64,000 bases of DNA. Source: Candidatus Kaiserbacteria bacterium. Lineage in GTDB: Bacteria > Patescibacteriota > Minisyncoccia > Phycocordibacterales > UBA2100. A program made the position numbers and the translations under genes. Positions 1 to 64,000 of this stretch are shown one piece after another. The stretch lies in NCBI GenBank assembly GCA_016217925.1, contig JACRFK010000003.1, positions 271,656 through 335,655 on the forward strand, written 5' to 3'. Positions within the stretch are counted from its first letter, which is position 1. Each line of letters begins with the position of its first letter. The notes beneath the pieces are model-generated. The model ran no database searches. It was not told where the DNA came from and worked only from the letters and a program-made list of their open reading frames with translations.

Positions 1-515
1 TGCATCTTCCCTATCCCGGCGGGCCACATATCAGTCGTTTGGCTGAAGAAGCAAGAAGCGAGAAGCAAGAGTCCGAAATAAAACTTCCGCGACCGATGTT
101 AAACGAAGACAATATCGACTTTTCTTTTTCCGGACTGAAAACCGCCGTGCTGCGTATCCTTGCGGGTAGTGTGCCCGTTTCCGATACTCTAAAAAAGCGG
201 CTCGCCCGCGAATTCGAAGAGGCTGTCGCCGACGTGCTCGTCGGGAAGACCCTCCGCGCCGCCGAAAGGTACGGCGCGGGCACAGTAGTAACCGGTGGCG
301 GCGTCTCAGCCAATCTGTACATCCGCCGGCGCCTTGCTGACTCCCTCGCGGAAGCGGGCGCGAAATTGCTCGTCTGCCAGCCGGAATTCGCGACAGACAA
401 CGCCGTGATGATAGCGCTCGCAGGCTACTTCCATGCGCAGAAGCGTGAGTATGCGAATCCCGATATTCTGAAGGCGACCGGCAACCTGCGGCTCGGAAAC
501 GCCAACGCCTCCTAG
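1..515 (+). CDS. tsaD: tRNA N6-adenosine threonylcarbamoyltransferase TsaD (Kae1/Gcp family), C-terminal part; 5' end lies outside the window
   Basis: The frame is open from nt 1. It carries GGGVSANLYIRRRL...CQPEFATDNAVMIALAGYF, matching the C-terminal TsaD motifs (GGVAAN, CTDNAAMIA). Stop codon TAG at 513-515. Confidence 0.7.
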   Translation, partial: HLPYPGGPHISRLAEEARSEKQESEIKLPRPMLNEDNIDFSFSGLKTAVLRILAGSVPVSDTLKKRLAREFEEAVADVLVGKTLRAAERYGAGTVVTGGGVSANLYIRRRLADSLAEAGAKLLVCQPEFATDNAVMIALAGYFHAQKREYANPDILKATGNLRLGNANAS

Positions 516-865
516 AACAAACCGTCCCCGTACATTAGTGCCCCGATGAAGACGAGCGAGTTCACGGTCAGCCACAGCGAGTAGGCAACGATGATAGGCC
601 GCTCGCGATGCACAAGCCCGTACGCAATCCACGGAATATCGAGCAGTGCCCAAATGCCCCACGATATGCCCGAGAGGCCCGTTGCATCCTGCGTAAGGTA
701 GATTTTCAGGACCTGCGGTATCGAAGCAAGCGGGCCTATGACGCCGACGCCAAGAACGGCCTTGTCGAGTAATCGTTTCCACGGAGTGCGCGCCGGGAAC
801 GGCTCCAGTCCTCCGGATGCCCGCTTGCGGAGATGGAGATGATGAAGCCCTTTCATGTGCTCCAT
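512..865 (-). CDS. Small membrane protein with PQ-loop (SemiSWEET/MtN3-like); true start may be internal
   Basis: 117-aa ORF with three predicted TM helices and the motif LASIPQVLKI, typical of PQ-loop/SemiSWEET transporters. Confidence 0.45.
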   Translation of the reverse strand: MEHMKGLHHLHLRKRASGGLEPFPARTPWKRLLDKAVLGVGVIGPLASIPQVLKIYLTQDATGLSGISWGIWALLDIPWIAYGLVHRERPIIVAYSLWLTVNSLVFIGALMYGDGLF

Positions 866-915
866 TGTATCCTATGAAATAACGCCGAAACGGGGTCCTG
901 TGATATTATTTCGCG

Positions 916-3234
916 ATGGAACCCTCCAAAGCGCCTGAGCCGTTCCTCAAGCCCTATAACCCCACCGAGCAGGAGCCGCAGATGCTCGCCGCGTGGGAGA
1001 AGAGCGGCTATGCCAATCCGGACGTCTGTATCGAAAAAGGCGTGACCTTGCCCGATGCCGAGGCCTATTCAATAGTATTGCCGCCGCCCAATGTGACGGG
1101 CACGCTCCACATGGGTCACGCCGCGATGCTCGCTATCGAAGACATTCTCATCCGCTACCACCGCATGCGCGGCAAAAGAGCGCTCTGGGTACCGGGCACC
1201 GACAGCGCAGCCATCGCCACGCAGTCGAAGGTTGAAACAGATATTTATAAATCGGAAAAAAAGACGCGGCACGACCTCGGCCGCGAGGAGCTGATGCGCC
1301 GCATTGACGCGTTCGTCGAGGAGAGCAAAACGACGATAATCAATCAGACGAAGAAGATGGGCAGCTCGCTCGATTGGAGCCGCTACGCCTACACGATGGA
1401 TGAGAAGCGGTACGCGGCGGTCATGGAAGCATTTGCGCGTATGTATGATGCGGGGCTTATCTATCGCGGCGACCGCATCGTGAATTGGGACCCGAAGTTG
1501 CAAACGACAGTATCCGACGACGAGATAGAGTACGTCGAACAAAAAGACGCGTTCTATCATTTCAAATACGGACCCTTTGATATTGGTACTGTGCGCCCCG
1601 AGACCAAATTCGGCGATAAGTACGTGGTCATGCATCCTGATGACGAGCGGTACAAGGAGTACAAGCACGGGCAAAAAATCGACCTCGAATGGATAAACGG
1701 ACCGATAACGGCAACGATAATTAAAGACAAGGCGGCGGATATGTCATTCGGCTCGGGCGCGATGACCATCACACCCGCACACTCGGTAATGGACTTCGAA
1801 ATAGCGCAGCGGCACAAGCTGGACATCGAGCGCGTGATAGACGACCGCGGCATCCTTCTAGACATCGCAGGCGAATTCAAAGGGCAGCACATCAAAAAGG
1901 CGCGTGCGGCAATCGTCGAGAAACTGAAAGCAAAAGGGCTGGTTACAAAAGTGGACGAGGGCTACGTACACAATGTGGCGACCAACAGCCGCGGCGGCGG
2001 CATCATCGAGCCGCAGATAAAGCGCCAGTGGTTCATCGCGGTCAACAAAGAGGCAAAGTTTCCTAATGGGAAGACTATGACGCTTAAGCGGGCGATGCGC
2101 GATGCAGTAGAATCGAAAGACACGCAGATACTGCCCGAGCGATTCGAGAAAATTTACTACCACTGGATAGACAATCTGCGCGACTGGTGCATCTCGCGGC
2201 AGATATGGTTCGGGCACCGCATCCCCGTCTGGTACCACGAACCAAAGTGCGTCCCCATCCCCGGACGCGAGGCAGACGTCGAGAAGTGTGTCATGACCAT
2301 TGTTTCGGCAGATGAACCGAAGTGTCAATTTTGCGCAGCAAAATACACGCAAGACCCCGACACGCTCGATACGTGGTTCTCATCCGGTCTCTGGACATTC
2401 TCAACGCTCGGATGGCCCTACTTCGCGCAAAGCGCTACGAAGGACAAGCCCGGACCGGAAAACGACTTGGCGAATTATCATCCTACGGCGGTGCTCGAAA
2501 CAGGGTACGACATCCTTTTCTTCTGGGTGGCGCGCATGATACTCATGTCCACATTCTTGCGCGGCGAAGTCCCCTTCAAGAAAGTCTATCTACACGGCCT
2601 CGTACGCGACGAACAAGGTCGCAAGATGTCTAAATCGCTCGGCAACATTATCGACCCCTTAACGATGATAGAAAAGTACGGCGCCGATGCGACGCGCCTC
2701 TCGCTCGTGATCGGCGCCTCCCCGGGCAACGACCTCAAGCTTTCCGAAGACAAGGTGCGCGGGTACAAACATTTTGCAAATAAAATCTGGAACATCGCCC
2801 GCTTCGTTCTTGAAAATCAGGCCGACGAATCAACTTTACAAAGTAAAGTTGATAACGGTTTAACCGAAGAGGATAAGAAGCTCGTTGAGGAGGCGGAAGC
2901 TGTTGCGAAGGAAGTGTCGGGCAACATCGACGACTTCCGTCTCGACCTTGCAGCCGACTTGGTCTACCACTTCGTCTGGGACCGCTTCGCAGCCGAGATA
3001 CTTGAGGAGTCGAAAGCAATTCTGAAAGGCACCGACGAAAAAGCAGCTGCTTCCCGCCGCCATACGCTATACGCCATACTCAATACTTCCCTACGCCTCC
3101 TCCACCCCTTCATGCCCTTCGTTACCGAAGCCATCTGGCAACAACTCCCCAAATCCCCCTCCGCGCAAGGCTCCGGCGGGACGAGGAAAGAGAGCGACCT
3201 TCTTATGGTCGCCAAGTGGCCCCTACTTCGCTAA
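916..3234 (+). CDS. valS: Valyl-tRNA synthetase (772 aa, short form)
   Basis: HIGH motif (PPPNVTGTLHMGHA), KMSKS motif (KMSKSLGN) and the class I editing/anticodon-binding layout. The C-terminus is shorter than in typical ValRS and ends ...SPSAQGSGGTRKESDLLMVAKWPLLR. Confidence 0.9.
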   Translation: MEPSKAPEPFLKPYNPTEQEPQMLAAWEKSGYANPDVCIEKGVTLPDAEAYSIVLPPPNVTGTLHMGHAAMLAIEDILIRYHRMRGKRALWVPGTDSAAIATQSKVETDIYKSEKKTRHDLGREELMRRIDAFVEESKTTIINQTKKMGSSLDWSRYAYTMDEKRYAAVMEAFARMYDAGLIYRGDRIVNWDPKLQTTVSDDEIEYVEQKDAFYHFKYGPFDIGTVRPETKFGDKYVVMHPDDERYKEYKHGQKIDLEWINGPITATIIKDKAADMSFGSGAMTITPAHSVMDFEIAQRHKLDIERVIDDRGILLDIAGEFKGQHIKKARAAIVEKLKAKGLVTKVDEGYVHNVATNSRGGGIIEPQIKRQWFIAVNKEAKFPNGKTMTLKRAMRDAVESKDTQILPERFEKIYYHWIDNLRDWCISRQIWFGHRIPVWYHEPKCVPIPGREADVEKCVMTIVSADEPKCQFCAAKYTQDPDTLDTWFSSGLWTFSTLGWPYFAQSATKDKPGPENDLANYHPTAVLETGYDILFFWVARMILMSTFLRGEVPFKKVYLHGLVRDEQGRKMSKSLGNIIDPLTMIEKYGADATRLSLVIGASPGNDLKLSEDKVRGYKHFANKIWNIARFVLENQADESTLQSKVDNGLTEEDKKLVEEAEAVAKEVSGNIDDFRLDLAADLVYHFVWDRFAAEILEESKAILKGTDEKAAASRRHTLYAILNTSLRLLHPFMPFVTEAIWQQLPKSPSAQGSGGTRKESDLLMVAKWPLLR

Positions 3235-3276
3235 AGCTACGCAGGGCAAGCCTGTAAACGTCGTATAATGTGAACA

Positions 3277-4020
3277 ATGTCTGAACTTGAGCCGATTATC
3301 GCAGCGTTTGCAGGAGGGGTACTTCCCGCTCTCGCGTGGCTGTGGTTCTGGCGGCGCGAAGACAGCGTACACCCCGAGCCACGTCGGCTCATCGCGCTCG
3401 CATTTCTCGCGGGTATGGTCGCGGTTGCCGTCGTCATCCCTATCGAGAAATATGCCGCCTTGTTCCTGAAATCACAGGAACTGTGGGTCCTCACCGCCGC
3501 AAGTACGACCACGCTCACCTTCATCATCTGGTCGGGCATGGAAGAGGTCATCAAATTTGTAATGGCGAAGCTTACCGTGCTGCGCCGCCGCGACGACGAT
3601 GAGCCCATCGACCCGGTCATTTACATGGTCACCGTCGCGCTCGGCTTCGCGGCGGCGGAAAACACGCTCTTCCTCCTCTCACCACTCTCGGGCGATTCGC
3701 TGCTGCAGACGGTACTCACCGGTAATTTGCGGTTCGTCGGCGCGACGCTTCTGCATGTGCTCTCATCGGCCGTCATCGGTGTCGCGCTCGGCATGTCCTT
3801 CTACAAGTCGCGCGCTTCCAAGCGCGTCTATGTGCTTGTCGGAGTTATCCTCGCTATCCTTTTGCACAGTACCTTCAACTTCCTTATACTGAATACACCC
3901 GAGGAACACCTGCTGCGTACCTTCGGGCTTGTCTGGCTGGGGCTCATTGTGCTCCTTGCCGTGCTAGAATACATAAAACGTATACATCCTCTAATAAAAA
4001 AATCAGTATGGCGCTCATGA
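3277..4020 (+). CDS. PrsW-family intramembrane protease-like membrane protein
   Basis: Multi-TM protein with EEVIKF (EExxK), FAAAENTLF (FxxxE) and HVLSSAVIGV motifs typical of the PrsW family. A TATAAT box lies 7 nt upstream of the ATG. Confidence 0.55.
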   Translation: MSELEPIIAAFAGGVLPALAWLWFWRREDSVHPEPRRLIALAFLAGMVAVAVVIPIEKYAALFLKSQELWVLTAASTTTLTFIIWSGMEEVIKFVMAKLTVLRRRDDDEPIDPVIYMVTVALGFAAAENTLFLLSPLSGDSLLQTVLTGNLRFVGATLLHVLSSAVIGVALGMSFYKSRASKRVYVLVGVILAILLHSTFNFLILNTPEEHLLRTFGLVWLGLIVLLAVLEYIKRIHPLIKKSVWRS

Positions 4021-4514
4021 AAAAATCCGGCTTTTTCTCCCGACTCACCGGAAAGACCGACGACGATTACGGTGATTTCTTCGACGGCACCGGCTCCCAC
4101 CCTGCAGTATTCGAGGGCGAGGGCGAAGAGCGGCATGCACACATCAATACCCGCGACGAGGGCTGGGCGGGGGGTGATGAGCCCAAAGGCGAGCTTGCGG
4201 TAGACATCTATCAGACACCTGACGCGATTGTGGTCAAAGCGCTCGTGGCAGGCGTGCAGCCCACATCAATAGATATTTCTCTCACCCGCGAAATGCTCAC
4301 TATCTCCGGCATGCGCGAAGACGAGCGCGAAGTGGAGGAGGACAACTACTTCCAGCGCGAACTCTACTGGGGTTCCTTCTCCCGCACCATTCTTTTGCCT
4401 GAAGAAGTGGATGTGGATATCGCAGAGGCCTCCGAAAAGCACGGCATCCTTATGATTAGGCTCCCGAAAATCAATAAAAAACGACAAACTAAGTTAAAAG
4501 TGCGTAGCAGATAA
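4008..4514 (+). CDS. Hsp20/alpha-crystallin family small heat-shock protein
   Basis: Alpha-crystallin domain: GELAVDIYQTPDAIVVKALVAGV...ELYWGSFSRTILLPEEVDVDIAEASEKHGILMIRLPK. Confidence 0.75.
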   Translation: MALMKKSGFFSRLTGKTDDDYGDFFDGTGSHPAVFEGEGEERHAHINTRDEGWAGGDEPKGELAVDIYQTPDAIVVKALVAGVQPTSIDISLTREMLTISGMREDEREVEEDNYFQRELYWGSFSRTILLPEEVDVDIAEASEKHGILMIRLPKINKKRQTKLKVRSR

Positions 4515-4520
4515 TACCGA

Positions 4521-4549
4521 CGCCGGAGACTCTTTCGAGACCTCCGGCG
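4521..4549 (+). terminator. GC-rich hairpin after hsp20 (CGCCGGAG..CTCCGGCG); contains the CCTCCGGCG core shared with the mini-element
   Basis: Inverted repeat cgccggagactc/gagacctccggcg immediately 3' of the hsp20 stop. No clear T-tract follows. Confidence 0.35.
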
Positions 4550-4562
4550 TGACTGTTGTGGG

Positions 4563-4742
4563 TCATCGCAACAGGACGATGATTGCGATTGCGGCGGCGA
4601 CGGCCAACGCCCCCGTTTCGGCCATCAGCCTCGGTCTTTGGGTCCAGTCCCAAAGCGGGTAACCGTAAGCCCGATCCAGCCGCGTCAGCAGGGCCGCCAT
4701 CAGTACGATGCTGGCTAGAACAATTAACGAATTCGTGAGCAT
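4563..4742 (-). CDS. Possible small membrane protein (59 aa, below the ORF-track cutoff)
   Basis: ATG..TGA ORF encoding MLTNSLIVLASIVLMAALLTRLDRAYGYPLWDWTQRPRLMAETGALAVAAAIAIIVLLR, with two hydrophobic helices. Confidence 0.25.
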   Translation of the reverse strand: MLTNSLIVLASIVLMAALLTRLDRAYGYPLWDWTQRPRLMAETGALAVAAAIAIIVLLR

Positions 4743-4893
4743 GTGCGCCTCCGATTCAGCGATGAGCGTGAATTTTGATAGCCACGATATTCATACATCC
4801 GATAGGTGTGATTTGCAACTACTCATCCACGAGGCCGAGGCGGTAGTCCCGACGTTTCAGTCGGGACCCCGACCGCTTCGCGCGTCGGGGATG

Positions 4894-5775
4894 TCAATCG
4901 TCAAGGAGACCTAGACGATAAATATCAAAAGAATTCTCGCCCTCGAACATGTCGGAAGGATTCGGGAGGTAGATGCGGCGGCGGGATATCTCGGTGGTTG
5001 CGTCGTTGATGAGCCGGTGAAAGATCTCGAATTCCTCCGAGACGGTTGTGTAGTCGATGATGTAGCGGCGCATTTGCGACGAGCCGTCGGCGTTCTTCCT
5101 TTTCTTGCATTCTTGCACGATAAACCTGCGCACCTCTTTGCCGTACTTTTGTTTGACCGTGTAGTAATTGAATATAGCTTGCATGACGAACAGGGTCTTC
5201 TGCCCGCGGCCCTTGCTGAAGGTGTCCACGAACTTGTGGTCCACGATGTCGAGCGCCCCCGGCTGCAGGCGTGATTCGACGACGAGGTCCGAAACTGCCT
5301 TGATGGGAAGCGGCAGGCCCTCGACATGCGCGAGGGCGACCACCTCGACGCCGAGCACTTTGTGCTTGGGCGCTCGCGCGAGGTAGAACTGAATCGCCTG
5401 CAGATAGTCACGCTCCATGTGAGCACGCTTTTCTTTTTGTGCGCGACGCGACTTTGCTTTGCCGAAATTAATCTCAAAATCCGCAACGTTGCGTAGGTAT
5501 TCGAGCCCCAGCTCCACCGAGCCTTCTTTTCCTCCGGGGGAGGATCCACCTCCGGCGGACCCTATCCCGCCATAATAGTGCTGAAGCGCCACATGCGCTG
5601 CACGACCAACAAGAGAAGAGGGATTGGCGGGTGTATCGTAGACTTTTTCGACGTAGCGCTTGTACCACGCGAGCGGATTGCGCAAAAATGCCATGAGCGA
5701 AGAATGGCTCCAGTGCTGTATGGGCAATGCCGTCTTGAGGCGGGCTTTCTTCTTCATGTGATTTTGCGAAATCAT
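4894..5775 (-). CDS. PD-(D/E)xK nuclease family protein (Cas4/RecB-like fold) carrying the in-frame mini-element
   Basis: N-terminal HWSHSSLMAFLRNPLAWYKRY and a D..D.K block (GALDIVDHKF) typical of PD-(D/E)xK nucleases. Contains GSAGGGSSPGGKEGS, encoded by the element at 5527-5560. Confidence 0.5.
   Translation of the reverse strand: MISQNHMKKKARLKTALPIQHWSHSSLMAFLRNPLAWYKRYVEKVYDTPANPSSLVGRAAHVALQHYYGGIGSAGGGSSPGGKEGSVELGLEYLRNVADFEINFGKAKSRRAQKEKRAHMERDYLQAIQFYLARAPKHKVLGVEVVALAHVEGLPLPIKAVSDLVVESRLQPGALDIVDHKFVDTFSKGRGQKTLFVMQAIFNYYTVKQKYGKEVRRFIVQECKKRKNADGSSQMRRYIIDYTTVSEEFEIFHRLINDATTEISRRRIYLPNPSDMFEGENSFDIYRLGLLDD
5527..5560 (+). repeat. Palindromic mini-element, family A copy (variant with GGATCCACC)
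   Basis: ttttcctccgggggaggatccacctccggcggac; in-frame within the nuclease gene. Confidence 0.7.
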
Positions 5776-5824
5776 GCCGCGTAATCGTCTATTAAAACGC
5801 GGCCTTATAGTATATACTGGACCG

Positions 5825-5944
5825 ATGGCAAAACGAGCAAGTCAGGATATTAAGAACAAAAAGTCGCGTTCGCGAAAGACGAAGAAACGCCTCGCAGCCA
5901 AGCGGGCTATGCTCGCCGCCCGCAAGGCAAAGAAGCGCCGTTAA
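5825..5944 (+). CDS. Possible very basic small protein (39 aa), not in the ORF track
   Basis: ATG..TAA ORF encoding MAKRASQDIKNKKSRSRKTKKRLAAKRAMLAARKAKKRR. Preceded by TATAGT/TATACT -10-like sequence. Composition resembles ribosomal-type basic proteins, but it is not assignable. Confidence 0.3.
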   Translation: MAKRASQDIKNKKSRSRKTKKRLAAKRAMLAARKAKKRR

Positions 5945-5960
5945 CAGAGCGGCGTTTTTC

Positions 5961-5993
5961 TTTGGACAAACACGGGGCAAGAAGGTAGCATTC
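5961..5993 (+). promoter_or_regulatory. Promoter-like motif TTTGGACAAA-N13-GGTAGCAT, 6 nt before the ATG of the 5998 gene
   Basis: The same bipartite motif recurs at 7771-7803, 8261-8291 and 8810-8840, and partially at 6813 and 7660. Confidence 0.4.
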
Positions 5994-5997
5994 GGCG

Positions 5998-6840
5998 ATG
6001 AAAGGAGAGCCGTCCGTTTTACGAAATTCCGGGAAGGCGGAGCTCAGTGAACGGTGGGAGCGGAATTTAGAAGTGGTCAACGAATGCATGGCCGCCGCAT
6101 CTAGCGTATTTGAATCCACCATTCGTACAAAGGGCTTCGACGACACGGTCCGGGATAGGGGTTTTTTGACGGAGGTTTGGAGCCACGGTGAGAAGCGGGA
6201 AGCGCTCGCTGAAGTACTGTTCGGCCTGCGACCGGAAAAGAACATCGGGGCCCTGCAAGCGACAATCAATGGTAAAAGGATCCTCGTCGTCGGCGGTGGC
6301 GCCTCCATGGACGACCTCCTGTCCGATAACCGGTTCGCGCCCGCTCTTTTGCTAAACGTCGACCCCTTTTTGGTCGAAGAAAAACCGGCGCGGGGAGCGG
6401 CAGGCTATTACCGCTCTTTGCCGCTCGATGCCGCATCGGCCGACTTTTTACAGGCCCTTCAGGCCGGGGGGCATGATACATTCGATGAGATATGGGCGAC
6501 GTGGAGCGTCCCCCATTATTGCAAGACACCCGACGAAGTTGCCCGGTACTTTGCGAACATGTTCAAAGCACTGGAGCCGGGCGGCACTCTGCGTATTTGC
6601 CCGGTCACGTTCGTCGTAGACCCGATGCCGCCAATCGTTCGGACTGCGGTTGTCGCGGAGCTTGCATCAGCGCTGTCCGCGAGCTTGAGGACGCTCGCAC
6701 AAATGCCCAATGTGGAAATGTCGCGGCACGACAACACGCTTCCCGACGGTAGAATTCTGCCGGAACTTTCCACGCTTATCATTCACAAAACTGCCTTTGG
6801 AAACGATCGACATTTGGACAAAGCCGGAGCGGGGGTATGA
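5998..6840 (+). CDS. Hypothetical protein; possible class I SAM-dependent methyltransferase fold
   Basis: ILVVGGGASMDD (glycine-rich motif-I-like) and EPGGTLRI (post-I-like). Weak assignment. Confidence 0.35.
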   Translation: MKGEPSVLRNSGKAELSERWERNLEVVNECMAAASSVFESTIRTKGFDDTVRDRGFLTEVWSHGEKREALAEVLFGLRPEKNIGALQATINGKRILVVGGGASMDDLLSDNRFAPALLLNVDPFLVEEKPARGAAGYYRSLPLDAASADFLQALQAGGHDTFDEIWATWSVPHYCKTPDEVARYFANMFKALEPGGTLRICPVTFVVDPMPPIVRTAVVAELASALSASLRTLAQMPNVEMSRHDNTLPDGRILPELSTLIIHKTAFGNDRHLDKAGAGV

Positions 6841-6890
6841 AAGAAAGGCGCCCGTATTCCGTCCTCATGTAGGTAAGGCTTAAAAGCTAA

Positions 6891-7178
6891 TTGTGTAAAC
6901 ATATGACATTTACTCTCGTTTTGGGCGCGTTGCTCGGAGCCTTCGCGGTCGTCTTTGCGATGGACAACAGCGCACTCGTCACGGTGCATTTACTATCGTG
7001 GGAAGTAACCGCGCCGCTTGCAATTATACTTATGTCCGCAGTGGTGCTTGGTATTCTTGTGGTACTTATTGCAATGATCCCGCGGGCCATACAGCGCACG
7101 ATGGAGGAATACGCTGTTCGCCGCGAAAAGAGAAAGGTGGAGCTGGCCATGGTGAGAGAACAATCTCAGGCCGTCTGA
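6891..7178 (+). CDS. Small membrane protein, LapA/DUF1049-like
   Basis: Two TM helices followed by a basic tail (AIQRTMEEYAVRREKRKVELAMVREQSQAV). Confidence 0.4.
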   Translation: MCKHMTFTLVLGALLGAFAVVFAMDNSALVTVHLLSWEVTAPLAIILMSAVVLGILVVLIAMIPRAIQRTMEEYAVRREKRKVELAMVREQSQAV

Positions 7179-7207
7179 TTTGGCAAACCTGAGATGGGGG
7201 TATAGGA

Positions 7208-7585
7208 TTGCGTTCCGGTCACTCTTTCACGACCGAGCTACAGGGGAGAAAACTGAAGATGTCGATGGATTCAAGCCTGAGGCGGCAGAAGCCTCACGCA
7301 ATGTCGAAGGCCACACCCGGCCAGGCCCGCAGTGCTCCGCGTAAGCGGGCACGCCAACGCGAGAACGCCGCATGGTGGATTGCCGAAGCGGCAAAGGCCG
7401 GCGTGACCGTGCTGAAATTCCGCCAGATGTGCGCCGTCGCTACGGCCGGAATGGGCGTCCCGCATCACGTCGTGAAGATATCGCGGGGTTACTCCCAGTA
7501 CGAGCTGGAGCCGGTGGTCCATAGCACCCGGAGCAGCTACGCTGGCTCCGGCGGCTCGCGCTTCTTCGGCGGCAACTACCGCTGA
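7208..7585 (+). CDS. Hypothetical protein
   Basis: 125-aa ORF with no recognisable motif. Confidence 0.25.
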   Translation: MRSGHSFTTELQGRKLKMSMDSSLRRQKPHAMSKATPGQARSAPRKRARQRENAAWWIAEAAKAGVTVLKFRQMCAVATAGMGVPHHVVKISRGYSQYELEPVVHSTRSSYAGSGGSRFFGGNYR

Positions 7586-7770
7586 CGTCGCATTACCTCG
7601 CGTCGTTCAGTCAACAAGATCCGGCCGGGCCCAGTGCCCGGCCGCTCGTTTTTAATATATTTGGACAACTATTCGCTTATTCGCGCGAATTAGAGAATAG
7701 CGGAGTCCCTATTTCGACCCCAGTAGTAGAGCAAAGCTCTACGGGGCTAGGAAAACCTAGGGCGGGAGTA

Positions 7771-7803
7771 TTTCTAGACAAATATTCATGAGGGGGTAGC
7801 ATT
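7771..7803 (+). promoter_or_regulatory. Promoter-like motif (TTCTAGACAAA-N13-GGTAGCAT) before the HIT gene
   Basis: See 5961-5993. Confidence 0.35.
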
Positions 7804-7808
7804 TCGCT

Positions 7809-8258
7809 ATGGCTATCGTGTTCGAAACGAATAACTTCTTAATCGTCGCGCCCGAAAAACCCCATGTGTCTCGATCTGACGGAGGCCACCTTGTCGTTGT
7901 GCCGAAAGTCGAGGTCGAGGACAGAACAAAACTGACGGCTCCCCTGGCGATCGAGCTAATGAAACTAACCATGCTTAGCGGAGAAGCGTTGCGTACGGTC
8001 ATGACCACGCGCGGCATCGAAATTGGCCGAATCAACTACCAAGACAACGGCAACTGGACACCGCATCTTCATATTCATATCTACGGGCGCGCGAAAGGCG
8101 CTGTATTGCAGCCTTACGGTACCCCCCTTCACTCTCCCGCGACTCGCAAAGAATTTGAGGCTATGCCTACGCTTGAGCCTCTCAATGAGGATGATGTCGC
8201 CGAGATAAAGTCGGAGATTGGCAGACTCCTACAATCAGAAAAATATCGCAATTTCTAA
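7809..8258 (+). CDS. HIT (histidine triad) family hydrolase
   Basis: HLHIHIY (HxHxHxx) plus the N-terminal NNFLIVAPEKPHV...GHLVVVPK block. Confidence 0.65.
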   Translation: MAIVFETNNFLIVAPEKPHVSRSDGGHLVVVPKVEVEDRTKLTAPLAIELMKLTMLSGEALRTVMTTRGIEIGRINYQDNGNWTPHLHIHIYGRAKGAVLQPYGTPLHSPATRKEFEAMPTLEPLNEDDVAEIKSEIGRLLQSEKYRNF

Positions 8259-8260
8259 GT

Positions 8261-8291
8261 TTTGGACAAACCTTAGGCGAACAGGTAGCAT
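8261..8291 (+). promoter_or_regulatory. Promoter-like motif TTTGGACAAA-N13-GGTAGCAT before the GNAT gene
   Basis: See 5961-5993. Confidence 0.4.
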
Positions 8292-8297
8292 CTAAAA

Positions 8298-8831
8298 ATG
8301 GACATTAGAATACGCGACGCGGTGCCGGACGACGCTGAGGCGGTAGAACAAGTGCGCTACCAAGGTTGGCTTGCCACTTACCCGAACGAAGAATTCCGAA
8401 TCACAAGAGAAGACATCAAGGAACTATTCAGGCCCCAGCTCTCCCCTGAAGGTATCGAGAATCGGCGACATAAGATTTCGGAGGTTCAGAAAACAGGACG
8501 GTATGTCGTCGCCAAAGTGGACGGGAGGATTGTCGGCTTCTGTATCCTCATACGGTACGAAGAAAAGAACCAACTGCGCGGCATTTACGTACTCCCCGGC
8601 TACCAGGGTAAGGGCGTAGGAAAGGCGCTTTGGCAGGAGGTCCGCGCATCCATTGACCCGAAAATGGACACCTATGTCGAGCTGGCTGCCTACAACGCCG
8701 TCGCCATCGGTTTCTATTCAAAGTTCGGCTTCAAGGATACCGGCCGCAGATTCAGTAATGAGAGCCAAAAATTGAAAAACGGGGCGAAAATCCCCGAAAT
8801 GGAGATGCGTTTGGACAAAGCGGGACAGTAG
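8298..8831 (+). CDS. GNAT family N-acetyltransferase
   Basis: Motif A (acetyl-CoA binding): LRGIYVLPGYQGKGVGKALWQEV. Confidence 0.65.
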   Translation: MDIRIRDAVPDDAEAVEQVRYQGWLATYPNEEFRITREDIKELFRPQLSPEGIENRRHKISEVQKTGRYVVAKVDGRIVGFCILIRYEEKNQLRGIYVLPGYQGKGVGKALWQEVRASIDPKMDTYVELAAYNAVAIGFYSKFGFKDTGRRFSNESQKLKNGAKIPEMEMRLDKAGQ

Positions 8832-8840
8832 GTATACGCT
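8810..8840 (+). promoter_or_regulatory. Promoter-like motif TTTGGACAAA-N..-GGTATACG before the RT gene
   Basis: See 5961-5993; the -10-like part is a variant. Confidence 0.3.
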
Positions 8841-8848
8841 GCATTTAT

Positions 8849-10429
8849 ATGTCGTTTGGCTTACCGCAAGGTATAATCGATTTTTTTGATGTCGACAAAG
8901 CGATCGCACGAATAAAAAATGACCTCCAATCGGATTTCATTTACGCACCGCATTTGAATGCCATATACGCATTAGCGAAAACCGAACTACAGGCGGGACT
9001 CTTTGGAAAACTTGCAACTGGGACTTTTGACCCAAGTCTACCTGTTACTATTGAGGTGCCAAAAGCATCCGGGCTGGGAAGACCCGGATCCATACTCCTC
9101 CCCTACGAACGGTTAATCTATCAGCTTGTTGTCGATGATATCGCGGTAACTGCGGACCTTAATCTGGACAGGACTAGCGTGTTCAGTAATAAGCTGTTAA
9201 CGGCAGACCCCAATGGGTTTATGTTCGAACCCACGGGGGATTGTTATGCAGAATATAAGACCGCAATAGCAAGGCACGCCCAGAATCCGAGGTTTTCACA
9301 CGTGATACAGACCGACATAGTATCTCATTTTCAGAATTTAAATCAGCACAACTTAATTAACTTACTTACATCAGCTGGATGCAATGCTGACGAGGCAAAA
9401 TTTCTTGAAAGAATGCTTTCTCAACTTGCTGAAAAAAGTTCACGAGGGATTATTCAAGGTGTTATGCCCTCTGACTTCTTGGGGAACTTCTCTCTGTGCT
9501 CGATAGACGGTCAACTTGCCGTCAATGGTCTAACTTTTGCTCGGTACGTGGACGATATCTCCATCTTTCTAAACGGCGAACAGGAATGCCGATCGGTTAA
9601 ATTGAAGTTGTCGCACTGGCTGCGTAAAGAAGGCTTGGACTTGAGTGAAGCAAAAACAAAGGTGCTGCCGGTAGCCGCTTTCCTTCAAGAAGAGACGCGG
9701 GTCGAGCAGATGTTTGATGAAGCAAAGGACGAACTGTCCGGGTCGTTCGATAGAAATGATTTTTATCGATCAGCAATTTCGTGGGACTTTCCGCAGGACG
9801 ACGACGAGGAGGCGGATGACCAAGAGGTGATTTTGTTGGCCACACGAAATCTATTCGACATGAATGTTGATGTTTCAGTAAAGGATAAAATCGATAAGTT
9901 TTGTATTCCAACATTCATCGCATCGTTCGATGATTACGCGATTAATGCTCTCCTAACAAGATTCATTTCTCGACCTCACTTAGCACAGTTATATGCGAAA
10001 TATTTCCGAAGAATGATTACAGTTGGCCATTTGAATGCAGCTCGACTTGAACCATTACTAGCGGATCAAACTATTATTTCGGAATATCAATATATGTGGC
10101 TCTACGCTGCTCTCATGGTTGTAGAGCCAGGCCGAGTCGGCCGACCAAGTATTGCGTTTGCACTCCAACAATACAGAAATGCGAATATTTCCCCTTCGTT
10201 GAGGGCGGTATCTGCAATATTTGTCGCGAAATACGGTACCCCTGTAGAAAAAAGATTAATTAAGGACAGTTATGCCCAAGAACAGTCCGACTACGTGAGA
10301 GCTGCAATTTTATATTCGGCTCGATACTTCACGGCAGCGGAACGTGCAACGTGTTATCGCGCCTGGGGCGGGCATAGCGAACTTAACTCCCTCGTTGTGA
10401 GCGCGTCGAGAAATACTCCCGCCGCTTGA
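8849..10429 (+). CDS. Reverse transcriptase, unclassified (Abi/UG-like), with ~240-aa alpha-helical C-terminal extension
   Basis: RT motifs 1-2 (IEVPKASGLGRPGSILLPYERLIYQLVVDDI), 3 (HVIQTDIVSHFQNLN), 4 (GIIQGVMPSDFLGNF), C (YVDD in FARYVDDISIF) and 7 (KTKVLPV). No maturase, retron VTG or nitrilase/HEPN domain was seen. GC is lower than the surroundings. Confidence 0.75.
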   Translation: MSFGLPQGIIDFFDVDKAIARIKNDLQSDFIYAPHLNAIYALAKTELQAGLFGKLATGTFDPSLPVTIEVPKASGLGRPGSILLPYERLIYQLVVDDIAVTADLNLDRTSVFSNKLLTADPNGFMFEPTGDCYAEYKTAIARHAQNPRFSHVIQTDIVSHFQNLNQHNLINLLTSAGCNADEAKFLERMLSQLAEKSSRGIIQGVMPSDFLGNFSLCSIDGQLAVNGLTFARYVDDISIFLNGEQECRSVKLKLSHWLRKEGLDLSEAKTKVLPVAAFLQEETRVEQMFDEAKDELSGSFDRNDFYRSAISWDFPQDDDEEADDQEVILLATRNLFDMNVDVSVKDKIDKFCIPTFIASFDDYAINALLTRFISRPHLAQLYAKYFRRMITVGHLNAARLEPLLADQTIISEYQYMWLYAALMVVEPGRVGRPSIAFALQQYRNANISPSLRAVSAIFVAKYGTPVEKRLIKDSYAQEQSDYVRAAILYSARYFTAAERATCYRAWGGHSELNSLVVSASRNTPAA

Positions 10430-10438
10430 AGTTTGGTC

Positions 10439-11737
<1,299 letters not shown>

Positions 11738-11810
11738 CCTCCTCTTCTTCGAGGGTTACTCATGCACACAGAGTCTTACCACTCTCGAGCTTGCCTTACT
11801 CTTTTCCTCC

Positions 11811-11850
11811 GAAGGAGGACCCTCCTCTGGAGGGCAAAATAAGCCGCAGG
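11811..11850 (+). repeat. Family A mini-element, divergent intergenic copy between rpoD and dnaG
   Basis: ttttcctccgaaggaggaccctcctctggagggcaaaa. Confidence 0.55.
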
Positions 11851-11868
11851 AAGACCAAGCGCAGCAGT

Positions 11869-13665
11869 CTACACGTTCTCGTGCAGTTGCGCAATGCGAG
11901 TTGTCAACAGTTTACACACACCCATGAGCCGAGTCACCTCCTCCTCGTCCTTCCCGTTTTCAGCCTTCTTTAGAGCCATGGTAGCGTCATCGAGCTCGGC
12001 GGCGAGAAGTTCTTTGAGGATAACTACGAGCAGGGCTTTGGTCTCGCGTTCAGGGTTCGTACTTTTGCCGTGCAGTTTTTCGGCGGAAAATCGGAGCGCC
12101 TCCCGCTCGCTTTCGGTGAGCGTGGAGAGGCTTGCAAAGGCCTCCGGCCCTATCGCCGTCTCAAGTTCGGTCGCATATGCCGCGACATCTATCGAGGGCT
12201 TCTCCAGTGATTGCTGCCACAGGAGTATGGAGAAAGCCTGGCGGGCGCGGCTCGACGCACGGGTGCTTCGCCACGATGTTTTTGGATCAACTTTCGGCAC
12301 GGAGGCCGGAGCGACCGCACTTGCCGGGCCCGGTGAGGTTGGAAGCTTCCCAAGCGCTTCGCCGACCGCTGATTCGGAGACTCCGAGCCTTCGCGCTATC
12401 TCGTGCACATGCTGTTCGCGCGCTATCGGACTTTGCACATCGGACAGAAACGGCAGCACTATCGTTTCTACCGCGCGCCGGAAGCGATCCTTCTGGGGCA
12501 GATGCTCTTCAAGCACTTCGAGGAGGAATAGGATGATGTCTTTTGAATCTCGTATCGCTTTTTTCCACGCATCCGCGCCTTCTTTTCCTCCTGAGGAGGA
12601 TCCGCCTCCGGCGGACTGAATTAAATCCGCAGGGTCGAGCCCCGTCGGCAGCCGCGCGACTTTTACGTTGAGCCCACCTTGGAGCGCGGTGCGCGCAGCG
12701 CGTCCCGCCGCCTTGATACCCGCCTCATCAGCATCGAGCGCGAGCACGAGGTTGTCCGTCATGCGGCGAATGAGGGCTGCATGCTCAGGCGTAAACGCCG
12801 TGCCCGAGACGGCGACGGTATTCGCCCACCCGGCCTGGTGCGAGGCCAGCAGGTCCATCTGACCTTCCACCAGAACCGCGCAATTGAGCTTCCGGATGGC
12901 GACTTTTGCCCTATCAAAGCCATATAATACGCGGGATTTGTGGAAAAGCGGCGTCTCGGGGCTGTTGAGGTACTTGGGCGCATCGGGCGAGGCTGCCTCG
13001 CCGAAGATGCGGCCGGAAAAGCCGACGACGCGGCCCGCGGAGTCGGCAATGGGAAAGATGATGCGGTAGCGGAAGTTGTCGGTGAGAGAGCCCCGTTCGT
13101 TCTTCTTGGCGACACCCGCTTCGAGCATCTCCCGCTCGGTATATTTTCCTCCGGAGGAGGATCCGCCTCCGGCGGATTTCATTTTCAAATAATCGGAAAG
13201 TTCGGACCAACTATCCCCCGCGAGACCGAGACGGAATGATTGTATGGTCGCATCGGTCATGCCGCGCCCTTTCAGGTACTTCTTCGCCGCATCGTTGAGG
13301 CGTGAGGTATAAAAAATCGTTGCAGTCTCCAAAAGCTCGAACAGTCGCTCGCGTTCGTCTTTCTTCTCTTTGCCGCCGCGTTCGTAGACCAACTCTACTC
13401 CCGCCTTTTCCGCGAGCACTTTGAGCGCACCTTTGAAGTCGAGGCCCTCGATAGCTTCGACAAAAGAAAAAATATCCCCGCCGACGTTGCAGCCGAAACA
13501 GTGATACGTGCCCCGCTCCGGCGACACATGGAAAGAGGGCGTTCGCTCCGCGTGAAAAGGACACCGCGCGCGCAAGGAAGCGCCCGCGCGCTGCAGCTTC
13601 ACGTATTGCGACACCACGTCGACGATCGAGAGCCTATCTTTGATTTGTTGTACCGTATCCGCCAT
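11869..13665 (-). CDS. dnaG: DNA primase DnaG with two in-frame mini-element insertions
   Basis: Zinc finger CPFHAERTPSFHVSPERGTYHCFGCNVGGD; TOPRIM EGQMDLL...ALDADEAG. Insertions SAGGGSSSGGKYTE and SAGGGSSSGGKEGA. Confidence 0.85.
   Translation of the reverse strand: MADTVQQIKDRLSIVDVVSQYVKLQRAGASLRARCPFHAERTPSFHVSPERGTYHCFGCNVGGDIFSFVEAIEGLDFKGALKVLAEKAGVELVYERGGKEKKDERERLFELLETATIFYTSRLNDAAKKYLKGRGMTDATIQSFRLGLAGDSWSELSDYLKMKSAGGGSSSGGKYTEREMLEAGVAKKNERGSLTDNFRYRIIFPIADSAGRVVGFSGRIFGEAASPDAPKYLNSPETPLFHKSRVLYGFDRAKVAIRKLNCAVLVEGQMDLLASHQAGWANTVAVSGTAFTPEHAALIRRMTDNLVLALDADEAGIKAAGRAARTALQGGLNVKVARLPTGLDPADLIQSAGGGSSSGGKEGADAWKKAIRDSKDIILFLLEVLEEHLPQKDRFRRAVETIVLPFLSDVQSPIAREQHVHEIARRLGVSESAVGEALGKLPTSPGPASAVAPASVPKVDPKTSWRSTRASSRARQAFSILLWQQSLEKPSIDVAAYATELETAIGPEAFASLSTLTESEREALRFSAEKLHGKSTNPERETKALLVVILKELLAAELDDATMALKKAENGKDEEEVTRLMGVCKLLTTRIAQLHENV
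12581..12620 (+). repeat. Family A mini-element copy in dnaG
   Basis: tcttttcctcctgaggaggatccgcctccggcggactgaa. Confidence 0.75.
13141..13180 (+). repeat. Family A mini-element copy in dnaG
   Basis: atattttcctccggaggaggatccgcctccggcggatttc, the consensus copy. Confidence 0.75.
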
Positions 13666-14048
13666 GACTCCCCATTATGCGATGCTTCCGTCTGCATTGC
13701 ACGACAATCTCTAATGTGTTAGTTTTCCCGTGGCAAACCCGCCGCAGATTCTCTGGGGAAGAGAACAAATGCCCAAAACATCGTCTCTGCATCCAAGCGA
13801 GATTGGCCAACTGGCCGTAACGATTTCGAGAAACCCTGACGGGACCCTCTCGTACCGGGTTATAGCTGCTCGCCACCCCGTCGGCGCACCCGAGAACTAT
13901 TCAACAGGAGGCCCTGTGCGATCTTTCCAAGCTGCGCTTGCTGAAGTCCGTACGCAGCTCAACTCCTCGTGAACAGCTTGTCGCTGTTCACCGAGAATCA
14001 AAGCGCCGCCCTAACGGACGGCGCTTTGCTCTATTTACACTCCTAAAG

Positions 14049-14106
14049 GGCTACCGCTCAACTGACTCCTTGCGGCTCTGGCTTTCAGGCACTTCTTCGG
14101 GTGCGG
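14049..14106 (-). repeat. Displaced duplicate of the rpoC 3' end (57 bp), candidate att-type direct repeat
   Basis: About 90% identical to 16391-16448. On the minus strand it encodes [17 protein letters not shown]-stop. All differences from the rpoC copy fall at third codon positions. Confidence 0.6.
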
Positions 14107-14114
14107 TTAGGTCT

Positions 14115-14150
14115 ATTGTTTATCTCGTCCGGCCGGATAAATTAAACAAT
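14115..14150 (+). repeat. 36-nt hairpin element ATTGTTTATCTCGTCCGGCCGGATAAATTAAACAAT (direct repeat 1)
   Basis: 8-bp stem ATTGTTTA/TAAACAAT around an inner TCCGGCCGGA palindrome. 7 nt from the stop of the 14158..14745 gene. Confidence 0.5.
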
Positions 14151-14157
14151 AAGAGCT

Positions 14158-14745
14158 TCATTCGGGCAGGAGGCCAAATTCCTTTCGCAGAGGAGCATCG
14201 TACTCAATCGCATCTGCAATGATGTAAAGTAAGTCTTTACCGATGTGCAATTCCGCTTTGAGAAGAGCCACTGCCTCCTCGCAGTCGTACGGATACGCCC
14301 AAACACTGTCTTGTAGACGGACAAAGCCGAACCCTGCAACGATTCCCCGCGCCCGTGCACGAAGGACATGTTTCTTTTCAGGAATATCAAAGATGACCAA
14401 CCGCCATTTGCCATCCCATCGACTCGGCCTGGGCAACGGGCCGAAGGATACAAGAGATCCGAGTCTTTTCCTCCCCTTCTCAGTTATACGCAAGTAGACC
14501 CGGCCATGGTCACGCACGAATTCGACAAAACCTTTATTCTTGAGCCGGTAGGTCGCCTCGCGAACGCGTTGTTTAGGGTCACGCTTTGCGATCCAGTCGG
14601 GGTCAAGATGCTTGAGAAGCCGCAGTGCATTGGGCGCCGCCATCGCTACGAGACCGATGCCGGCAATCGCGAGTCCGGAGAGGATTGCCTGCTCAATCTG
14701 TCCGCGTCGTGTACCTTTCTTCGAGGTCCGCTCCATTCTTCCCAT
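14158..14745 (-). CDS. PaaX-like winged-helix regulator (PaaX_C/Cas2-like C-terminal motif)
   Basis: WDGKWRLVIFDIPEKKHVLRARARGIVAGFGFVRLQDSVWAYP matches the PaaX C-terminal signature. Precisely flanked by the 36-nt hairpin repeats. Confidence 0.5.
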   Translation of the reverse strand: MGRMERTSKKGTRRGQIEQAILSGLAIAGIGLVAMAAPNALRLLKHLDPDWIAKRDPKQRVREATYRLKNKGFVEFVRDHGRVYLRITEKGRKRLGSLVSFGPLPRPSRWDGKWRLVIFDIPEKKHVLRARARGIVAGFGFVRLQDSVWAYPYDCEEAVALLKAELHIGKDLLYIIADAIEYDAPLRKEFGLLPE

Positions 14746-14781
14746 ATTGTTTATCTTATCCGGTCGGATGCGTTAAACAAT
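14746..14781 (+). repeat. 36-nt hairpin element (direct repeat 2), abutting the start codon of the PaaX-like gene
   Basis: attgtttatcttatccggtcggatgcgttaaacaat. Confidence 0.5.
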
Positions 14782-14882
14782 GGAGGTTTTCCACACTAGA
14801 TATACACCCGCAGATGTTCATAAAACAAAGAAGGGCAGCCCGTGAGCCGCCCCTCCTTAACCTCTCAACGTTTTGCGGGTTT

Positions 14883-15350
14883 CTACCGCGTACACCGTGT
14901 CTTGACCCCGGCCGCGATATGCGTGAGGGCATCGACGATTGCTTTTCGCTTCACGTTGCCCTTCTTGAAGACCATCACGGTCTCGGGCGCGCCGCGGAAC
15001 CATCGGACAAGAACGGCGACTTTGCCGTTCTCCACCTCGACAACATGGCCCGATAGATCCGGCTGATGCCGGGGCTCGAAAGCGTGTTGGGACGACCCAA
15101 AGCCTGAACATGCGTGCTTGATGATGTCACGCTCCAGGTCGTCGCTCTTCACTTCTTGCAGCAAACGCAACAATGGGCTTGTCGACACACCAGGCTGTTG
15201 CCAGCCATGCATGCCCATCACACTTTCGGCACCTGTAGCCGAGTCGGGCGACAGTGTGCGCGGCCTGGGCTGCTGTCCTGCAGTCGTCATCTTGGTATTC
15301 CCCCTTTTTTCCGCTGGATAGGGTCTAATTCCCCTCCAGTCCGCAGGCAC
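14883..15350 (-). CDS. Hypothetical protein (islet cargo)
   Basis: ORF only; no motif recognised. Confidence 0.3.
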   Translation of the reverse strand: MPADWRGIRPYPAEKRGNTKMTTAGQQPRPRTLSPDSATGAESVMGMHGWQQPGVSTSPLLRLLQEVKSDDLERDIIKHACSGFGSSQHAFEPRHQPDLSGHVVEVENGKVAVLVRWFRGAPETVMVFKKGNVKRKAIVDALTHIAAGVKTRCTR

Positions 15351-15436
15351 TATGCCACTTAATTACGTATCAGGCAATTACCGCTCATTTGTTATGCTCT
15401 TTTGAGGGGCAATGGTAAATTTGTCGCACTTGAACT

Positions 15437-15793
15437 ATGCCGCCTAAGAATCCTTTAGGGTTTGGAGAAAGAATGTTGCGCCAACGGGCGAAAGAGGGCG
15501 GAAAATCCCGGGAGCAGATGACTGCGGAGCGGGACCAAAAGATGTATATCTCGAATTTATTGCGGGAAAACAAGACAAACATTGACGGGCAGTGGAAAGA
15601 GGCGCGGGACAGGAAAGTGGGCGCCTTTATTATCACAGCTGACCACCTCACAGCGAACGGGCTTCTTTCGGACATGGAAGTAGCCACCGTTATCCGCAGA
15701 TGGATGTTTGACACGTATGGCGACCAACTCGCCCTGGACAGATACGACGGCGCGACCGGGCATATACGATTTCTGGTTTCCGAGTCTGAATAG
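15437..15793 (+). CDS. Hypothetical protein (islet cargo)
   Basis: ORF only. Confidence 0.3.
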   Translation: MPPKNPLGFGERMLRQRAKEGGKSREQMTAERDQKMYISNLLRENKTNIDGQWKEARDRKVGAFIITADHLTANGLLSDMEVATVIRRWMFDTYGDQLALDRYDGATGHIRFLVSESE

Positions 15794-15889
15794 GAACTGA
15801 CCGCAGCCCCCTTTGCGGCAAGCATTAAAATACGCCGCCCCGGGCCTGCTCAGCGGCCCGGGGCGATGTCGAGGTCACATACTGCGAGA

Positions 15890-16312
15890 TTACTTGGCGT
15901 CCATCGCGTCGCACGCTTCATGTGCGAGGCCGCAGGTAAATGCGCGCAGGGCGACATGGACATTGCCGTGCGTGACGTCGCCTTGCATGCGCACCTCGAT
16001 GTTGTGATTGGGCCGATCGCGGTACGGGACGAGAATCATTATCCGCCCCCGCGTGGGGCCCATGCCCCAACCGCATACGACTGCATCGCGCCATGGACCA
16101 CCCGCGTCGGACTTGGGAACGACCGATTCGCGGGGAATATAGTTCTTGGCGTGGCCCATAGCCTTGCGTAGCATCCGGCCCGTGGCTTCGGGTCCGCGGC
16201 ACATCCGCAGTAGCATCGGCGGAATGTGGCCGTCGTACACCTTCCAGTCGGCCTCTGCCGGCGGAGGGTTCGCAGCGGCAGCTGCCGCTGCCGTGGGTTG
16301 CGTTTTGTGCAT
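15890..16312 (-). CDS. Hypothetical protein (islet cargo), Ala-rich N-terminus; possible peptidase-like His/Asp pattern
   Basis: ORF; weak H..D..H pattern (HGNVHVALRAF...LAHEACD). Confidence 0.3.
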   Translation of the reverse strand: MHKTQPTAAAAAAANPPPAEADWKVYDGHIPPMLLRMCRGPEATGRMLRKAMGHAKNYIPRESVVPKSDAGGPWRDAVVCGWGMGPTRGRIMILVPYRDRPNHNIEVRMQGDVTHGNVHVALRAFTCGLAHEACDAMDAK

Positions 16313-16390
16313 TGACGTGTCCTCGGTTCAAAAGCACACAGGGCTATCCCCTGTTGCTCGGGGCTTCTTATATCACATCCGGCGGGCAGA

Positions 16391-16448
16391 GGCTACCGCT
16401 CGACAGACTCCTTGCGACTCTGGCTTTCGGGCACTTCCACGGGTGCCG
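16391..16448 (-). repeat. rpoC 3'-terminal 57 bp, partner of the 14049-14106 direct repeat
   Basis: Encodes the rpoC C-terminal [20 protein letters not shown]. Confidence 0.6.
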
Positions 16449-19400
16449 CAGCGGCGAACTCAGCTTCCATTTGTTCTATCATCGCGTGCTTCTTGCTTCC
16501 CTTGAATCCGGTACCGGCGGGAATAAGGCGGCCAATGATGACATTTTCCTTGAGACCCACGAGGCGGTCCACGGCGCCCGAAACGGCGGCCTCGGCGAGT
16601 TTGCGCGGAGTGTTCTGGAAGGAGATGGCCGAAAGGAAGGACGCACGTGTGAGGGATACTTCGGTAATACCGAGCAGGAGCTGTTTGCCTTTAGCCGGCT
16701 CGCCTTCCACTTCTTTCTGCACTTTGTTGATACGTTCGAATTCGAAGTCGGCGACGATTTCCCCTGCGGAGACCCCCGTGTCGCCGGAAGTCGTGACGGA
16801 TACGCGCGAGAACATCTGTTTGACGATAACCTCCAAATGCTTGCGGCCGGTGGATACTCCCTGGAGCTCGTAGATGCGCGTGATTTCGTTGATGATGTAT
16901 TGCTGTGCACGCTCCTTGCCCGCGAGCAGGAAAAGCTCTTCGAGGTCGGCGGAGCCGTCGGTGAGGAAGTCGCCCTTTTCTACCTTGGCGCCCTTCTTCA
17001 CCAAGATGGTGCGGAGCGGATGCACGCGGTATTCGGTCTCTTTCTTTTGGGCTTTTGCGGTCTTGGCAAGTGAAGCGACATCCGGGACGATGGTGATGAC
17101 CGTCTCAGCTCCGTCCTTCTCGATATCGGCAATGATGCCCGTAACGCGCGAGATGGTGGCGGGGAGCTTGGGTGCGCGCGTCTCGAAGACTTCCTCGACG
17201 CGCGGCAGACCCATGGTGATGTCTCCGCCTGCGGTGGCGACGCCTCCCGTGTGGAAGGTACGCATCGTGAGCTGAGTTCCCGGCTCGCCGATGGCTTGCG
17301 CGGCGATGACGCCTATTGCTTCACCCACGTCCACAATCTCGCCGGTCGTGAGGTCCATGCCGTAGCACTTCTGGCAGACGCCGCGTGCGACTTTGCATGT
17401 CATAGGCGAGCGCACAGTAACTTCTGTCGCCTTGCTTTCTTCGACAGCTTTAGCATCGTCGCGATTCAAGAGGTGGTTGCGCTTTCCGCCGAAGGCGGAT
17501 CCGCCTCTGGCGGAGAAGCCCTCAATATCTGCGGCAAGTACGCGGCCGTTCACGCGGTCGGCAAAAGAGCCGCCGATGTTCTCTTTGCCGGGACGATTGA
17601 TGACGACCCCCTCTTTGGTGCCGCAGTCATTTTCGAGAACGACGACGTCGTGCGCGACGTCGAAGAGACGGCGTGTGAGATACCCGGCGCGTGCCGTGTT
17701 GAGCGCGGTGTCGGCAAGACCTTTGCGCGCACCGTGCGTCGAGATGAAGTATTCGATTGGGGTGAGACCTTCTTTCAAGCTAGAGGTGATGGGGAATTCG
17801 ATGATCTCTCCGCGCGGGTTGGTGATGAGGCCTTTCATACCCACCATTTGGTGAAGCTGGACGACGGAACCGCGGGCACCGGAAGTGATCATGTCGTGCA
17901 CGGGACCGGTGCGGTCGAGCGCGTCAACAACGTGCTTGCGCAATTCGCCGGAGACCTTGCCCCAGATCTCAACCGTCATGCGGCGGCGTTCGTCTTCAGT
18001 GAGAAGCCCTTGATTAAAGTTCTCGAGCTCTTTCGCCGCTTGTTCACGTCCCGTTTTTACCATCTCCTCCTTCACGCTTGGAATGACGATGTCCGAGATT
18101 GCCCAGGTGATACCGGCGTAGGTCGCATAGCGGAAGCCGAATGCTTTTATTTTGTCCAAAATGGCGGGGATGCCGTCGAGACTGTAATGCGTAACGAGAT
18201 TTTGCACCAAGGCGCCCATGCGCTTGTTGGTTATTTCTTCGTTCAAGTACGGGAAGTCGTTGGGAAGGACGGAGTTGAAGAGGAGGCGACCGACGGTCGT
18301 CTCGAAAACTTTGCCTTCGTATTGCCCGTATTTCTTATTTTCGGTCGGGAGCACCTTTATCTTGGCGCGCAAGTCCACCGCGCCAAAATCGTGCGCGGTA
18401 ATAGCGGCGTTAGTCGAAGGAAATGCGCTTCCCTCACCTTTCAGACCATCAACGGACTTCGTCATCCAGTAGCATCCCAAGACGATGTCGAGGAGCTTGG
18501 ATGCGACAACGACGTCGCCGCTTCCTGGCTTCAAGATGTTCTTATTGGCGGACATCATCATGCGCGCCTCCATCTGAGCGGCTTCGGAGAGCGGCACGTG
18601 GACGGCCATCGCGTCGCCGTCGAAGTCAGCGTTGTAGGCCGGACAGACGAGCGGGTGTACCTGGATTGCGTTGCCTTCGATTAAGACCGGGCGGAACGCC
18701 TGGATGGACTGGCGGTGCAGCGTCGGCGCGCGGTTCAAGAGTACGTACTTGTCTTTAATCGCTTCTTCGAGAATCGGCCACACTTCAGGAGCTTCGTCTT
18801 CGATAAGACGGCCCGCGCCGCGGATGTTGTAGGCGAGTTCGCGCGCAAGCAAGCCCTGAATGACGAATGGACGGAAAAGTTCGAGCACCATGTGCTTCGG
18901 AAGACCGCATTCGTCGAGTGCCAAGTCCGGACCGACGACGATGACGGAACGGCCCGAGTAGTCCACGCGTTTACCGAGCAGGTTCTGACGGAGATAGCCG
19001 TGCTTACCTTTGAGGTAATCGGCGAGCGATTTCAGCGCGCGGCGGCGGCCTCCGAGGATGCCCAAGACACCTGCGCCGCGGCGCATGGAATTGTCGAGGA
19101 GCGCGTCCACAGCTTCCTGCAGAATGCGCTTTTCGTTGCGGAGGATGACTTCCGGCGCGTGGATGGCGAGCAATCGCTTGAGGCGATTGTTACGGTTGAT
19201 GACGCGGCGGTAGAGGTCGTTGAGGTCCGACGATGCGTGACGGCCGCCTTCGAGGGCGACCATGGGGCGCAGCGCCGGCGGCACGACTGGAAGACGCGTC
19301 ATGAACATCCACTCCGGGCGCACACCCGCGCGCTGCAAGCTCTCGGCGAGGCCGAGGCGTTTGCGGAGTTTGTCGCGGTCCGCGGCACCCGAGTTTTCGT

Positions 19401-20130
19401 ACTCTTCCTTCACCTTCTTGATGAAGACGTTGATGTCGATATTTTTCAAAATACTGTAGAGGGCCTCGGCGCCGATAGCAGCGCGGAACATCGCGCCGTA
19501 TTTGACGGCAAAGAGGTGATACGCAGCCTCGTCGAGGACCACGCCCTGACGGATAGATTCGATCTCCTTCTTCGCTTTCGTCGCGCGCTCTTTGAGGTCG
19601 GTCTTTATTTCAGCAGTCGCGGCGGCTTTGTTCTTGGTCGCAAATTCATGCTCCAATTCCTTGAGAAGGCGCTCGCGTTCTTTCTCATCGACATGCGTGA
19701 CGATGTAGCCCGCGAAGTAGACGACCTTTTCCACTTCTGCAGCCGAAAGGCCGAGCATAAGCGCGATGCGCGAAGGAATACCGCGCAGGAACCAGATGTG
19801 CGAGACAGGGGTCGCCAAGTCGATGTGGCCCATGCGCTCGCGCCGGACGATGGCGCGGGTAATTTCGACACCGCATTTTTCACAGACGATGCCGCGGAAA
19901 CGGATGCCCCGGTATTTCCCGCAGTAACATTCGTAGTCTTTTTCAGGTCCGAAGACACGCTCGTCGAAGAGACCGTTCTTCTCGGGTCGCTGCGTGCGGT
20001 AGTTGATGGTCTCCGGCTTGGTTATCTCACCAAAACTCCACTCATGTACGCGGTCGGGAGAGGCGAGGCGCATTGCGACCGCTTCGAAGTCCTGTGGGAT
20101 GACGTCTTTTTTACGTTGCATAATTTTCAA
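16393..20130 (-). CDS. rpoC: DNA-directed RNA polymerase beta' subunit with in-frame mini-element
   Basis: [12 protein letters not shown] catalytic motif; zinc finger [20 protein letters not shown]. Insertion [13 protein letters not shown] at 17481-17520. Confidence 0.95.
17481..17520 (+). repeat. Family A mini-element copy in rpoC (variant)
   Basis: gctttccgccgaaggcggatccgcctctggcggagaagcc. Confidence 0.65.
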
Positions 20131-20204
20131 TTTTTAATTTTGCAATTTTCAAATTGGAACATTGAAAATTGATTGATAATTGTAAATTGGTAATTGAAAA
20201 TTCA

Positions 20205-23200
20205 TTACATGGAGCCACCCTTGAACTCAATATCGATTCCCAACCCCCGAAGGTGCCGTACAAGCACGTTAAAGGTTGCGGGTGTGTTCGATTCTTCTAT
20301 CCGCTTGCCTGAGACTATCGCATCGAAGGCGGCGGAGCGGCCGAGGATGTCGTCGGATTTGATGGTGAGTATTTCGCGTAAGCTGTATGCGGCGCCGTAG
20401 CCCAAGAATGCCCAGACTTCCATTTCCCCCACGCGCTGACCGCCGTTCTGCGCTTTGCCGCCGAGCGGCTGTTGTGTCGTAAGCGAGTACGGACCGATGG
20501 AGCGCATGTGTATCTTGTCTTCCACCATATGGTGGAGCTTGAGCATGTACATGACGCCGACGGATACCGGCTGTGCGAAGGCCTCGCCCGTGCGACCGTC
20601 GAAGAGGACGCGCTTGCCAGTCTCCGAAACGCCCGCTTTCGCAAGCTCGCCGCGGATCTCTTCTTCGGTCGCGCCCGCAAACGACGGCACCACGGCCTGA
20701 TAGCCGAGCATGTCCGCCGCGAGCCCGAGATGGAGCTCAAGGATCTGGCCCAAGTTCATACGCGAAGGCACGCCGAGCGGGGTCAAGATGATGTCAACGG
20801 GATTTCCTTGCTCATCGAACGGCATATCTTCTTCCGGCAAGATGCGGGAAATAACGCCCTTGTTGCCGTGACGGCCTGCGAGCTTGTCGCCGACCGATAT
20901 GGTCCGCAATTGTGCGACTTCGATGTGGACTCTTTTTATAACACCTGATTCCAATTGATCGCCCGTCTCGCGCGAAAATACTTTGACGCCGATGACGCGA
21001 CCGCGCTTGCCGCCTTCCATTCGGAGCGAGGTGTCTTTCACGTCCTTCGCTTTCTCGCCGAATATCGCGTGCAGGAGGCGCTCTTCCGGAGTGAGCTGTG
21101 TCTCGCCTTTCGGAGTGACTTTGCCGACCAGGATATCGCCCGAGCGCACTTCGGCGCCGATGCGGATAACACCGTCCTCATCGAGGTTACGGAGCTTGAA
21201 TTCGCTGACGTTGGGGATGTCGTGGGTCGTGACTTCCGCACCAAGCTTCGTATCGCGGACGACACAGATGAATTCCTCCATATGAATAGAGGTGAAGCGC
21301 GCTTCCTTCGCGAGCTTCTCGGAAATAACGATGGCGTCTTCGAAGTTAGCACCGAACCACGGCAAGAACGCCACACGGACATTCTGTCCGATGGCGAGCT
21401 GACCGCCGACCGACGTCGAGGTGTCAGCAAGTACCGTACCCTTCTTCACCGAATCTCCGACGGAAACGAGGGGGCGCTGGTGGAACGTCGTAAAGCCGTT
21501 GGTGCGGGAAAAATTGACGAGCGGATGTTCTTTGGTCTTGCCCTCACTGTTCTTGACCTTGATCATAGACGCATCAGCGTATGTCACTTCGCCCGCTTCT
21601 TCTGCGATGACGAGGCGGCCGGAATCGCGTGCGGCGGCAGCTTCAACGCCGGTCGCGACGACCGGAGCCTCAGGCACCACGAGCGGCACCGCCTGTTTTT
21701 GCATGTTCGAACCCATGAGCGCACGGTTGGCGTCGTCGTTCTCGACGAACGGAATGAGCGAGGTGGCGACGGAGAACGGCTGGTTGGTCGCGACTTCCAT
21801 GAACTCCACCTGCTCGCGTTTTACGAGCGTCGGATTCCCTTCGCGGCGCACTTCCACCATTTTGGGTGTGAGGTGGCCCGATCCATCGCGCGGGATGCCG
21901 GCGTGAGCGATAGCGTATTGTTCTTCTTCAAGCGCGTTCAGATATTTGATCTCTTTGGTGACGACCCCCTTCTCGACTTTGGCATACGGAGTCTCGATGA
22001 TGCCGAATTCGTTGGGGCGCGCGTAGAGCGACATGTGGAGCACGAGTCCGATGTTCTTACCTTCCGGTGTGTGAATGGGGCAGACGCGGCCGTAGTGCGA
22101 GGAGTGGACGTCGCGCACCTCGAGGCCTGCGCGCTCCGATGTGAGGCCGCCGCGGCCGAGTGTCGAGAGCGTGCGGAGATGTTCTATTTCGTCGAGCGTA
22201 TTGTATTGCTGCATGAGCTGCGAAAGTTGGTCGGTCGTGAAGAATTCGCGGATAGCGGCCTGGAACGGTCGCGGATTGACGAACGAGACTGGATTGGTCG
22301 TCTCGGCATCCACCATCGCCATGCGGTCCTGAATATTGCGCTTCATGCGGGAGAGGCCCACGCGCATGCGACCCTCCAAGAGCTCGCCTGCGAATCGGAC
22401 GCGGCGGAAGCCCAGGTGATCGATGTCGTCGGAGACCGCCGCAGGGTCCGCGTTCAACTCCGAGATGTGCGTGATGATGCGGACGACGTCGGCGAGCGAA
22501 AGGGTGGCGTGGGCAAGGTCTTTCTCAGAGGTACCGAGCCCGAAGCGGCGGTTGAAATGGAAGCGTCCGACGCGCGAGAAATCGTAGCGATCGGGCGAAA
22601 GAATAGAGGCGACGTGATCGCGCGCGCTTTCGGGTGTGGCGATATCCCCGTCGCGCAAACGGCGGTAAATCTCGACAAAAGCCTCCTCAGGCGTGTGCGC
22701 GTGGTCGTGGCCGAGGGTCGCTGCTATCGCATCGCGGGCAAGCGGCGATTTCTCGAATTGGGCGAGAATCTCCTTTTCGCTCCCGAGGCCCAAGACGCGC
22801 AAGAGCGACGTTACGGGAAATCGGCGTTTGCGGTCAACTTTGACGTAAATGCCGCCGTCGGCATCGGATTCTATCTCTATCCATACGCCGCGTGCGGGGA
22901 TGATCTTCGCAGCAAAATAATTCTTGCCTTTGTAGGGTATTGATTCAAAGAAAACACCGTACGAGCGCGCGAGCTGCGGTACGACGATGCGTTCGACGCC
23001 GTTGATGACAAAAGTGCCGTGCGGAGTCATCCACGGGAAATCGGCGAGGAATATCTCTTGCTCTTTTTCTTCTCCGGTCGTTTTGTTCTTGAGGCGTACC
23101 ACCATGGAAAGCGGCGATTCGTAGGTCTTCATCGCGCGCTTCGCGTACTGCTCGTCCCAGCGCAATTCGCCGAACGAGAATTTGACGAGCTTGAGCTCGA

Positions 23201-23378
23201 ATTTCTTGCCGGAGTGGTCGGAGATGGGGGAAAATTCCTTGAACACACGCTCGGCGCCTCCCGCGACGAAGTCGTGGAACGACTTTATCTGTGCCTCGAC
23301 GAGGCTCGGAAATTTCACCAGCGGCTCCTGAAATTTCCCGAAGTACTTCTGCGGTCGCACGAGCTTAGATTTTGCCAT
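20205..23378 (-). CDS. rpoB: DNA-directed RNA polymerase beta subunit
   Basis: Conserved RpoB blocks, e.g. GDKLAGRHGNKGVISRILP and NMQKQAVPL. Confidence 0.95.
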   Translation of the reverse strand: MAKSKLVRPQKYFGKFQEPLVKFPSLVEAQIKSFHDFVAGGAERVFKEFSPISDHSGKKFELKLVKFSFGELRWDEQYAKRAMKTYESPLSMVVRLKNKTTGEEKEQEIFLADFPWMTPHGTFVINGVERIVVPQLARSYGVFFESIPYKGKNYFAAKIIPARGVWIEIESDADGGIYVKVDRKRRFPVTSLLRVLGLGSEKEILAQFEKSPLARDAIAATLGHDHAHTPEEAFVEIYRRLRDGDIATPESARDHVASILSPDRYDFSRVGRFHFNRRFGLGTSEKDLAHATLSLADVVRIITHISELNADPAAVSDDIDHLGFRRVRFAGELLEGRMRVGLSRMKRNIQDRMAMVDAETTNPVSFVNPRPFQAAIREFFTTDQLSQLMQQYNTLDEIEHLRTLSTLGRGGLTSERAGLEVRDVHSSHYGRVCPIHTPEGKNIGLVLHMSLYARPNEFGIIETPYAKVEKGVVTKEIKYLNALEEEQYAIAHAGIPRDGSGHLTPKMVEVRREGNPTLVKREQVEFMEVATNQPFSVATSLIPFVENDDANRALMGSNMQKQAVPLVVPEAPVVATGVEAAAARDSGRLVIAEEAGEVTYADASMIKVKNSEGKTKEHPLVNFSRTNGFTTFHQRPLVSVGDSVKKGTVLADTSTSVGGQLAIGQNVRVAFLPWFGANFEDAIVISEKLAKEARFTSIHMEEFICVVRDTKLGAEVTTHDIPNVSEFKLRNLDEDGVIRIGAEVRSGDILVGKVTPKGETQLTPEERLLHAIFGEKAKDVKDTSLRMEGGKRGRVIGVKVFSRETGDQLESGVIKRVHIEVAQLRTISVGDKLAGRHGNKGVISRILPEEDMPFDEQGNPVDIILTPLGVPSRMNLGQILELHLGLAADMLGYQAVVPSFAGATEEEIRGELAKAGVSETGKRVLFDGRTGEAFAQPVSVGVMYMLKLHHMVEDKIHMRSIGPYSLTTQQPLGGKAQNGGQRVGEMEVWAFLGYGAAYSLREILTIKSDDILGRSAAFDAIVSGKRIEESNTPATFNVLVRHLRGLGIDIEFKGGSM

Positions 23379-23582
23379 GTTGCAACAAGATAACCTGGCG
23401 ACGCTTTCGCGTCGTAGGTAAAAATCTTTATTAGCTTTATAAAAAGGCTTCCCCGAACCAAACCCTTTTACTAAAAGCGCAACCGCAACTCAATCAGCTA
23501 GTAGCAAATGTCCGCGGAGTGTACCACATGACGGTCAACCCTCAACCTTGACAGACGCCATCGAGTATTGTATATCCCTAAT

Positions 23583-23605
23583 CTCCGAGGGTTTAACCTC
23601 CCAAG
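23583..23605 (+). repeat. REP-like hairpin (degenerate) CTCCGAGGGTTTAACCTCCCAAG
   Basis: Shares the GGTTTAACCTCC core with the RAYT-flanking REPs. Confidence 0.45.
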
Positions 23606-23625
23606 TAGAATAATGATGTGCGCCT

Positions 23626-24030
23626 TCAAAGCGCGAGCCACACAGCAAGAAGTAGGAAAATTAGAGCGATGCCGACCATTAGTCCCGTTCCGATGTTCGT
23701 ACTCGACTCGATTATTTTCGAAGATCTCCACCAACTTGATTTGAAGAAATATACAGATAAGAGTCCATAGAGTAGTGCTCCTCCGATGACAACATATAGT
23801 CTAGTTACCGCCGAATCGTACTGTATTTGGTAGTATAAGGTAAACAAAAGTGCTGCGAATCCGACCACAGATAGCAATATCCATTGCGTGTTACTGTATA
23901 CAATGGGCGTCACTTTCTGCCCAGACGCTTTCGGCACAAGCCACTTGCCCAGCCTCCTTTGGTAATATGCAACTAATAAGAGAAGCAGCGCCATCGGCAC
24001 CAAAATTCCAGGTAGATCCCAGTCCCACAT
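23626..24030 (-). CDS. Hypothetical membrane protein
   Basis: Four predicted TM helices. Lies in the lower-GC REPtron neighbourhood. Confidence 0.4.
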   Translation of the reverse strand: MWDWDLPGILVPMALLLLLVAYYQRRLGKWLVPKASGQKVTPIVYSNTQWILLSVVGFAALLFTLYYQIQYDSAVTRLYVVIGGALLYGLLSVYFFKSSWWRSSKIIESSTNIGTGLMVGIALIFLLLAVWLAL

Positions 24031-24113
24031 GCGTGGATTCTACAGGACAAACTCATTTTACGGGAGGCGTCACGAGTAAAGTGGGGATATTGTACTAAGT
24101 ACTCATTAAGTCT

Positions 24114-24851
24114 CGTTAATATTGGGAGGTTAAACCTCCGGAGATTCGTGGTAATCTTTCAGGATGGCAACACGTGCACCATGCGTGACGGAAGAATGGT
24201 ACCACTGTTACAACAGAGGCGTTGATAAACGGAAGGTTTTCGAGTCAAAAGCTGACTACGAACGCTTTATGGGGCTTTTATATGTTTCAAATGGAGATAG
24301 GACTGAGGCAATCTCGGACAGATATCGGAGAGATTTCCCCTCCCTCCTTGCAGAGGACCCGAAGGATCGGGGTGAGCCTCTCGTGGATATTGCCGCTTTT
24401 TCGCTGATGCCGACCCATGTGCACTTCGTGCTGCAACAACTTCAAGACGGAGGGATAGCACGATTCATGCAGAAAATATTTACCGCCTACACGATGCACT
24501 TCAATGCGAGGCGCGAGCGGACAGGAGCCTTGTTCGCGGGTACGTACAAAACGAAACATATCGACGATGACCGGTACCTCAAGAAAGTGATTCCGTACGT
24601 TATTTTGAACCCTGCGGAGTTGTTTGAACCGAAATGGAAACAAGGAAAATGCGATATCGGAAAGATGCGCACACAATTATTGGAATATCCGTACTCAAGT
24701 GTGAAAGAGTTCTTCAACAAAGATGCAACGGCCCAGAAAATTACCGGCGCAGGTATACGGGAATACTTTGACCGAATGCCCAATCTGACGGAAATGCTTG
24801 AAGACGCCCGCGACTACTACCGCGAGTATTCTCCGGAGGTTTAACCTCCGG
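24114..24851 (+). mobile_element. REPtron: REP hairpin + RAYT/IS200-like Y1 transposase gene + REP hairpin
   Basis: GGGAGGTTAAACCTCCGGAG at 24114-24133. Perfect 10-bp-stem hairpin CTCCGGAGGTTTAACCTCCGGAG at 24829-24851, which supplies the TAA stops of both convergent genes (RAYT and trmD). Confidence 0.65.
24164..24844 (+). CDS. REP-associated tyrosine transposase / IS200-like HuH Y1 transposase
   Basis: HuH motif LMPTHVHFVLQQ; catalytic Tyr block TGALFAGTYKTKHI; N-terminal WYHCYNRGVDKRKVF; C-terminal YVILNP. No TnpB partner. Confidence 0.75.
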   Translation: MATRAPCVTEEWYHCYNRGVDKRKVFESKADYERFMGLLYVSNGDRTEAISDRYRRDFPSLLAEDPKDRGEPLVDIAAFSLMPTHVHFVLQQLQDGGIARFMQKIFTAYTMHFNARRERTGALFAGTYKTKHIDDDRYLKKVIPYVILNPAELFEPKWKQGKCDIGKMRTQLLEYPYSSVKEFFNKDATAQKITGAGIREYFDRMPNLTEMLEDARDYYREYSPEV

Positions 24852-25548
24852 AGTTTTTGCGCCCTTTCTTCCACTTCTCTATTTCAGCGTGATTACCCGA
24901 GAGTAGGACCTTGGGAACGCGGTGTTTTCTTCCCTTCCATTCAAGCACTTCGGGGCGCGTATAGACTTCCGGGCTGGATACGCGACTCGCTTCCAGAGAT
25001 TCGGCTTTGCCCAAGACTCCTGGGACGTGCCGGGAAATGGCGTCTATCAGTGTTGTTGCAGGAAGCTCGCCGCCCGTAAGCACGTACGGGCCGACTGAGA
25101 CCTTCTTGGCCTTTCCTCCGAAGGAGGATCCGCCTCCGGCGGACAATACTTTAAAGACCCGCGCATCCACACCCTCATAGTGTCCGCAGATAAATAGAAC
25201 GTCTTTTTTCTTCGAAAGTTTCTTCGCCATCGCTTCATCGAATAATGCGCCGTCAGTCGCGAAGAATATCTTCTCCACTCCCTTCTTATTCCCTATCGCT
25301 TTCTTTACCGCGTTCAACATCGGCTCGGGCCGCAAAACCATACCTGGCCCTCCCCCGTACGGCCGACGATCCACGCGCATATCTTGCGTGCGGGAACTCT
25401 TGCCAATGAATCTTTTGGGGTCGTAGTAGGAAATCTTTATTTTCTTCGCGGCGATAGCACGACCAATGATAGAAGCCTTGAGATACGGCTCGATTGATTC
25501 CGGAAACAAAGTGATGATGTGAAAGTGAATCATAGTCCGCATTTCCAA
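24841..25548 (-). CDS. trmD: tRNA (guanine37-N1)-methyltransferase with in-frame mini-element
   Basis: SPOUT/TrmD motifs (IIGRAI..., ICGHYEGVD, GPYVLTGGELPA). Insertion SAGGGSSFGGKAKK at 25111-25148. C-terminal NSGG-stop is encoded by the REP hairpin. Confidence 0.85.
   Translation of the reverse strand: MEMRTMIHFHIITLFPESIEPYLKASIIGRAIAAKKIKISYYDPKRFIGKSSRTQDMRVDRRPYGGGPGMVLRPEPMLNAVKKAIGNKKGVEKIFFATDGALFDEAMAKKLSKKKDVLFICGHYEGVDARVFKVLSAGGGSSFGGKAKKVSVGPYVLTGGELPATTLIDAISRHVPGVLGKAESLEASRVSSPEVYTRPEVLEWKGRKHRVPKVLLSGNHAEIEKWKKGRKNSGG
25111..25148 (+). repeat. Family A mini-element copy in trmD
   Basis: ctttcctccgaaggaggatccgcctccggcggacaatac. Confidence 0.75.
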
Positions 25549-25575
25549 CTACTCTCCTCCCTAGCGCGAGGCGAC

Positions 25576-25657
25576 GGCGTTTTTTGCAGACCCCGCAGCC
25601 GACGGGCGAGGACAGAGCGATTTTTTAGCAAAAAAATCGCGTTCTGCAAAAAACGCC
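25576..25657. promoter_or_regulatory. Nested palindromic spacer between the KH-domain gene and trmD
   Basis: Outer inverted repeat GGCGTTTTTTGCAG/CTGCAAAAAACGCC encloses a CGATTTTTTAGCAAAAAAATCG hairpin. Confidence 0.3.
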
Positions 25658-25670
25658 GCCGCCGAGCGCC

Positions 25671-26048
25671 CTACTCCCCCTTCAAATCCTTGATGACATC
25701 ATCAACGGTCGTGTCGCGAACGTACGGCTCCGACGGCGCGCTCGGAGCCGAAGAAGGTCGCTCGCCGCTGCGGTCCGGGGCCATGCCCTGTCCGCGTTCA
25801 CTTCCCTCCGGTTCTTCGATCTTCAAATTCACTCGCGCATCGTTCTTCATGCCGACGACGCGCAAAACGGTGCGGATGGCCTTGGCAGTCGCGCCCGAGC
25901 GGCCGATGACCTTGCCCATGTCGTCCTTGTGCACCGAGAGCGTGAGAAGCACGCCCATCTCATCAACAGTGCGTGTTATCTTTACGTCCTCCGGGTGATC
26001 TGCTAAAGCCTTTACTACGTACTCTAGAAACTGCTGATCTTGTTCCAT
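25671..26048 (-). CDS. KH-domain RNA-binding protein (YlqC/UPF0109-like) with acidic C-terminal tail
   Basis: KDDMGKVIGRSGATAKAIRTVLRVVG; conserved position after rpsP. Confidence 0.7.
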   Translation of the reverse strand: MEQDQQFLEYVVKALADHPEDVKITRTVDEMGVLLTLSVHKDDMGKVIGRSGATAKAIRTVLRVVGMKNDARVNLKIEEPEGSERGQGMAPDRSGERPSSAPSAPSEPYVRDTTVDDVIKDLKGE

Positions 26049-26137
26049 ATCTGTCTTGCTATCTTCTAATAGAGACCGTCAGTATACCCCGCCTGCGCAG
26101 GCAGGCAAAACTACACCTGCTTCGCCCGTCCGTAGCT

Positions 26138-26539
26138 TTATGCGGAGGAGGGGGCTGGAGCTTCTGCGGCTGCTTCCTCCTTTTTTGGCTCTTCTGCGGC
26201 CTCCTCGGCAGGAGCTTCAGCGGCCGGAGCTACAGGGGCGGCTTCAGCTGCCACTTCTTCTTTAGCAGGCTCTTTGTATTTAGGAAGAACGTTTATCTTC
26301 TTTGCGTCGATGACTTTCAGCGATACGAGCATGTTGTGGACGGTGGCGGACGGCTGTGCGCCGACTGATATCCAGTACTTGATGCGCTCCGTGTTGAGTA
26401 CCCGCTTCTTGCTCTTGGGGTCGTAGGTGCCCACTTTGTCGACAAATTTTCCGGCCTTCGGGCTCGCGGTGTGTTCTACCACGACAATGCGGTAAGAAGG
26501 CGTATTGATGCGCCCGGTGCGTTGCATTCGTATCTTCAA
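26138..26539 (-). CDS. rpsP: 30S ribosomal protein S16 with Ala/Glu-rich C-terminal extension
   Basis: MLKIRMQRTGRINTPSYRIVVVEHTASPKAGKFVDKVGTYDP. Start taken at the internal Met of the ORF-track frame. Confidence 0.8.
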   Translation of the reverse strand: MKIRMQRTGRINTPSYRIVVVEHTASPKAGKFVDKVGTYDPKSKKRVLNTERIKYWISVGAQPSATVHNMLVSLKVIDAKKINVLPKYKEPAKEEVAAEAAPVAPAAEAPAEEAAEEPKKEEAAAEAPAPSSA

Positions 26540-26925
26540 CATAACTTGCCCCGTTAGATAATCAGATAATATTTGGCTAAGAGTCCAAAACTTGCACACC
26601 CCGAATAGTTTTCCCAGCAGCGTTAGATAGTCCGTATCTAACTGGGGTGTCGCGACACTCTAACAAACATTGACCCTCGACGCAATCTCTGTTTGACTGC
26701 TGTGGGAACCGGAGGGAGGTGAACCCAAATGAGTCCATTGACCTTGGCTCTGCTGCTGACGCCCATCCCGGCGGCCTTGCAGGCTTTCGGCTGGCTGTGA
26801 GCCAACGCGGCTGTCCGTACCAATTGCGGACAGCCGTCGTCTTTCATTTTGCAACCCGCTCCGCCTCTTCGAGTTTGACCCCGATGGAAAGCTTCGCTTC
26901 CAACGGGGCAGGCCGACAACAACGA

Positions 26926-29142
26926 CTACTTAGCGACCATTTCAGCTTCTTCTAACTTAACGGAGAGAAGTTTGGAAACCCCGTCCTGCCCCATGGTGAC
27001 ACCGTAGAGTTCACCGGCGGCACTCATCGTGGCCCTGTTGTGCGTAATGACGATGAGCTGCGACTTCACTCCCAACTCCTTTATCATGTCGGCGTAGCGG
27101 CGCGAGTTGGCCTCGTCGAGCGCGGCGTCCGTCTCGTCCAAAATAAGGAACGGCGGGGGATTCACTTGGCTCATAGAAAAGATGAGCGCGATGGAGGTGA
27201 GCGCGCGCTCTCCGCCGGAGAGCACGTCAAGTCCGCGGATTTTCTTGCGGGGGAGTGCGACGTCGATGGAAAGGCCGGCATACAACTCTTCCTCCTCGTC
27301 CAGAAATCCTTCCTCGTCGCCCTCGTCGATATCTTCGCCTCTGCCGCGTTTGATGCGACGAGGCTCTTCGACTTCGAGCTTGGCGTGGCCGCCGCCGAAA
27401 AGCTTCGCGAAGAAATTCTGCAACGCGACGTTGATGTGCTTGATGCCTTCGGTAAACCGCGCGTCGATCGTTTTTTCGAGGTCGGCGATGATGTCGTGAA
27501 GTTTCTCCGCCGATGCTTCGAGGTCGGCAAGCTCGCGCGCGAGGAATTCTTCGCGCTCTTTGGTCTGGTTGAATTCCCTCACGACCGCATCCCCGCCCCC
27601 TATCCCCGATTCCTCAATCTTTATTTTGAGGCGTTCTATCTCGCGCCGGCGCTTTTCCTGACGCTGCCGGTCCTCTTCGAGCAACGAACCCTCCGGTATC
27701 TCCGATTTTTCCCAACCGTGCACGGCGGCTCCGATGAGCGCGATGCCCTCGCGCACCTCCTCCTCAAATCTGCTACGAAGCGTGGCGATGTTGGCACGGG
27801 CGGCTTGCACTCCTCCAAGCTTGCTTTGCGCCTCGCGAACACCTGATTCCAATTCCATGAGGTCGCGCTCGGCGGTAAATCCCGCCTCGCGCGCTTCCGC
27901 TATCTTTTTTCGCAAAGTCTCCAACTCGCCCGCCAATGCCGATTCTTGGGTGCGCACGCGCTCAAGCGATTTCGCGAGAGCCTCTACCTGCTGGCGCACC
28001 TCTTCATTGGTCTCGGGTGCTGCGCCGGAGAGGCCTTCGACAAAGGCTTTGATGCGCTCGCGTATCTGTGCGAGTCTGCTTTTGATGGCGGCAATATCAT
28101 TCTCGCGCTCTGTCTCGGCAATAGTTTCCGAGAGCTCGCGCGTGAAGCTCCGCACGTGCGGCACGGGGACTATCTGCTCGACTGTCACCGTGTTGGCCTC
28201 CAAGGCACCCTCGGCGCGACCGAGCTCACGGGTAAGCTGTTCGCTTTCGCGCCGCGCCTCGGAGAGCTTTGCCTCACGCTCAGAGACTTTCCCCTGGAGT
28301 TCGGCAATCACGTGCTCGGCCGAGCCGGAGCGTTTGCCGCGCGCTTCGGCGACGCGGCCGCCCAATTGCTTCAATTCCGATTCTTGCGCCCGCACTTCGT
28401 GGAGCAGCCGCGCGTCCTCCTGCGTTATCCACGCATTTTCACGCGCGAGATATTCATTCAATTTCACCGCGAGCTCATCTTTCATCTCGCGCGCTTTCTC
28501 TATCTTTTCCACCTGCGTACGCAGGAAATTCAGGTGCGGCGCAAGTTCTCTGCGAAGCGACTTGGTCTTATCGATATTCACTCCCGTCTCTGCGAGCTTG
28601 CGTTCGCTTTCAGCTTTTTTGTGCTGGTAGAGTTTGAGGCCGAGCGCGTCTTCCACCATCTCCCGGCGCTCACGGGGAGTGGCATTCAATATGCGGTCCG
28701 CTTCGCCCTGCGAAATTATCTGGTAGCCCGAACCGCCGATATTGGCACCCGCAAGCAGGCGTATCACGTCTTTGAGCCGCACCACCGTCCCATTAAGCAA
28801 GTACTCATTTTGGCCGTCGCGATACACCACGCGCTCCACGGTGACCTCCTTGAAATCGAGGTCCAAAAGGCGTTTGGAATTATCAAAAACGACCTTCGCC
28901 CCCGCGCGATTCATACGCGGCAGTGAAGGCGAGCCGCCCCAGATAAGGTCTTCGCCGCGCTTGGAGCGCATGGATTTCATGGACTGTTCGCCCAAGACGA
29001 AGCGGAATGCCTCGGCGACGTTACTCTTGCCGGAGCCGTTGGGCCCGACGACCGCGGTAATGGGCGAACCGAAAAGCAGTTCGGTCTTTTTGCCGAAGGA
29101 TTTGAATCCCGAAAGCTCGATGGATGTAAGACTGAGGAACAT
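26926..29142 (-). CDS. smc: SMC-like chromosome segregation ATPase (short, ~738 aa)
   Basis: Walker A (GPNGSGKSN), coiled-coil, signature LSGGERALTSIAL, Walker B (FLILDETDAALD). Start at MFLSLTSIELSGFKSF. Confidence 0.75.
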   Translation of the reverse strand: MFLSLTSIELSGFKSFGKKTELLFGSPITAVVGPNGSGKSNVAEAFRFVLGEQSMKSMRSKRGEDLIWGGSPSLPRMNRAGAKVVFDNSKRLLDLDFKEVTVERVVYRDGQNEYLLNGTVVRLKDVIRLLAGANIGGSGYQIISQGEADRILNATPRERREMVEDALGLKLYQHKKAESERKLAETGVNIDKTKSLRRELAPHLNFLRTQVEKIEKAREMKDELAVKLNEYLARENAWITQEDARLLHEVRAQESELKQLGGRVAEARGKRSGSAEHVIAELQGKVSEREAKLSEARRESEQLTRELGRAEGALEANTVTVEQIVPVPHVRSFTRELSETIAETERENDIAAIKSRLAQIRERIKAFVEGLSGAAPETNEEVRQQVEALAKSLERVRTQESALAGELETLRKKIAEAREAGFTAERDLMELESGVREAQSKLGGVQAARANIATLRSRFEEEVREGIALIGAAVHGWEKSEIPEGSLLEEDRQRQEKRRREIERLKIKIEESGIGGGDAVVREFNQTKEREEFLARELADLEASAEKLHDIIADLEKTIDARFTEGIKHINVALQNFFAKLFGGGHAKLEVEEPRRIKRGRGEDIDEGDEEGFLDEEEELYAGLSIDVALPRKKIRGLDVLSGGERALTSIALIFSMSQVNPPPFLILDETDAALDEANSRRYADMIKELGVKSQLIVITHNRATMSAAGELYGVTMGQDGVSKLLSVKLEEAEMVAK

Positions 29143-29261
29143 CCCGTTAGAAGTAGGAAGCTTGCGCTTCCGACTCGTTAGCTGGCGTTGGTAATAACTC
29201 GACCAGTGTAAAGCATACCGCGGATAAACCACGTTTCGAACTTCCGCGACTTCTAACGGGA
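29142..29261. repeat. ~120-bp unit bounded by perfect 13-nt inverted repeats TCCCGTTAGAAGT / ACTTCTAACGGGA at the smc 5' end
   Basis: The left arm overlaps the smc start codon. Related to the CCCCGTTAGAGGC hairpin family. Confidence 0.45.
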
Positions 29262-29582
29262 AACATTGACTTCTATTGTATCAAAATATTGGAGCCCGGA
29301 TGTCTGCCCGGGCTCCACGCGTAGCACACGCTGCTACTTCAGAATGCGTCGATGCGGCTGTGCACGAACATCGCCACCAACGTGGGGATCGCGACGCAAA
29401 GTGATTGAACAACCTCAACGGGGTCGGGACCGACTCGGGGGGTCCCCAGAAACCCAAGATTGGCGGGTTTTGGATACCCCGCTGTTGCATCCGGAACATC
29501 GGCATAGTCGCGTTGATGTCGCATCATTTCCTCCGAAGAGACTTTAAGGGATGCGGTGTGCAATCCCGCTTTTAGAATATGC

Positions 29583-30272
29583 CTACCACCCCTTTGCTGT
29601 CAAAGCTTTCTGCGCTGCGTCTTGTTCCGCTTCTTGTTTCGAACGACCTTCGCCGGTCGCGACTTTCTCTTGCCCGATGAAGGCACCGACGACAAATGTG
29701 CGGTCGTGGTCGGGACCACTCTGGCTCATTACCTGGTACGTCGGGGTGATGCCGTTTTTTTCCTGCGCAAGTTCCTGCAACCTACTCTTGGCGTCTTGCC
29801 AAAGCCGCTTCTCGACGACCTCTTCCGTCTTGTGGAAAAGTTGGTCCGCGATGAATTTCTTTGCCGTCTCGTAGCCGGAATCGAGATACAGAGCGCCAAT
29901 GAGCGCTTCGAAGGCATTCGCGAGGATTATCATCCGCGCACGACCGGTATCTTTTGACTCTCCGCGGGACAGCAACAAATAGTCGTTCATGCTCAATTTC
30001 GTCGCGGCGTCGGCGATAGAAACAGTATTCACGAGCGCCGCGCGAAATGAGGTCAAATCCCCTTCCGGTTTATCCGGATACTTGGCATACAAAAATTCCG
30101 TAACCACGAGCTCCAGCACGGCGTCGCCCAAAAATTCGAGACGCTCGTTGTGCTCGCGTCCCGCGGCCTTGTTCTCGTTCAGGTACGAGCGGTGCGTGAA
30201 AGCCGTCTCAAGCAAGCGTTTGTCCTGGAATGAGTATCCGAGCTTGGCCTCAAAGGCTGCGAGATCCGCCAT
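29583..30272 (-). CDS. rnc: Ribonuclease III
   Basis: Signature ERLEFLGDAVLELVVTEFLY; C-terminal dsRBD. Confidence 0.85.
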   Translation of the reverse strand: MADLAAFEAKLGYSFQDKRLLETAFTHRSYLNENKAAGREHNERLEFLGDAVLELVVTEFLYAKYPDKPEGDLTSFRAALVNTVSIADAATKLSMNDYLLLSRGESKDTGRARMIILANAFEALIGALYLDSGYETAKKFIADQLFHKTEEVVEKRLWQDAKSRLQELAQEKNGITPTYQVMSQSGPDHDRTFVVGAFIGQEKVATGEGRSKQEAEQDAAQKALTAKGW

Positions 30273-30274
30273 AG

Positions 30275-31228
30275 CTATTTTTTTCTGCGCGGGCGCGGGG
30301 AAGTGGCGGGCGCGGACGGCTTGTCTTTTTGCGCAAGCACATTGATAGCGGGAACGATTATCTTCAGCGTATCGTCATAAAAGTTGAGGTCGCCGACCGC
30401 AGAGAGCGGGAACCACTGCGCATCGTCCAAGCCACCACTCGAGCCGAGCCGCAGCTCGGAAAAGGGCGATTCCGCGAGGAAGTAGCTCACACGCTTGCGC
30501 TTCTTGCCGCCTTCCACCTTGGAATCATTCGCTACGTATTCATTCACGCCGAGCTCTTGGACTATCTTGATATCGAGTCCCATCTCCTCTTTTATTTCGC
30601 GGACAGCGCCCGCCTGTATATCTTCACCCTCTTCAATCTTCCCCTTCGAGAGTGTCCAATGGCCAAAAATGTCGTGGACAAACGCGAGGTACGTTTCACC
30701 TTCCGCTCGCGCATAGACGACCGCGCCAGCCAAATGCTCGGTCGGCATTTTTGCGGGCTTTTGCCCGACCTCTTTGCGCGCGCCGCCTTCGTTTTTACCC
30801 GGTTCGCCGAGCTCAACATAGACAGCACCCAAGACGCCGTTGACGAACCGTCCCGATGAGGCACTGCCGAAGGCTTTTGCAAGCTCAATGGCCTCGTTAA
30901 TGGCGACTTTGGCGGGTACCTGGGTCCGGTCGGCAAAAAGGAGTTCAGTGAGACCGAGCCGCAATACGTTGCGGTCAATCGCCGCGATACGGTCTATCGG
31001 CCACTCGGGCGCGGCGCGTACGATGACCTCGTCTATTTCTTTTTGCTTCCCGACGGCGGTCTGGAGGAGGTTTTTCATGAACGGCATATCGCTGTCGCGT
31101 GCGCCGAATTCCTTGCCGTAATCGGCAAGCCGCGAGAGGGCCTCGTCATTCGTCATGGTGCCTCCCGAAGAATCGCGCTCGAAGAGCACTTGGAGAACGA
31201 CTGAACGAGCAAGGTGTCTATTTGCCAT
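30275..31228 (-). CDS. nusB: NusB antitermination factor fused to a C-terminal Nudix hydrolase domain
   Basis: NusB fold in residues ~1-150 (AAIDRNVLRLGLTELLF). Nudix box GKIEEGEDIQAGAVREIKEEMGL in the C-terminal half. Confidence 0.7.
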   Translation of the reverse strand: MANRHLARSVVLQVLFERDSSGGTMTNDEALSRLADYGKEFGARDSDMPFMKNLLQTAVGKQKEIDEVIVRAAPEWPIDRIAAIDRNVLRLGLTELLFADRTQVPAKVAINEAIELAKAFGSASSGRFVNGVLGAVYVELGEPGKNEGGARKEVGQKPAKMPTEHLAGAVVYARAEGETYLAFVHDIFGHWTLSKGKIEEGEDIQAGAVREIKEEMGLDIKIVQELGVNEYVANDSKVEGGKKRKRVSYFLAESPFSELRLGSSGGLDDAQWFPLSAVGDLNFYDDTLKIIVPAINVLAQKDKPSAPATSPRPRRKK

Positions 31229-31376
31229 ACAAGAGCTACTTCACGAAGCAGTATACCCCATGAGATAACGTTTCCAATTGTATAAGGTGTTGATGAGTAT
31301 TGATTGAAGATTCGCGTGAGTTGTGGAAATCAAAAAAAGATATCTCACGGGGCAGGCACAACAAAAACCGCGGAGT

Positions 31377-31652
31377 TTACGCCGTTTTGGTTGTTTCTTT
31401 TTCTTTCGTTTCTTCGCTCTGGCCGGCGGCCCGCAATTCAGTCTGCTTGCGCTTTGCGCGGCGCGCGGTGCGCGAGGACTGTGCGACTATGTCGATGATG
31501 ATTTTGCCGTTGTATTTTCCGCACTGTGGGCATGCGCGGTGAGAGATGCGGGAGGCGCCGCATTCACACGTGGCGAGGCGCTGCCCCGCGATAGCGTGAT
31601 GGCTCCGGCGTTTACCGGTCTTTGAGCGATTGACGCGCATTCGTACTACCAT
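31377..31652 (-). CDS. rpmF: 50S ribosomal protein L32 with C-terminal extension
   Basis: MVVRMRVNRSKTGKRRSHHAI...CECGASRISHRACPQCG, with the zinc-ribbon Cys pattern. Confidence 0.75.
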   Translation of the reverse strand: MVVRMRVNRSKTGKRRSHHAIAGQRLATCECGASRISHRACPQCGKYNGKIIIDIVAQSSRTARRAKRKQTELRAAGQSEETKEKETTKTA

Positions 31653-31722
31653 AGTGGGAAGACTATACCGTAAAACAGGGACTTTGCAAATCATCGGGGC
31701 CGCGATTGGTATCGCGGCCCGC

Positions 31723-32310
31723 TCATTTGACCCTCCCTTTGCGGATATCGTCGGCCGCTTGCCTCCCGACGAAATTGACGACTTGTACCCATTCGTCAAC
31801 TTCCCCGCCCCACTCGCGCAAAGCTTTCTTAAGCGCGGGCGGGCAACGTCTCACGCGAGCCGCTTGTATGGCAACCTCGGCTTGTTTCTTGACCGCATTG
31901 GTGGCCGTCTCGACACCTTCTCCGTCGAGCACGCTCCGGAAGAACAGCGAAAATACTTTTTCCGTGTTGTCGAATATTCTCGACTCTTCGGAAAATCCGA
32001 ACCTTCTCATCCGGTCCGCGAGAAGCGCACCCCTGAAGACGAGCGTCCGGATTCTGCCTTCACATCCGTCAAGTATGTCTCTCGGCGGAGGGATGCGCCC
32101 GTTGTCCGGAGCGTACCCCGCCCATGCCCACGCCGCTCTTTGCATGCGGTCACTTCGGAGAACCGACGGGACAAGCAGCACCATCGCGGCGATGACCATC
32201 GCCACGACGAGTTTCCAGAAGGTGACGAACCCGGTATCGACAACTGCTACGGTAAGTTCCCAGACGAACGCTGCCGCAAGGAAACCCAACGTTGGAACAA
32301 ACTGCTCCAT
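31723..32310 (-). CDS. Hypothetical membrane protein
   Basis: N-terminal TM helices. Co-oriented between rnhB and rpmF. The competing + strand ORF 31630..32448 was judged less likely. Confidence 0.3.
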   Translation of the reverse strand: MEQFVPTLGFLAAAFVWELTVAVVDTGFVTFWKLVVAMVIAAMVLLVPSVLRSDRMQRAAWAWAGYAPDNGRIPPPRDILDGCEGRIRTLVFRGALLADRMRRFGFSEESRIFDNTEKVFSLFFRSVLDGEGVETATNAVKKQAEVAIQAARVRRCPPALKKALREWGGEVDEWVQVVNFVGRQAADDIRKGRVK

Positions 32311-32368
32311 CTTTGCCTCCTTTCGGCAAGATTGCTGTTTTCCCGCTCAAAGACGGGCTTTTCACATC

Positions 32369-32971
32369 TTATACGCAATCCCGCGCATGAAGCAACCGCG
32401 AACAAAAACTCGTCCGGTGAATGTCCGACAAGCCACATCGTTGAATGACTGAGATATGTGACGCGGTCCCGTACCCTTTATGAGCATGGAAATCGTAGGC
32501 GGGGTACTTGGATGAGAGGCGTTTCATCAGCCGGTCGCGCGTGACTTTTGCCATGACGGACGCGAGCGAGATTACGGGCTCGGTGTCGTCTCCGCGGATG
32601 ATTGTCTCCTGACGGATGTACTCCGCGGGCGCTTTGAGGCTTCCATCTAGCAGTACGCGGCAGTCTTTTGCCTCAACTTCCAATCGGGAAAGGGCCTCGG
32701 CGAGCGCGCGCTTGATGGCGGGCACGATTCCATATCTATCGATGTACGCCGCAGATGATGTGGAGACGGCAAAGCGTAACGAATGTGACCTTTCCAGCTC
32801 ACCCGCGCGTGTAAAAATCTCCTCGCGCTTTTTTTCCGAGAGTTTTTTGGAATCCCGCACGCCCTCTACGAGTCCCCAATCAAAATCCGTTGGCACCAAG
32901 ACCGCCCCCACCGCAACGGGCCCCGCCAGTGGCCCCCGCCCCGCTTCGTCTACTCCAACGACGTATTTCAT
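32369..32971 (-). CDS. rnhB: Ribonuclease HII
   Basis: MKYVVGVDEAGRGPLAGPVAVGAVLV. Start taken at the internal Met. Confidence 0.8.
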   Translation of the reverse strand: MKYVVGVDEAGRGPLAGPVAVGAVLVPTDFDWGLVEGVRDSKKLSEKKREEIFTRAGELERSHSLRFAVSTSSAAYIDRYGIVPAIKRALAEALSRLEVEAKDCRVLLDGSLKAPAEYIRQETIIRGDDTEPVISLASVMAKVTRDRLMKRLSSKYPAYDFHAHKGYGTASHISVIQRCGLSDIHRTSFCSRLLHARDCV

Positions 32972-33102
32972 CCTGTTAATAATATCAGTTGAAAAAGGGC
33001 CGGCTTTTGCTAGGCTGCAGTCTGCCATTGGTCTTGATGTACAGCAGGTCCACTGGCAGGCGCAACGGGCAGAAATGCCCATTTTATGAAATGAGGAATG
33101 CC

Positions 33103-33378
33103 ATGGCTAAGACGGGCTTCGACGTAGAAGGCACGATGGTTAAGCTGCGGGCAGGACAGACCGCCCTGACCGACAAACTCATCAAGGGCCTGCACAAGGG
33201 GGGCGCAAGCGATTTCTTGCGCGAATTCTACGCCGCCCCATACACAAAGTGGCTGAAGAGACAGCCGCCCGAACATGTGGAAGACGTGGGCGACCGGTCC
33301 CTAGCAAAGGAGGGCCAGGTACCGGGTCACCCTGACTTCGTGGAAGTCGACCGGCGAATCGCAGCCGACACGCGGTGA
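33103..33378 (+). CDS. Hypothetical small protein
   Basis: ORF MAKTGFDVEGTMVKLRAGQTALTDKLIKGL...; no motif. Confidence 0.25.
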   Translation: MAKTGFDVEGTMVKLRAGQTALTDKLIKGLHKGGASDFLREFYAAPYTKWLKRQPPEHVEDVGDRSLAKEGQVPGHPDFVEVDRRIAADTR

Positions 33379-33457
33379 ACCGCGGAAACGAAATGCGAAA
33401 GGGCGGCCTGCGGACCGCCCTTTTCGATGCAAAAAATGAGAGTGATATACTGCCCCT

Positions 33458-36400
33458 ATGAGTGCGCGCGAATTCGTCCATTTGCATACTCACTCGCACT
33501 ATTCGCTCCTCGAAGCACTGCCCAAAATCCCCGAGCTTGTCGCTGCGGCTGCCAAAGATGGCCAGACAGCGCTTGCGCTCACCGACAACGGCAACCTCTA
33601 CGGCGCGATAGATTTCTACAAAGAGTGTAAGGACAATAGCGTGAAGCCGATTATCGGCGTCGATTTCTATGTCGCCCCGCGTACCCGCGCGCAAAAGGAG
33701 CATCGCATCGATGAACACACCTCGCGACTCGTGCTTTTGGCGAAGAACGAAACGGGGTATCGCAACCTGATGCAGCTTGTCTCGCGCTCGCACCTCGAAG
33801 GCTTTTATTACCGCCCGCGCATAGACCGCGAACTCATCGAAGCGCACCGCGAAGGACTCGTCGCGATACTTCCCTCTTTTGGCGGCGAACACGCCAAGCA
33901 CCTTCGCGAACACAATGCCGGGAAAGCGCGGGAGTGCGTGGATTGGCACAAAAAAATATATGGCGATGACTTGTTCCTGGAAATAACCCGTCACCCGGAG
34001 ATAGACGGACACGAGGGTCAGATGCAGGAGATTATTTCGCTCGCGCGCGGGGCCGGTGTCCCGCTTGTGGCAGCGCACGACACGTACTATCTGAAGAAGG
34101 AAGACGCGCTCGCGCGCGAGCTGGTGCGCAAAATCCGGAGCGCCGGCGTACTGAATCGCGACTTTGAGCAGGGCGCCCCCGATTTCTCATTCATGCCGCG
34201 CGCGCAGATGGAAGAGTCTTTCAAGGATATTCCGGAGGCACTTGAAAATAGCGCGCGCATTGCCGAGAGATGCGAGCTGGAGCTGAAGCTAGGGCTCTGG
34301 GTCTTCCCCGATTTTCCCATTCCCGCCGGAAGTAGCGCAAATGACGAGTTGCGAGCGCTCGCGCAGGCAGGATTCAAGGAGCGCGGCGTCGCCGAGACCT
34401 CCGAGAACAAAGAGCGCGTTGGCTATGAGCTTTCCATAATCGGAAGCAAGGGGTACTCGCCGTATTTTCTCGTCGTTGCGGACCTCTTGCGCCACGCACG
34501 CGAGAAGGGAATTCTCACCAATACTAGAGGCAGCGCGGCGGGCTCTCTCGTCTCGTACCTCTCCGGCATCACGACGGTAAACCCCATCGAATATCAACTC
34601 CCCTTCGAGCGATTTTTGAATCCCGAGCGACCGAGCCCGCCCGATATCGACATGGACCTCGCCGACAACCGCCGCGACGAGCTCATCGCGTATGTGAGGG
34701 AAAAATACGGGGAAGAAAAAGTGGCGCAGATAGGCACTTTCGGCACCATGATGGCGCGCGCGGCCGTGCGCGACGTTTCGCGCGCGCTCGGACATCCCTA
34801 CAGCCTCGGCGACACGATTGCCAAGCTCATTCCATTCGGCAAGCAGGGATTCCCCGTGACTATTGCGGGAGCTTTGGAGGAAGTGCCCGAGCTCGCGCAG
34901 CTGTATAAGAAAGACGCGGATGCGCGCGAAGTTCTCGATCTCGCGCAAAAAGTCGAAGGCAATGCGCGCCACGTCGGCGTCCACGCCGCGGGAGTCGTTA
35001 TTGCGCCGACCGCCGTCACCGACTACTCGCCTATTCAAATAGACCCCAAGGGCAATCACATCATCACGCAGTACGACATGTACGCGATTGAAGAAGCGGG
35101 GCTTCTGAAATTCGATTTCCTCGGACTTACCAACCTCTCGGTCCTTGCCGACGCGGTCGCGCGCGTGCGCGAGCGCTTGCACGTAGACATTGATCTCGAC
35201 AAGCTCCCGCTCGATGACACAAAGACTTTCGAAATGCTCTCACGCGGCGAGACGCTCGGAGTATTTCAACTCGCAGGCGGCGGCATGACGGCCTACCTCG
35301 TCGACCTAAAGCCGACCGCCATCCACGACATCAACGCGATGGTCGCGCTCTACCGCCCGGGCCCGATGGCTTTCATCCCCGCATACATCGAACGCAAAAA
35401 AGATCCGAAGCTCGTGAAATACCTCGACCCGCGTATGGAGATTATTCTCAAGAATTCCTACGGCGTCATTACCTATCAGGACGACGTGCTGGAGATTGCT
35501 ATCAAGATAGCCGGATACTCGTGGCTCGAGGCCGATAAATTCAGGAAAGCGATGGGGAAGAAGATACCGGCGGAAATGAAAGCGCAGAAAGAAAAGTTCA
35601 CCAAAGGCTGTGTGGCGGGCGGCATGAAGAAAGAGGCCGTACAGCAGTTGTGGGAACAGATAGAAACATTTGCCGCATACGGCTTCAACAAAGCGCACGC
35701 CGCTTCTTACGGCAACTTGGCGTATAAAACGGCTTACATGAAGGCTAATTTCCCTGTCGACTATATGGCGGCGGTGCTCACTGCGGACGCCGGCGACGTC
35801 GAAAAGATTTCGGAGGTCGTCGCCGAGTGCAAACGCATGGGTATCAATGTATTGCCGCCGTCGGTCAGTGAGAGTTACGGCAATTTTACCGTCGTAGATG
35901 AAAAAAATATTCGCTTTGGTCTGTATTCGATAAAGAACTTCGGCACGGGTGTCGGAGATTCCATCATCGCCGCAAGGAAAGAAGGAGGACCATTTAAGGA
36001 CATCGCCGATTTTCTCTCCCGCATCCTGGACCCCGTTAGAGGCGACGCCTCTAACGGGGCGGGCAAGAATCTCAACAAAAAATCCCTGGAATCTCTCATC
36101 CAGTGCGGCGCGTTTGACGACATGAGGCTCTCCCGCGGCGAGCTCATGGAGAACATCGAGACTCTTCTCACCTTCCACCGCGAGCATCTTAGTTCACCGA
36201 AAGACCAAAGCTCACTCTTCGGTACGATGAGCGCCCCGCGTCTGTCGCTCTCACTGCAACGCGCAAAGCCCGTCGCGCTCGAGACGCTCTTGGGATGGGA
36301 AAAAGAATTGCTCGGCCTCTATATTTCCGGACATCCGCTCGACAAACACAAAGCGAAATTCGCCGATACAAAAAAGAGCATCAAATACGCAAAAGAACAT

Positions 36401-36652
36401 CTGAAGGGCGTGGAGACCGTCATCGCGGGGTTTGTCGAGAGCGCCCGCATCAACCAGACGAAGAACGGAGAAAAGATGGGGTTCCTCAAGCTCGCTGATT
36501 TTTCTGACTCCATCGAGGCCGTAGTCTTCCCACGGACCTTCAAAGAATGCGAATCTATCATCACCCCCGGCTCCTGTGTCGCGTTCAAAGGCAAAATCTC
36601 GGACAGGAACGGGGAATCTAGTTTTGTTGTAGAGCGTGCTAAAGCACTGTGA
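33458..36652 (+). CDS. dnaE: DNA polymerase III alpha subunit carrying an in-frame perfect hairpin
   Basis: PHP domain HLHTHSHYSLLEA, polymerase core, OB-fold. Hairpin-encoded DPVRGDASNGAG at 36031-36059. Confidence 0.9.
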   Translation: MSAREFVHLHTHSHYSLLEALPKIPELVAAAAKDGQTALALTDNGNLYGAIDFYKECKDNSVKPIIGVDFYVAPRTRAQKEHRIDEHTSRLVLLAKNETGYRNLMQLVSRSHLEGFYYRPRIDRELIEAHREGLVAILPSFGGEHAKHLREHNAGKARECVDWHKKIYGDDLFLEITRHPEIDGHEGQMQEIISLARGAGVPLVAAHDTYYLKKEDALARELVRKIRSAGVLNRDFEQGAPDFSFMPRAQMEESFKDIPEALENSARIAERCELELKLGLWVFPDFPIPAGSSANDELRALAQAGFKERGVAETSENKERVGYELSIIGSKGYSPYFLVVADLLRHAREKGILTNTRGSAAGSLVSYLSGITTVNPIEYQLPFERFLNPERPSPPDIDMDLADNRRDELIAYVREKYGEEKVAQIGTFGTMMARAAVRDVSRALGHPYSLGDTIAKLIPFGKQGFPVTIAGALEEVPELAQLYKKDADAREVLDLAQKVEGNARHVGVHAAGVVIAPTAVTDYSPIQIDPKGNHIITQYDMYAIEEAGLLKFDFLGLTNLSVLADAVARVRERLHVDIDLDKLPLDDTKTFEMLSRGETLGVFQLAGGGMTAYLVDLKPTAIHDINAMVALYRPGPMAFIPAYIERKKDPKLVKYLDPRMEIILKNSYGVITYQDDVLEIAIKIAGYSWLEADKFRKAMGKKIPAEMKAQKEKFTKGCVAGGMKKEAVQQLWEQIETFAAYGFNKAHAASYGNLAYKTAYMKANFPVDYMAAVLTADAGDVEKISEVVAECKRMGINVLPPSVSESYGNFTVVDEKNIRFGLYSIKNFGTGVGDSIIAARKEGGPFKDIADFLSRILDPVRGDASNGAGKNLNKKSLESLIQCGAFDDMRLSRGELMENIETLLTFHREHLSSPKDQSSLFGTMSAPRLSLSLQRAKPVALETLLGWEKELLGLYISGHPLDKHKAKFADTKKSIKYAKEHLKGVETVIAGFVESARINQTKNGEKMGFLKLADFSDSIEAVVFPRTFKECESIITPGSCVAFKGKISDRNGESSFVVERAKAL
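36031..36059. repeat. Perfect hairpin CCCCGTTAGAGGC-GAC-GCCTCTAACGGGG (family B) inside dnaE
   Basis: 13-bp stem, 3-nt loop. Same arms as the 61637/61742 pair. Confidence 0.7.
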
Positions 36653-36659
36653 GTGGATT

Positions 36660-36890
36660 GACACCGGAGGGCTGGAGCGCTAAGATTAGCCGTGTGAGGG
36701 ATTGCTCTGGCCACCAACCGGAGTCCCGCCCTTTCTTTAGAAAGAGCGGGAGCGATAGCCTAACCTGACAGAAAGAGTGTCCCGCCCTTTCCGGAGAAAG
36801 AGCGGGAAAACTAGGTGGAACCGCGGTTTAGTGAGATCGCCCTAGTGAGTGTACGAGATTCTCGTGCGTTCACTCGGGCGCTTTTTATTA
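36660..36890 (+). promoter_or_regulatory. T-box riboswitch-like leader of thrS
   Basis: AAACTAGGTGGAACCGCGG at 36808-36826 matches the T-box consensus AATTAGGGTGGNACCGCGG. Downstream terminator-like helix CGCCCTAGTG..CACTCGGGCG + TTTTTATT (36838-36888). Two near-identical upstream hairpins CCCGCCCTTTC..GAAAGAGCGGG. Candidate specifier ACC/ACA at 36764-36770. Confidence 0.5.
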
Positions 36891-36910
36891 TCCGGCGTAT
36901 TTGTATCTCT

Positions 36911-38155
36911 ATGGCAGACGAACAACACAATTCGAACGAACGAGATCATAAGAAACTCGGCCGCGAGCTCGACCTCTTCACCTTTTCAGACACGGTGGGC
37001 AAAGGACTCCCCCTGTGGACTCCCAAGGGTTCTGTCATTCGCCGCGAACTCGAACGCTTCATCGTTGACGAAGAGATCCGCCGCGGCTACTTGCACGTCT
37101 ACACGCCGGATATTGCCAAGCTCGATCTATACCGCAAATCCGGCCACTACCCGCACTACAAGGATTCAATGTACGCGCCCATCGTCATCGACGACGAAGA
37201 ATACATGCTTCGCCCGATGACATGCCCGCACCACTTCGAGCTCTACCTCGATAAGCCGCATAGCTACCGCGAATTGCCGATACGCATCGCCGAGCTCGCC
37301 AGGCTTTATCGCTATGAGCAATCGGGCGAATTGATGGGCCTTCAGCGTGTACGGACGTTCTGCCTCGCAGACGCGCACATCATCTGCGTCAGTGAGGAGC
37401 AGGCGATTGAAGAGGTGTCGAAAGCGCTCGATCTCATCGTCGATGTCGCCCGTGTCCTCGGCCTCAAACAGGGAGAGCACTATCGTTTTCTTCTCTCACT
37501 CGGTGACCGCACGAACACCGAGAAATACTATAAAAATGACGCGGCGTGGGAGAAGGGCGAGTCGCTTCTGCGAGGGCTCATGCAAAAGCGCGGAGAGGAA
37601 TTCGAAGAGGCGAAGGGCGAGGCCGCCTTTTACGGACCCAAGATTGACGTCCAGATGAAGAATGTGAACGGCAAAGAAGACACGGCCTTCACAGTACAAT
37701 ACGACTTCTGCATGCCGGACAAATTTGACCTTACCTATGTCGGAGAGGACGGCAAACCTCATCGCGCATTCGTGGTGCACCGCTCTTCTATCGGCGCCAT
37801 TGAGCGTATCGTCGCCTTTCTTATCGAACACTACTCCGGCAACTTCCCGCTCTGGCTTTCGCCGGTGCAGGCAAAGATATTGCCTATTTCGGAGAAGCAC
37901 GCGGCATATGCCCAAGAGATCGCAGAACAATTCCGTGCAGCCGATATCCGTATCGAGATAAGCGCCGATGATTCGCTCGGCAAACGTATCCGCTCCGCAA
38001 AGATGGAGAAAGTCCCGTACGTCCTCGTCGTCGGGGATGCGGAAGTGGAAGCAAAGACGGCGACCCTCGAAGGTCGAGCGGGGAAGATCGGCGCACTTCC
38101 GGTCGCCGACATCATCGCAAAATTGAAAGAAGAGATACGAACTCGCGCTCTCTAA
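36911..38155 (+). CDS. thrS: Threonyl-tRNA synthetase, catalytic + anticodon-binding domains only (no N-terminal TGS/editing domains)
   Basis: Class II motifs (YMLRPMTCPHH, FCLADAHIIC, GPKIDVQM...HRSSIGAIERI). Starts at MADEQHNSNERDHKKLGRELDLF. 414 aa. Confidence 0.85.
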   Translation: MADEQHNSNERDHKKLGRELDLFTFSDTVGKGLPLWTPKGSVIRRELERFIVDEEIRRGYLHVYTPDIAKLDLYRKSGHYPHYKDSMYAPIVIDDEEYMLRPMTCPHHFELYLDKPHSYRELPIRIAELARLYRYEQSGELMGLQRVRTFCLADAHIICVSEEQAIEEVSKALDLIVDVARVLGLKQGEHYRFLLSLGDRTNTEKYYKNDAAWEKGESLLRGLMQKRGEEFEEAKGEAAFYGPKIDVQMKNVNGKEDTAFTVQYDFCMPDKFDLTYVGEDGKPHRAFVVHRSSIGAIERIVAFLIEHYSGNFPLWLSPVQAKILPISEKHAAYAQEIAEQFRAADIRIEISADDSLGKRIRSAKMEKVPYVLVVGDAEVEAKTATLEGRAGKIGALPVADIIAKLKEEIRTRAL

Positions 38156-38222
38156 CAAAAACCCCCGCGAATCGCGGGGGTTTTTGTTTTCACCTTGGAG
38201 CTTTTGCGGGGCGGCGGCGAAA

Positions 38223-39635
38223 TTAGGTGCGAGTGATAATGATGCGCGGTGCCTCACCCTCTTTCGAGTGCATGACCACCATCGAGTCCATCGTTGATTT
38301 GGCCGTCGGCGCGACCGGAAGATTCTCCAGCGCGTCTATCTGGATTGGGCTCGGCGTCATCGTTTCGAGAGGAGCCTCCTCAACTTTCGTTTCGACAGGC
38401 GCCGGCACCGTGGCTTCGTGCATCGTCACTTTGCGTGAACCGAGCATCGAACCTACGAGGGTCATTGCACCTCCCTTGTAGTAGACGACGAGGTAGGCAC
38501 CGGCTATCGCGAAGGAGATGAGCGAGAGCCAGTAGATAGCGTTGCCGAAGGGTCCTGCATCGAAGCCCGTGTACGGGATCTGCGAGAGCGAGACGTAGGA
38601 GCCCTGGACCGTGACATACGTGCTGCAGGTATTCGTGCCGCCGTAGCCCGAGACCGTGAGTGTGTAGGTCTTGGAGACATTCGGGCGCACCGCGAGCGAG
38701 CCGTTGGTGGATACCACGCCGATGCCATCAGAGAGCCAAGCGCTCGTGGCACCGCTTGAAGACCACGTGAGGTACGCAGCCTGTCCATTCACTATCGAGC
38801 TCGGAGAAGCCGTGATGGTGCAGTACGCGTTGCTGTAGGTCGGGTACGTCGGATAAATCGGATACGTGGGGTACGTCGGGTACACAGGGTAGGTCGGGTA
38901 GACCGGCTGTTGCTGGTAGACGTACTGTATCGGGTACGTGACGCCTGTGTACACGACAGGAGTGACCGGAGCCGAGTTTACGTTCGTGTTGACGTTGTTG
39001 TTATTGTTCGTGTTCACGATGTTAATCGGACCTCCACCCTGTTGCTGTTGCTGCTGTTGCTGTTGCTGAACCGGGCGCTGTTGCTGAGGAGCAGGATAGC
39101 TCGGGTACGAGGGAGCGTAAGAGGTCGACGGAGCGCGGAAGGAGAACGGCATACTCGGAGTAGGTTTGTAGTTCGGCTGCGAGTAGCTCTGAGTGTCGTA
39201 CGAGCGTTCGGAATACGCTACACCATCTTCGTAGATGTAGTCACAATCGCACTCGTTGTCCCACGTAGTACCTTCGTAGTTCCACGTTGGGTTTTCATCC
39301 CACGTAGTACCTTCGTAGTTCCACGTTGGGTTTTCATCCCACGTAGTTCCTTCGTAGTTCCATGTCGGATTTTGATCCCAAGTAGTACCTTCGTAGTTCC
39401 ACGTCGGAGAATCCGCATAACCAAGGTACCCACCGTTGGTGTCACCACCGGCGTCCCAAGTAGTGCCGTCGTAGCTCCATGTCGGCGTGTCACCACCGGA
39501 GTCCCACGTAGTGCCTTCGTAGTTCCACTCCTGTGCGAAGGCAGACGTAGGGATTGCGGCAAATGCGCCAAAAGCGAGCACCGCCACAGCCAGAAAAAAG
39601 ACAGAAACTGAACTTACTTTTGATGCATTTGTCAT
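38223..39635 (-). CDS. Secreted/surface repetitive protein (signal peptide; PTWNYEGTTWD repeats; polyQ/polyN; YPTYP repeats; Ig-like domain; C-terminal TM)
   Basis: Signal peptide MTNASKVSSVSVFFLAVAVLAFGAFAAIPTSAFA. 39-nt DNA tandem repeats at 39240-39480. IPYTG (LPXTG-like) precedes the C-terminal TM helix. Confidence 0.6.
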   Translation of the reverse strand: MTNASKVSSVSVFFLAVAVLAFGAFAAIPTSAFAQEWNYEGTTWDSGGDTPTWSYDGTTWDAGGDTNGGYLGYADSPTWNYEGTTWDQNPTWNYEGTTWDENPTWNYEGTTWDENPTWNYEGTTWDNECDCDYIYEDGVAYSERSYDTQSYSQPNYKPTPSMPFSFRAPSTSYAPSYPSYPAPQQQRPVQQQQQQQQQQGGGPINIVNTNNNNNVNTNVNSAPVTPVVYTGVTYPIQYVYQQQPVYPTYPVYPTYPTYPIYPTYPTYSNAYCTITASPSSIVNGQAAYLTWSSSGATSAWLSDGIGVVSTNGSLAVRPNVSKTYTLTVSGYGGTNTCSTYVTVQGSYVSLSQIPYTGFDAGPFGNAIYWLSLISFAIAGAYLVVYYKGGAMTLVGSMLGSRKVTMHEATVPAPVETKVEEAPLETMTPSPIQIDALENLPVAPTAKSTMDSMVVMHSKEGEAPRIIITRT

Positions 39636-39881
39636 AATTTTATGATTTCCTAAAAACCCTGATTTATAAAGCTATTAAACCGATAATTTGTTAAGCTGGG
39701 GTATTATATCAGGTGTATCAGCATTGTCAAGTCCCCTCTTAGAGGCAGCTGTCGGGTGCGGACGGCGGCAAAAAAGCCGAACGTCCGCACCCCTTGTTCC
39801 CTCGCGGCAGGTCATCGAGACCGGCTCGCAGCCTTTCTCGGAAGCGGTACGACGCTGCCATCGAGACGCCTCATGGGGACG

Positions 39882-40214
39882 TCACAGTTGAAGTGCACAG
39901 GCGTGACGCCCGGGGGCCATGGCGCTTCGCGACGACGTGGCTTGTGCGGTTCCACCCAGCCCGTCCGCTCGGACCCATTTACCGACGGACAATGCATCGT
40001 CTTGAACAGCCGGTTGACGGGGCACCAGTTTGCCGGGAGGAAAGCCCCGCACCGTCAAGACGTTCCCAAAGGCGCCGCATACTTTGACGACACCCTGAGC
40101 GTCCGTGACAGGCACAGCGTCCCCAAGCGGGCAACGTCCTGCTGCTGAGGCAGGAGTCTGAAAGATCATCATTCCCGCCATCAGCGACGGCAGGACTAGG
40201 AAACGAATACGCAT
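39882..40214 (-). CDS. Small secreted hypothetical protein
   Basis: N-terminal signal-like MRIRFLVLPSLMAGMMIFQTPASA. Confidence 0.3.
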   Translation of the reverse strand: MRIRFLVLPSLMAGMMIFQTPASAAGRCPLGDAVPVTDAQGVVKVCGAFGNVLTVRGFPPGKLVPRQPAVQDDALSVGKWVRADGLGGTAQATSSRSAMAPGRHACALQL

Positions 40215-40420
40215 GATTCAGCTCCTTGCGCAGTTCCTCGGCGGTCTCTTTAGACCTTGACCGACTTGCTATATAGCATAAACCATGGTGAAAGTATAGT
40301 GAATGTTTATAAAAAGAAAAGAGGGCGCCCGGGGGCACCCTCTCTTTTAGTTCGACAGCCATTGAGCCATCGGTTTGAAGCGTTAAGCTACGCTTCGGAG
40401 CAACCCAACCGCCAGGAAAG

Positions 40421-41074
40421 TCAGGTCTTCTTCGGCGGGCAGGTGTACCAGTCCCAGCCTTTGAGACCAGGCACCGTCGGGTGACTGACGCGCACCTTGA
40501 CCCGCTTGCCTTCGTTCCCGCGGCATTCCTGAGCATGCAGGACGTGGGCGTGGGTGTCCTCTTTCTTTGCCGAAAGCGGAATGACCTCGACCTGGATGGC
40601 CTGGGCCTTGGCGGGAGCCGCCGGCTGATCGGTAGCCGCCGGAGTCTTCGCCACATCCTTGATTGCGGCGATCATGCGATCGTTCTCGGCCTTGGCTGAT
40701 TTCTGCGCCTCGGCCATGATGCGGTTGTTCTCGGCCTGCACCACAGTCATGTCGATGGTCGGCTGGCGTGTCACCACGATTGCCGTAATCAAGACTATTG
40801 CGGCAACGGCGGCACCCGCCCACATCGGCCACGTGCGAGTCTTCGCCGGCGGAGCTGGCCTCGCCATGACCACCGGGCGACGGAGAGCCGCCGCGGTAGG
40901 CGCAGCCGCTGTGGCACCCAAGGTCCCAGTGGCTGGGTCGTAGACGTGCCAGGCACCGGTTGTGGCTTGCGCCACGATTTGGCCCCTCGCGTTTCTGTAC
41001 GTATTGATCATCGTGTCCTCCTCTCGAGGATTTGACTCGGTTGAAGTGAAAGAGCGCGTCCCACCATGAGACAA
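40421..41074 (-). CDS. Membrane-anchored hypothetical protein; start probably internal (MINTYRNARG)
   Basis: Single TM helix (WPMWAGAAVAAIVLITAIVV) followed by a coiled-coil-like region. Confidence 0.35.
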   Translation of the reverse strand: MSHGGTRSFTSTESNPREEDTMINTYRNARGQIVAQATTGAWHVYDPATGTLGATAAAPTAAALRRPVVMARPAPPAKTRTWPMWAGAAVAAIVLITAIVVTRQPTIDMTVVQAENNRIMAEAQKSAKAENDRMIAAIKDVAKTPAATDQPAAPAKAQAIQVEVIPLSAKKEDTHAHVLHAQECRGNEGKRVKVRVSHPTVPGLKGWDWYTCPPKKT

Positions 41075-41151
41075 CGCTCAGGTAGCTGACTTATCGATAT
41101 TATATCACCTGTTGCATGATTGTCAAGCCTATTATACGGCTTAACAAAAGG

Positions 41152-41709
41152 TTATTTTGCGAATGAGATGGCGCGGCCTACCTCGACGGCATGGCCGACT
41201 TCTACCGCGTGCCCGACGTTGACGGCATGGCCGACGCTCTTAGCGCGCCCCACGGATACCGCGTGACCAACGGATACGGCGTGGCCGACATTTACCGCAT
41301 GCCCTACCGAGACCGCATGGCCGGTGGGAACGAGCGCAAAGAGTTTACCGGGTCCAAAGAGGTCTACGGCGTGTGCGATGTCTACGATGTGCCCGACTTC
41401 TACGGGATGCGCGACGTTAACGGGGTGCGCGACGTTAACTCCATAACCGACGCCGATGGGATAACCGACATTCACACCATGACCAACGTTTACCCCATGC
41501 CCTACATTCACACCATAGCCGACACCTATGGGATAGCCGGTAGACGCACCGTATCCGGGCGACGTGGGATATCCAGCATCCGTCGGGTATCCCAAGGGAA
41601 CCGCCACGCCATACGTTTCTATTTCAGGCGGATCGGTGATGGCGGCGTATGAAAGCGGCGCCAAGCCGACGCAAATAATTATGGCGAGTGTTACAAGCCC
41701 TTTTTTCAT
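41152..41709 (-). CDS. Secreted histidine-rich hexapeptide-repeat protein
   Basis: Signal peptide, then (V/A)GHAVN-type repeats ~20 times (VGHAVNVGHAVSVGHAV...), i.e. 18-nt DNA tandem repeats. Confidence 0.55.
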   Translation of the reverse strand: MKKGLVTLAIIICVGLAPLSYAAITDPPEIETYGVAVPLGYPTDAGYPTSPGYGASTGYPIGVGYGVNVGHGVNVGHGVNVGYPIGVGYGVNVAHPVNVAHPVEVGHIVDIAHAVDLFGPGKLFALVPTGHAVSVGHAVNVGHAVSVGHAVSVGRAKSVGHAVNVGHAVEVGHAVEVGRAISFAK

Positions 41710-42389
41710 AGAATATTTGTGCTCGCGATGCCGACGTACTCGGCCTCGACGATGAAGCGCGCGCTCTTGCCGGTGAGTATGTCGCAGGTCGTGAGCGTGA
41801 GCTTCGTACCCTGTGCTGCCGAGAGGTCAATGACGGTCTCATTCACATCTACCGAGCGCACGGAAGTGACCGAGTAGAGATACTCAACGCCACCGCCTTC
41901 GACCGAAATTGAATCGCCCGGCTTCAACTCCGAAATGCGGTTGAACACCTTGTACATCGGATTGCGGACGACCTTGTAGGTGGACGAGTGCCCGAATATA
42001 AGCATGTTGCCCGGCACTCCGAGCTTTGCCGAATCCACGTAGCGTGTGGGACTTTTGAGTATGGCGGCGGCGAGGCTGTCGAGGTCACGCGTACCAGGGT
42101 TTTGGATAACCGCATCGAGACCTATCGCGGCACTCTTGATGCGCTCCGGAAGAATGCCTTGCGGTGCCGCGGGGGATTCTCCTGTCGTTTTGTATAGTTC
42201 ACTCAGTTGCGGAAGGTCCGAGAGCGCGACCGTCTCGCTCGTCGACTTTTTCTCTGGAGGCATGCCATCGATATAGGACGGAACGAAGCCGATCGAATCA
42301 GCGGCGCTCACGGTGGAGAAGAAAATCACAACAACCGCGGCAAAAAAGACGCGTTTGGGTGGCTTGTTACTCTGAACTTGTGTATTCAT
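41706..42389 (-). CDS. Sortase family transpeptidase
   Basis: TLxTC catalytic motif (LTLTTCD), conserved His (LIFGHSS), N-terminal membrane anchor. Confidence 0.6.
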   Translation of the reverse strand: MNTQVQSNKPPKRVFFAAVVVIFFSTVSAADSIGFVPSYIDGMPPEKKSTSETVALSDLPQLSELYKTTGESPAAPQGILPERIKSAAIGLDAVIQNPGTRDLDSLAAAILKSPTRYVDSAKLGVPGNMLIFGHSSTYKVVRNPMYKVFNRISELKPGDSISVEGGGVEYLYSVTSVRSVDVNETVIDLSAAQGTKLTLTTCDILTGKSARFIVEAEYVGIASTNIL

Positions 42390-42495
42390 AGGGATTCCTG
42401 ACGGTCGGCATAGTACACTATAAACGCCCCTTTGTCAAATGCCTCGTCTTCACCGCCTCTTGACAAATCGCGCGATATATGTAAAGATATCGCCC

Positions 42496-43197
42496 ATGAC
42501 GGATGTAAAGACCACAAAAACAACCGAAACGGAGCACGTCACCACGACGCATACCCACGGGGAGCCGAAGGAAAGTTTGATATCAAATACGCTTGGCATC
42601 GTTGGTTTTATTATTGTCGTTGCGATCGTCTTGTGGGGGCTTCTCCACATCGCGTCCTTGGGCCAGCCGTGGCTCTCTTCCCTTTTTGACACTGTCTCGA
42701 GCAAAGTAAATGCACCCGCCAAGGTCGAATCCCGCCCTTTGGGTACCCTGGTGATGAAGCCACTTGCCACGACGACTCCTGTAGCGCCGGCAAGGTCGCC
42801 AGTCGTCGGCCCGACCGACCTCAGCGTGCAAATACTCTCCGTTGAACCCGATGGCGCAGGCGGCGGCGTTGCGACGTTCGACATCGGCAACGAGGGACAA
42901 AGCTCGACCGGTGCGTACTCGTTCACCGCGCAATTGCCGACCGCCGATGGATATCTCTACAATTCGCCCGTACAAAGTTCCCTTGCTCCGGGAGACCACA
43001 TAGTCAACACCCTGCGCTTCTCCTCGGCGATCTCCGGTGTCTTCAGTGTCGTCGTCGACACTTCGAAAAACGAGTCGAATACGAGCAACAACTACGCATC
43101 CCGCCAAGTCTCGATGCCGTACGTCAACTACAACTATAATTACAATCCGCAGCCGTATCCGCAGTATCAGTACGGTCAGTATCAGTACGGCTTCTAA
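42496..43197 (+). CDS. Membrane-anchored protein with CARDB-like beta domain and Tyr/Gln-rich C-terminus
   Basis: TM helix LGIVGFIIVVAIVLWGLL; VQILSVEPDGAGGGVATFDIGNEG...; tail NYNYNYNPQPYPQYQYGQYQYGF. Confidence 0.45.
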   Translation: MTDVKTTKTTETEHVTTTHTHGEPKESLISNTLGIVGFIIVVAIVLWGLLHIASLGQPWLSSLFDTVSSKVNAPAKVESRPLGTLVMKPLATTTPVAPARSPVVGPTDLSVQILSVEPDGAGGGVATFDIGNEGQSSTGAYSFTAQLPTADGYLYNSPVQSSLAPGDHIVNTLRFSSAISGVFSVVVDTSKNESNTSNNYASRQVSMPYVNYNYNYNPQPYPQYQYGQYQYGF

Positions 43198-43241
43198 CGC
43201 GAACGAAGAAAACCGCCGCGTTTGACGCGGCGGTTTTGGTT

Positions 43242-45350
43242 TTAAATGTCCAACGTTGCCTCTTTGGCGTGACTCTGGATGAACGATTTGCGCGCGGGGA
43301 CGTCGGTACCCATGAGCATGTCGAATACCATGTCGGCCTCTTGCGCGTCTTCGATGCTCACCTGCAAAAGGATGCGCCGAGCCGGGTCCATCGTGGTCTC
43401 CCACAATTCTTCGGAGTTCATTTCCCCCAGACCTTTGTAGCGTTGCACGGATACTTTCGCGACCTTCCCGACGCTCCGACCTTCGTCGGAGGTCGGGACC
43501 CCGGCATCGACTTCGTCGAGCGTCGGGGCTTCGAGCGGCACATCCTTACCGACGAGCTTTATGCGTTCATCGTCGGAGTAGGCGTAATGTATCTCCTTGC
43601 CCTTGCGTACCTTGAAAAGCGGTGGCTGCGCGATGTAGAGGAATCCGCCGTCCACAACGGGCCGGAAGTGGCGGAAAAAGAGCGTCAGCAAGAGCGTGCG
43701 GATGTGTGCGCCATCCACGTCGGCATCGGTCGCGATGATTATTTTGTGATAGCGCAACTTGGTGACGTCGAAGATGTCGCCTATCGCGGTGCCAAGTGCG
43801 ACCACGAGATTACGTATCTGCTCTGATGCGAGCATTTTGTCTATGCGGGCGCGTTCGATGTTGAGAATCTTCCCGCGTAATGGAAGCACCGCTTGGATGC
43901 GGCGGTCGCGACCCATTTTGGCGGTACCGCCAGCTGAATCCCCCTCGACGATGAAAAGCTCGGACTCTGAAGCGTCTTTGGTCTGGCAATCGGCGAGCTT
44001 GCCCGGGAGCGTCATGCCGTCCAAGGCACCTTTGCGCATGATGCTGTCTTTGGCGGCTTTTGCGGCTTTACGCGCTTTCATCGCGAGCGTGATCTTCCCG
44101 AATATCGCACGTGCCTCCTCCGGATGCTCTTCGAGGAATGTACTGAATGCTTCTCCGAAAACAGTCTCGACAGCGCCGCGCGCCTCAACGCTCCCTAGCT
44201 TGCCCTTGGTCTGGCCTTCGAACTGGATCTCGCGTAATTTCACCGATACTACGGCGGTCAAGCCTTCGAGCGCATCGTCACCGGTAAAGCTGTCGCTTTC
44301 TTTTCCTCCGGAAGAGGATCCGCCTTTGGCGGAGCCGTTTCCATTATGAGAGTTCAGCGTGCGCGTGAGCGCGGTCTTGAATCCGGTGATGTGCGTGCCA
44401 CCTTCGGCGTTGTAAATATTGTTTGCAAATGCGGAGATGCGCGAGGTTATGTCGTCCACGTACTGTAATGCGACTTCAACGTGCACGCCGTCTTGCTCTT
44501 TCTCTACATAAAAGACGGTCTTGTGGATGGTCTCGAGGTGATGATTTTGGAACGAGACGAGACTACGCAAACCGCCCTCGAAGTAAAACGTAACGGACGG
44601 CGCATCTAGCCCCTTTGTGCCGGAGGCACCGACCGGTAAGTCGCGCAGATAAAATACTTCTTCGTCGTCTACTTTCTCCACTTTGCGCAGATCGAGTATC
44701 GAGATGCGGAGTCCTTTGACCAAGTACGCCTGTTGGCGCATGTGGGAAACGATGGTATCCCAGTTCAATTCTCTGTCCGGAAATATGGAAGGGTCTGATT
44801 CGAAGGTAATGATGGTGCCGTGCAGTTTTGAAGTACCTATTTTTTTGGTCTTGCCGACCGGTTTTCCGCCATTTTTATACTCTTGAATATACTGACCGCC
44901 GTCGCGATGCACTTCCGCGCGAAGGCGCGTTGATAGAGCGTTGACCACAGAGACTCCCACGCCGTGCAAACCGCCAGAGACTTTGTACCCCTCGCCGCCG
45001 AATTTTCCTCCGGCGTGAAGCATCGTCATCACTGTCTCGAGCGTCGAAACCTTAGTCTTCGGATGTATCTCTACCGGAATGCCGCGGCCGTTGTCGGCGA
45101 CGCGTATGCGATTGTCCGGAAGAAGTGCGACCTCCACATCATTGGCGAAGTCGCCCATCGCTTCGTCGCGTGAGTTGTCGAACACTTCCCAGACGAGGTG
45201 ATGGAGGCCTGCGGTACCCGTGGTACCGATGTACATGCCCGGACGGCGGCGCACGGCTTCCAACCCCTCAAGAACGGTAATGTCAGAGGCTCCATAGGAG
45301 CCTGTTTTTGCCGCCTTTTCCGGGGCCTTTTTTGCCTTCTTTTCAGCCAT
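43242..45350 (-). CDS. gyrB: DNA gyrase subunit B with in-frame mini-element
   Basis: GHKL ATPase (LHHLVWEVFDNSRDEAM, GGLHGVGVSVVNALS), TOPRIM (IVEGDSAGG). Insertion SAKGGSSSGGKESD at 44300-44337. Confidence 0.9.
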   Translation of the reverse strand: MAEKKAKKAPEKAAKTGSYGASDITVLEGLEAVRRRPGMYIGTTGTAGLHHLVWEVFDNSRDEAMGDFANDVEVALLPDNRIRVADNGRGIPVEIHPKTKVSTLETVMTMLHAGGKFGGEGYKVSGGLHGVGVSVVNALSTRLRAEVHRDGGQYIQEYKNGGKPVGKTKKIGTSKLHGTIITFESDPSIFPDRELNWDTIVSHMRQQAYLVKGLRISILDLRKVEKVDDEEVFYLRDLPVGASGTKGLDAPSVTFYFEGGLRSLVSFQNHHLETIHKTVFYVEKEQDGVHVEVALQYVDDITSRISAFANNIYNAEGGTHITGFKTALTRTLNSHNGNGSAKGGSSSGGKESDSFTGDDALEGLTAVVSVKLREIQFEGQTKGKLGSVEARGAVETVFGEAFSTFLEEHPEEARAIFGKITLAMKARKAAKAAKDSIMRKGALDGMTLPGKLADCQTKDASESELFIVEGDSAGGTAKMGRDRRIQAVLPLRGKILNIERARIDKMLASEQIRNLVVALGTAIGDIFDVTKLRYHKIIIATDADVDGAHIRTLLLTLFFRHFRPVVDGGFLYIAQPPLFKVRKGKEIHYAYSDDERIKLVGKDVPLEAPTLDEVDAGVPTSDEGRSVGKVAKVSVQRYKGLGEMNSEELWETTMDPARRILLQVSIEDAQEADMVFDMLMGTDVPARKSFIQSHAKEATLDI
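44300..44337 (+). repeat. Family A mini-element copy in gyrB (variant)
   Basis: cttttcctccggaagaggatccgcctttggcggagccg. Confidence 0.7.
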
Positions 45351-45436
45351 ATTTAGTCCTTCCAGTGTATCAAAAAACAGCCCCTTTGCATAGCCCCAAA
45401 AGGTGGGTATAGTGTGCCGCGGGACACAGCACCGAG

Positions 45437-45808
45437 TTGCTGCAAAAGGAGCCGAAAATGGGGCGTATCATCTTCGCCTTGCTATTCGCGACCTTTGCAG
45501 CTTGTGCTGTTTTGGTCGCTAAAAACACTGAGCACGGGCGCGGACTCGACGAGATATTCGAGGTTTTCTCGATACTTCCCCCGGAAAAGGGGGGTTATGC
45601 GCTTAGCCTCTACGACCACGACCGGCGGATTACGCACGTCTTGTCGGTCGAAGACCTTGGTATCAGCGTTGACGACCTGAGAAAGATCAGCGTCGGTTCC
45701 AAAATCCCCTGTTGGCACGCGTGGGAAAGGAATCTGCTGACGTTGTTCAAGGTCCGGACATTCCTGCAATGCCGCGTGCCGCCGCAAAAGAGAAAAGACG
45801 CCGGGTGA
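45437..45808 (+). CDS. Hypothetical protein with N-terminal signal/TM
   Basis: ORF; MGRIIFALLFATFAACAVLVA. Confidence 0.3.
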   Translation: MLQKEPKMGRIIFALLFATFAACAVLVAKNTEHGRGLDEIFEVFSILPPEKGGYALSLYDHDRRITHVLSVEDLGISVDDLRKISVGSKIPCWHAWERNLLTLFKVRTFLQCRVPPQKRKDAG

Positions 45809-45831
45809 AGTAGCTCGGCGTTTTCTAATTG

Positions 45832-47631
45832 TTATCGCACCTCCCACCCCTTACCTTTCACCGCAGCGTACACTTTTTCCATCACCACATTCACTTCCGT
45901 ATCGGTAAGTGTCTTTTCGAAAGACTGAAATACGAGACGGAATGCGAGCGATAACTTGCCGCCCTTTTTAAACTCATCGAATTTCTCGCTTCGCGTCAAT
46001 AACTCCCCTGCTTCCGCACGAATGACCGAGAGAACATCTTTAGGTTTGGTTTCTGCAGGAACCCACATCGCGATATCGCGGACGATGAACGGATATTTCG
46101 AGAACGGCTGGTAGCGTTCGGTGGTCGAAAGAGGCAAGTCGTCGTAGGCGGAAGCGGCGGCGGCTTCAAGCGGTTCTTCCGAGACCGTACCTCCCTCCTC
46201 TACCGTACCGACCATCGTCATTTCTTTTTTATTATTCCACACACTGCCAATCTCGAACAACTTTACTTTGTAAAGTTGTAGCAGGTCTTTGTTGCGGATA
46301 TTTTTCTCAAGCGCACTTCCTAGACCATCGGTCAGATTGGCGCGAAGGTACGGGCGCACGCCATCTACTTTGTTGGCGACAAGACGTTCGCCCTTGTCCG
46401 CAAAGACCGACGTAAAGACCTCTGAGTATCCTTTCGAAGTGAGTTCGGCGCGTGCACGCTCACTCGCGTAGAAATTGGCGTTCACCTCGGGCTTTTGGGG
46501 AAATGCGGAAAGTTCCGTGGCCGGTATTTTGTCGTATCCTACGATGCGCGCTACTTCTTCTATCAAATCTTCGGGAATTACGAGGTCGAGCCGTTCAAAT
46601 GGCGGAGTGACGGTAAACATACAATGAGATGACATCTCATTGTATTGGTATGGCAGGTCGAGGCGCTTGAATGCATCCGCGACATCCGATTCCGCAAGCT
46701 TCGTACCGAGCACAGTGTTGATTTTCTTGAGCGAAACGGAAACCGTCCATTTTTTCTGCGGAGCCGGGTATTCGTCGACATACCCCGCGACTTCCCCGCC
46801 CGCAAGCTTCACAATCAGGTCGGCAGCCGCTTTCAGGCCGTACACGGTAAGCTCGGGCGAGATGACTTGCTGGAAGCGGTCTGAGGCGTCGGTGCGTAAT
46901 TTCAGGGCTTGCGATGTCTTTCGGATAGTGACACCGTCCCAGTTCGCGGCTTCGAGCACGATAGCAGTGGTAACTTCATCTATGCCGGTCGGCTTCCCTC
47001 CTTTGATGCCAGCGATACTTACAGCCTCACCCGTATTGCCGTCGGCAATGACAAGCATTGAGGACGCGAGCGCGTACTCCTTGTCATCAAGCCCAAGCAT
47101 CTTTTCCTCATTTTTTGCCATGCGCACATCAAGTGCACGTACCCCCTCTTTCTCGGTGAGCTTTGCCGCATCGAACGCGTGCAGCGGCTGGCCGATGTTG
47201 AACATCACATAATTTGTCGCATCCACGATGTTGTTGATACTTTTCTGACCGATACTTTCGAGCGCGGTGCGCAGCCACTCGGGCGAGTCCCCGACTTTGA
47301 CTCCCGTAATGTATGCGGCGGTAAAACGCGGGCAAAGCTGCGGATTCTCTATCATGACTTTCAACGAGTCGGTTTTTGGCTCAAGGGAGACATCAGTAAT
47401 GCCATACGGATGCGGTACAAGTGGAAGGTTCAAAATCGCCGACAACTCTTTTGCTATCCCCCGGTATGAGAGGCAATCATGTCCGCGATTCGGCGTAACC
47501 TTCACGTCGAGAACTTCGCCCTCGACGATTTCTATCTCGAATGCATGAAATGTAAGCGCATCAGCCAGCTCCTGCGCTGCCGGTAGAGGTTTCTCAAAAT
47601 ATGCCTGAAGCCATTCGCGGGAGATTTTCAT
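45832..47631 (-). CDS. pheT: Phenylalanyl-tRNA synthetase beta subunit (short form)
   Basis: B3/B4 and B5 domains, C-terminal anticodon-binding-like domain. Operon with pheS. Confidence 0.85.
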   Translation of the reverse strand: MKISREWLQAYFEKPLPAAQELADALTFHAFEIEIVEGEVLDVKVTPNRGHDCLSYRGIAKELSAILNLPLVPHPYGITDVSLEPKTDSLKVMIENPQLCPRFTAAYITGVKVGDSPEWLRTALESIGQKSINNIVDATNYVMFNIGQPLHAFDAAKLTEKEGVRALDVRMAKNEEKMLGLDDKEYALASSMLVIADGNTGEAVSIAGIKGGKPTGIDEVTTAIVLEAANWDGVTIRKTSQALKLRTDASDRFQQVISPELTVYGLKAAADLIVKLAGGEVAGYVDEYPAPQKKWTVSVSLKKINTVLGTKLAESDVADAFKRLDLPYQYNEMSSHCMFTVTPPFERLDLVIPEDLIEEVARIVGYDKIPATELSAFPQKPEVNANFYASERARAELTSKGYSEVFTSVFADKGERLVANKVDGVRPYLRANLTDGLGSALEKNIRNKDLLQLYKVKLFEIGSVWNNKKEMTMVGTVEEGGTVSEEPLEAAAASAYDDLPLSTTERYQPFSKYPFIVRDIAMWVPAETKPKDVLSVIRAEAGELLTRSEKFDEFKKGGKLSLAFRLVFQSFEKTLTDTEVNVVMEKVYAAVKGKGWEVR

Positions 47632-47634
47632 ACA

Positions 47635-48380
<746 letters not shown>

Positions 48381-48381
<1 letters not shown>

Positions 48382-49244
48382 TAGAGCTCCGTTATCTCGT
48401 AGAGCGCGGTGCCGTCTTTCACGATAAGGTGCCCCGCCACAATGCGGAAATCCGCTCCGCGCACCGGATAGAGCGGCACGGTGAGCGGTTCGGGGCGGAC
48501 GTCGATCTCGGCGAGAAATACGCCGCCCTCTTTGGTCGTGTAGACGACGCCGCCCGCGAAGAATTCCGCACGGGTCGCGTGTTGTTTACCATCCTCGACC
48601 GGGATTACTGCACTACAGAAAGACGGCCGGCTGCAGTAGCGGCTCGGCGGCATCGTCCCCGCGTCCGTCCAGAGTACGAGGACATCGCCGTCCTCGACCG
48701 TGAGCACCTCACTCGACGGGTTATGCGGTACTACGTTTTGGGTAGATGTGGCCTTCGAGGGTAGAAATGCGGTACGGTAGGATTCGTACGTCGCGTGCGT
48801 GATGGTCGTGGTGGAGAGCGGAGCTTTTGCACTATCCACGAGCAGCACCGACGTTATCTCTTTCGGCACCAAGAACGACTGCGCATCCGTCACGAGTTCT
48901 TGTTCGACGACGAGCGTCCTGTGCCACGGAAGATCTCCTTCCCGCGTCACCAATATCTGGTATTTACCCGGCGTGAGATCATCGACGTAAAAATTGTGAC
49001 GTAGAAAACCGGAAGTACCGACGTCCTTACCGTTGACAGAGACCGTGCCTCCGCTCTCTGAGACCGAGATAATGAGGCCCCCGGTGCGCACGAACCCCGC
49101 CCCGCTCTTGAATCGGTATCCATTGGCATACAGCATCACCAAGGGGAGACATAGGACGAACACTGCTATAAGCCCGTAAAGATAAAAGCGGCGCTTCGTT
49201 TTCGAGAGTGGCTGCATTTGAACTAGGGTATAGCCATTAGCCAT
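48381..49244 (-). CDS. Membrane-anchored hypothetical protein (PEGA-like beta domain)
   Basis: N-terminal TM; GKYQILVTREGDLPWHRTLVV. Confidence 0.35.
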
Positions 49245-49310
49245 TAGTGTCTAGGGGAGAATCAAAGAAACTGAAAAATTCTTATTTCTCTATTGGCTAC
49301 TTCCTAGTGG

Positions 49311-50846
49311 CTATTTCCTATGCTTCGGCGTCACCCAAAAGCCAAGATAACGTCCCAGCATGAGCCGAATCTGCGCATCGAGCCCCGGGATGGCGCTGAA
49401 GACGACCATGGTGAGCGGAACAAGCATCCACTGCAGAAAATGCATGAGGCTGTGAAAGCGGGACTTTTCGCGCGGACGCTCCGGCACTAATTGCATCGCT
49501 ATCGCGGCGGATACGATGAGCCCAAACAGCGACGCGGTCAAAAACCCTTTCGCAACAAGAGGAAGATTGTACGAGAGTACGGTCGCGTTGAACGCGCGTC
49601 CGCCGACGATGAGCGGCATCCAGCCTACCGCAAAAAGCACGAGCGGATTGGTCGTGAGCGACCAGAAGCCTTCGATCTGGACGAATGCCGCACGGATTTT
49701 CTTCCCGAGAGGTATGCGCGAGTTTTTGAGGAACGCAAAAAGGATATAGGGGATATTTTCAGCACCATACGTCCACCGGCGATGCTGGAGATAAATATTC
49801 TTTACAGTACCCAACAAATTCGGCGCGACGTTGGCATCCATAGAAACGGGGTACGCCATAGGGACAACATCGTAATCACCGTCGTAGCGCACAAAAAGAT
49901 TCCAGAAGATGCGAGAATCTTCCGAGACGACATTTTTTTGCCAGTACCCCACCTCGCGAAGCGGCTTAAAAGGCACCGCGTGCGATGAGAAAGTCGCGAG
50001 CCGCTCCGGTCTCTCTTGCTGTATCATTTGCCAAAACGAGCTCGAATACGCGATGACGCGGGAGAGCATGGGGGCATCCCAGATGTTGTTGTTGTAGAGC
50101 GGTATCGGCTGGAAGGACGTGCGCTCGGGTCTCTCCGAGGTGAGAAAATGCCAGGTGAGGCAACTGAAGTACTGCGGGTAGACGACCGTATCAATATCAA
50201 ACGCGGAAACAAGGGTTTTTTCATACGGAATATTTTGTGCATCGAGTATCCGGATACGTGCCTCCTCGGCCGCATACGAAATATTGGAACCTTTCCCCGG
50301 TATCTCCCCTTCTCTACCCGCCGGATGCTCGGTCACAATGAAGGCGCCGAATTTGCCTTCAAAATCCGCCGCGATACGATCGGCGATCGCGCGCTGTGCT
50401 TTCCCCGCCCTCTCTTCTGCCGCAATGACGACCGCAATGCGCTTATGATCCCAACTGGACCGTAAAAGGCCCCGCACGCTCTCGGCGACGACATCGTATC
50501 CTTCCGTATAAAAAGGAAAGATGACGAGATGGAGAATATCTTTGTGGGAAAGATTTTGTAGGCGTTCATTCCAGTCAAGGCTCATGTTGTGCCGGACCCG
50601 CTTGAAGTTGTGTCGCAAATGTACCGACAGATAGACGGTCTTCAAGAGCCAATAGACCGAAAATATTATCGTGAGATATGCCGCCCATACAGGCTTGTAG
50701 AACGAAAGCACCACGAAAAGAAGGAGCGTCCCGATAGAAAGAAACCCCGGAAGCATCTCGAAGAATCGGTAAATGATGCGGTCACGGCCCGCGAGTTCGT
50801 TCGCGCGGCCGATATGCAAATACCAGTATGTGTCCTTGGTGTCCAT
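49311..50846 (-). CDS. Integral-membrane family 2 glycosyltransferase (processive, cellulose/chitin-synthase-like)
   Basis: DxD-like FDIDTV; QxxRW (LQHRRW); multiple TM helices. Start taken at MDTKDTYWY, just downstream of the tRNA. Confidence 0.55.
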   Translation of the reverse strand: MDTKDTYWYLHIGRANELAGRDRIIYRFFEMLPGFLSIGTLLLFVVLSFYKPVWAAYLTIIFSVYWLLKTVYLSVHLRHNFKRVRHNMSLDWNERLQNLSHKDILHLVIFPFYTEGYDVVAESVRGLLRSSWDHKRIAVVIAAEERAGKAQRAIADRIAADFEGKFGAFIVTEHPAGREGEIPGKGSNISYAAEEARIRILDAQNIPYEKTLVSAFDIDTVVYPQYFSCLTWHFLTSERPERTSFQPIPLYNNNIWDAPMLSRVIAYSSSFWQMIQQERPERLATFSSHAVPFKPLREVGYWQKNVVSEDSRIFWNLFVRYDGDYDVVPMAYPVSMDANVAPNLLGTVKNIYLQHRRWTYGAENIPYILFAFLKNSRIPLGKKIRAAFVQIEGFWSLTTNPLVLFAVGWMPLIVGGRAFNATVLSYNLPLVAKGFLTASLFGLIVSAAIAMQLVPERPREKSRFHSLMHFLQWMLVPLTMVVFSAIPGLDAQIRLMLGRYLGFWVTPKHRK

Positions 50847-50871
50847 ATGAATGTGTGACGAAGGTGATCTT

Positions 50872-50944
50872 GAGCCGCTTCCCAGACTCGAACTGGGGAC
50901 CTTCTCTTTACAAAAGAGTTGCTCTACCAACTGAGCTAAAGCGG
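50872..50944 (-). tRNA. tRNA-Thr (anticodon UGU), no encoded CCA, discriminator U73
   Basis: Manual fold: acceptor GCCGCTT/AAGCGGC; D-arm GCTC-AGTTGGTA-GAGC; anticodon stem CTCT/AGAG with loop TTTGTAA; variable loop AGGTC; T-arm CCCAG-TTCGAGT-CTGGG. Confidence 0.6.
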
Positions 50945-50947
50945 CGC

Positions 50948-51358
50948 TTAGGTATTGTGCCCGTTGTCACCCGTAGTATCAAGTCCGTTACCATTTTTGT
51001 GTTCCGCGACCTTTTTCAAGAATTCAGAGCTCGTATCCCGTTTCTCAAAACGATGCTTGTAGGACACAAGGTCGGCAAGTTGATGTGCATAACTTTCTGC
51101 CGTGCGCGCGAACGCCGCGAATCCAAGAGCAAGCTGATGAATGCCGATGCGGGACAAGCGCAACGCCCACGGCGGGAGCTTGGCGAGGTCCAAGCGGGCA
51201 GCGTCCATAAGTTCTTTGAGCTGTTGCGCGCGCACATCGGCCTTTTGGCGCAATGCAGAAAGCACTACCCGCTCCGAACGGATCTCCCAGTACTTCAGAG
51301 AGAACAAAGCAATAACGCCCAATAAAGAGAGGAGGAACATCAAAGTGGCGAAGGTCAT
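50948..51358 (-). CDS. Membrane-anchored hypothetical protein
   Basis: N-terminal TM MTFATLMFLLSLLGVIALF, then a helical region. Confidence 0.35.
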   Translation of the reverse strand: MTFATLMFLLSLLGVIALFSLKYWEIRSERVVLSALRQKADVRAQQLKELMDAARLDLAKLPPWALRLSRIGIHQLALGFAAFARTAESYAHQLADLVSYKHRFEKRDTSSEFLKKVAEHKNGNGLDTTGDNGHNT

Positions 51359-51361
51359 ACG

Positions 51362-51943
51362 CTATTTTACGGAGAGTCGCTCGAAGCGCACGACCTCGAT
51401 CTTCTCGCCGAATTTCTGCACCGCTGATTCAATAAGCTGACGGACCGTGATGCTCGGATCTTTCACAAATGGCTGCTCGAGAAGTACGCGGTCGCGCAGA
51501 TAGCTGTCGACCTTACCCTCGATCGCTTTTGCGCGCGCCGCCTCGGGGACCTTGGCCGCTTCTTCCGCGAATACCTCTCGTGCTGCTTTCAGATCAGCCT
51601 CCTTCACGTCATCGCGTGACTTAAATTGTGGACTCATGGCGGCGATGTGCATCGCGATATTGTAGGCAAGCTTGGAAAACTCTTCGTTCTTTGAGACGAA
51701 ATCGGTCTCGCAGGCGAGCACCAGGGCGGCCACGACCGATCCTCCTGCATGAGTATAGGCCGCAGCGATCCCAGCGCCGAGCGCGCGGTCGGACTTCTTC
51801 GAGGCGATGGCGGAACTTACCTTACGCAAGATAACCTTCGCCTTCTCGATGTCGCCGCCGGCTTCTTCAAGCGCTTTCTTGCACTGCATGATAGAAACGC
51901 CGGTCTGGTCGCGGAGCGCTTTAATCTCTTCGGTGCTTGCCAT
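51362..51943 (-). CDS. tsf: Elongation factor Ts (short form)
   Basis: N-terminal UBA-like block IKALRDQTGVSIMQCKKALEEAGGDIEKA. Confidence 0.8.
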   Translation of the reverse strand: MASTEEIKALRDQTGVSIMQCKKALEEAGGDIEKAKVILRKVSSAIASKKSDRALGAGIAAAYTHAGGSVVAALVLACETDFVSKNEEFSKLAYNIAMHIAAMSPQFKSRDDVKEADLKAAREVFAEEAAKVPEAARAKAIEGKVDSYLRDRVLLEQPFVKDPSITVRQLIESAVQKFGEKIEVVRFERLSVK

Positions 51944-51989
51944 ATGAAAAACTTCTTCGTGATTATACCGTATAAACTCCGCCGAAGAG

Positions 51990-52727
51990 TTATTTCCCTT
52001 CGGTCGTCTTCCCGCTGACAGCGTTCTTGGCCGCCGCCGTCGCAGCCGCCGACTTCCCCTCCATACAGGCATCGCCTATTGCATTCGTTACGAGCGCTAT
52101 CGAGCGCACGGATGTATCATTCCCCGGAATCGGATACTGCACGAGCGAGAAATCACAATCAGAGCTGGAGAGTCCTATGACGGGGATCTTGAGCTGATTT
52201 GCCTCGAGAACTGCGGTGTTCTCGTGGCGCGTATCCACAATGAAAAGCGCCGCGGGAAGATCGGTCATTTTGACGAGACCACCGAAGCGGCCGAGTAGCT
52301 CGGTTATCTCGCGGTCTATCATAAGGCGCTCGCGCTTCGTGTACTTCTCGAGGGCACCACTCGCACGCTCGCTCATGAGCTGTTCGAGGCGGTCAATGCG
52401 TTTGCGAATGTTCTTGAAATTGGTGAGTGTGCCTCCGATCCAGCGGCCCGCGACATAGGGAGCTCCTACCCGCTCGGCGGCATCTTTCACGATGCCTGTT
52501 GCTTCATGCTTACCGCCGACGAAAAGGACCTGGCGTCCGCTTGCCGCGACAGATGTGGCAAACGCGATAGCCGCATCGAGGCGCAGGGTCGTCACCTCAA
52601 GATCAAATATGTCGGTCCGGTCTTTCGTCCCGAAAAGGTACGCCGCCGCGGTGGGATGCCGGCGGGCGCGGACATAGCCGAAATGCGCACCTGCGTCAAA
52701 AAGGGTCTTGATATCGGTCGTAGACAT
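51990..52727 (-). CDS. rpsB: 30S ribosomal protein S2
   Basis: LFDAGAHFGYVRARRHP...LFIVDTRHENTAVLEANQLKIPVIGL. Confidence 0.9.
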   Translation of the reverse strand: MSTTDIKTLFDAGAHFGYVRARRHPTAAAYLFGTKDRTDIFDLEVTTLRLDAAIAFATSVAASGRQVLFVGGKHEATGIVKDAAERVGAPYVAGRWIGGTLTNFKNIRKRIDRLEQLMSERASGALEKYTKRERLMIDREITELLGRFGGLVKMTDLPAALFIVDTRHENTAVLEANQLKIPVIGLSSSDCDFSLVQYPIPGNDTSVRSIALVTNAIGDACMEGKSAAATAAAKNAVSGKTTEGK

Positions 52728-52774
52728 GTGCGGAAGATACTAACAAAGTTAGGCCTCTGTCGCAACCTCCCACG

Positions 52775-53779
52775 TTAGCCTTTTACGATACCCAAATGAC
52801 GTAACCATTTTTCGGTGTATCTGTCCGGATCCAAAAGCTTGTATTTTGCATCGAACCGGGCAAGGTCCCGCACTGGTGTCGTTCTACCCATCTTGGAGTA
52901 TTCAGCCAGAAAATCTTTGCCGAACGTCTCCTCAAACAACTCGGCTGTTTCTTCATGGAATAACTCAGGCTTCTCGAAGTAACCCCGCTTGAAACTCTTC
53001 CAAACCTCTTCCGCGGGTACACCGGTATATTCGGCAATAGAATCGCACATTGAACCGACTTGGTTGCTGTAGAGGAAATAACTCCAATAACTCTTCGATT
53101 GTTCCCGCGTGAATGTACCGAGCTTGCAATCTGCCTCTCCCGACTTGCCGGCTCTTCGGTGGTATTCCAAAAATATCTCTTCCGCGATTCGTTGGGTAAC
53201 GCCTTCGTTGAAAGCTTCGAACGACGAGGATATCAACCTTGTAGATTCGTGTTCACCGTACGTGTAGTTTGCCATCCGATATCCGGAGTCCTGATGCAGT
53301 CTACTTTGAGGTGCATTGACATCAGTGGAATAAATTCTCTCGCGCGAGAAAACATGGCATGCCTCATGAATAAAGAATAGCTGCATTTTCATCAACAACT
53401 CTTGGGGAATTGTCCGTTGCTCAGTTTTGTGAAGTTTTGCTTCCAAAAAATGCTTATCGCTCGTCGAGAAAGACATAACGTTCTCGAATGACTGATACTC
53501 GGCAATGTTACTCTCCATCGGATAAACAAATATCCTATCAAGGACTGCTTCGTTTGAATTTTCTAGCGGAACCCCTGACTTCAGTAAGTGCTCTCGAAAA
53601 ATCGCCTTGAGCACCTTCATGTCCAAGGAGCCAAGAATTTCTTTTGCAAGTTCAACGTTTTCTGGGTGGAAATCAGCCTGGCCGCTTTCGTATCCTTCGT
53701 AATAAGCGATGTTTTCATCGCGCATTTGGCGAGTTCGTGGAGTCAGCTTCGCATCGTATCCACCAATCTTCTCATCCAT
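52775..53779 (-). CDS. Hypothetical HExxH zinc-metallopeptidase-like protein in a lower-GC islet
   Basis: FFIHEACHVF (HExxH). No other recognisable domain. AT-richer than the flanking genes. Confidence 0.45.
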   Translation of the reverse strand: MDEKIGGYDAKLTPRTRQMRDENIAYYEGYESGQADFHPENVELAKEILGSLDMKVLKAIFREHLLKSGVPLENSNEAVLDRIFVYPMESNIAEYQSFENVMSFSTSDKHFLEAKLHKTEQRTIPQELLMKMQLFFIHEACHVFSRERIYSTDVNAPQSRLHQDSGYRMANYTYGEHESTRLISSSFEAFNEGVTQRIAEEIFLEYHRRAGKSGEADCKLGTFTREQSKSYWSYFLYSNQVGSMCDSIAEYTGVPAEEVWKSFKRGYFEKPELFHEETAELFEETFGKDFLAEYSKMGRTTPVRDLARFDAKYKLLDPDRYTEKWLRHLGIVKG

Positions 53780-53791
53780 ATGACCATTCTA

Positions 53792-54760
53792 TCAAGCTTC
53801 TGCAGCTTCGGCCTTCTTGAGAGCCTCGAGTATGGGCTCGATGGCGCCGCCCATTATTTTTGGCACGTTGGACCATGATTCCTTGATGCGGTGGTCAGTT
53901 ACGCGGTCCTGGGGAAAATTGTACGTGCGTATTTTTTCGGAGCGGTCACCCGTGCCCACTTGTGCTTTGCGGTCGGCGGCGCGCTCACGCTCGGCGGCCT
54001 CATCTTGCATTTGCTGGAGCCTGCTGATGAGCAGCGTCATCGCCTTCTCTTTGTTCTGCGCCTGCGAGCGCTCGGATGTGCACTTCACATCGAGGCCGGT
54101 CGGCTTGTGTACGATGCGCACCGCCGTTTCCACCTTGTTCACATTCTGACCGCCCGCGCCGCCCGAGCGGCTGGTCTCAATCTCGAGGTCAGACGGGTTT
54201 ATTTCTATTTTCGTGCGTTTGTATATAGGGAGTATTGCGACGGACGCGGTCGAGGTGTGCGTGCGGCCAGCTTTTTCGGTCATGGGTACGCGCTGTACGC
54301 GATGCACTCCGGTCTCATATCGAAGTTTGCGGTAACAATCGGTGCCCTTTATTTCGAATTGCGCTTCTTTGTACCCACCGAGTGAGCTTCTCGATTCGTC
54401 GAGTGCTTTGGATTTCCAGCCTTGTGTCTCGGCGTATTTGAGATACATGGCCGCGAGCTCTTCGGCAAAAAGCGCGGCCTCATCCCCCCCGACGCCCGCA
54501 CGTACTTCAACGACGATCTCATTGGGCCATTCGCGTTCGTTGTCACCCCCGACGATGGACTCAATCTGTTTCATCAGCACGTCTTTTTGACTCTCGATGT
54601 CGTGCAACTCTTTTTCGGCCAACTCTTTCATCGCAGGATCGACTTCGATGAGCTCGATCGCATCTTTCTCCGCCTGCGAGAGGCGATTCCACTCGGCAAC
54701 AAGGTAGGCCACACGGTGGTCGTTCGCGTACTCTTCGAGATGTATTGTGTGCTCTGCCAT
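53792..54760 (-). CDS. prfA: Peptide chain release factor 1
   Basis: GGQ motif ([11 protein letters not shown]); PxT-type tripeptide (RVPMTE), not the SPF of RF2. Confidence 0.75.
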
Positions 54761-54813
54761 AGCGTAAGTATAGCGCCGAGCCGTGCATGGCACGGCTCGG
54801 CGCAACAATGTCG

Positions 54814-55095
54814 TTACTTTTTGGAGGTCTTCGGCTTCGAGGTAATCTTCGTGGATGCGGCGCGCTTCTTGAACTTGTCTACACGTCCCGCAGTATCAAT
54901 GGTTTTGGCCGTGCCTGTATAAAAAGGGTGCGACGCACTCGAAATTTCCACCTGAAAGATAGGGTATTCTTTGCCGTCGTCCCACTTGTCCTTTTTCGTT
55001 GTCTCTATCGTTGAACCAATAAGATACCGCTTCCCCGAAGTGGAGTCTTCGAAGATGACCTGTCGGTATGTATCCGGATGAATGTCTTTTTTCAT
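54814..55095 (-). CDS. rpmE: 50S ribosomal protein L31 (type B) with C-terminal basic extension
   Basis: [29 protein letters not shown]...HPFYTG. Confidence 0.8.
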
Positions 55096-55142
55096 GACTG
55101 GCAGAGAATACACGAAAAATCGAAAAAAGACAATGCTTGGCG

Positions 55143-56480
55143 TCACTGGTTCAAAATATCTATCTCGGCCTGTATCTTATCCACCAGCTCCATGACGCTG
55201 TCCCCGTAGAACGCGTTGGCGCGGCTATTCCAATTGCTACCTGCAAAATACTTCAACGCCGCACGACGTTCCGCCGTGCGTGTGCCTTCGGCGGCACCGT
55301 TGTCTTTCATGAGAAGTCCGGTCGCTAAGATGGCCGTTTGTGCATTCCATGGATCCGGGAAGTCGACACCGGTCTGCGAAGAGAGCCGCGCCTTATAGAG
55401 CATCCAGGTAGAAGGGATGAATTGCGAAGGGCCCATTGCGCCGCCATATCCGATCGACTGCGGACACGATACCTGCGTTGTCGTCCAGTCCAAGCCAAGC
55501 GCTTGCGTAATGGTAACGAACGGCTCTGTATCTCGCGGCGCTTTCATGACCTTCGCGAACGCTTTGCCCGTGTTTTTCCCCACACCGCTGCCCGTCGCGA
55601 GATCGCGCACATAGCACGAACCGGTATTTTCCCCCAAGTTGGATTCTTGTGTAAGAATCGCAAGAATGAGTGCGGGGCGTACGCCTGTGTTGCTCGATGC
55701 CTTTTTTGCGTAGTCGTAGGCGGTGCCAAAGGGGATGGCTCCGCTGTCCCTCAGACCGAAGAGTGCGGCCCGTATGGCGGCGGCCTGCTTTTTCTTGTTG
55801 GCGATTATCTGTTGATATGTTTTCTCTTGACCCTTGGTCGCCGAGAGGATGGCTTGCTTCTCTTTTTCGTCTTTCAGCACTGCCTGCTTCGCAAGCACTT
55901 GTACCTGTCGCACCTTTTGTGCCTCGTCTTCTTTATCTTCGAGTGCCGCCTTGTGGCCTGAAAGTTCTTCGCGCAAAGCAGCCATCTCGATAAAAGATTC
56001 GCCGAGCGATTTTTGAATGGATTGGAAATCGTCTATATCCTGGAAAAATTGCTCCAGGCTCTCGCCGAGCGCGAGTTGTGTGAGTGACACGTCGTCTATC
56101 TCGCGCGTGCGCCGCAGAAGTTGGGCGAGCGACGCTTCGCTTCGCGCTACTTTGGCATCCACCTGAACAATGGATTGCTGCTTCTCGATGATATTCCCTT
56201 TGAGCTGCGTGAGTGTGGTATCGCTCTTCTTGATCTGGAGCTGGGCGATGCGTATTTTGTTGTCGAGTATTTTGATGTCGCGTTCAAGCGTCGTACGCTC
56301 TGCCTGCAGGGTACTCAGAGTCCCCTGATTGTTGGCAATATCTTTCTCTATCTGGTCGAGCTGAGCCTGGAGCGCGGCGCGCTGCTCCAGAGACGTCTGG
56401 GCATAGGTGTACACGGGCAGCACAAAGCAGCCCGTCAATAACAGGGAAACTACAAAAAAAGCGGCGCCTGGGGTGCGCAT
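55143..56480 (-). CDS. Membrane-anchored coiled-coil protein with C-terminal SLT/lytic transglycosylase-like domain
   Basis: [13 protein letters not shown] and [13 protein letters not shown]. Start taken at [11 protein letters not shown] to avoid overlap with rplY. Confidence 0.5.
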
Positions 56481-56508
56481 ATACCCAATACTAGCATTTT
56501 CCACGGGT

Positions 56509-57186
56509 CTACTTCTCCGGTTTTTCCCCTTTTCCGCCGGAGGCGGACCCGCCTTCGGCGGGTGCAGCTCCGCCCTCTCCCTCTGCAGGAGCTTTTTCGG
56601 TCGTAATGATGGTCTCCGGCGCCGGCGTGATCTCTTCCTTCTCTTCTTTGAACTCCGTGACGGACGCGACGATCTCTTCGCCGTGTGTGATGAGCGAGGC
56701 GCTTCCCGGCAGAGCAATCTGGGCGGCCGTTATGTGGTCGCCGACGTTCTCGAGCTTCACGAGGTCCACGGAAAGATGGTGCGGTAATTCTGCCGGCGCG
56801 ACCTCTATTTCAATCTCGTGGAGTGCTTTCACGACGATGTGGCCCGCCTTTTCCGCGGGAGCGACTCCCTCGAATTCAAGTGGTACTTTTATCTTGATCT
56901 TCTTTCCTTTCTCGAGCACATAAAAATCCGCATGCAGAAGCGCACCGGTAACGGGGTTGAACTGGGCATCGTGAATGAGCGTGTCCTTGTCTTCACCCAG
57001 CCCTTTTAGCGTGACGATGGTCGTTTCCCCCGCCTCGCGCCAGACGTGGGCAAGCTTGCGCGCATCCACCGAGATCGGCGTCGCCGCTTCTTTGGGACCG
57101 TAGAAAACGGCCGGTACGGCACCGAGCTTACGCAGCGTATCTGCGGATTCATTCTCCACTCGCGGTTTGACTTCAAGCGCTAACAT
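56509..57186 (-). CDS. rplY: 50S ribosomal protein L25 / general stress protein Ctc with mini-element in the C-terminal tail
   Basis: L25 N-terminal fold (RKLGAVPAVFYG...) and beta-barrel. Tail [16 protein letters not shown] encoded at 56529-56568. Confidence 0.8.
   Translation of the reverse strand: MLALEVKPRVENESADTLRKLGAVPAVFYGPKEAATPISVDARKLAHVWREAGETTIVTLKGLGEDKDTLIHDAQFNPVTGALLHADFYVLEKGKKIKIKVPLEFEGVAPAEKAGHIVVKALHEIEIEVAPAELPHHLSVDLVKLENVGDHITAAQIALPGSASLITHGEEIVASVTEFKEEKEEITPAPETIITTEKAPAEGEGGAAPAEGGSASGGKGEKPEK
56529..56568 (+). repeat. Family A mini-element copy (divergent) in rplY
   Basis: cttttccgccggaggcggacccgccttcggcgggtgcagc. Confidence 0.55.
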
Positions 57187-57272
57187 GGGCAGCAGTATAC
57201 GGATTTACGCTGAATTTGCAAATAATTCCTATGCTACAATTAAGCGTCGCGTTTCAAAGGACGTGACGCGAC

Positions 57273-58274
57273 ATGATTTCGCAAAATCACATGCAATACG
57301 ACTTCGTCGCAATCGGCGACATTACGACCGACGCTTTTATCAAGCTCAAAGACGCTGAGGAGTTGATGAATCACGGCACGCGCGAGCTTTGCGTGCGTTT
57401 CGCTGACAAGGTTCCGTACGAAGAAGTCATCGAAGTCCGCGCGGTAGGCAACGCCGCAAATGCGGCAGTGTCCGCGGCCCGCATAGGCCTCAAATCCGCC
57501 CTTATAGCGCGCGTGGGAGACGATGAAAACGGCAGAAATTGCCGCGAGACCTTGAAGGGCAACGGCGTCGCCGACGAGTACGTCGAAACGCAGGCGGGAT
57601 TGCCGACCAACTACCACTACGTGCTTTGGTTCGGCGCCGAGCGCACGATACTCGTCAAGCAGACCAAATTTACCTATTCGATGCCGAACTTCGATACTCC
57701 TCCGAAATACATCTATCTCACCTCGCTCGGCGAGAGCGCGAAGGATTTTCATCACGAGGTCGCTGCCTACGTCGCTGCACATCCCGAAACCAAACTCGCC
57801 TTCCAGCCCGGCACATTCCAAATAAAGCTCGGCGCCGGAGAATTGAAGGACGTCTACGCCGTTACCGAGATATTTTTCTGCAACAAAGAAGAGGCGCAGA
57901 TTATTCTCAAAACGAAAGAGGGGGATGTGAAAAAATTAATGGAGGGCATCCGCGCGCTCGGGCCTAAGGTAGTCGTTGTGACCGACGGCCCCAACGGCTC
58001 GAATATCATCGACGAAAATGGCGCATGGCATGTGCCCATGTATCCAGACCCTGCTCCCCCGGTCTCGCGCACCGGCGCGGGCGATGCGACCGCATCAACG
58101 ACCGTATCCTTCATTCATTTGGGATTGACGGTAGGCGAGGCTCTCTTGCGGGGCATGATAAACGCCGCATCCGTCGTCCAGGGAGTGGGTGCCCAGACCA
58201 AGCTCCTCACCCGCGCAGAAATTGAAGATTGGTACGCGAAAAAACCCGCCGACTTCAAAGCGACCGCGCTATGA
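57273..58274 (+). CDS. PfkB-family carbohydrate kinase (ribokinase-like)
   Basis: Anion-hole motif VSRTGAGDATAS; N-terminal FVAIGDITTDAF. Confidence 0.7.
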   Translation: MISQNHMQYDFVAIGDITTDAFIKLKDAEELMNHGTRELCVRFADKVPYEEVIEVRAVGNAANAAVSAARIGLKSALIARVGDDENGRNCRETLKGNGVADEYVETQAGLPTNYHYVLWFGAERTILVKQTKFTYSMPNFDTPPKYIYLTSLGESAKDFHHEVAAYVAAHPETKLAFQPGTFQIKLGAGELKDVYAVTEIFFCNKEEAQIILKTKEGDVKKLMEGIRALGPKVVVVTDGPNGSNIIDENGAWHVPMYPDPAPPVSRTGAGDATASTTVSFIHLGLTVGEALLRGMINAASVVQGVGAQTKLLTRAEIEDWYAKKPADFKATAL

Positions 58275-58336
58275 GTCATACCCTTAGGGGGATTGACTTT
58301 CCATAGAAAAATGATACAGTTTCCACGCCCTTAACG

Positions 58337-58540
58337 GTGATGGAGGCCGATATGCGCAAGCTCTTCGTCGTTCTCGCCTGGATTTTGTTTTTTCTAGGCG
58401 CGGCTGCAATGATTGGTCCACAAGTGTTTGGTGCGGAGCTTTTCGCATACCAGACGCTTATCGGACTTTTAGCGGTCATCGTGGCCGTCATAATTGGTGC
58501 GTCTTCCGAGGGTCATGGCGTTAGACGCAGAGTTCGATAG
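58337..58540 (+). CDS. Small hypothetical membrane protein
   Basis: Two TM helices. Confidence 0.3.
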   Translation: MMEADMRKLFVVLAWILFFLGAAAMIGPQVFGAELFAYQTLIGLLAVIVAVIIGASSEGHGVRRRVR

Positions 58541-58595
58541 TTACAGACTGACATCTCAACGATGTCATTCGAGAGCCCGGCGCTTGCGCCGGGCT

Positions 58596-59585
58596 TCAGT
58601 TTTTTCTTGAAATTACTTTCTTCACCGCAGCGACGATATGCGAAGTGCCCATCCCGTAGTGTTCCACCAACTCCGTCGGCTCGCCGCTCTGGCCGAATTT
58701 GTCGTGCACGCCGATGAATTCTACCGGGAGCGGGCATTCTTGCGCGAGAAGCTCGGCTATGGCACTGCCAAAACCGCCCGCTATTTGGTGCTCTTCGACA
58801 GTGACAACGGCGCCAGCGGCACGTGCCTCCCGAAGAATGGTTTCTCTATCGAGTGGCTTTACCGTATGCACATTGGTGACGGTGACGGAAATATTTTCTC
58901 CTTCAAGTTGTCGTGCGGCAAGGAGCGCCTGGTAGACGAGGTGGCCTGTCGCAAAAATGGCAACTGCCGGCTTGTCAGACTTCCACAGGACATTCGCCTT
59001 CCCTATTTCGAAAGGCGTCTCCGCGGTCGTCATGACGGGTGTCTTGTCGCGCCCCCACCGCATATAAACGGGGCTGCCGAGCTTGGCCGCAGCTATCGTC
59101 GCCTTGCGGCCCTCTTCCGAGTCGCACGCGGATATCACGGTGAAATGTGGAATGGCCCGCATGAGCGCCATGTCTTCGAGCGCTTGGTGCGTCGCCCCGT
59201 CGGGACCGACCGAAACGCCCGCGTGCATGCCACAGACTATCGCGGGGACGTTGTTGATGCCGATAGTCGTGCGTATCTGCTCCCAATTTCTCCCTGGTGA
59301 GAAGGTCGCGTAAGAAGTGAAAAAAGGAATTTTTCCGTAGAGCGCCATGCCCGCGGCGACGGTCGCCATGTTCTGCTCGGCGACGCCGCACTGCACGAAG
59401 CGGTCCGGAAACGCTTTCTGAAAATGATGCGCTTGTGTGGACTCAGCCAAGTCAGCCGTGAGGACGACGACGCGCTCATCCGCCGTGCCCGCCTCGACAA
59501 CACCCTTGCCAAATCCCTCGCGCGTGCTAGCCAAAGCAGGCTTGTCGAAAATATTCGCTGCAAGTTTTGCGTCGGGGCTTATCAT
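58596..59585 (-). CDS. tkt: Transketolase, C-terminal half (pyrimidine-binding + C-terminal domain)
   Basis: Split-type transketolase subunit B signatures (GPDGATHQALEDMALMRAIP). Confidence 0.8.
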   Translation of the reverse strand: MISPDAKLAANIFDKPALASTREGFGKGVVEAGTADERVVVLTADLAESTQAHHFQKAFPDRFVQCGVAEQNMATVAAGMALYGKIPFFTSYATFSPGRNWEQIRTTIGINNVPAIVCGMHAGVSVGPDGATHQALEDMALMRAIPHFTVISACDSEEGRKATIAAAKLGSPVYMRWGRDKTPVMTTAETPFEIGKANVLWKSDKPAVAIFATGHLVYQALLAARQLEGENISVTVTNVHTVKPLDRETILREARAAGAVVTVEEHQIAGGFGSAIAELLAQECPLPVEFIGVHDKFGQSGEPTELVEHYGMGTSHIVAAVKKVISRKN

Positions 59586-60010
59586 AATTGGATCAGATTG
59601 AGGCCGATGTCGTCATCGTACACGCGAGTGAGAGGCTGTGAGACGAGCCAGAGGATCATCTCGAGTGTAACCGCCACACGCGCACTCTTCACGTGCCCGC
59701 CGATGGTCTCGAGCGTGTCATCACAACGCGACAAGACCGCATGCGCGTGCACGAGCACTCCCTCGTTGTCCACCTCGGCAAGATTTCCTTTGAGCGAAGC
59801 AACCTCGAAGACACCCTTTTCCTTACGGAAGAAGTACTGCTTGGCATCGCGATCGTAATAACCGATCTGCACATCCTCGACAGCTCCGATAGCTTCAAAC
59901 GCGCCCCAGTGCACCCCTTCCTGCTCACCAAAACGGGTCAGTGTGGAAATTACTTCTTCCCCTTTATCGAAGACGATGAAAAACCCATTATGTATTTGGA
60001 CCGATTTCAT
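59582..60010 (-). CDS. PPC/DUF296 domain protein between the two transketolase halves
   Basis: GAFEAIGAVEDVQIGYYD...GNLAEVDNEGVLVHAHAVLS...GGHVKSARVAVTLE. Confidence 0.5.
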   Translation of the reverse strand: MKSVQIHNGFFIVFDKGEEVISTLTRFGEQEGVHWGAFEAIGAVEDVQIGYYDRDAKQYFFRKEKGVFEVASLKGNLAEVDNEGVLVHAHAVLSRCDDTLETIGGHVKSARVAVTLEMILWLVSQPLTRVYDDDIGLNLIQL

Positions 60011-60011
60011 A

Positions 60012-60929
60012 TTATTGACGTTGATTTGTCGCCCGGAGTTCATTCAAAAATACCTCCGCCTGCTTATCTGCCGGGATTTTGTCGGTCGGACCTTTTCCAG
60101 GCGGGTTGCCGTGCCAACGATAGTCACCCTCTATCTCTCGGATACCCTTGCCGGGAATCGTGTGTGCCAAGATGAGCGTCGGTTTCTCACGAATTGCTTT
60201 CGCTTCGTCGCATGCCGCGATGAATTGCGGGATGTTGTGGCCATCCACCTCGATGACATGCCAATTGAATGCCTCGTATTTATCGCGCAAGGGCTCCAGC
60301 GGCATGATGTTTTCCGTGTCGCCGTCTATTTGGATGTTGTTGCGGTCCATGATGCCGACGAGATTTGCGAGCCGGTACTTGCCCGCGAACAGTATCGCCT
60401 CCCACGTATTTCCCTCCTCGTGTTCGCCGTCGGACATGACGCAATACACACGAAAGTCTCCCGAACGTTTGCCGCCTGCCCCGTTAGAGGCCGAAGGCTC
60501 TCTAATGAGGTCCATGCGCGCGGCGTAGGCGTAGCCGGATGACTGTGAAAGCCCTGAGCCAAGCGGCCCCGATGTCGTCTCCATGCCGGGCAACATATCG
60601 CGCTCGGGGTGTCCCTGGAGCCGCGAGCCGAATTTGCGCAGCGTCAGGCATTCCTCTACAGGAAAATATCCCGCGTGCGCCATCGCCGCGTAGCGCACGG
60701 GGACGATGTGGCCGTTCGAAAGGATGAGGCGATCACGCTCCGCCCAATCGGGATTTTTCGGGTCATGCTTCAAGACGTTAAAATAGAGCGCGGTAAAAAT
60801 ATCCGCCATGCCCAAGGGCCCCGCGGTGTGCCCCGAACCCGCAGCGGTGAGCATTTCGACTATCGTCTGTCGTATCGCGTTGGCTTTTGTCGAAAGCTCT
60901 CGTACTTCTTCGTCCGTCAGCGGCACCAT
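60012..60929 (-). CDS. tkt: Transketolase, N-terminal half (TPP-binding) with degenerate family-B hairpin insertion
   Basis: GHTAGPLGMADI, GHIVPVRYA, GSLGQ-like GPLGSGLSQSSG. Inserted PSASNGAGGKRSGD at 60479-60510. Confidence 0.8.
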   Translation of the reverse strand: MVPLTDEEVRELSTKANAIRQTIVEMLTAAGSGHTAGPLGMADIFTALYFNVLKHDPKNPDWAERDRLILSNGHIVPVRYAAMAHAGYFPVEECLTLRKFGSRLQGHPERDMLPGMETTSGPLGSGLSQSSGYAYAARMDLIREPSASNGAGGKRSGDFRVYCVMSDGEHEEGNTWEAILFAGKYRLANLVGIMDRNNIQIDGDTENIMPLEPLRDKYEAFNWHVIEVDGHNIPQFIAACDEAKAIREKPTLILAHTIPGKGIREIEGDYRWHGNPPGKGPTDKIPADKQAEVFLNELRATNQRQ

Positions 60930-60933
60930 TGCC

Positions 60934-61671
60934 CTATTCTAGCGCACTTTCTGCGAGGGATTTGAGCTGTTCGTAGGCAACTTTCGGATTTTCCGCCTTG
61001 GTAATGGCGGAACCGACTCCGAACCTACGGGCTCCGGCACGCGTGAGTTCCGCGATATTTTTCATCGAGACTCCGCCGTCCACGCTGATGGTGAGCGTGG
61101 GATACTTTGAATGTAATTCTCCAATGCGTGCAATCGCCCGTATATCGTACGGGGCGCCCTGTTTGCCGAGTGTTGCGATAGACATCACCTGCACGACGTC
61201 GCACGCGGGTATCATGGGTTCGAGGACCGGGAGCGGCGTATCGAGAAGGATGGCAAGCCCGACCTCTCGTGCCCCCGCACTGCGCCACGCGCCGAGCGCT
61301 TCGAGTATTTCTTTTTCATCCGCAAAGGCCTCGACGTGTCCGATGATGCGCTGTATTCCGGCCTGCGCGAGCCGTAAACCCAGCTCGCCCGGTTCTTCCA
61401 CCATCATGTGCGTTTCGTAATTGATATCCCGGACAAACGGAGGTTGGAGCGAACCGTCGGCAAGGCTCTCCAGCTCGGCCCACTGCCCTTCACCGTACGG
61501 CCACGAGCGCTCCTGCGTGAAAAGTCCGTCGCTAATATCAAGCTGCACCCACTCTGAAAAATCTGCGAAAAATGCTGAACGCCGAGAAAGCTCCGCCAAA
61601 TCAGGCGGACAGGTGTTCGTGGGGACGATCTCTATCACCCCGTTAGAGGCAGGTCGCGGTCGTTTAGACAT
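60934..61671 (-). CDS. rpe: Ribulose-phosphate 3-epimerase; N-terminus overlaps a family-B inverted-repeat arm
   Basis: TISVDGGVSMKNI, GSAITKA and MSIATLGKQG blocks of the RPE barrel. Start uncertain. Confidence 0.7.
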   Translation of the reverse strand: MSKRPRPASNGVIEIVPTNTCPPDLAELSRRSAFFADFSEWVQLDISDGLFTQERSWPYGEGQWAELESLADGSLQPPFVRDINYETHMMVEEPGELGLRLAQAGIQRIIGHVEAFADEKEILEALGAWRSAGAREVGLAILLDTPLPVLEPMIPACDVVQVMSIATLGKQGAPYDIRAIARIGELHSKYPTLTISVDGGVSMKNIAELTRAGARRFGVGSAITKAENPKVAYEQLKSLAESALE

Positions 61672-61754
61672 ACCGGTTATGGGATGTAACTTCTAATGTC
61701 GCAAAATTCGCGATAAAGCGCAGCATGCTCACGCGACCGCGGCCTCTAACGGGG
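61637..61754. repeat. ~118-bp unit bounded by inverted repeats CCCCGTTAGAGGC / GCCTCTAACGGGG at the rpe 5' end
   Basis: Terminal arms are identical to the dnaE hairpin arms. The inner part carries a further imperfect inverted repeat (AGGTCGCGGTCG / CGCGACCGCGG). Confidence 0.5.
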
Positions 61755-61769
61755 ATCATGGAAAACCGC

Positions 61770-62195
61770 TTACGGCCCGACGACGTAATTACCCGCAGGC
61801 GCGGCGGCGTTGAGTCCTGTCGCTCCTGTATTGCACGATGATATGGGAAGGGGCGTCGTTTCGAGTGTGGCACCTACGCAGTAGAACGAAGTGCCATTGA
61901 CCGCAATTGAATACGATGCGTTCGTCCCCGGATCTTTTGGCTCGCTTGGGATCACTCCCGCCGTGACGAGGCCCGCAATCGTGGCAGAGTACGCCGGCAC
62001 CGTCTGCTGGCCATAGTAGAGTTCTTGCGCTACCTGGATCTGTTTGAGGTCTGCCATACGGCGTGCGTCACGCCCTTTCTTGCGGGCGCCGTTGAGAGAC
62101 GAGAGGACGACGGAAGAAAGGAGCCCGATAATCGCGATGACGACGAGAAGCTCGATCAAGGTAAAACCGTGGGATTTCTGTGCAGAGGGATGCAT
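61770..62195 (-). CDS. Type IV pilin / pseudopilin with N-terminal prepilin cleavage-methylation motif
   Basis: G-FTLIELLVVIAIIGLLSSVVL. Confidence 0.7.
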   Translation of the reverse strand: MHPSAQKSHGFTLIELLVVIAIIGLLSSVVLSSLNGARKKGRDARRMADLKQIQVAQELYYGQQTVPAYSATIAGLVTAGVIPSEPKDPGTNASYSIAVNGTSFYCVGATLETTPLPISSCNTGATGLNAAAPAGNYVVGP

Positions 62196-62214
62196 AAGTT
62201 CTTTACTATCTTTA

Positions 62215-62457
62215 CTAATTGGTGGCGGTCCCCCAGTTCGGCGTAGTCGGGACATCCGACGCCCCTGAGCCGCTGAAATATACAAAAACCGCGATCGCGA
62301 TGATAACGACGGTAACGCCGATGAGAACGTACTCGGCTTGCTGCCGCGAAGAGGCAATGCCCCACTTGATAAGCATGCCGCTCAAATCGAACCCTCCGGA
62401 AGCAACCGGTGGCCTGCCGAACTCATCTGTCTGGTCCTGAAACTGCATCTCGCTCAT
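62215..62457 (-). CDS. Small hypothetical membrane protein upstream of the pilin
   Basis: One TM helix (YVLIGVTVVIIAIAVFVYF). Confidence 0.3.
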   Translation of the reverse strand: MSEMQFQDQTDEFGRPPVASGGFDLSGMLIKWGIASSRQQAEYVLIGVTVVIIAIAVFVYFSGSGASDVPTTPNWGTATN

Positions 62458-62512
62458 GCGTCAATTGTATACGTTAGAATTACCTTGTACAACCTGGTTG
62501 GGGATACCTGAT

Positions 62513-62995
62513 TTAGGCTAATTCGTCGAGCATTCGGTGGCGTTTTGTATGGCGTTCTGCCCCGTCATGCAAAGCTGCGAGCCAGCGTTGCACGGCATCT
62601 TTCGCCTCGTCTTCCGTAAGAAAACGACCGGCAAGCGAAAGAACATTCGAATCGTTGTGCTCGCGCGTCGATGTAATCATATCGAGCTCTCTGCCGTCAG
62701 CATCTATCTGTTTACGGGCCGGTTCACCATAGTAGACAACGGCACGAACTTTCTTGATTCGGTTCGCGGCAAACGCTTCGCCCTGTCCGGATCCGCCGAT
62801 GACGATTCCCCGTCTATTTTGCGGATCTTCAGCGACCTTTCGCGCCGCCGCCATGACGAACACGGGATAGTCGTCTTTCATGTCGAGGGAGAACGCTCCG
62901 CAGTCTTCCACCTCATGCCCCAAAGACTGCACGAACGGCTTCAATTTCTCTTTCAATTGATACCCGCCGTGATCAGCACCAAAATATACTTTCAT
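62513..62995 (-). CDS. rpiB: Ribose-5-phosphate isomerase B
   Basis: MKVYFGADHGGYQLKE...GIVIGGSGQGEAFAANR. Confidence 0.85.
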   Translation of the reverse strand: MKVYFGADHGGYQLKEKLKPFVQSLGHEVEDCGAFSLDMKDDYPVFVMAAARKVAEDPQNRRGIVIGGSGQGEAFAANRIKKVRAVVYYGEPARKQIDADGRELDMITSTREHNDSNVLSLAGRFLTEDEAKDAVQRWLAALHDGAERHTKRHRMLDELA

Positions 62996-62997
62996 GG

Positions 62998-64000
62998 TCA
63001 GAGTTTCTTCGCGACTTCCGCGACGTGTTCGATGAGCGTGTGCACATATCCCATTTCGTTGTCATACCACGCCAAGACCTTGACGAGTGTGCCGTCCACG
63101 ACGCGTGTCATTGCGAGATCGGCAATCGCGCCATAGGGAAGTCCCAAAATATCCGACGAGACGAGCGGTTCATCGGAAACGGCAAAGACGCGCTTCCACC
63201 TGTCGCTCGCGGCACCCTTGCGGAGCGCGTCGTTCACTTCCTCCACGGTCGTCGGCCGCTTGGATACGAAAGTGACATCAACGAGCGAGCCGGAGGGAAC
63301 AGGCACGCGCACCGAAACACCGTCGAACTTGCCTTTGAGTTGCGGGTACACAAGCCCCGTCGCCTTGGCGGCGCCCGTCGAGGTCGGCACCATATTTTGT
63401 GCCGCGGCTCTCTGCTCGCGCAGGTCTTTTGCCTTGCCGCCGTCTACGAGACTCTGGCTCGCGGTATATGCATGAGTCGTGTTGAGTATCGCCCGTTCGA
63501 TACCGACGGCTTCGTCGAGAATCCCGACGAGCGGATTTGCGGCATTCGTGGTGCAGGAGGCATTGGAGGTAATGGGGCCGCAGGTGGCAAATTTGTCGTC
63601 ATTCGCGCCGATGAGAATGGTCTCGACGCCCTCGCCTTTGCCCGGCGCCGAGATGACGACCCGCTTCGCTCCCGCCTCCAGATGCACCTTCGCCTTCTCG
63701 CCGTCGGTGAAGAGCCCGCTGGATTCTATAACAATATCAATTTTCTGTTCTTTCCACGGCAACTTAACGGGCTCGCGTTCGGCAGAGAGCGTTATTTTCT
63801 TGCCATCTACGAGTAATCCGCCTCCGGCAACAGCGACCGAAAACGCCGCACGTCCGTAGACCGTGTCGTACTTTAATAGGTACGCAAGATTCTCCGCCGA
63901 TGCTAGGTCATTAATGGCGACCACTTCAAATTCTTTCCGCGTATGTGCCGCTCGTAAAAAACCTCTGCCAATTCTCCCAAACCCATTTATTGCTATTCGT
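62998..64000 (-). CDS. gap: Glyceraldehyde-3-phosphate dehydrogenase; 5' end beyond the window
   Basis: ASCTTN active-site motif. Frame stays open to the window edge, reading ...IAINGFGRIGRGFLRAAH upstream of the ORF-track Met. Confidence 0.85.
   Translation of the reverse strand, partial: RIAINGFGRIGRGFLRAAHTRKEFEVVAINDLASAENLAYLLKYDTVYGRAAFSVAVAGGGLLVDGKKITLSAEREPVKLPWKEQKIDIVIESSGLFTDGEKAKVHLEAGAKRVVISAPGKGEGVETILIGANDDKFATCGPITSNASCTTNAANPLVGILDEAVGIERAILNTTHAYTASQSLVDGGKAKDLREQRAAAQNMVPTSTGAAKATGLVYPQLKGKFDGVSVRVPVPSGSLVDVTFVSKRPTTVEEVNDALRKGAASDRWKRVFAVSDEPLVSSDILGLPYGAIADLAMTRVVDGTLVKVLAWYDNEMGYVHTLIEHVAEVAKKL

Follow-up and report, generated by a model that had tools for sequence, protein, structure and literature searches.

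Comparison of a 64-kb stretch of a Candidatus Kaiserbacteria genome (64,000 nucleotides, hereafter the window) with related genomes revealed a family of 30-bp palindromic insertions, each placed directly 5' of an AAA or AAG that was already there (3' of YTT on the complementary strand) and mostly translated in frame within their host genes. In our estimation (probability roughly 0.6) these are copies of a non-autonomous mini-element, of REP/REPIN-like or double-hairpin type, that is moved in trans and is kept where it encodes a glycine/serine loop.

A preliminary description of the window had reported eight copies of a word on the plus strand. All eight are present, with 33-mer starts at 5527, 11802, 12583, 13144, 17482, 25111, 44301 and 56530 and 0-6 mismatches per copy to the consensus given there; the second occupies 11802-11834 and not, as stated, 11811-11850. 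The word is vastly over-represented relative to compositional expectation, with five window matches at three or fewer mismatches against none expected (100 dinucleotide shuffles). Seven copies lie within minus-strand ORFs, every one in codon phase 0 and reading S-A-x-G-G-S-S/A-x-G-G (with the host lysine, these peptides include SAGGGSSPGGK and, twice, SAGGGSSSGGK), and Pfam confirmed the hosts named earlier: PDDEXK_1 nuclease, DnaG, RpoC, TrmD, GyrB and L25. The eighth is indeed intergenic, between the stop codon of dnaG and the start codon of rpoD. The 30-nt units, read on the minus strand, and one further gene considered below are as follows.

5530..5559, minus strand: copy 1, in the PD-(D/E)xK nuclease gene (4894-5775, minus); SAGGGSSPGG; Lys codon AAA at 5527-5529
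11805..11834, minus strand: copy 2, in the spacer that separates the dnaG stop (11869) from the rpoD start; AAA at 11802-11804
12586..12615, minus strand: copy 3, in dnaG (11869-13665, minus), after the TOPRIM domain; SAGGGSSSGG; Lys codon at 12583-12585
13147..13176, minus strand: copy 4, in dnaG, N-terminal part of the catalytic core; SAGGGSSSGG; Lys codon at 13144-13146
17485..17514, minus strand: copy 5, in rpoC (16393-20130, minus), bridge helix/trigger loop interval; Lys codon AAG at 17482-17484
25114..25143, minus strand: copy 6, in trmD (24841-25548, minus); SAGGGSSFGG; Lys codon AAG at 25111-25113
44304..44333, minus strand: copy 7, in gyrB (43242-45350, minus), transducer-domain loop; SAKGGSSSGG; Lys codon at 44301-44303
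56533..56562, minus strand: copy 8, in rplY/L25 (56509-57186, minus), C-terminal tail; Lys codon at 56530-56532
8849-10429: UG20-class reverse transcriptase (PADLOC RT_UG20, E=2e-163)

The length of about 33 nt first proposed has to be reduced. Of the seven genic copies, all but the one in rplY had an empty counterpart in other genomes (nuclease, dnaG twice, rpoC, trmD and gyrB), and at all six sites the difference was exactly 30 nt, with unambiguous boundaries and no target-site duplication; the terminal AAA or AAG is a lysine codon of the host, present beforehand in the empty alleles. The expectation of lineage-specific indels was thus borne out by 30-nt presence or absence at six genic sites. 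A MITE moved by cut-and-paste with a DDE transposase was rejected: the halves are inverted repeats, but a duplication was seen at 0 of the 6 compared sites. Close relatives, with 88-96% RpoC identity, were shorter by exactly 30 nt at the rpoC, trmD, nuclease and both dnaG sites. In rpoC the insertion is clean, with TTC on one side and AAG on the other, and occurs only in the window and L121 (RpoC 97% identity), being absent from L122 (96%), L123, L143 and L124-L129. The nuclease site is empty (GGG/AAA, the slash marking the junction) in L125, L136, L145, L124, L123 and L143. The copy 3 site in dnaG is empty (CAG/AAA) in L121, L122 and L123 and filled in L001, a distant Kaiserbacteria MAG in which one stem change is compensated; that of copy 4 is filled in L121 and L027 and empty (AAG/AAG) in L122 and L123. 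The trmD site is empty in L121, L143, L123, L125 and L124 and filled at the identical position in the distant L140 (RpoC 77%), so that trmD and dnaG sites can be filled in distant relatives and empty in near ones. The reciprocal case was found in dnaE, which is filled in L062 and empty in the window. The spacer around copy 2 is unconserved in L122, L123, L143 and L124.

Among 20 copies collected without bias towards particular flanks, AAR adjoined one side in 18, and the -2 position was T in 62 of 99 copies. The TCC-type hairpin adjoined AAR in 11-13 copies, compared with one in the opposite polarity. The single orientation noted previously is largely a by-product of the lysine-codon target on the AAR side and of the minus-strand location of the host genes, with a weaker intrinsic polarity relative to AAR.

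The inserted unit, defined by comparing filled and empty alleles, reads TCCGCC-NNA-GGCGGA-TCCGCC-TNN-GGCGGA, that is, two adjacent 15-nt hairpins in inverted arrangement, each with a 6-bp stem and a 3-nt loop, around a near-palindromic core. The palindromic halves had been drawn differently, and stem covariation supports the present version: among pairs deviating from consensus, Watson-Crick compensation was seen in 61 of 130 when two hairpins were assumed and in 13 of 136 when one long hairpin was. In the window, copy 2 (CCCTCC-AGA-GGAGGG TCCTCC-TTC-GGAGGA) carries compensated changes in both stems and copy 8 a compensated C-G variant of stem 1 (CCCGCC/GGCGGG), while stem 1 of copy 1 contains one G.T wobble. 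Six of seven window copies folded as single-stranded DNA adopted the two-hairpin structure (-7.4 to -13.1 kcal/mol), the exception being the copy at 44304, in which the second stem is shortened. The A of codon 3 and the T of codon 8 are invariant whichever amino acid is encoded. The family is GC-rich and, apart from a few loop variants, has a stop codon in no frame; as 30 is also a multiple of three, most copies should leave the host protein untruncated. No isolated single hairpin of this type was found in the window; in L006 the 15-mer hairpin recurs singly as a component of other composite repeats between genes. An Rfam scan of the window at gathering thresholds returned tRNA only, with no structured-RNA family matching the element.

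The window holds eight copies in 64 kb, compared with 13 in 1.28 Mb of relatives, and this sharp difference in copy number among close relatives indicates that the family was recently active in this Kaiserbacteria lineage. The same 30-mer was found in at least 120 loci from CPR, Omnitrophota, PVC, Ignavibacteria and other MAGs, with stems near-identical across phyla of 35-64% GC, and it is this occurrence in many unrelated uncultivated phyla that gives it the appearance of a very small mobile element. All 120 genome matches were MAGs or SAGs. Some of the contigs exceed 1 Mb, including long-read MAG contigs, and the copies are contig-internal. Among viral sequences one contig only carried the element, and it was not found in a plasmid collection derived from sequenced isolates.

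Overall, 118 of 167 copies lie within long ORFs, the others including copies in spacers. Of the genic copies 97/118 are in the SAxGG frame, whereas phase 0 accounts for only 44% of sense AAR sites; the ratio of lysine-type to phenylalanine/leucine-type copies (47:18) matches the availability of such sites (673:311). AAR sites may thus be hit whatever the frame, with selection mainly retaining phase-0 insertions, in which AAR is a lysine codon. Such insertions would extend the protein, on its surface or in linkers, by a flexible loop reading S-A-x-G-G-S-A-x-G-G, and the peptides of the other frames (R-x-R-R-I-R... or P-P-x-A-D-P-P...) would be disfavoured. The hosts are housekeeping genes of many kinds, from 139 Pfam families, with no common position. 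Structural mapping, as had been suggested, placed the insertions at gaps or loops of solved TrmD, DnaG, GyrB and beta' structures: copies 3 and 4 fall in gaps of the alignment to Aquifex primase (2au3), copy 5 in a segment of the surface that is variable relative to B. subtilis beta', and copy 6 corresponds to an exact 10-residue gap relative to H. influenzae TrmD (4ypw).

The gyrB site was filled in 12 of 120 GyrB orthologues and empty in the other 108, which read ..NGGGKESD..; in the codon alignment the 30 nt fall between GGC and AAA. On the orthologue tree this site requires at least seven gains or losses, and GyrB orthologues alone contain five or six different insertion sites. The remainder of gyrB is near saturation at 4-fold degenerate sites (39-58% differing gene-wide), whereas within orthologous copies of the element 0-1 of 9 such sites differ (P down to 0.001). 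Five orthologous copies are almost unchanged at synonymous sites and one, in L211, is losing its sequence roughly as fast as expected under neutrality; the loops are identical (AAA/TCC) in four lineages. The 60 nt upstream of the window copy are 95% identical to the filled L203 and 76% identical to the otherwise closest but empty L209, and it is L209 that the downstream flank resembles. Filled alleles therefore appear to pass between related lineages by short-tract homologous recombination, and recombination alone could also be sufficient for the repeated filling of identical sites. Since selfish copies should decay neutrally, the near-unchanged gyrB copies have to be explained by selection at the level of the host, by gene conversion, or by copies leaving and re-entering the site repeatedly.

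Mobilisation in trans of the proposed mini-element would most probably be carried out by a structure-specific enzyme that recognises both hairpins in single-stranded DNA. The best candidate would be an HUH/Y1-type transposase, as for IS200/IS605, PATE derivatives and REP/REPIN-RAYT systems; if the 30 nt were closed into a circle, a perfect dumbbell of 12 bp would result, and this is a plausible intermediate. No Y1/HUH domain was seen in the larger ORFs of the window, and phmmer searches of the window and about 2 Mb of loci with approximate IS200 TnpA and RAYT queries found no RAYT; the one IS200 detected, in L076, has hairpins of its own that bear no relation to the element. The putative cleavage points are flush with the hairpin feet, and so there is no space for the guide sequences of an IS608-type TnpA. 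Unless these phyla have in common a driver that moves horizontally, the near-identity of the stems is difficult to account for, and no such driver was seen. No published description of the element was found. We raise, tentatively, the possibility that it represents an undescribed class of mobile DNA, the smallest known, which inserts seamlessly 5' of AAR by a mechanism outside the characterised transposases, crosses phyla and is constrained at the nucleotide level. If so, its spread would span uncultivated bacteria of groundwater and lakes (CPR, Omnitrophota, PVC and others), and its constraint in essential genes would imply either that the hairpins serve a function in the host or that excision, re-insertion or homing is continuing.

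The constraint in gyrB could also mean that an insertion in origin has been domesticated and that purifying selection now maintains a DNA or RNA double hairpin, which might be bound by a nucleoid- or topoisomerase-type protein, act as a signal in the stability or processing of mRNA, or make translation pause at domain boundaries. This we consider unlikely. Synonymous conservation far above the gene-wide rate, compensated stem changes, the same stems in many phyla and the single hairpin in the intergenic composite repeats of L006 would all fit; however, at each site examined most close relatives lack the copy, the L211 copy decays about neutrally, the genes are unrelated and their sites scattered without a shared position, and gene conversion or re-insertion would yield conservation too. 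A more improbable suggestion is that homing-like gene conversion is the main means of spread, with filled alleles converting empty ones in related lineages by homologous recombination (which a nuclease that cuts empty N^AAR sites might initiate) and transposition to new sites being rare. The mosaic gyrB flank points in this direction, as do an FKV flank at the trmD site common to the window and the distant L140, the identical loops of the four gyrB lineages and the phylogenetic patchiness. Yet the mosaic evidence consists of one 60-nt tract, no candidate endonuclease was identified, and conversion cannot generate the many sites observed (eight in the window, five or six in GyrB orthologues and 139 host families).

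The UG20-class reverse transcriptase of the window is lineage-specific, being absent from syntenic relatives with few elements, and the target and polarity (YTT, then the element) would suit target-primed reverse transcription, in which a nicked ...YTT-3'OH anneals to the AAR of an RNA copy and primes a 30-nt cDNA on an AAA-tailed template. That this enzyme drives the family is nevertheless very improbable: none of the other roughly 150 copies has a reverse transcriptase nearby, its named homologues are from cultured Alphaproteobacteria and Flavobacteria (most homologues being unnamed metagenomic proteins) while all 120 genome matches of the element are MAGs or SAGs and it was not found in the isolate-derived plasmid collection, and such priming leaves the sharp 5' boundary and the lack of duplications or truncations unexplained. 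The proposal that there is no element at all, and that the segments are Gly/Ser linkers of ancient or convergent origin or else artefacts of assembly or sequencing, was given next to no weight, even though the peptide is of low complexity and Gly/Ser-rich like natural linkers and the data are short-read metagenome assemblies. It is refuted by the exact 30-nt presence or absence between close relatives, by the identical codons, with fixed third positions, shared by unrelated genes, and by orthologous-site copies in independent assemblies from different projects (window/L121/L027/L001/L203-L210); the contig-internal position of the copies, including those on long-read contigs, also speaks against it. 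Searches with the SAxGGSAxGG peptide found the motif almost only with these exact codons, and relatives did not carry the same segments with unrelated codons. The preliminary description was thus right to see one inserted nucleotide element rather than convergent linkers.

The element considered here resembles REP/REPIN sequences, which are short (20-40 nt) GC-rich palindromes, often in head-to-head dimers, thought to be moved by a Y1 transposase (PMC3733652, PMC8049555). It falls within their 20-40 nt range, consists of two inverted 15-nt units, and is likewise non-coding in nature and of high copy number. It differs in having a GTAG/CGTC tag at neither end, where the flanks are host sequence, in its 6-bp stems, 3-nt loops and units without a spacer, and in its defined AAR target and constant sequence across many phyla. 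REPs are mostly extragenic, whereas the element is undepleted from genes (7/8 in the window, 118/167 overall), but intragenic REP dimers include some that form a translated part of replication and repair genes (Di Nocera et al. 2013, PMC3733652), and in-frame palindromic inserts in replication genes therefore have precedent. REPs go with a RAYT gene in the same genome, which they usually flank; the approximate RAYT query gave no match in the window or the roughly 2 Mb of loci.

RPE-1 of Rickettsia is about 100-150 bp long, and Rickettsia palindromic elements (RPEs) are confined to Rickettsia and relatives; they are not known to have a lysine-codon target. They too are in-frame palindromic inserts at tolerated positions of functional, often essential, proteins, and are set apart by description from the present 30-nt element with its other peptide in Kaiserbacteria and other MAG phyla. 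Earlier taken as the closest precedent, they are a fair functional parallel, but shorter intragenic REP dimers have been described (PMC3733652).

With IS200/IS605 and PATE the element shares the absence of target-site duplication, a short one-strand target, hairpins at both ends and a fixed polarity; together with seamless excision, such traits would account for the clean empty sites and the patchiness. Those elements, however, have linker and guide sequences separating the hairpin from the cleavage site, are at least about 100 nt long and have a genomic TnpA, whereas the hairpins here are terminal and no TnpA matching them was found in the available sequence, the hairpins of the L076 IS200 being unrelated.

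Mitochondrial double-hairpin elements are short GC-rich two-hairpin units found in spacers and, in frame, in genes, an analogy of form only; like yeast GC clusters and byps they are tiny, GC-rich and mobile, although no enzyme has been assigned to them. Ribosomes skip byps, the length of which need not be a multiple of three. In contrast to these organellar elements, ours is bacterial, of other sequence and fixed at 30 nt, with nothing to suggest bypassing. Coding palindromes are also known from Nematomorpha mitochondria (PMC6649704). PARCEL repeats are palindromic coding repeats, readable on both strands and distributed horizontally among unrelated microbes (PMC2996958). The likeness lies in a palindromic coding repeat spread among unrelated microbes; theirs are longer, are arrayed in tandem within genes and make up surface proteins, whereas the element described here consists of single 30-nt insertions in housekeeping genes.

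When the consensus 33-mer of the preliminary description was searched for in the window with up to three mismatches, it was found at five places, and at none in 100 dinucleotide shuffles; with up to six mismatches it was found at eight, all on the + strand. The proposal that one word recurs at eight positions was borne out by these counts, and the coordinates offered for it were correct for seven of the copies, the second being off by a few bases. The copies, with hosts assigned by Pfam, are as follows.

5527, + strand: in a minus-strand PD-(D/E)xK nuclease gene
11802, + strand: intergenic, between the dnaG stop and the rpoD start
12583, + strand: in dnaG (minus strand)
13144, + strand: in dnaG (minus strand)
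17482, + strand: in rpoC (minus strand)
25111, + strand: in trmD (minus strand)
44301, + strand: in gyrB (minus strand)
56530, + strand: in rplY, encoding ribosomal protein L25 (minus strand)

All seven copies in minus-strand ORFs lie in codon phase 0 and read S/P-A/S-x-G-G-S-S/A-x-G-G-K, so that the frame is kept in 7/7 genic copies, as first claimed. The spacer holding the eighth copy is without conservation among relatives. The window's GyrB and reverse transcriptase match, at 100% identity, NCBI proteins of a Candidatus Kaiserbacteria MAG encoded on a 376-kb contig.

With RpoC as query, metagenome contigs yielded 80 syntenic loci, whose RpoC identity ranged from 97% down to 58%, and nucleotide alignments were made around each copy. 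In rpoC, the window and its relative L121 (97%) read GGC TTC [30 nt] AAG CGC, and an empty allele, GGC TTC AAG CGC, was present in L122 (96%), L123, L143 and L124-L129. The lineage-specific indels that were to be tested for were likewise found as a clean 30-nt difference between filled and empty alleles at the nuclease, both dnaG sites and trmD, and, against close orthologues fetched by protein, at gyrB. In the reciprocal case, dnaE is filled in another relative (L062) and empty in the window. There was no target-site duplication at any filled/empty site compared, and the boundaries were unambiguous throughout. Given such exact boundaries, and since empty alleles already have the AAA/AAG as a Lys codon, the unit measures 30 nt, TCCGCC-NNA-GGCGGA-TCCGCC-TNN-GGCGGA, and not the 33 nt with an AAA tail originally proposed. 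The insertion is a seamless and polar one of 30 bp, adjacent to AAR (AAA or AAG), and it occurs in genes and in spacers. One further copy, in a GH13 protein of a non-CPR host (L033), lies outside the part that could be aligned to solved structures and gave no clean insertion test. The DnaE orthologues (window dnaE, 33458-36652; L062, 2621-5959) carry further lineage-specific inserts rich in Gly, Ala, Ser and Pro at differing positions, 'VRGDASNGAG' in the window and 'PVRSSPPPRPFGRASAGATSNGAG' and 'GGACPVAPPKEDGTGVSSGTASAP' in L062; these may belong to other insert families.

Among copies found without a flank requirement in the window and its relatives, 18 of 20 had AAR on one side, and the opposite flank showed a weaker preference for T at -2. 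Where the two hairpins of a copy differ, the TCC-type hairpin adjoins AAR in 11-13 copies versus 1, and insertion is therefore polar despite the symmetric-looking core. The SAxGG frame was used, on either strand, by 97 of the 118 copies lying in long ORFs (167 copies overall), compared with a 44% phase-0 share of sense-strand AAR trinucleotides in window genes, so a selective filter is needed on top of the target preference. Insertion itself would be random as to frame, with selection then retaining the Gly/Ser reading. A bias relative to the direction of transcription is not needed, as copies followed by Lys and copies preceded by Phe or Leu stand at 47:18, matching the availability of such phase-0 sites (673:311). 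The single orientation emphasised earlier, with all copies on the + strand, follows in large part from the Lys-codon target and from the minus-strand location of all host genes. Against solved structures, the TrmD site is an exact 10-residue gap, and the DnaG, GyrB and beta' sites fall in gaps or variable loops. Translational bypass in the style of the mitochondrial 'byp' elements was set aside, since the length is divisible by 3, no stop interrupts the retained frame, and the take-off and landing codons are mismatched. In the window, the ORF of an SLT-domain transglycosylase (55143-56717), when begun at the first TTG, shares 209 nt, element copy included, with the 3' end of rplY (56509-57186); its true start is probably further downstream.

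Each 15-mer forms a hairpin with a 6-bp stem and a 3-nt loop, and the whole 30-mer is nearly palindromic about GGATCC, so that it could be drawn either as two hairpins or as a single long one. Covariation across 116 distinct copies favoured two hairpins, with Watson-Crick compensation in 61/130 deviating pairs versus 13/136 under the long-hairpin model, and the latter was rejected, although RNA energy parameters favour it for perfect copies. When the seven window copies were folded as single-stranded DNA, six gave two hairpins (-7.4 to -13.1 kcal/mol) and the copy at 44304 had a shortened second stem. The variable stem pairs are exactly those in which one partner is a Gly third position (T1-A15 to C-G, G4-C12 to T-A), and the choice of Gly codon consequently tracks the opposite Ser, Ala or Pro codon. 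The first loop codon is NNA and the second TNN irrespective of the amino acid encoded; most loops are RRA and TYY, related to GGA and TCC by transitions. An Rfam scan of the window returned only tRNA and no family matching the element, and the window holds no isolated 15-mer hairpins of this type. In ~2 Mb of loci there were 18 isolated hairpins, which were not paired around anything larger, and an origin from half-elements or a longer parent was discarded. One locus (L091, 1413-1442) has its two loops exchanged (TCCGCC-TTC-GGCGGA TCCGCC-GTA-GGCGGA). Such a circular permutation would be expected if a circular or dumbbell form were opened at its other junction. In another (L006, 300-600), an intergenic stretch beside a gene that looks tRNA-like by eye holds composite GC-rich hairpin repeats, in which the single 15-mer TCCGCCTCTGGCGGA is fused to AGACYTRCCCTGAGCGAAGTCGAAGGGCGATCTCGCA, in two copies 199 nt apart. 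The 30-nt doublet is therefore not the only setting in which the hairpin module occurs.

A degenerate pattern searched against one-genome-per-species contigs matched at least 120 loci, against ~0.14 matches expected by our own estimate for uniform-composition sequence of that size. By record title, the matches listed included about 55 from CPR/Patescibacteria, 16 from Omnitrophota, 14 from PVC bacteria (Kiritimatiellae, Lentisphaerae, Planctomycetes and Verrucomicrobiota) and 12 from 'Gammaproteobacteria' MAGs, together with Ignavibacteria, Bacteroidota, Melainabacteria, Firestonebacteria, Chloroflexota and a Desulfotomaculaceae MAG; some were on contigs longer than 1 Mb. The stems are alike across hosts of 35% to 64% GC (GC by name). 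Seventy-four host proteins matched 139 Pfam families, among them DnaK, RpoB, RpoC, RecG-type helicases, Pol I and many aminoacyl-tRNA synthetases. The peptide SAxGGSAxGG occurs almost exclusively with these exact codons, in line with the initial argument that the inserts are not convergent Gly/Ser linkers. Carriage by phages or plasmids was dismissed, as one viral contig carried the element and none of the plasmid sequences searched did.

Copies are denser in the window (8 in 64 kb) than in the 80 related loci (13 in 1.28 Mb), and their distribution is patchy. At trmD the window shares its insert with the distant L140, and five nearer relatives have the empty allele; at dnaG site 1 it shares the insert with the distant L001, and L121-L123 are empty; at dnaG site 2 the insert is present in L121 and L027 as well as in the window, and L122 and L123 lack it. 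In a set of 120 GyrB orthologues, 17 insertions were counted at five or six sites, each with Lys following, and the window's site was filled in 12 orthologues, requiring at least seven state changes on a neighbour-joining tree. Five orthologous gyrB copies differed at 0-1 of nine four-fold sites, compared with 39-58% gene-wide (P down to 0.001), and a sixth, in L211, has decayed at about the neutral rate. Besides this decayed copy, which is at the window's site (TCC GGG AGA GGC GGA GCT TCC TCG GGA GGG), the L211 gyrB (240-2357) holds a second one that is intact and close to the N-terminus (261-290); resident copies can therefore degenerate. The 60 nt upstream of the window gyrB copy are 95% identical to a filled relative versus 76% to the overall closest relative, which is empty, and the downstream flank is identical to the latter. 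Going by these identities, a short recombination tract ends at the window's gyrB element. The element has been recently active, it is conserved at the nucleotide level, and some of its alleles were transferred by recombination.

Other features of the window were inspected alongside. Between rpoC and dnaG lies an island of ~2.3 kb (14049-16446), with a 56-nt direct repeat at either edge (14049-14104 and 16391-16446, 89% identical) in which the rpoC 3' end is duplicated, and missing from L121 and L122, where dnaG directly follows rpoC; it looks like an integrated element that would use the rpoC end as its attachment site. Three of its four small ORFs had no match in Pfam, PHROGs or PADLOC, and the fourth (15890-16312) none in Pfam or PHROGs. 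A small gene with a PaaX central (Cas2-like) domain (14158-14745) has a ~35-37-nt palindrome on each side (14114-14781 in all), an arrangement that recurs in relatives with lineage-specific palindromes at other genomic positions (L203, 8030-8780; L207, 2520-3250; L208, 15300-16040) and may represent a mobile or autoregulated cassette. Imperfect tandem repeats (18-nt period, about 10 copies; also 39-nt and 48-nt periods) within minus-strand ORFs without a Pfam match (41170-41524 and 39220-39527) adjoin a sortase gene (41706-42389); these ORFs probably encode repetitive surface proteins.

Mobilisation would most likely occur in trans, by an enzyme recognising single-stranded hairpins. A mover of the HUH/Y1 type would fit the element well, as the absence of duplication, the short fixed target on one strand, the terminal hairpins and the fixed polarity are shared with IS200/IS605, PATEs and REP-RAYT systems; seamless excision as in those systems would account for the clean empty sites and the patchiness, and a circularised 30-mer would form a perfect 12-bp dumbbell. 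Against such a mover, the hairpins leave no room for guide sequences of the IS608 style, the element has no REP tag as in the REP-RAYT type, and the conservation of resident copies demands an added force, for which selection at the host level, gene conversion and renewed insertion are the candidates. A search of the window for Y1 or RAYT genes came back empty, its unannotated ORFs gave nothing relevant against PHROGs and PADLOC, and phmmer with approximate IS200 TnpA and RAYT sequences detected a single IS200 in ~2 Mb of loci (in L076); this lies 0.7 kb from an element copy, but its end hairpins are unrelated and it was rejected as a driver. The window also encodes a 526-aa reverse transcriptase (8849-10429, + strand) that gives a full-length match to PADLOC RT_UG20 (E=2e-163); its neighbours are rpoD and a gene for a GNAT acetyltransferase. 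UG20 is a defence-associated class of reverse transcriptase. The gene is lineage-specific, being absent from every syntenic relative fetched, and its homologues with an organism name come from cultured Alphaproteobacteria and Flavobacteria, most homologues being unnamed metagenomic proteins. No reverse transcriptase was found near other element copies, and this one is unlikely to be the driver.

If confirmed, these results would mean that a mobile sequence routinely invades bacterial core proteins, including RNA polymerase, primase, gyrase, TrmD, aminoacyl-tRNA synthetases and DnaK, by a design that is almost harmless: 30 nt in length, with stops in only a few loop variants and a Gly/Ser translation in the frame that is retained. 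The element would then provide a natural map of insertion-tolerant loops in essential proteins, and it would mark where uncultivated lineages have recently recombined or exchanged genes. In marker genes used for the phylogeny of CPR and related phyla, divergence and indel numbers appear too high on account of such inserts. Precise, duplication-free integration next to a Lys codon points to an enzyme of potentially useful specificity. The element may also offer a tractable test of how non-coding hairpin elements move, a question that stands equally for REPs without RAYTs, mitochondrial GC clusters and double-hairpin elements.

In-frame palindromic inserts are a known kind of thing, since intragenic REP dimers and Rickettsia palindromic elements have been described in replication and repair genes (PMC3733652), and it seems to us rather doubtful that the element represents a distinct mobility mechanism. 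A literature search gave no description of this sequence, nor of such an element in CPR or related phyla. Of four REP features compared, it shares the short palindromes in inverted pairs; it has no tag and is not predominantly extragenic, and no RAYT was detected with an approximate query in the window or ~2 Mb of loci. It differs from the Rickettsia elements in size and host and from MITEs in lacking a target-site duplication, and it has the insertion signature of IS200/IS605 but not their end architecture. Closest in form are GC clusters and double-hairpin elements of mitochondria, which likewise move with no known enzyme.

What the first reader, a model, noticed from the sequence alone, without database searches (positions are those of the whole stretch)
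7771..10429. Lower-GC island encoding HIT hydrolase, GNAT acetyltransferase and an unclassified reverse transcriptase with a ~240-aa alpha-helical C-terminal extension: candidate defence or abortive-infection module
Three consecutive + strand genes sit between housekeeping genes on the other strand. The third (8849..10429, 526 aa) has RT motifs 1-7 including YVDD. It has no maturase/X domain, no retron VTG motif and no nitrilase/HEPN fusion. Its C-terminal half is helical-repeat-like (...ALLTRFISRPHLAQLYAKYFRRMI...). This architecture resembles AbiK/Abi-P2 or the unknown-group (UG/DRT) defence RTs.

The RT gene is distinctly AT-richer than the backbone, e.g. 9300-9420. It abuts the rpoD stop with 9 nt to spare, so any template ncRNA would have to overlap coding sequence.

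HIT and GNAT neighbours are not, to my knowledge, canonical partners of defence RTs. The combination may be a new configuration, or may be coincidental neighbours sharing a regulon.
Basis: partly seen in the sequence, partly recalled or inferred. Interest (0 to 1): 0.75.

Follow-up and report, generated by a model that had tools for sequence, protein, structure and literature searches.

The report
Stand-alone UG20 defence-type reverse transcriptase
The reverse transcriptase is a typical member of UG20, an already catalogued but untested group of bacterial defence-type DNA polymerases, and the neighbouring HIT and GNAT genes are not its partners.

Summary
The three genes exist as described: HIT 7809-8258, GNAT 8298-8831 and RT 8849-10429. 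The RT is not unclassified. It matches the PADLOC RT_UG20 model end to end (E 2e-163), which places it in Class 1 of the UG/Abi reverse transcriptases.

A confident AlphaFold model shows an RT core, a disordered acidic linker and a helical-repeat (alphaRep) C-terminal domain. Its only full-length structural matches are DRT6, DRT4, AbiK, AbiA and Abi-P2. These are protein-primed, template-independent DNA polymerases that act in abortive infection.

The HIT and GNAT link is not supported. No homologue of either was detected by single-sequence phmmer in 83 homologous RT loci. Pfam scans of 284 flanking genes from 76 of those loci found no recurrent partner.

A sister Kaiserbacteria genome has HIT | AIPR | rpoD where this window has HIT | GNAT-RT | rpoD. 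HIT is therefore a flanking lineage gene, and the slot next to rpoD exchanges abortive-infection-type genes.

Only the RT is compositionally foreign (GC3 z = -3.0). There is no room for a template RNA and no signal of one.

Tyr306 is conserved in 98% of 173 homologues and lies inside the variable linker. It is a candidate priming residue, by inference only. A 19-nt inverted repeat brackets the three genes and remains unexplained.

Verdict: a new member of a known kind, of modest interest.

The parts
8849..10429 (+). UG20 (Class 1 UG/Abi) reverse-transcriptase-like polymerase gene, 526 aa; a stand-alone single-gene system
   Evidence: PADLOC RT_UG20 E 2e-163, residues 3-519 against model positions 2-510 of 511. 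241 homologues in the large protein database. AF2 model pLDDT 88, pTM 0.87.
8849..9742 (+). RT core (fingers and palm), residues 1-298. The motif A Asp156 codon is 9314-9316. YVDD (residues 233-236) is at 9545-9556.
   Evidence: RVT_1 E 1e-13. D156, D235 and D236 are conserved in at least 97% of 173 sequences, and Y233 in 96%. Codons verified.
9743..9814 (+). Disordered acidic linker, residues 299-322. It contains Tyr306 (9764-9766) and Trp312 (9782-9784). Tyr306 is a candidate protein-priming residue (inference).
   Evidence: pLDDT below 50 over residues 299-322. Y306 is 98% and W312 96% conserved, while the surrounding positions vary. AbiA primes from Tyr298/Tyr303 in its equivalent linker (PMC12783706).
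9815..10426 (+). C-terminal alphaRep (HEAT-like helical repeat) domain, residues 323-526
   Evidence: Eleven helices at pLDDT mostly above 90. Full-length alignments to DRT6, DRT4 and AbiK. This half alone matches YibA, CpcE/F and designed alphaRep proteins.
8810..8848 (+). Host-type promoter-like box for the RT (TTTGGACAAA-N-GGTATAC). Its -35 element lies inside the last codons of the GNAT gene.
   Evidence: Sequence. The same box precedes orf280, LapA, HIT and GNAT, and precedes unrelated genes in relative L088. It is absent upstream of RT homologues.
8273..10451 (.). Variable cargo (GNAT plus RT) relative to the sister genome, which carries an AIPR gene and a terminator at this position
   Evidence: blastn of L090 and L085 against the window: homology ends at 8272 and resumes at 10452. 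AIPR PF10592 scores 89.6 bits.
8298..8831 (+). GNAT acetyltransferase. It lies inside the variable cargo but has host-like composition. It is not a conserved RT partner.
   Evidence: Pfam. No PADLOC hit. GC3 z +0.1. Absent next to RT homologues.
7809..8258 (+). HIT-family hydrolase with an intact HxHxHxx motif. It is a flanking lineage gene, not part of the RT system.
   Evidence: Pfam HIT. The family is 60-88% identical across CPR lineages. It is retained beside AIPR in the sister genome and sits in his/arg or HAD/NUDIX contexts elsewhere.
7761..7779 (+). Left arm of a 19-nt inverted repeat that brackets HIT-GNAT-RT (unexplained)
   Evidence: 18 of 19 complementary to 10405-10423. 1 of 300 simulations reaches this. 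The left arm is 16/19 conserved in sister genome L090.
10405..10423 (-). Right arm of the inverted repeat, overlapping the last seven codons of the RT
   Evidence: It is absent from the sister genome's AIPR/rpoD junction.

Best explanation
Gene 8849-10429 encodes a stand-alone UG20 enzyme, a Class 1 UG/Abi reverse-transcriptase-like polymerase with an RT core fused through a flexible acidic linker to an alphaRep domain. It was acquired horizontally by a Candidatus Kaiserbacteria genome and sits in a variable slot between a lineage HIT gene and the rpoD stop codon. A host-type promoter-like box embedded in the end of the preceding GNAT gene lies upstream of it.

By analogy with its only full-length structural relatives (DRT6, DRT4, AbiK, AbiA, Abi-P2), it most likely assembles into an oligomer. 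It would prime DNA synthesis on one of its own tyrosines, with Tyr306 in the linker the best candidate. It would make single-stranded DNA without any RNA template. It would protect the population by abortive infection when a phage factor lets that DNA accumulate.

Shown here: family membership, fold, intact catalytic residues, no conserved partner gene, no flanking RNA, foreign composition, and exchange of the slot with an AIPR gene.

Inferred, not shown: protein priming, template independence, oligomerisation, the defence role and its trigger.

HIT and GNAT are bystanders.
For: Membership: RT_UG20 at 543 bits, full length, against 219 bits for the next group.

Catalysis: D156, YVDD and 47 other positions conserved at 97% or more are all present in the window protein.

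Stand-alone status: no neighbour family recurs in 83 loci or in the Pfam scans of flanking genes.

No template RNA: the gaps are 17 nt upstream and 9 nt downstream. No flank is conserved. The only shared 30-nt element is a terminator. There is no credible Rfam match at E up to 1; the only hit is SorX at 20.4 bits against a gathering score of 46.6. Folding of 8600-8900 gives z +0.81.

Horizontal origin: lowest GC and GC3 of 57 genes. The nearest relatives are 64% identical and come from low-GC genomes. UG20-like genes occur on conjugative megaplasmids.

Defence context: the same slot in the sister genome holds AIPR. One homologue lies in a Dam/DpnII/GmrSD island. Shango, Hachiman-like, BrxH and Mokosh genes occur here and there next to homologues.

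Mechanism of relatives: DRT4 and DRT6 perform protein-primed, template-independent synthesis. Priming tyrosines sit at varied positions, and AbiA's is in the RT-alphaRep linker (PMC12783706).
Against: No UG20 member has been tested experimentally in the literature I could search. Mestre et al. rated the defence association of UG20 as inconclusive.

Neighbours of homologues are mostly ordinary genes. One homologue sits between tuf and rpsJ.

Some Class 1 enzymes do not make random DNA. Drt3b and DRT7 make protein-templated repeats, so the product here is unknown.

The choice of Tyr306 rests on conservation and position only. Y91, Y385 and Y475 are equally conserved.

CPR hosts and their phages are uncultured, so the trigger is unknown.
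Confidence: 0.65

Rival explanations
1. HIT, GNAT and the RT form one three-gene defence or abortive-infection module, possibly a mobile unit delimited by the 19-nt inverted repeat.
For: The genes are on the same strand with tight spacing of 39 and 17 nt. They share a promoter-like box. An 18/19 inverted repeat brackets exactly these three genes, and chance gives this in 1 of 300 simulations. HIT matches PADLOC ThsC weakly (E 1.6e-4). A separate 2.8-kb assembly contig spans just this block.
Against: No HIT or GNAT relative lies beside any of 83 RT homologues. The sister genome keeps HIT and the left repeat arm but has AIPR in place of GNAT-RT. HIT relatives sit in his/arg and HAD/NUDIX contexts without an RT. 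The three genes differ in composition, and only the RT is foreign.
Confidence: 0.04
2. GNAT and the RT are a lineage-specific two-gene cassette in which the acetyltransferase modulates the RT or acts as its effector.
For: Both genes lie inside the segment that differs from the sister genome. They are 17 nt apart, and the RT promoter box is embedded in the GNAT 3' end.
Against: GNAT has host-like GC3 (z +0.1) whereas the RT has z -3.0. There is no PADLOC hit. No GNAT lies upstream of any UG20 homologue, and GNAT occurs in 2 of 140 downstream neighbours, a background rate for this very common family. Its best family match is RimI-like and below the cut-off.
Confidence: 0.07
3. The enzyme is an RNA-templated reverse transcriptase that copies a dedicated non-coding RNA, as in DRT2, DRT9 or retrons. 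The RNA would overlap coding sequence.
For: It has an intact RT active site. The RT core alone resembles group II intron and DGR RTs. The spacer upstream of HIT folds better than shuffles (z -2.8).
Against: The flanking gaps are 17 and 9 nt. No flank is conserved across 80-odd loci. There is no credible Rfam match. Folding of 8600-8900 gives z +0.81. The 7586-7808 spacer contains a terminator and is not conserved in the sister genome. The ncRNA-dependent systems DRT2 and DRT9 belong to Class 2, which lacks the alphaRep fusion. No template/variable repeat pair is present.
Confidence: 0.05
4. The architecture and priming are as in the best explanation, but the product is a defined, protein-templated repeat or homopolymer, as for Drt3b or DRT7, and not random ssDNA.
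For: Drt3b (UG8) and DRT7 (UG10) are also Class 1 enzymes and make patterned DNA. UG20 is distant from DRT4 and DRT6, at 12-15% identity.
Against: Both of those work with a second polymerase activity, either another RT plus an ncRNA or a fused primase-polymerase. UG20 lacks any such partner. The closest structural matches are the random-sequence synthesisers DRT6 and DRT4.
Confidence: 0.15
5. The gene has a non-defence role in this reduced genome, or is an inert passenger.
For: Defence enrichment for UG20 was inconclusive. Homologues sit beside housekeeping genes, one between tuf and rpsJ. No phage-borne copies were found.
Against: The ORF is intact with every family-invariant residue. It has a host-type promoter box. 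The slot alternates with an AIPR gene. The family shows patchy cross-phylum distribution and low GC, as expected of mobile defence genes.
Confidence: 0.08

Closest known systems
UG20 group of Class 1 UG/Abi reverse transcriptases (Mestre et al. 2022, PMC9226505; PADLOC model PDLC03758)
   Same: It gives a full-length profile match at 543 bits. It has the RT core plus a C-terminal HEAT-like alphaRep domain. It is a single gene without a conserved partner.
   Different: Nothing in its architecture differs. The host is new: a CPR bacterium, Candidatus Kaiserbacteria. The position against the rpoD stop codon is particular to this lineage.
DRT6 (UG12) and DRT4 (UG15), single-gene hexameric protein-primed template-independent ssDNA polymerases (PDB 9wy8, 9vdo, 9l9s; PMC12783706)
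   Different: Sequence identity is only 12-15%. NCBIfam Drt4 scores 38.5 bits against a cut-off of 450. DRT4 primes from Tyr125 in the palm, whereas UG20's best candidate is a linker tyrosine. The activity and trigger of UG20 are untested.
AbiK, Abi-P2 and AbiA abortive-infection polymerases (PDB 7r06/7r07, 7r08, 8oz7)
   Same: They share the RT plus helical-repeat architecture. AbiA's priming tyrosines lie in the flexible RT-alphaRep linker, the position of UG20 Tyr306.
   Different: These are separate UG/Abi groups. NCBIfam AbiA scores 32.9 bits against a cut-off of 250. AbiA carries an extra HEPN domain that UG20 lacks. They come from lactococcal plasmids or a P2 prophage.
AIPR (PF10592, abortive infection phage resistance protein)
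   Same: It occupies the identical HIT-to-rpoD slot in the sister Kaiserbacteria genome.
   Different: It is an unrelated protein family. The relation is positional only.

Membership tests
UG20 (Class 1 UG/Abi RT) | Best and full-length match to the group profile, clearly ahead of the other UG groups | tested here: met
   RT_UG20 E 2e-163, 543 bits, residues 3-519 against model positions 2-510 of 511. UG21 is next at 219 bits.
UG20 (Class 1 UG/Abi RT) | RT domain with intact catalytic motifs (motif A Asp, YxDD) | tested here: met
   D156 and YVDD 233-236 are present and conserved in 96-100% of 173 homologues.
UG20 (Class 1 UG/Abi RT) | C-terminal alpha-helical HEAT-like (alphaRep) domain fused to the RT | tested here: met
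UG20 (Class 1 UG/Abi RT) | Stand-alone gene with no obligate partner gene | tested here: met
   No recurrent neighbour in 83 loci. Pfam scans of 144 upstream and 140 downstream neighbours give at most 3 members per family.
Class 1 UG/Abi polymerases (functional definition) | Protein-primed DNA synthesis without a nucleic-acid template | not testable with these tools
   Shown only by analogy with DRT4, DRT6 and AbiK. The conserved linker Tyr306 is a candidate primer.
Class 1 UG/Abi polymerases (functional definition) | Oligomeric (trimer or hexamer) assembly | not tested
   Only a monomer model was predicted.
Anti-phage defence system | Protection against phage, or enrichment in defence islands | tested here: inconclusive
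   The slot alternates with AIPR in the sister genome. One homologue sits in an R-M/GmrSD island. Defence neighbours are scattered, but most neighbours are ordinary genes. The literature rates UG20 as inconclusive.
   0 phmmer hits in 83 loci. Neither family is among the recurrent upstream Pfam families. GNAT is in 2 of 140 downstream neighbours. The closest relatives lack both. HIT persists without the RT.
Retron | Retron-type RT plus an adjacent msr-msd ncRNA | tested here: not met
   NCBIfam retron St85 scores 36.8 bits against a cut-off of 235. There is no intergenic room, no Rfam match and no conserved flank.
Group II intron RT/maturase | Maturase (X) domain and intron RNA domains | tested here: not met
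   TIGR04416 scores 66.5 bits against a cut-off of 300. PDB sequence matches to group II RTs cover only profile positions about 45-276, the RT core. No group II intron RNA was found by Rfam. The C-terminal domain is an alphaRep, not an X/thumb domain.
Diversity-generating retroelement | Template and variable repeat pair near the RT | tested here: not met
   No long direct repeat pair in 5800-12000. The DGR RT aligns over only 266 residues of the core.
DRT4, DRT5, AbiA (NCBIfam equivalogs) | Score above the curated family cut-off | tested here: not met
   Drt5 scores 80 against 550, Drt4 38.5 against 450 and AbiA 32.9 against 250.

The most novel reading that the evidence does not exclude
The 19-nt inverted repeat (7761-7779 and 10405-10423) marks HIT-GNAT-RT, or GNAT-RT, as a lineage-specific functional or mobile unit. 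In that case a nucleotide-adduct hydrolase and/or an acetyltransferase would cooperate with a UG20 polymerase, for example by processing or regulating its protein-linked DNA. This would be a partner combination not seen in any other UG/Abi system.
Probability: 0.05. Interest if true: 0.6.

Novelty: new member of a known kind. Interest (0 to 1): 0.3.

Why it matters
UG20 is catalogued, but no experiment on it appears in the literature I could search, and its defence role was left open in 2022. This locus adds three modest points.

1. A natural slot-swap with an AIPR abortive-infection gene in a sister genome is circumstantial support for a defence role.
2. It gives a testable candidate priming residue, Tyr306 in the RT-alphaRep linker, conserved in 98% of 173 homologues.
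3. It shows that such polymerases reach the small genomes of CPR bacteria, here wedged against the essential dnaG-rpoD genes.

It does not reveal a new system architecture. The HIT/GNAT configuration that made the finding look novel is coincidental.

Tried and rejected
1. Scanning genome contigs with the single protein found nothing. Repeating it with an alignment worked.
2. Scans of viral contigs and phage records found no UG20 relatives, so I have no evidence that the gene is phage-borne.
3. ncRNA hypothesis. I compared 400-nt flanks across loci, aligned the downstream regions (which showed only a terminator), ran Rfam at both thresholds and computed folding z-scores. None supported an ncRNA.
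4. I first thought the TTTGGACAAA...GGTAGCAT box might travel with the RT or mark cassette boundaries. It is absent upstream of RT homologues and precedes unrelated genes in relative L088, so I treat it as a host promoter type. A seventh, weak minus-strand match at 10442 is within the roughly two matches I estimated by hand to arise by chance at that stringency (hits listed).
5. The supplementary tables of Mestre et al. are not held, so their UG20 member counts and defence scores could not be read.
6. No solved UG20 structure exists. PDB sequence matches cover only the RT core.
Whether this GNAT exists without an RT in other Kaiserbacteria is therefore untested.
Full report
OBSERVATION

The three + strand ORFs are real and sit at the stated coordinates: HIT 7809-8258 (149 aa), GNAT 8298-8831 (177 aa) and RT 8849-10429 (526 aa). 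Pfam confirms HIT (E 7e-10), GNAT (Acetyltransf_7, E 5e-17) and RVT_1 (E 1e-13). The convergent neighbour is rpoD, followed by dnaG. YVDD is at 9545-9556. The RT stop is 9 nt from the rpoD stop codon.

Three details need correcting.
- The + strand block begins at 5998, not at HIT. It comprises orf280, a LapA-domain gene, orf125, HIT, GNAT and the RT.
- Only the RT is compositionally unusual. It is the lowest-GC gene of 57 in the window (GC 0.454, z -2.6; GC3 0.442, z -3.0). HIT has z -1.0, and GNAT has GC3 z +0.1.
- The RT is classifiable (next section).

WHAT THE RT IS

PADLOC's RT_UG20 model matches residues 3-519 against model positions 2-510 of 511, at E 2e-163 and 543 bits. The next group, UG21, scores 219 bits. 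NCBIfam models for group II intron RT/maturase, retron RTs, AbiA and Drt2-5 all score far below their cut-offs.

Mestre et al. 2022 define UG20 as a Class 1 UG/Abi RT. Its C-terminus shows remote homology to HEAT-like repeats (the alphaRep domain). They list UG20 among the groups whose defence association was inconclusive. I found no later paper that mentions UG20.

The exact protein is annotated at NCBI as an RNA-directed DNA polymerase of a Candidatus Kaiserbacteria bacterium, on a 376-kb contig.

STRUCTURE

An AlphaFold2 model built from a 30-sequence alignment is confident (pLDDT 88.3, pTM 0.87). It shows an RT core up to about residue 298, a disordered acidic linker (residues 299-322, pLDDT below 50), and eleven helices from 322 to 521.

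PARTNERS: THE HIT/GNAT QUESTION

I collected 83 loci that encode UG20-like RTs.
- Eleven came from context look-ups of the closest homologues.
- Seventy-two came from one-genome-per-species contigs. They are mostly Alphaproteobacteria, with a Methanosarcinales archaeon, Pedobacter, Nitrospirota, Dehalococcoidia, KSB1 and Clostridia as well.

The tests for partnership were all negative.
- phmmer with the window's HIT and GNAT found no relative among 5,587 ORFs of these loci.
- Clustering 830 neighbour proteins gave no family shared beyond duplicate contigs.
- Pfam scans of the two upstream genes (144 proteins) and the two downstream genes (140 proteins) of 76 non-redundant loci gave at most 3 members per family. 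HIT never appeared among the recurrent families. GNAT appeared in 2 of 140 downstream neighbours.
- The closest relatives (63-64% identity) lie beside an aldo-keto reductase or unrelated small ORFs.
- A 51% relative lies between tuf and rpsJ.
- A 50% relative lies in a Dam/DpnII/methylase/GmrSD island beside HNH and terminase genes.
- A 47% relative lies beside an integrase.

Known defence genes (Shango, Hachiman-like, BrxH, Mokosh, mads, Cas1) occur next to individual homologues, but none recurs. UG20 is therefore a stand-alone gene, as Mestre et al. describe for several Class 1 groups.

THE LOCUS IN SISTER GENOMES

Contigs carrying rpoD that is 95-99% identical give the comparison.
- In L088 (rpoD 96%), PDDEXK, orf125, LapA and rpoD are present. 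orf280, HIT, GNAT and the RT are absent.
- In L085 (rpoD 99%), the gene convergent on rpoD is an AIPR protein (PF10592, 89.6 bits against a cut-off of 25).
- The closest HIT relative (88% aa, L090) is followed directly by that same AIPR gene.
- L090 overlaps L085 at 100% identity over 1,537 nt, so the sister genome reads HIT | AIPR | rpoD.

Nucleotide homology between L090 and the window (87%) runs from 7760 through HIT and ends at 8272, just after the -35-like box. It resumes at 10452 inside the rpoD 3' end. The exchanged segment is thus GNAT plus RT (about 2.18 kb) in the window and AIPR plus a terminator (about 1.46 kb) in the sister.

Other members of this well-conserved HIT family (60-88% identity across CPR lineages) sit between his and arg operons, or among HAD/NUDIX genes, without an RT or a GNAT. 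HIT is a flanking lineage gene. GNAT lies inside the variable cargo, but its host-like GC3 and its absence from all other UG20 loci argue against co-transfer or partnership with the RT.

TEMPLATE RNA

- The RT has 17 nt upstream and 9 nt downstream.
- The 400-nt flanks of homologues share nothing with the window or with each other. The one exception is a 30-nt terminator hairpin shared by two subgroups.
- Rfam finds only a tRNA elsewhere in the window at gathering thresholds. Around the RT, at E up to 1, it finds only a sub-threshold SorX hit on the terminator.
- No template/variable repeat pair exists.

This fits Class 1 enzymes, which work without an ncRNA.

MECHANISM (INFERRED)

DRT4 and DRT6 are single-gene oligomers. 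They constitutively make protein-linked ssDNA without a template, and host 3'-5' exonucleases remove it. A phage ssDNA-binding protein protects the product, and its accumulation kills the cell. AbiK, Abi-P2 and AbiA also make random ssDNA from a priming tyrosine whose position differs between families. In AbiA it is Tyr298 or Tyr303 in the RT-alphaRep linker (PMC12783706).

In 173 UG20 sequences, Tyr306 is 98% conserved and Trp312 96% conserved. Both lie in a motif Y-G-F-x-x-x-W embedded in the otherwise variable, acidic, disordered linker. I therefore propose Tyr306 as the priming residue. This is an inference from conservation and position only, and Y91, Y385 and Y475 are equally conserved. 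The product could instead be patterned, as for the Class 1 enzymes Drt3b and DRT7.

EXPRESSION

A box of the form TTTGGACAAA-N11-13-GGTAGCAT, followed 7-12 nt later by the start codon, precedes orf280, HIT and GNAT. Variant -10 forms precede LapA and the RT. These five sites are the only good matches in the 64-kb window.

The RT's -35 element is encoded within the last GNAT codons (RLDKAGQ*), and LapA's within the last orf280 codons (HLDKAGAGV*). The same box precedes two unrelated small genes in relative L088. It is absent upstream of RT homologues. I read it as a host-lineage promoter type under which the imported RT is expressed.

UNEXPLAINED

A 19-nt inverted repeat, 18 of 19 complementary, brackets HIT-GNAT-RT. 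The arms are at 7761-7779 and 10405-10423, and the right arm covers the last seven RT codons. Only 1 of 300 simulated sequences yields such a repeat, and the window holds no other copy.

The sister genome keeps the left arm (16/19) upstream of its HIT but has no right arm. The repeat may be a recombination scar or an inverted copy of the HIT-promoter region at the insertion junction. It does not outweigh the comparative evidence against a three-gene module, but it keeps a small probability alive for one.

VERDICT

This is a typical member of a known, experimentally uncharacterised group (UG20), newly seen in a CPR bacterium. It occupies a slot that also hosts an AIPR gene in a sister genome. 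Interest is modest, at 0.3.

Noticed in passing
window 5527-5559, 12583-12615, 13144-13176, 25111-25143, 44301-44333 (all - strand); also L085 3424, 6130, 6291: A 33-nt match (TCCGCCGGAGGCGGATCCTCCTCCGGAGGAAAA) containing two short palindromes occurs 5 times where 0 are expected. It is always in the same reading frame inside long ORFs (PDDEXK nuclease, dnaG twice, two others) and encodes SAGGGSS[S/P/F]GGK. Orthologues show clean presence or absence of a 30-nt (10-aa) insertion: dnaG has 2 copies here, 1 in L085 and 0 in L086 and L088, and PDDEXK has 0 in L088. It looks like a miniature in-frame palindromic insertion element, reminiscent of Rickettsia palindromic elements but much shorter.
   Followed up: partly
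window 5961-5991, 6813-6838, 7773-7802, 8261-8291, 8810-8840 (+); L088 10536 and 10080 (-): A promoter-like box, TTTGGACAAA-N11-13-GGTAGCAT, followed 7-12 nt later by the start codon, precedes five consecutive genes in the variable region. It appears nowhere else in 64 kb. Twice its -35 element is embedded in the last codons of the preceding gene, giving ...LDKAG C-termini. It implies near-leaderless transcripts and one promoter per gene.
   Followed up: partly
window 7761-7779 and 10405-10423: A 19-nt inverted repeat, 18 of 19 complementary, brackets HIT-GNAT-RT. Chance gives this in 1 of 300 simulations. The left arm is conserved in the sister genome and the right arm is absent. Its origin and function are unresolved.
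   Followed up: partly
window 5776-10451 compared with L085, L088, L090: The interval between the PDDEXK nuclease gene and rpoD is a hypervariable region among Kaiserbacteria whose rpoD is 95-99% identical. Its alternative contents are orf280, HIT, GNAT and the RT here; HIT and AIPR in one sister genome; and an acyltransferase plus small ORFs in another. Several assemblies break at this point.
   Followed up: yes
window 7586-7808: The 223-nt spacer upstream of HIT folds better than shuffles (z -2.8). It holds a strong terminator (7622-7644), another TTTGGACAA box (7661) and several hairpins, including a palindrome at 7669-7700. Its centre is not conserved in the sister genome, and Rfam gives only a sub-threshold SorX hit.
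   Followed up: partly
L003 5291-6850: A UG20 homologue (51% identity) is inserted between tuf (EF-Tu) and rpsJ, at the head of the ribosomal protein cluster. This is another insertion directly beside core genes, as with rpoD here.
   Followed up: no
window 23626-24030, 24164-24844, 52775-53779, 54814-55146: Four further genes have GC well below the window mean (z -1.7 to -2.5). They may be other horizontally acquired segments. I did not examine them.
   Followed up: no

Follow-up and report, generated by a model that had tools for sequence, protein, structure and literature searches.

Why does the end of an essential gene occur twice in this DNA, about 2.3 kb apart, and how did the second copy come to lie there? 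The window, meaning the whole 64,000-nucleotide stretch that was analysed, contains rpoC on the minus strand (16393-20130). It encodes the 1,245-aa beta' subunit of RNA polymerase, identified from its open reading frame and translation and 95% identical to the Kaiserbacteria RpoC in locus L001. A direct repeat joins the end of this gene (16391-16446) to a second site at 14049-14104. The copies match at 50 of 56 nt (89%), and chance alone would give about 4e-13 repeats of this quality in 64 kb. The repeat pointed out in the earlier note is real. Read on the minus strand, both copies begin AP(E/V) and continue to a stop codon. The homology ends 2 nt past the stop codon, and on the 5' side its limit is at GCACCC.

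The upper copy (16393-16448, minus strand) is the genuine end of rpoC. Its last 17 codons and stop codon (16393-16446, minus strand) are called here the working tail, T1. The lower copy (14049-14106, minus strand) comprises 17 codons with their stop and 2 further nt, and its coding part (14051-14104) runs to the stop. We call it the fossil tail. The six differences between the repeat copies had been described as confined to third codon positions. That is correct for four of them, which are synonymous (CCT/CCC, AGC/AGT, TCA/TCT, and GTT/GTC). The other two fall on positions 2 and 3 of one codon, GAA versus GTG, and change Glu to Val. The lower copy was also considered as the end of a longer paralogue, which was rejected. 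A TAA closes its frame six codons upstream, and it is immediately preceded by a palindrome and a PaaX-like gene.

Private changes (TCT GTC, and GTG for Val) set T1 apart from more than 20 relatives. The fossil tail matches the working tails of five relatives (L093, L087, L088, L095, and L089) at 92-96% identity. The working tail is therefore the copy that looks imported, which agrees with the earlier proposal of a diverged replacement for the gene end.

Related genomes retain the empty site. L089 and L093 (both at 96% RpoC identity), L088, and L087 contain rpoC with a single tail, a spacer of 84-86 nt with a terminator, and then dnaG. Because the closest relatives have one tail and about 86 nt before dnaG, the 2.3 kb in the window is an insertion at the rpoC 3' end, as first suggested, and comparison of syntenic loci bears this out. 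The dnaG (primase) gene is the conserved downstream neighbour (11869-13665, minus strand), and the order rpoC-dnaG-rpoD is conserved across the related loci fetched. Homology with the empty-site relatives resumes only at 13678. A possible small ORF of 80 aa from the ORF list, between the fossil tail and dnaG (13730-13972, plus strand), is also absent from these relatives, so the variable region reaches beyond the repeats. Window positions 13743-13637 align to L028 at 72%. The same architecture was found in an independent Logan assembly contig (L081), and it also occurs in many other assemblies, which makes an assembly artefact unlikely. Base composition, proposed earlier as a check on origin, was uninformative. 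The GC content was 0.561 in the islet and 0.553 in the window, and GC3 was 0.57 in the PaaX-like gene, 0.72 in rpoC, and 0.73 in orf4. No Rfam family was matched in 13000-17000.

Behind T1, the islet contains four genes in separate modules. A terminator scan found a weak hairpin with a T-run 40 nt past the T1 stop codon (16338-16354, minus strand; -16.8 kcal/mol, z -0.65). It is followed by orf4 (15890-16312, minus strand), an orphan of 140 aa with a GC content of 0.64. The sole match to orf4 among 5.8 billion proteins was itself (P0121, NCBI HY971_01755). A GC-rich hairpin of 12 pairs, also from the terminator scan, lies between the convergent orf4 and orf3 (15835-15866) and is likely a two-way terminator. 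The orf3 module (15387-15793, plus strand) contains a 118-aa ORF (15437-15793) and 50 nt upstream of it. Window positions 15790-15387 align to L001 (11266-11674) and L097 (7496-7904) with 66% nucleotide identity, and the homology stops at 15387. Both of these relatives have the order rpoC-orf3-dnaG, with the orf3 gene directly behind rpoC. There are three homologues of orf3 on record, and it belongs to no family.

Between orf3 and orf2 lies a third copy of the rpoC tail, found by alignment with L086. It is 9 nt long (GAGCGGTAA, Glu-Arg-stop; 15378-15386, minus strand). Window positions 15386-14845 align to L086 positions 64-600 with 80% identity, starting 9 nt before the end of the L086 rpoC stop codon. 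L086 has the same leader and orf2 after a full rpoC tail. The 9-nt remnant thus probably marks the junction of the youngest layer of the islet. Like the longer fossil at 14049-14106, it runs to its own stop codon and has no start codon, as a displaced 3' end does. The orf2 module (14826-15377, minus strand) contains an 88-nt leader, orf2 (14883-15290, with its ATG at 15290; 135 aa), and a terminator hairpin (14826-14859). This unit of leader, orf2, and terminator is also present in L085 and L086, in both behind an rpoC tail, and its terminator is related to the rpoC terminator of the empty-site relatives. Only four homologues of orf2 were found among 1.8 billion representative proteins. The best was 70% identical, and orf2 belongs to no family. 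No match to orf2, orf3, or orf4 was found in Pfam, PADLOC, or NCBIfam, and all three are lineage-restricted genes.

The last module encodes a PaaX-like protein of 195 aa (14158-14745, minus strand). It contains a winged helix and a Cas2-like domain and lacks the PaaX C-terminal domain. It matches Pfam PaaX_M (PF20803, 4.6e-17) and two Cas2 profiles (4e-6 and 4.6e-5). Against TIGR02277, the equivalog of full-length PaaX with 279 positions, it scored 41.8 bits where the cut-off is 264.6. The AlphaFold2 model had pLDDT above 90 over residues 60-190. Its best PDB matches in Foldseek were E. coli PaaX (8a39; E 2e-4, probability 1.00), then Rv0674, and then Cas2. We found 1,135 homologues, mostly in Parcubacteria, and the Cas2-like Asp (D120) was invariant in the 36 that were compared. 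Look-ups of the exact PaaX-like and DnaG proteins gave no match, probably owing to differences in the start codon. The gene content of the islet had been given as a PaaX-like regulator, three hypothetical ORFs, and no integrase, and it was confirmed.

A palindrome brackets the PaaX-like gene in every genome examined. In the window, pal1 (38-40 nt; 14745-14784) overlaps the start codon, and pal2 (14112-14151, outer edge 14114) lies 6 nt after the stop codon. These are the only two copies in the window, where none is expected by chance. The palindrome is not a dispersed repeat, since about 2 Mb of related loci contained it only at PaaX-like genes. It does not resemble a dif/Xer-like site, in which the arms lie 6-8 bp apart; here they lie 16 bp apart. 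Six protein variants were compared, and the arms differ among them. Palindromic operators are known for the repressor PaaX. The PaaX-like protein most likely regulates its own gene as a repressor, for which the two flanking palindromes would be the binding sites.

The palindromes also mark the edges of a cassette. The outer edge of pal2 is the limit of homology with relatives, and L090 (1013-1735) aligns with the window up to that point. Between L090 and L098, homology likewise stops exactly at that edge, and between L090 and L016 the homologous block contains only pal1 to pal2 (88.5%). In 10 of 11 genomes, pal2 is followed at a distance of 5-50 nt by a fossil rpoC tail. There are seven different junctions, and for three different tail types the fossil is of the type that its host has. 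The PaaX-like gene and fossil block is shared with L028 (71%) and L016 (77%). The cassette occurs at four loci (rpoC, obg, TatD, and miaA/tRNA). No duplicated gene tail was found beside it at the obg and TatD loci or at miaA in L169. In the window, the fossil tail is directly followed by a strong terminator hairpin (13997-14030, minus strand), which has a 17-bp stem and then UUUGAUU. Its energy was -29.5 kcal/mol (z -4.6), and none of 200 shuffles was equally stable.

In relatives, these modules are found apart from one another and in different orders: rpoC, tail, leader, and orf2 in L086, and rpoC, PaaX-like gene, and fossil tail in L028, L090, and L098. The alignments argue for at least three layers in the islet rather than one element. 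They are T1 with orf4 and orf3; the 9-nt remnant with the leader and orf2; and the palindrome-bracketed PaaX-like gene with the fossil tail and terminator. The earlier note had read the repeat as the attL/attR pair of a single 2.3-kb element. That reading fails on the third tail remnant inside the islet, on the modules that are separate or reordered elsewhere, and on the variable 5' ends of the fossils described below. From these comparisons, the 56-nt repeat appears to be the current tail T1 plus a fossil from an earlier event, not the two ends of one element.

Fossil tails were surveyed in 166 related loci, which gave 134 rpoC cases and 97 rpoD cases. They follow rpoC in 8 of the 134 and rpoD in 16 of the 97, so the phenomenon is broader than first noted. 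We found 24 fossils at rpoD, in arrays of up to three. All surveyed fossil tails end at the stop codon; three chance-level alignments in the survey do not reach the tail end. The 5' ends vary, with lengths of 9-109 nt at rpoC and 30-100 nt at rpoD, which argues against one fixed att site. Compared with other gene ends in the same loci, the enrichment is approximately 30- to 95-fold, with a denominator that is a rough estimate. Most relatives have no fossil tail. The rpoD islets and the rpoC islet of L094 have fossil tails and no PaaX-like gene. In JACROD01, the contig ends between two tail copies.

Unrelated filler of 5-50 nt lies at the junctions, and we found no sequence motif common to the cargo-fossil junctions. 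L126 and L156 have rpoD genes of 92-97% identity up to the last 60 nt, where it falls to 73%, so the working tail looks imported there as well. An identical 37-nt terminator accompanies both the rpoD working tail and the last fossil of L016, which points to ordinary donor sequence that was carried along. Distant genomes (L033, L107, L108, and L127) have a recoded, AT-rich rpoD tail, and a normal-type fossil always follows it. Fossil tails differ by only 2-4 of 42 nt even where synonymous sites of the PaaX-like gene have reached saturation between the same genomes, so the fossils are not old neutral relics. Decay is visible in some: L090 and L100 have an internal stop, and L159 has a Trp. The working tail and terminator of L090 and L098 match the empty-site relatives and look native. 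The fossil may be the imported copy in some events, with the homology anchor in dnaG. A hairpin is conserved at the same position of an rpoD fossil in five genomes, with one compensatory stem change. Hairpins before fossil tails were not significant overall (Mann-Whitney p = 0.27), and about half of the fossils have none nearby. Nine of 32 junctions fell below the 10th percentile of controls, and five of those nine are of common ancestry.

The cargo of the islets includes Doc, PemK/MazF, BrnT, and HicA toxins or families, CopG, DUF559, and many orphan genes. No integrase, resolvase, or transposase was found in about 60 islet and gap ORFs scanned (four from the window and about 55 from related islets and gaps), nor any recombinase in approximately 30 islet modules. 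Direct repeats of the target 3' end and an empty single-copy site in relatives are present, as for an integrative element; an encoded integrase and a single unit with constant att boundaries are not. It is possible that an integrase is encoded elsewhere in the genome.

We tentatively favour repeated, homology-anchored acquisition at a recombination hot spot between rpoC and dnaG, with a non-homologous join inside the resident tail; we give this explanation somewhat less than even odds. The incoming DNA, from a related cell, would comprise an rpoC 3' portion with its complete tail and the donor sequence downstream of it. On the left side, it would be joined by ordinary RecA homologous recombination inside rpoC. 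On the right side, the homology would end at the stop codon, and a non-homologous join would form inside or just after the resident tail. The resident tail would then be cut off from its gene and pushed downstream. Since long repeats would be lost by recombination, only short, diverged fossils would remain. There is a precedent in homology-facilitated illegitimate recombination, which is well established for bacteria capable of natural transformation (PMC2884548). In the window, the oldest layer would consist of pal1, the PaaX-like gene, pal2, the 17-codon fossil tail, and the strong terminator. A second layer, the leader and orf2, would have entered behind the stop codon of the tail in use at that time. 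The youngest, T1 with orf4 and orf3, would have cut the previous tail to 9 nt.

The empty sites, mosaic modules, recurrence, absence of recombinases from the islets, imported-looking tail, donor terminator, and filler junctions are all consistent with homology-anchored acquisition. Several observations count against it. The preference for these sites is very strong. Ten of 11 genomes have the fossil tail 5-50 nt beyond pal2, and the break on the cassette side is each time exactly the outer edge of pal2, which random joins do not predict. The recoded rpoD tail, always with its normal-type fossil, looks like a dedicated element lineage. The small divergence of the fossils, the native-looking working tails of L090 and L098, and the possible integrase elsewhere also argue against it. 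Fixed-length target duplication by staggered cuts was rejected; the fossil lengths vary, and the derived changes are on the working copy, not the fossil.

Another explanation generalises the idea of the earlier note. Small circular cassettes with the rpoC or rpoD tail as att could be mobilised in trans and inserted into the gene 3' end by a recombinase whose gene lies on a helper element or in another part of the genome. They would build arrays like those of integron cassettes or of tandem islands at tRNA genes, and the fossils would be att sites. Such cassettes would account for the strong preference for two gene ends, the tandem arrays, the stop codon at the end of every repeat, the recoded rpoD tail paired with its fossil, and the conserved rpoD hairpin with its compensatory change. 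Toxin-antitoxin and orphan cargo resembles that of chromosomal cassette arrays, and integrase-less derivatives of elements that restore a 3' end are known (PMC7192596, PMC4701971, PMC5704250). We nevertheless consider this explanation somewhat unlikely. The approximately 30 modules have no recombinase, the repeats have no constant core at either gene, the cargo-fossil junctions have no shared motif, the hairpin is missing near about half of the fossils and not significant overall, and the islet in the window is a mosaic whose parts occur separately. A bolder version seems doubtful to us. It would be an undescribed cassette system of Kaiserbacteria in which the last codons of rpoC and rpoD are the docking site and cassettes carry a synonymously recoded tail. 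The PaaX-like protein and its palindromes would be the minimal self-mobilising member, inserting repeatedly into the rpoC tail and duplicating 30-65 nt.

The PaaX-like cassette might itself be the mobile agent, with the protein or a palindrome break driving insertion into the rpoC tail and duplicating the target. It behaves as a discrete unit bounded by palindromes, occurs at four different loci, has arms that vary among the protein variants and an invariant D120, and is followed by a fossil of the host's own tail type in 10 of 11 rpoC-linked copies. This is improbable, though, because the obg, TatD, and miaA copies have no duplicated gene tail, fossils occur in islets that have no PaaX-like gene, and a repressor with palindromic operators explains the palindromes without mobility. 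We also know of no recombinase activity of Cas2-like domains acting alone. Least probable is a local duplication kept for function, in which the second tail and terminator would serve termination or a regulatory RNA or DNA site. The fossil tails are indeed better conserved than the synonymous sites of the neighbouring gene, and a strong terminator directly follows the fossil in the window. Yet some fossils are decayed, their length ranges from 9 to 109 nt, most relatives do without one, and neither an Rfam match nor a conserved small ORF was found.

To our knowledge, the CPR/Patescibacteria have tiny genomes in which few mobile elements have been described, and how they acquire genes is poorly known. 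Our results suggest that the ends of rpoC and rpoD are landing pads for very small modules, which often contain toxin-antitoxin genes and lineage-specific orphans. The modules appear to stack up and to leave datable fossil tails. If homology-anchored uptake is correct, DNA-scavenging cells would build accessory genes without dedicated recombinases. If a recombinase acts in trans, this would be a new cassette system. Fossil tails can also break assemblies, as in JACROD01, and mislead annotation.

Several known systems resemble parts of this locus. Streptococcal ICE, IME, and CIME, and integrative genetic elements more widely, integrate at the 3' ends of housekeeping genes, where a replacement end keeps the gene intact and direct repeats flank the insert (PMC7192596, PMC4701971, PMC5704250, PMC7563491). 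They accrete in tandem, and derivatives with att sites and no integrase are known (same references). The window likewise has an insertion at a conserved gene 3' end with direct repeats of that end. Unlike those elements, the modules here are 0.4-2.4 kb, none of approximately 30 encodes an integrase, the repeat boundaries are not constant, and the islet is a stack of separate modules. Our literature search found no description of rpoC or rpoD as targets or of CPR/Patescibacteria as hosts of such elements.

Chromosomal integron arrays also contain modules of 0.4-2 kb, many of them orphans or toxin-antitoxin pairs, with a repeated boundary that sometimes has a hairpin. The boundary here differs in being a copy of the host gene tail. 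We found no IntI in or beside the islets and no attC with a GTTRRRY core; the GTTAGAG of the hairpin does not fit it, and about half of the junctions have no hairpin. The PaaX-like protein shares with the PaaX family the winged helix, the Cas2-like middle domain (PF20803), E. coli PaaX as best structural match, and palindromes adjoining the gene. It differs in its 195-aa length, its missing C-terminal domain, the absence of a paa operon, and the copies of its own palindrome that enclose the gene.

Orphan rhs-CT and cdiA-CT modules are displaced 3' fragments that keep a conserved coding piece, have no start signals, and are arrayed with companion genes; through recombination, new ends push the old ones aside (PMC3967940). 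Displaced 3' fragments likewise lie behind both rpoC and rpoD, with as many as three in an rpoD array. In rhs and cdiA, diversifying selection acts on the variable end, which is a toxin domain, and the orphans can be reactivated. Here, the tail is a short end, apparently neutral, from an essential subunit of the polymerase, and the genes carried downstream are unrelated to it. The tail encodes 17 RpoC residues rather than a toxin domain, and the cargo is not a matching immunity gene.

The minimal mobile elements of Neisseria are cassettes exchanged between conserved flanking genes. The islets are likewise small variable segments between conserved genes. The explanation that we tentatively favour would share with homology-facilitated illegitimate recombination one homologous anchor, a non-homologous join, and no need for a dedicated recombinase (PMC2884548). 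In neither is it typical that the anchor tail is duplicated or that the same few dozen nucleotides are used again and again, as in the rpoC and rpoD islets.

The source genome belongs to Candidatus Kaiserbacteria (Parcubacteria, CPR), and the window's RpoC C-terminus is 95% identical to that of MFKY01000004. The direct repeat claimed at the rpoC 3' end is present. Its upper copy (16391-16446, minus strand; hereafter T1) is the true end of the 1,245-aa rpoC, and its lower copy (14049-14104, minus strand; the fossil tail) reads 17 RpoC-like C-terminal residues and then a stop. The copies match at 50 of 56 nt, and the chance expectation of such a repeat in 64 kb is ~4e-13. The earlier note placed all differences at synonymous third positions; this holds for four, but the remaining two fall together in a single codon, where Val becomes Glu. 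The lower copy does not belong to a longer paralogue, because its frame is closed by a TAA six codons upstream and a palindrome lies ahead of it.

The tail sequence common to more than 20 relatives of the same tail type is that of the fossil (92 to 96% identity to the related loci L093, L087, L088, L095, and L089). T1 carries changes private to it among these relatives (TCT GTC, and GTG for Val). The terminator after the fossil is strong (-29.5 kcal/mol, z -4.6), and that after T1 is weak. These features agree with the earlier note's view of the working end as a diverged replacement. In L090 and L098, however, the working tail and terminator look native, and the direction of replacement may differ between events.

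The comparison set contained 166 related loci (80 from genomes, 80 from metagenomes, and 6 via protein look-up). The order rpoC-dnaG-rpoD was conserved in the fetched loci. The closest relatives were L089 and L093 (RpoC C-terminus 96% identical), together with L088 and L087. All four contain one tail, a spacer of 84 to 86 nt with a terminator, and then dnaG, which bears out the insertion at the rpoC 3' end. Window homology with these empty-site relatives breaks off at 16394, the stop codon of rpoC, and picks up again at 13678. The variable region is therefore 13679-16392 and extends slightly beyond the repeat-bounded part. A possible 80-aa ORF (13730-13972, plus strand) lies inside this region between the fossil tail and dnaG and is missing from the empty-site relatives. 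Adjacent to it, window 13743-13637 aligns with L028 (72%), where a small ORF on the opposite strand occupies the corresponding position.

The islet between the two tails had been read as one element with attL and attR. It is instead made up of at least three stacked modules at a hot spot of repeated insertion, and its parts occur separately in relatives. The orf3 module (15387-15793) was found alone, directly behind rpoC, in L001, L097, L095, and L004, with 66% nucleotide identity to L001 and L097. A homologue of orf2 (70% identical) lies on the short contigs L085 and L086, both in the order rpoC tail and stop, 88-nt leader, orf2 homologue, and the same terminator as in the window. The window's alignment to this unit begins 9 nt before the end of the rpoC stop codon; therefore, the sequence GAGCGGTAA (15378-15386), between orf3 and orf2, is a third, nearly erased rpoC tail kept in the window. 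The PaaX-like block (14796-14044) starts a little upstream of the palindrome pal1, runs through the PaaX-like gene and the palindrome pal2 to the fossil tail, and recurs undivided in L028 (71%) and L016 (77%). The remaining ORF, orf4 (NCBI HY971_01755, on a 376-kb contig), is an orphan. Given this mosaic, the two 56-nt copies stem from different events. T1 probably came with the youngest layer, and the fossil belongs to the PaaX-like block. As the earlier note had said, the window islet contains no integrase. The earlier note's interpretation thus holds in part: the 3' end of rpoC bears an insertion, the tail of the gene looks replaced, and no integrase is present, but the two repeats are not the ends of a single element.

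The PaaX-like protein matched Pfam PaaX_M (a Cas2-like domain) at 4.6e-17 and Cas2 profiles weakly. Its structure model, built with 36 homologues as input, was confident over residues 60 to 190. The best structural match was E. coli PaaX (8a39, E 2e-4), followed by Rv0674 and then Cas2 proteins. The PaaX C-terminal domain is absent. Two copies of a 38-nt palindrome flank the gene in every genome examined. The arms differ from one protein variant to another (six compared: TATTGTTTA, TCTTGTTTA, TATTGCTTA, AAGTTTATAAC, TGTATCAA, and TATCCACA), a pattern that cognate operators would show, and the palindromes are putative operators.

The PaaX-like cassette is a discrete unit. Homology between L090 and L016 spans solely pal1 to pal2 (88.5%). 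L090 and L098 are 93.5% identical from rpoC through the outer edge of pal2, with no further homology until dnaG. Further copies lie at obg, TatD, and miaA/tRNA loci, where no duplicated gene tail was found beside the cassette. Eleven genomes carry the cassette behind rpoC, in each case on the same strand as rpoC; 10 of these have a fossil rpoC tail 5 to 50 nt past pal2, and their junctions fall into seven different sequences. The fossil is of the host's own tail type across three tail types, one of them EEAEVEQMKA. The exception is L016, which has an ESQ-type fossil but the working tail STERDRDTVER, as in its sister L009. Synonymous-site identity of the PaaX-like genes can be as low as ~50% between genomes whose fossils differ at only 2 to 4 of 42 nt. 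The fossils are therefore either recent copies of working tails or held alike by conversion. L053 contains a ~255-nt tandem duplication (8757-9011) that takes in the promoter of dnaG and its first 68 codons, adjoining an inverted, divergent PaaX-like cassette with its own palindromes (TGTATCAA...TTGATACA). In the assembly JACROD01, the working rpoC tail ends one contig (L023) and the cassette plus fossil starts another (L172), a break probably due to the tail repeat.

We searched each locus with its own tail as the probe and counted matches that reached the stop codon. Fossil tails followed rpoC in 8 of 134 loci and rpoD in 16 of 97 loci; the latter held 24 fossils of 30 to 100 nt, with at most three per array. 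As an internal control, none of three chance-level alignments reached the tail end. Comparable copies at other gene ends of the same loci were rare (~5, one in trmD); the enrichment for rpoC and rpoD is estimated at 30- to 95-fold, with a rough denominator. The modules measured 0.4 to 2.4 kb, and in five loci the gap between working tail and fossil was just 23 to 75 nt. Cargo families included Fic/Doc, PemK/MazF, BrnT, HicA, CopG, ArsR/MarR regulators, and DUF559, with many family-less ORFs. No integrase, resolvase, or transposase was found among the cargo of related islets. Cargo can be wholly different between close relatives, such as L126 and L156.

Arrays of rpoD fossils were seen at L004, L006, L016, L026, L033, L094, L107, L108, L121, L126, L127, L129, L132, L153, and L156. 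They separate small modules with orphans, a DUF559 nuclease, and toxins (Doc, MazF, BrnT, and HicA). No fossil tail follows the rpoD of the window (10439-11737). Elsewhere, a PD-(D/E)XK nuclease gene in L087 has a tail duplication (15215-15293 and 16053-16131; 79 nt, 81% identity, 760 nt apart), and the trmD duplication in L047 (3526-3667) covers 41 nt.

Some working rpoD tails look replaced. The rpoD genes of L126 and L156 are 92 to 97% identical, dropping to 73% in the last 60 nt. L033, L107, L108, and L127, from different subclades, have in common an AT-rich, synonymously recoded tail (last 66 nt; GC3 ~0.4 versus ~0.7 upstream), always with a normal-type fossil downstream. The 37-nt terminator behind the last rpoD fossil of L016 recurs unchanged behind its working rpoD tail, which suggests import of a relative's ordinary chromosomal DNA.

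A ~31-nt hairpin (CCCCGTTAGAGGC-loop-GCTCTCTAATGGGG) lies inside the rpoD fossil tail (L033 14845-14953, L127 3610-3718, L016 8150-8257, L129 11895-12005, L132 11865-11974, and L108 6731-6811), at the same codon boundary (IRQ|IEAK) in five genomes. Its loop varies freely, and its stem has one compensatory change (GAG/CTC to GAA/TTC). It was not found elsewhere in ~2 Mb. L153 and L019 have different hairpins at the same spot, L126 has one elsewhere in its fossil, and the cargo that L107 carries at that site begins with a terminator hairpin.

The window contains other repeats. A ~33-nt palindromic repeat, TTTTCCTCCGGAGGAGGATCCGCCTCCGGCGGA, has eight copies of ~41 nt each (5522, 11797, 12578, 13139, 17477, 25106, 44296, and 56525). 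Seven are in frame within protein genes, including rpoC and, twice, dnaG, and encode SAGGGSSSGGK-like inserts. The repeat is similar to the in-frame palindromic elements of Rickettsia. Copy sets vary among relatives, with some in L001, L089, L097, and L088 and none in nine others. Two runs of tandem repeats with periods of 39 nt and 18 nt (39220-39527 and 41170-41524) lie in large minus-strand ORFs, probably for surface proteins of repetitive sequence. Another palindromic sequence, of 29 nt (GTCCCGCCCTTTCTTTAGAAAGAGCGGGA), has two intergenic copies (36723-36751 and 36779-36807), 90% identical and 56 nt apart.

The best fit, which we hold tentatively, is homology-facilitated illegitimate recombination, a described mechanism (PMC2884548), with repeated imports of DNA from relatives. 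Homology within the highly conserved polymerase or sigma gene would anchor the incoming DNA, whose far end would be attached without homology, inside the resident tail or close to it. Of the fossils, only those that are short and diverged would last. Homology-anchored import does not readily account for three features: how strongly these sites are preferred, the break that always falls at the outer edge of pal2, and the recoding of rpoD tails. A recombinase that acts in trans, with tail-like sequences as its att sites, is a less probable source of the islets; no integrase was found encoded in them. A role for the PaaX-like protein itself is improbable; its cassette also occurs at loci with no duplicated tail beside it.

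The literature search found no account of such elements targeting rpoC or rpoD, or in Patescibacteria. In other bacteria, integrative elements that restore the 3' ends of housekeeping genes are known, as are integrase-less derivatives (PMC7192596, PMC4701971, PMC5704250). The closest described picture is that of rhs and cdiA genes, in which old 3' ends are displaced into orphan modules downstream (PMC3967940).
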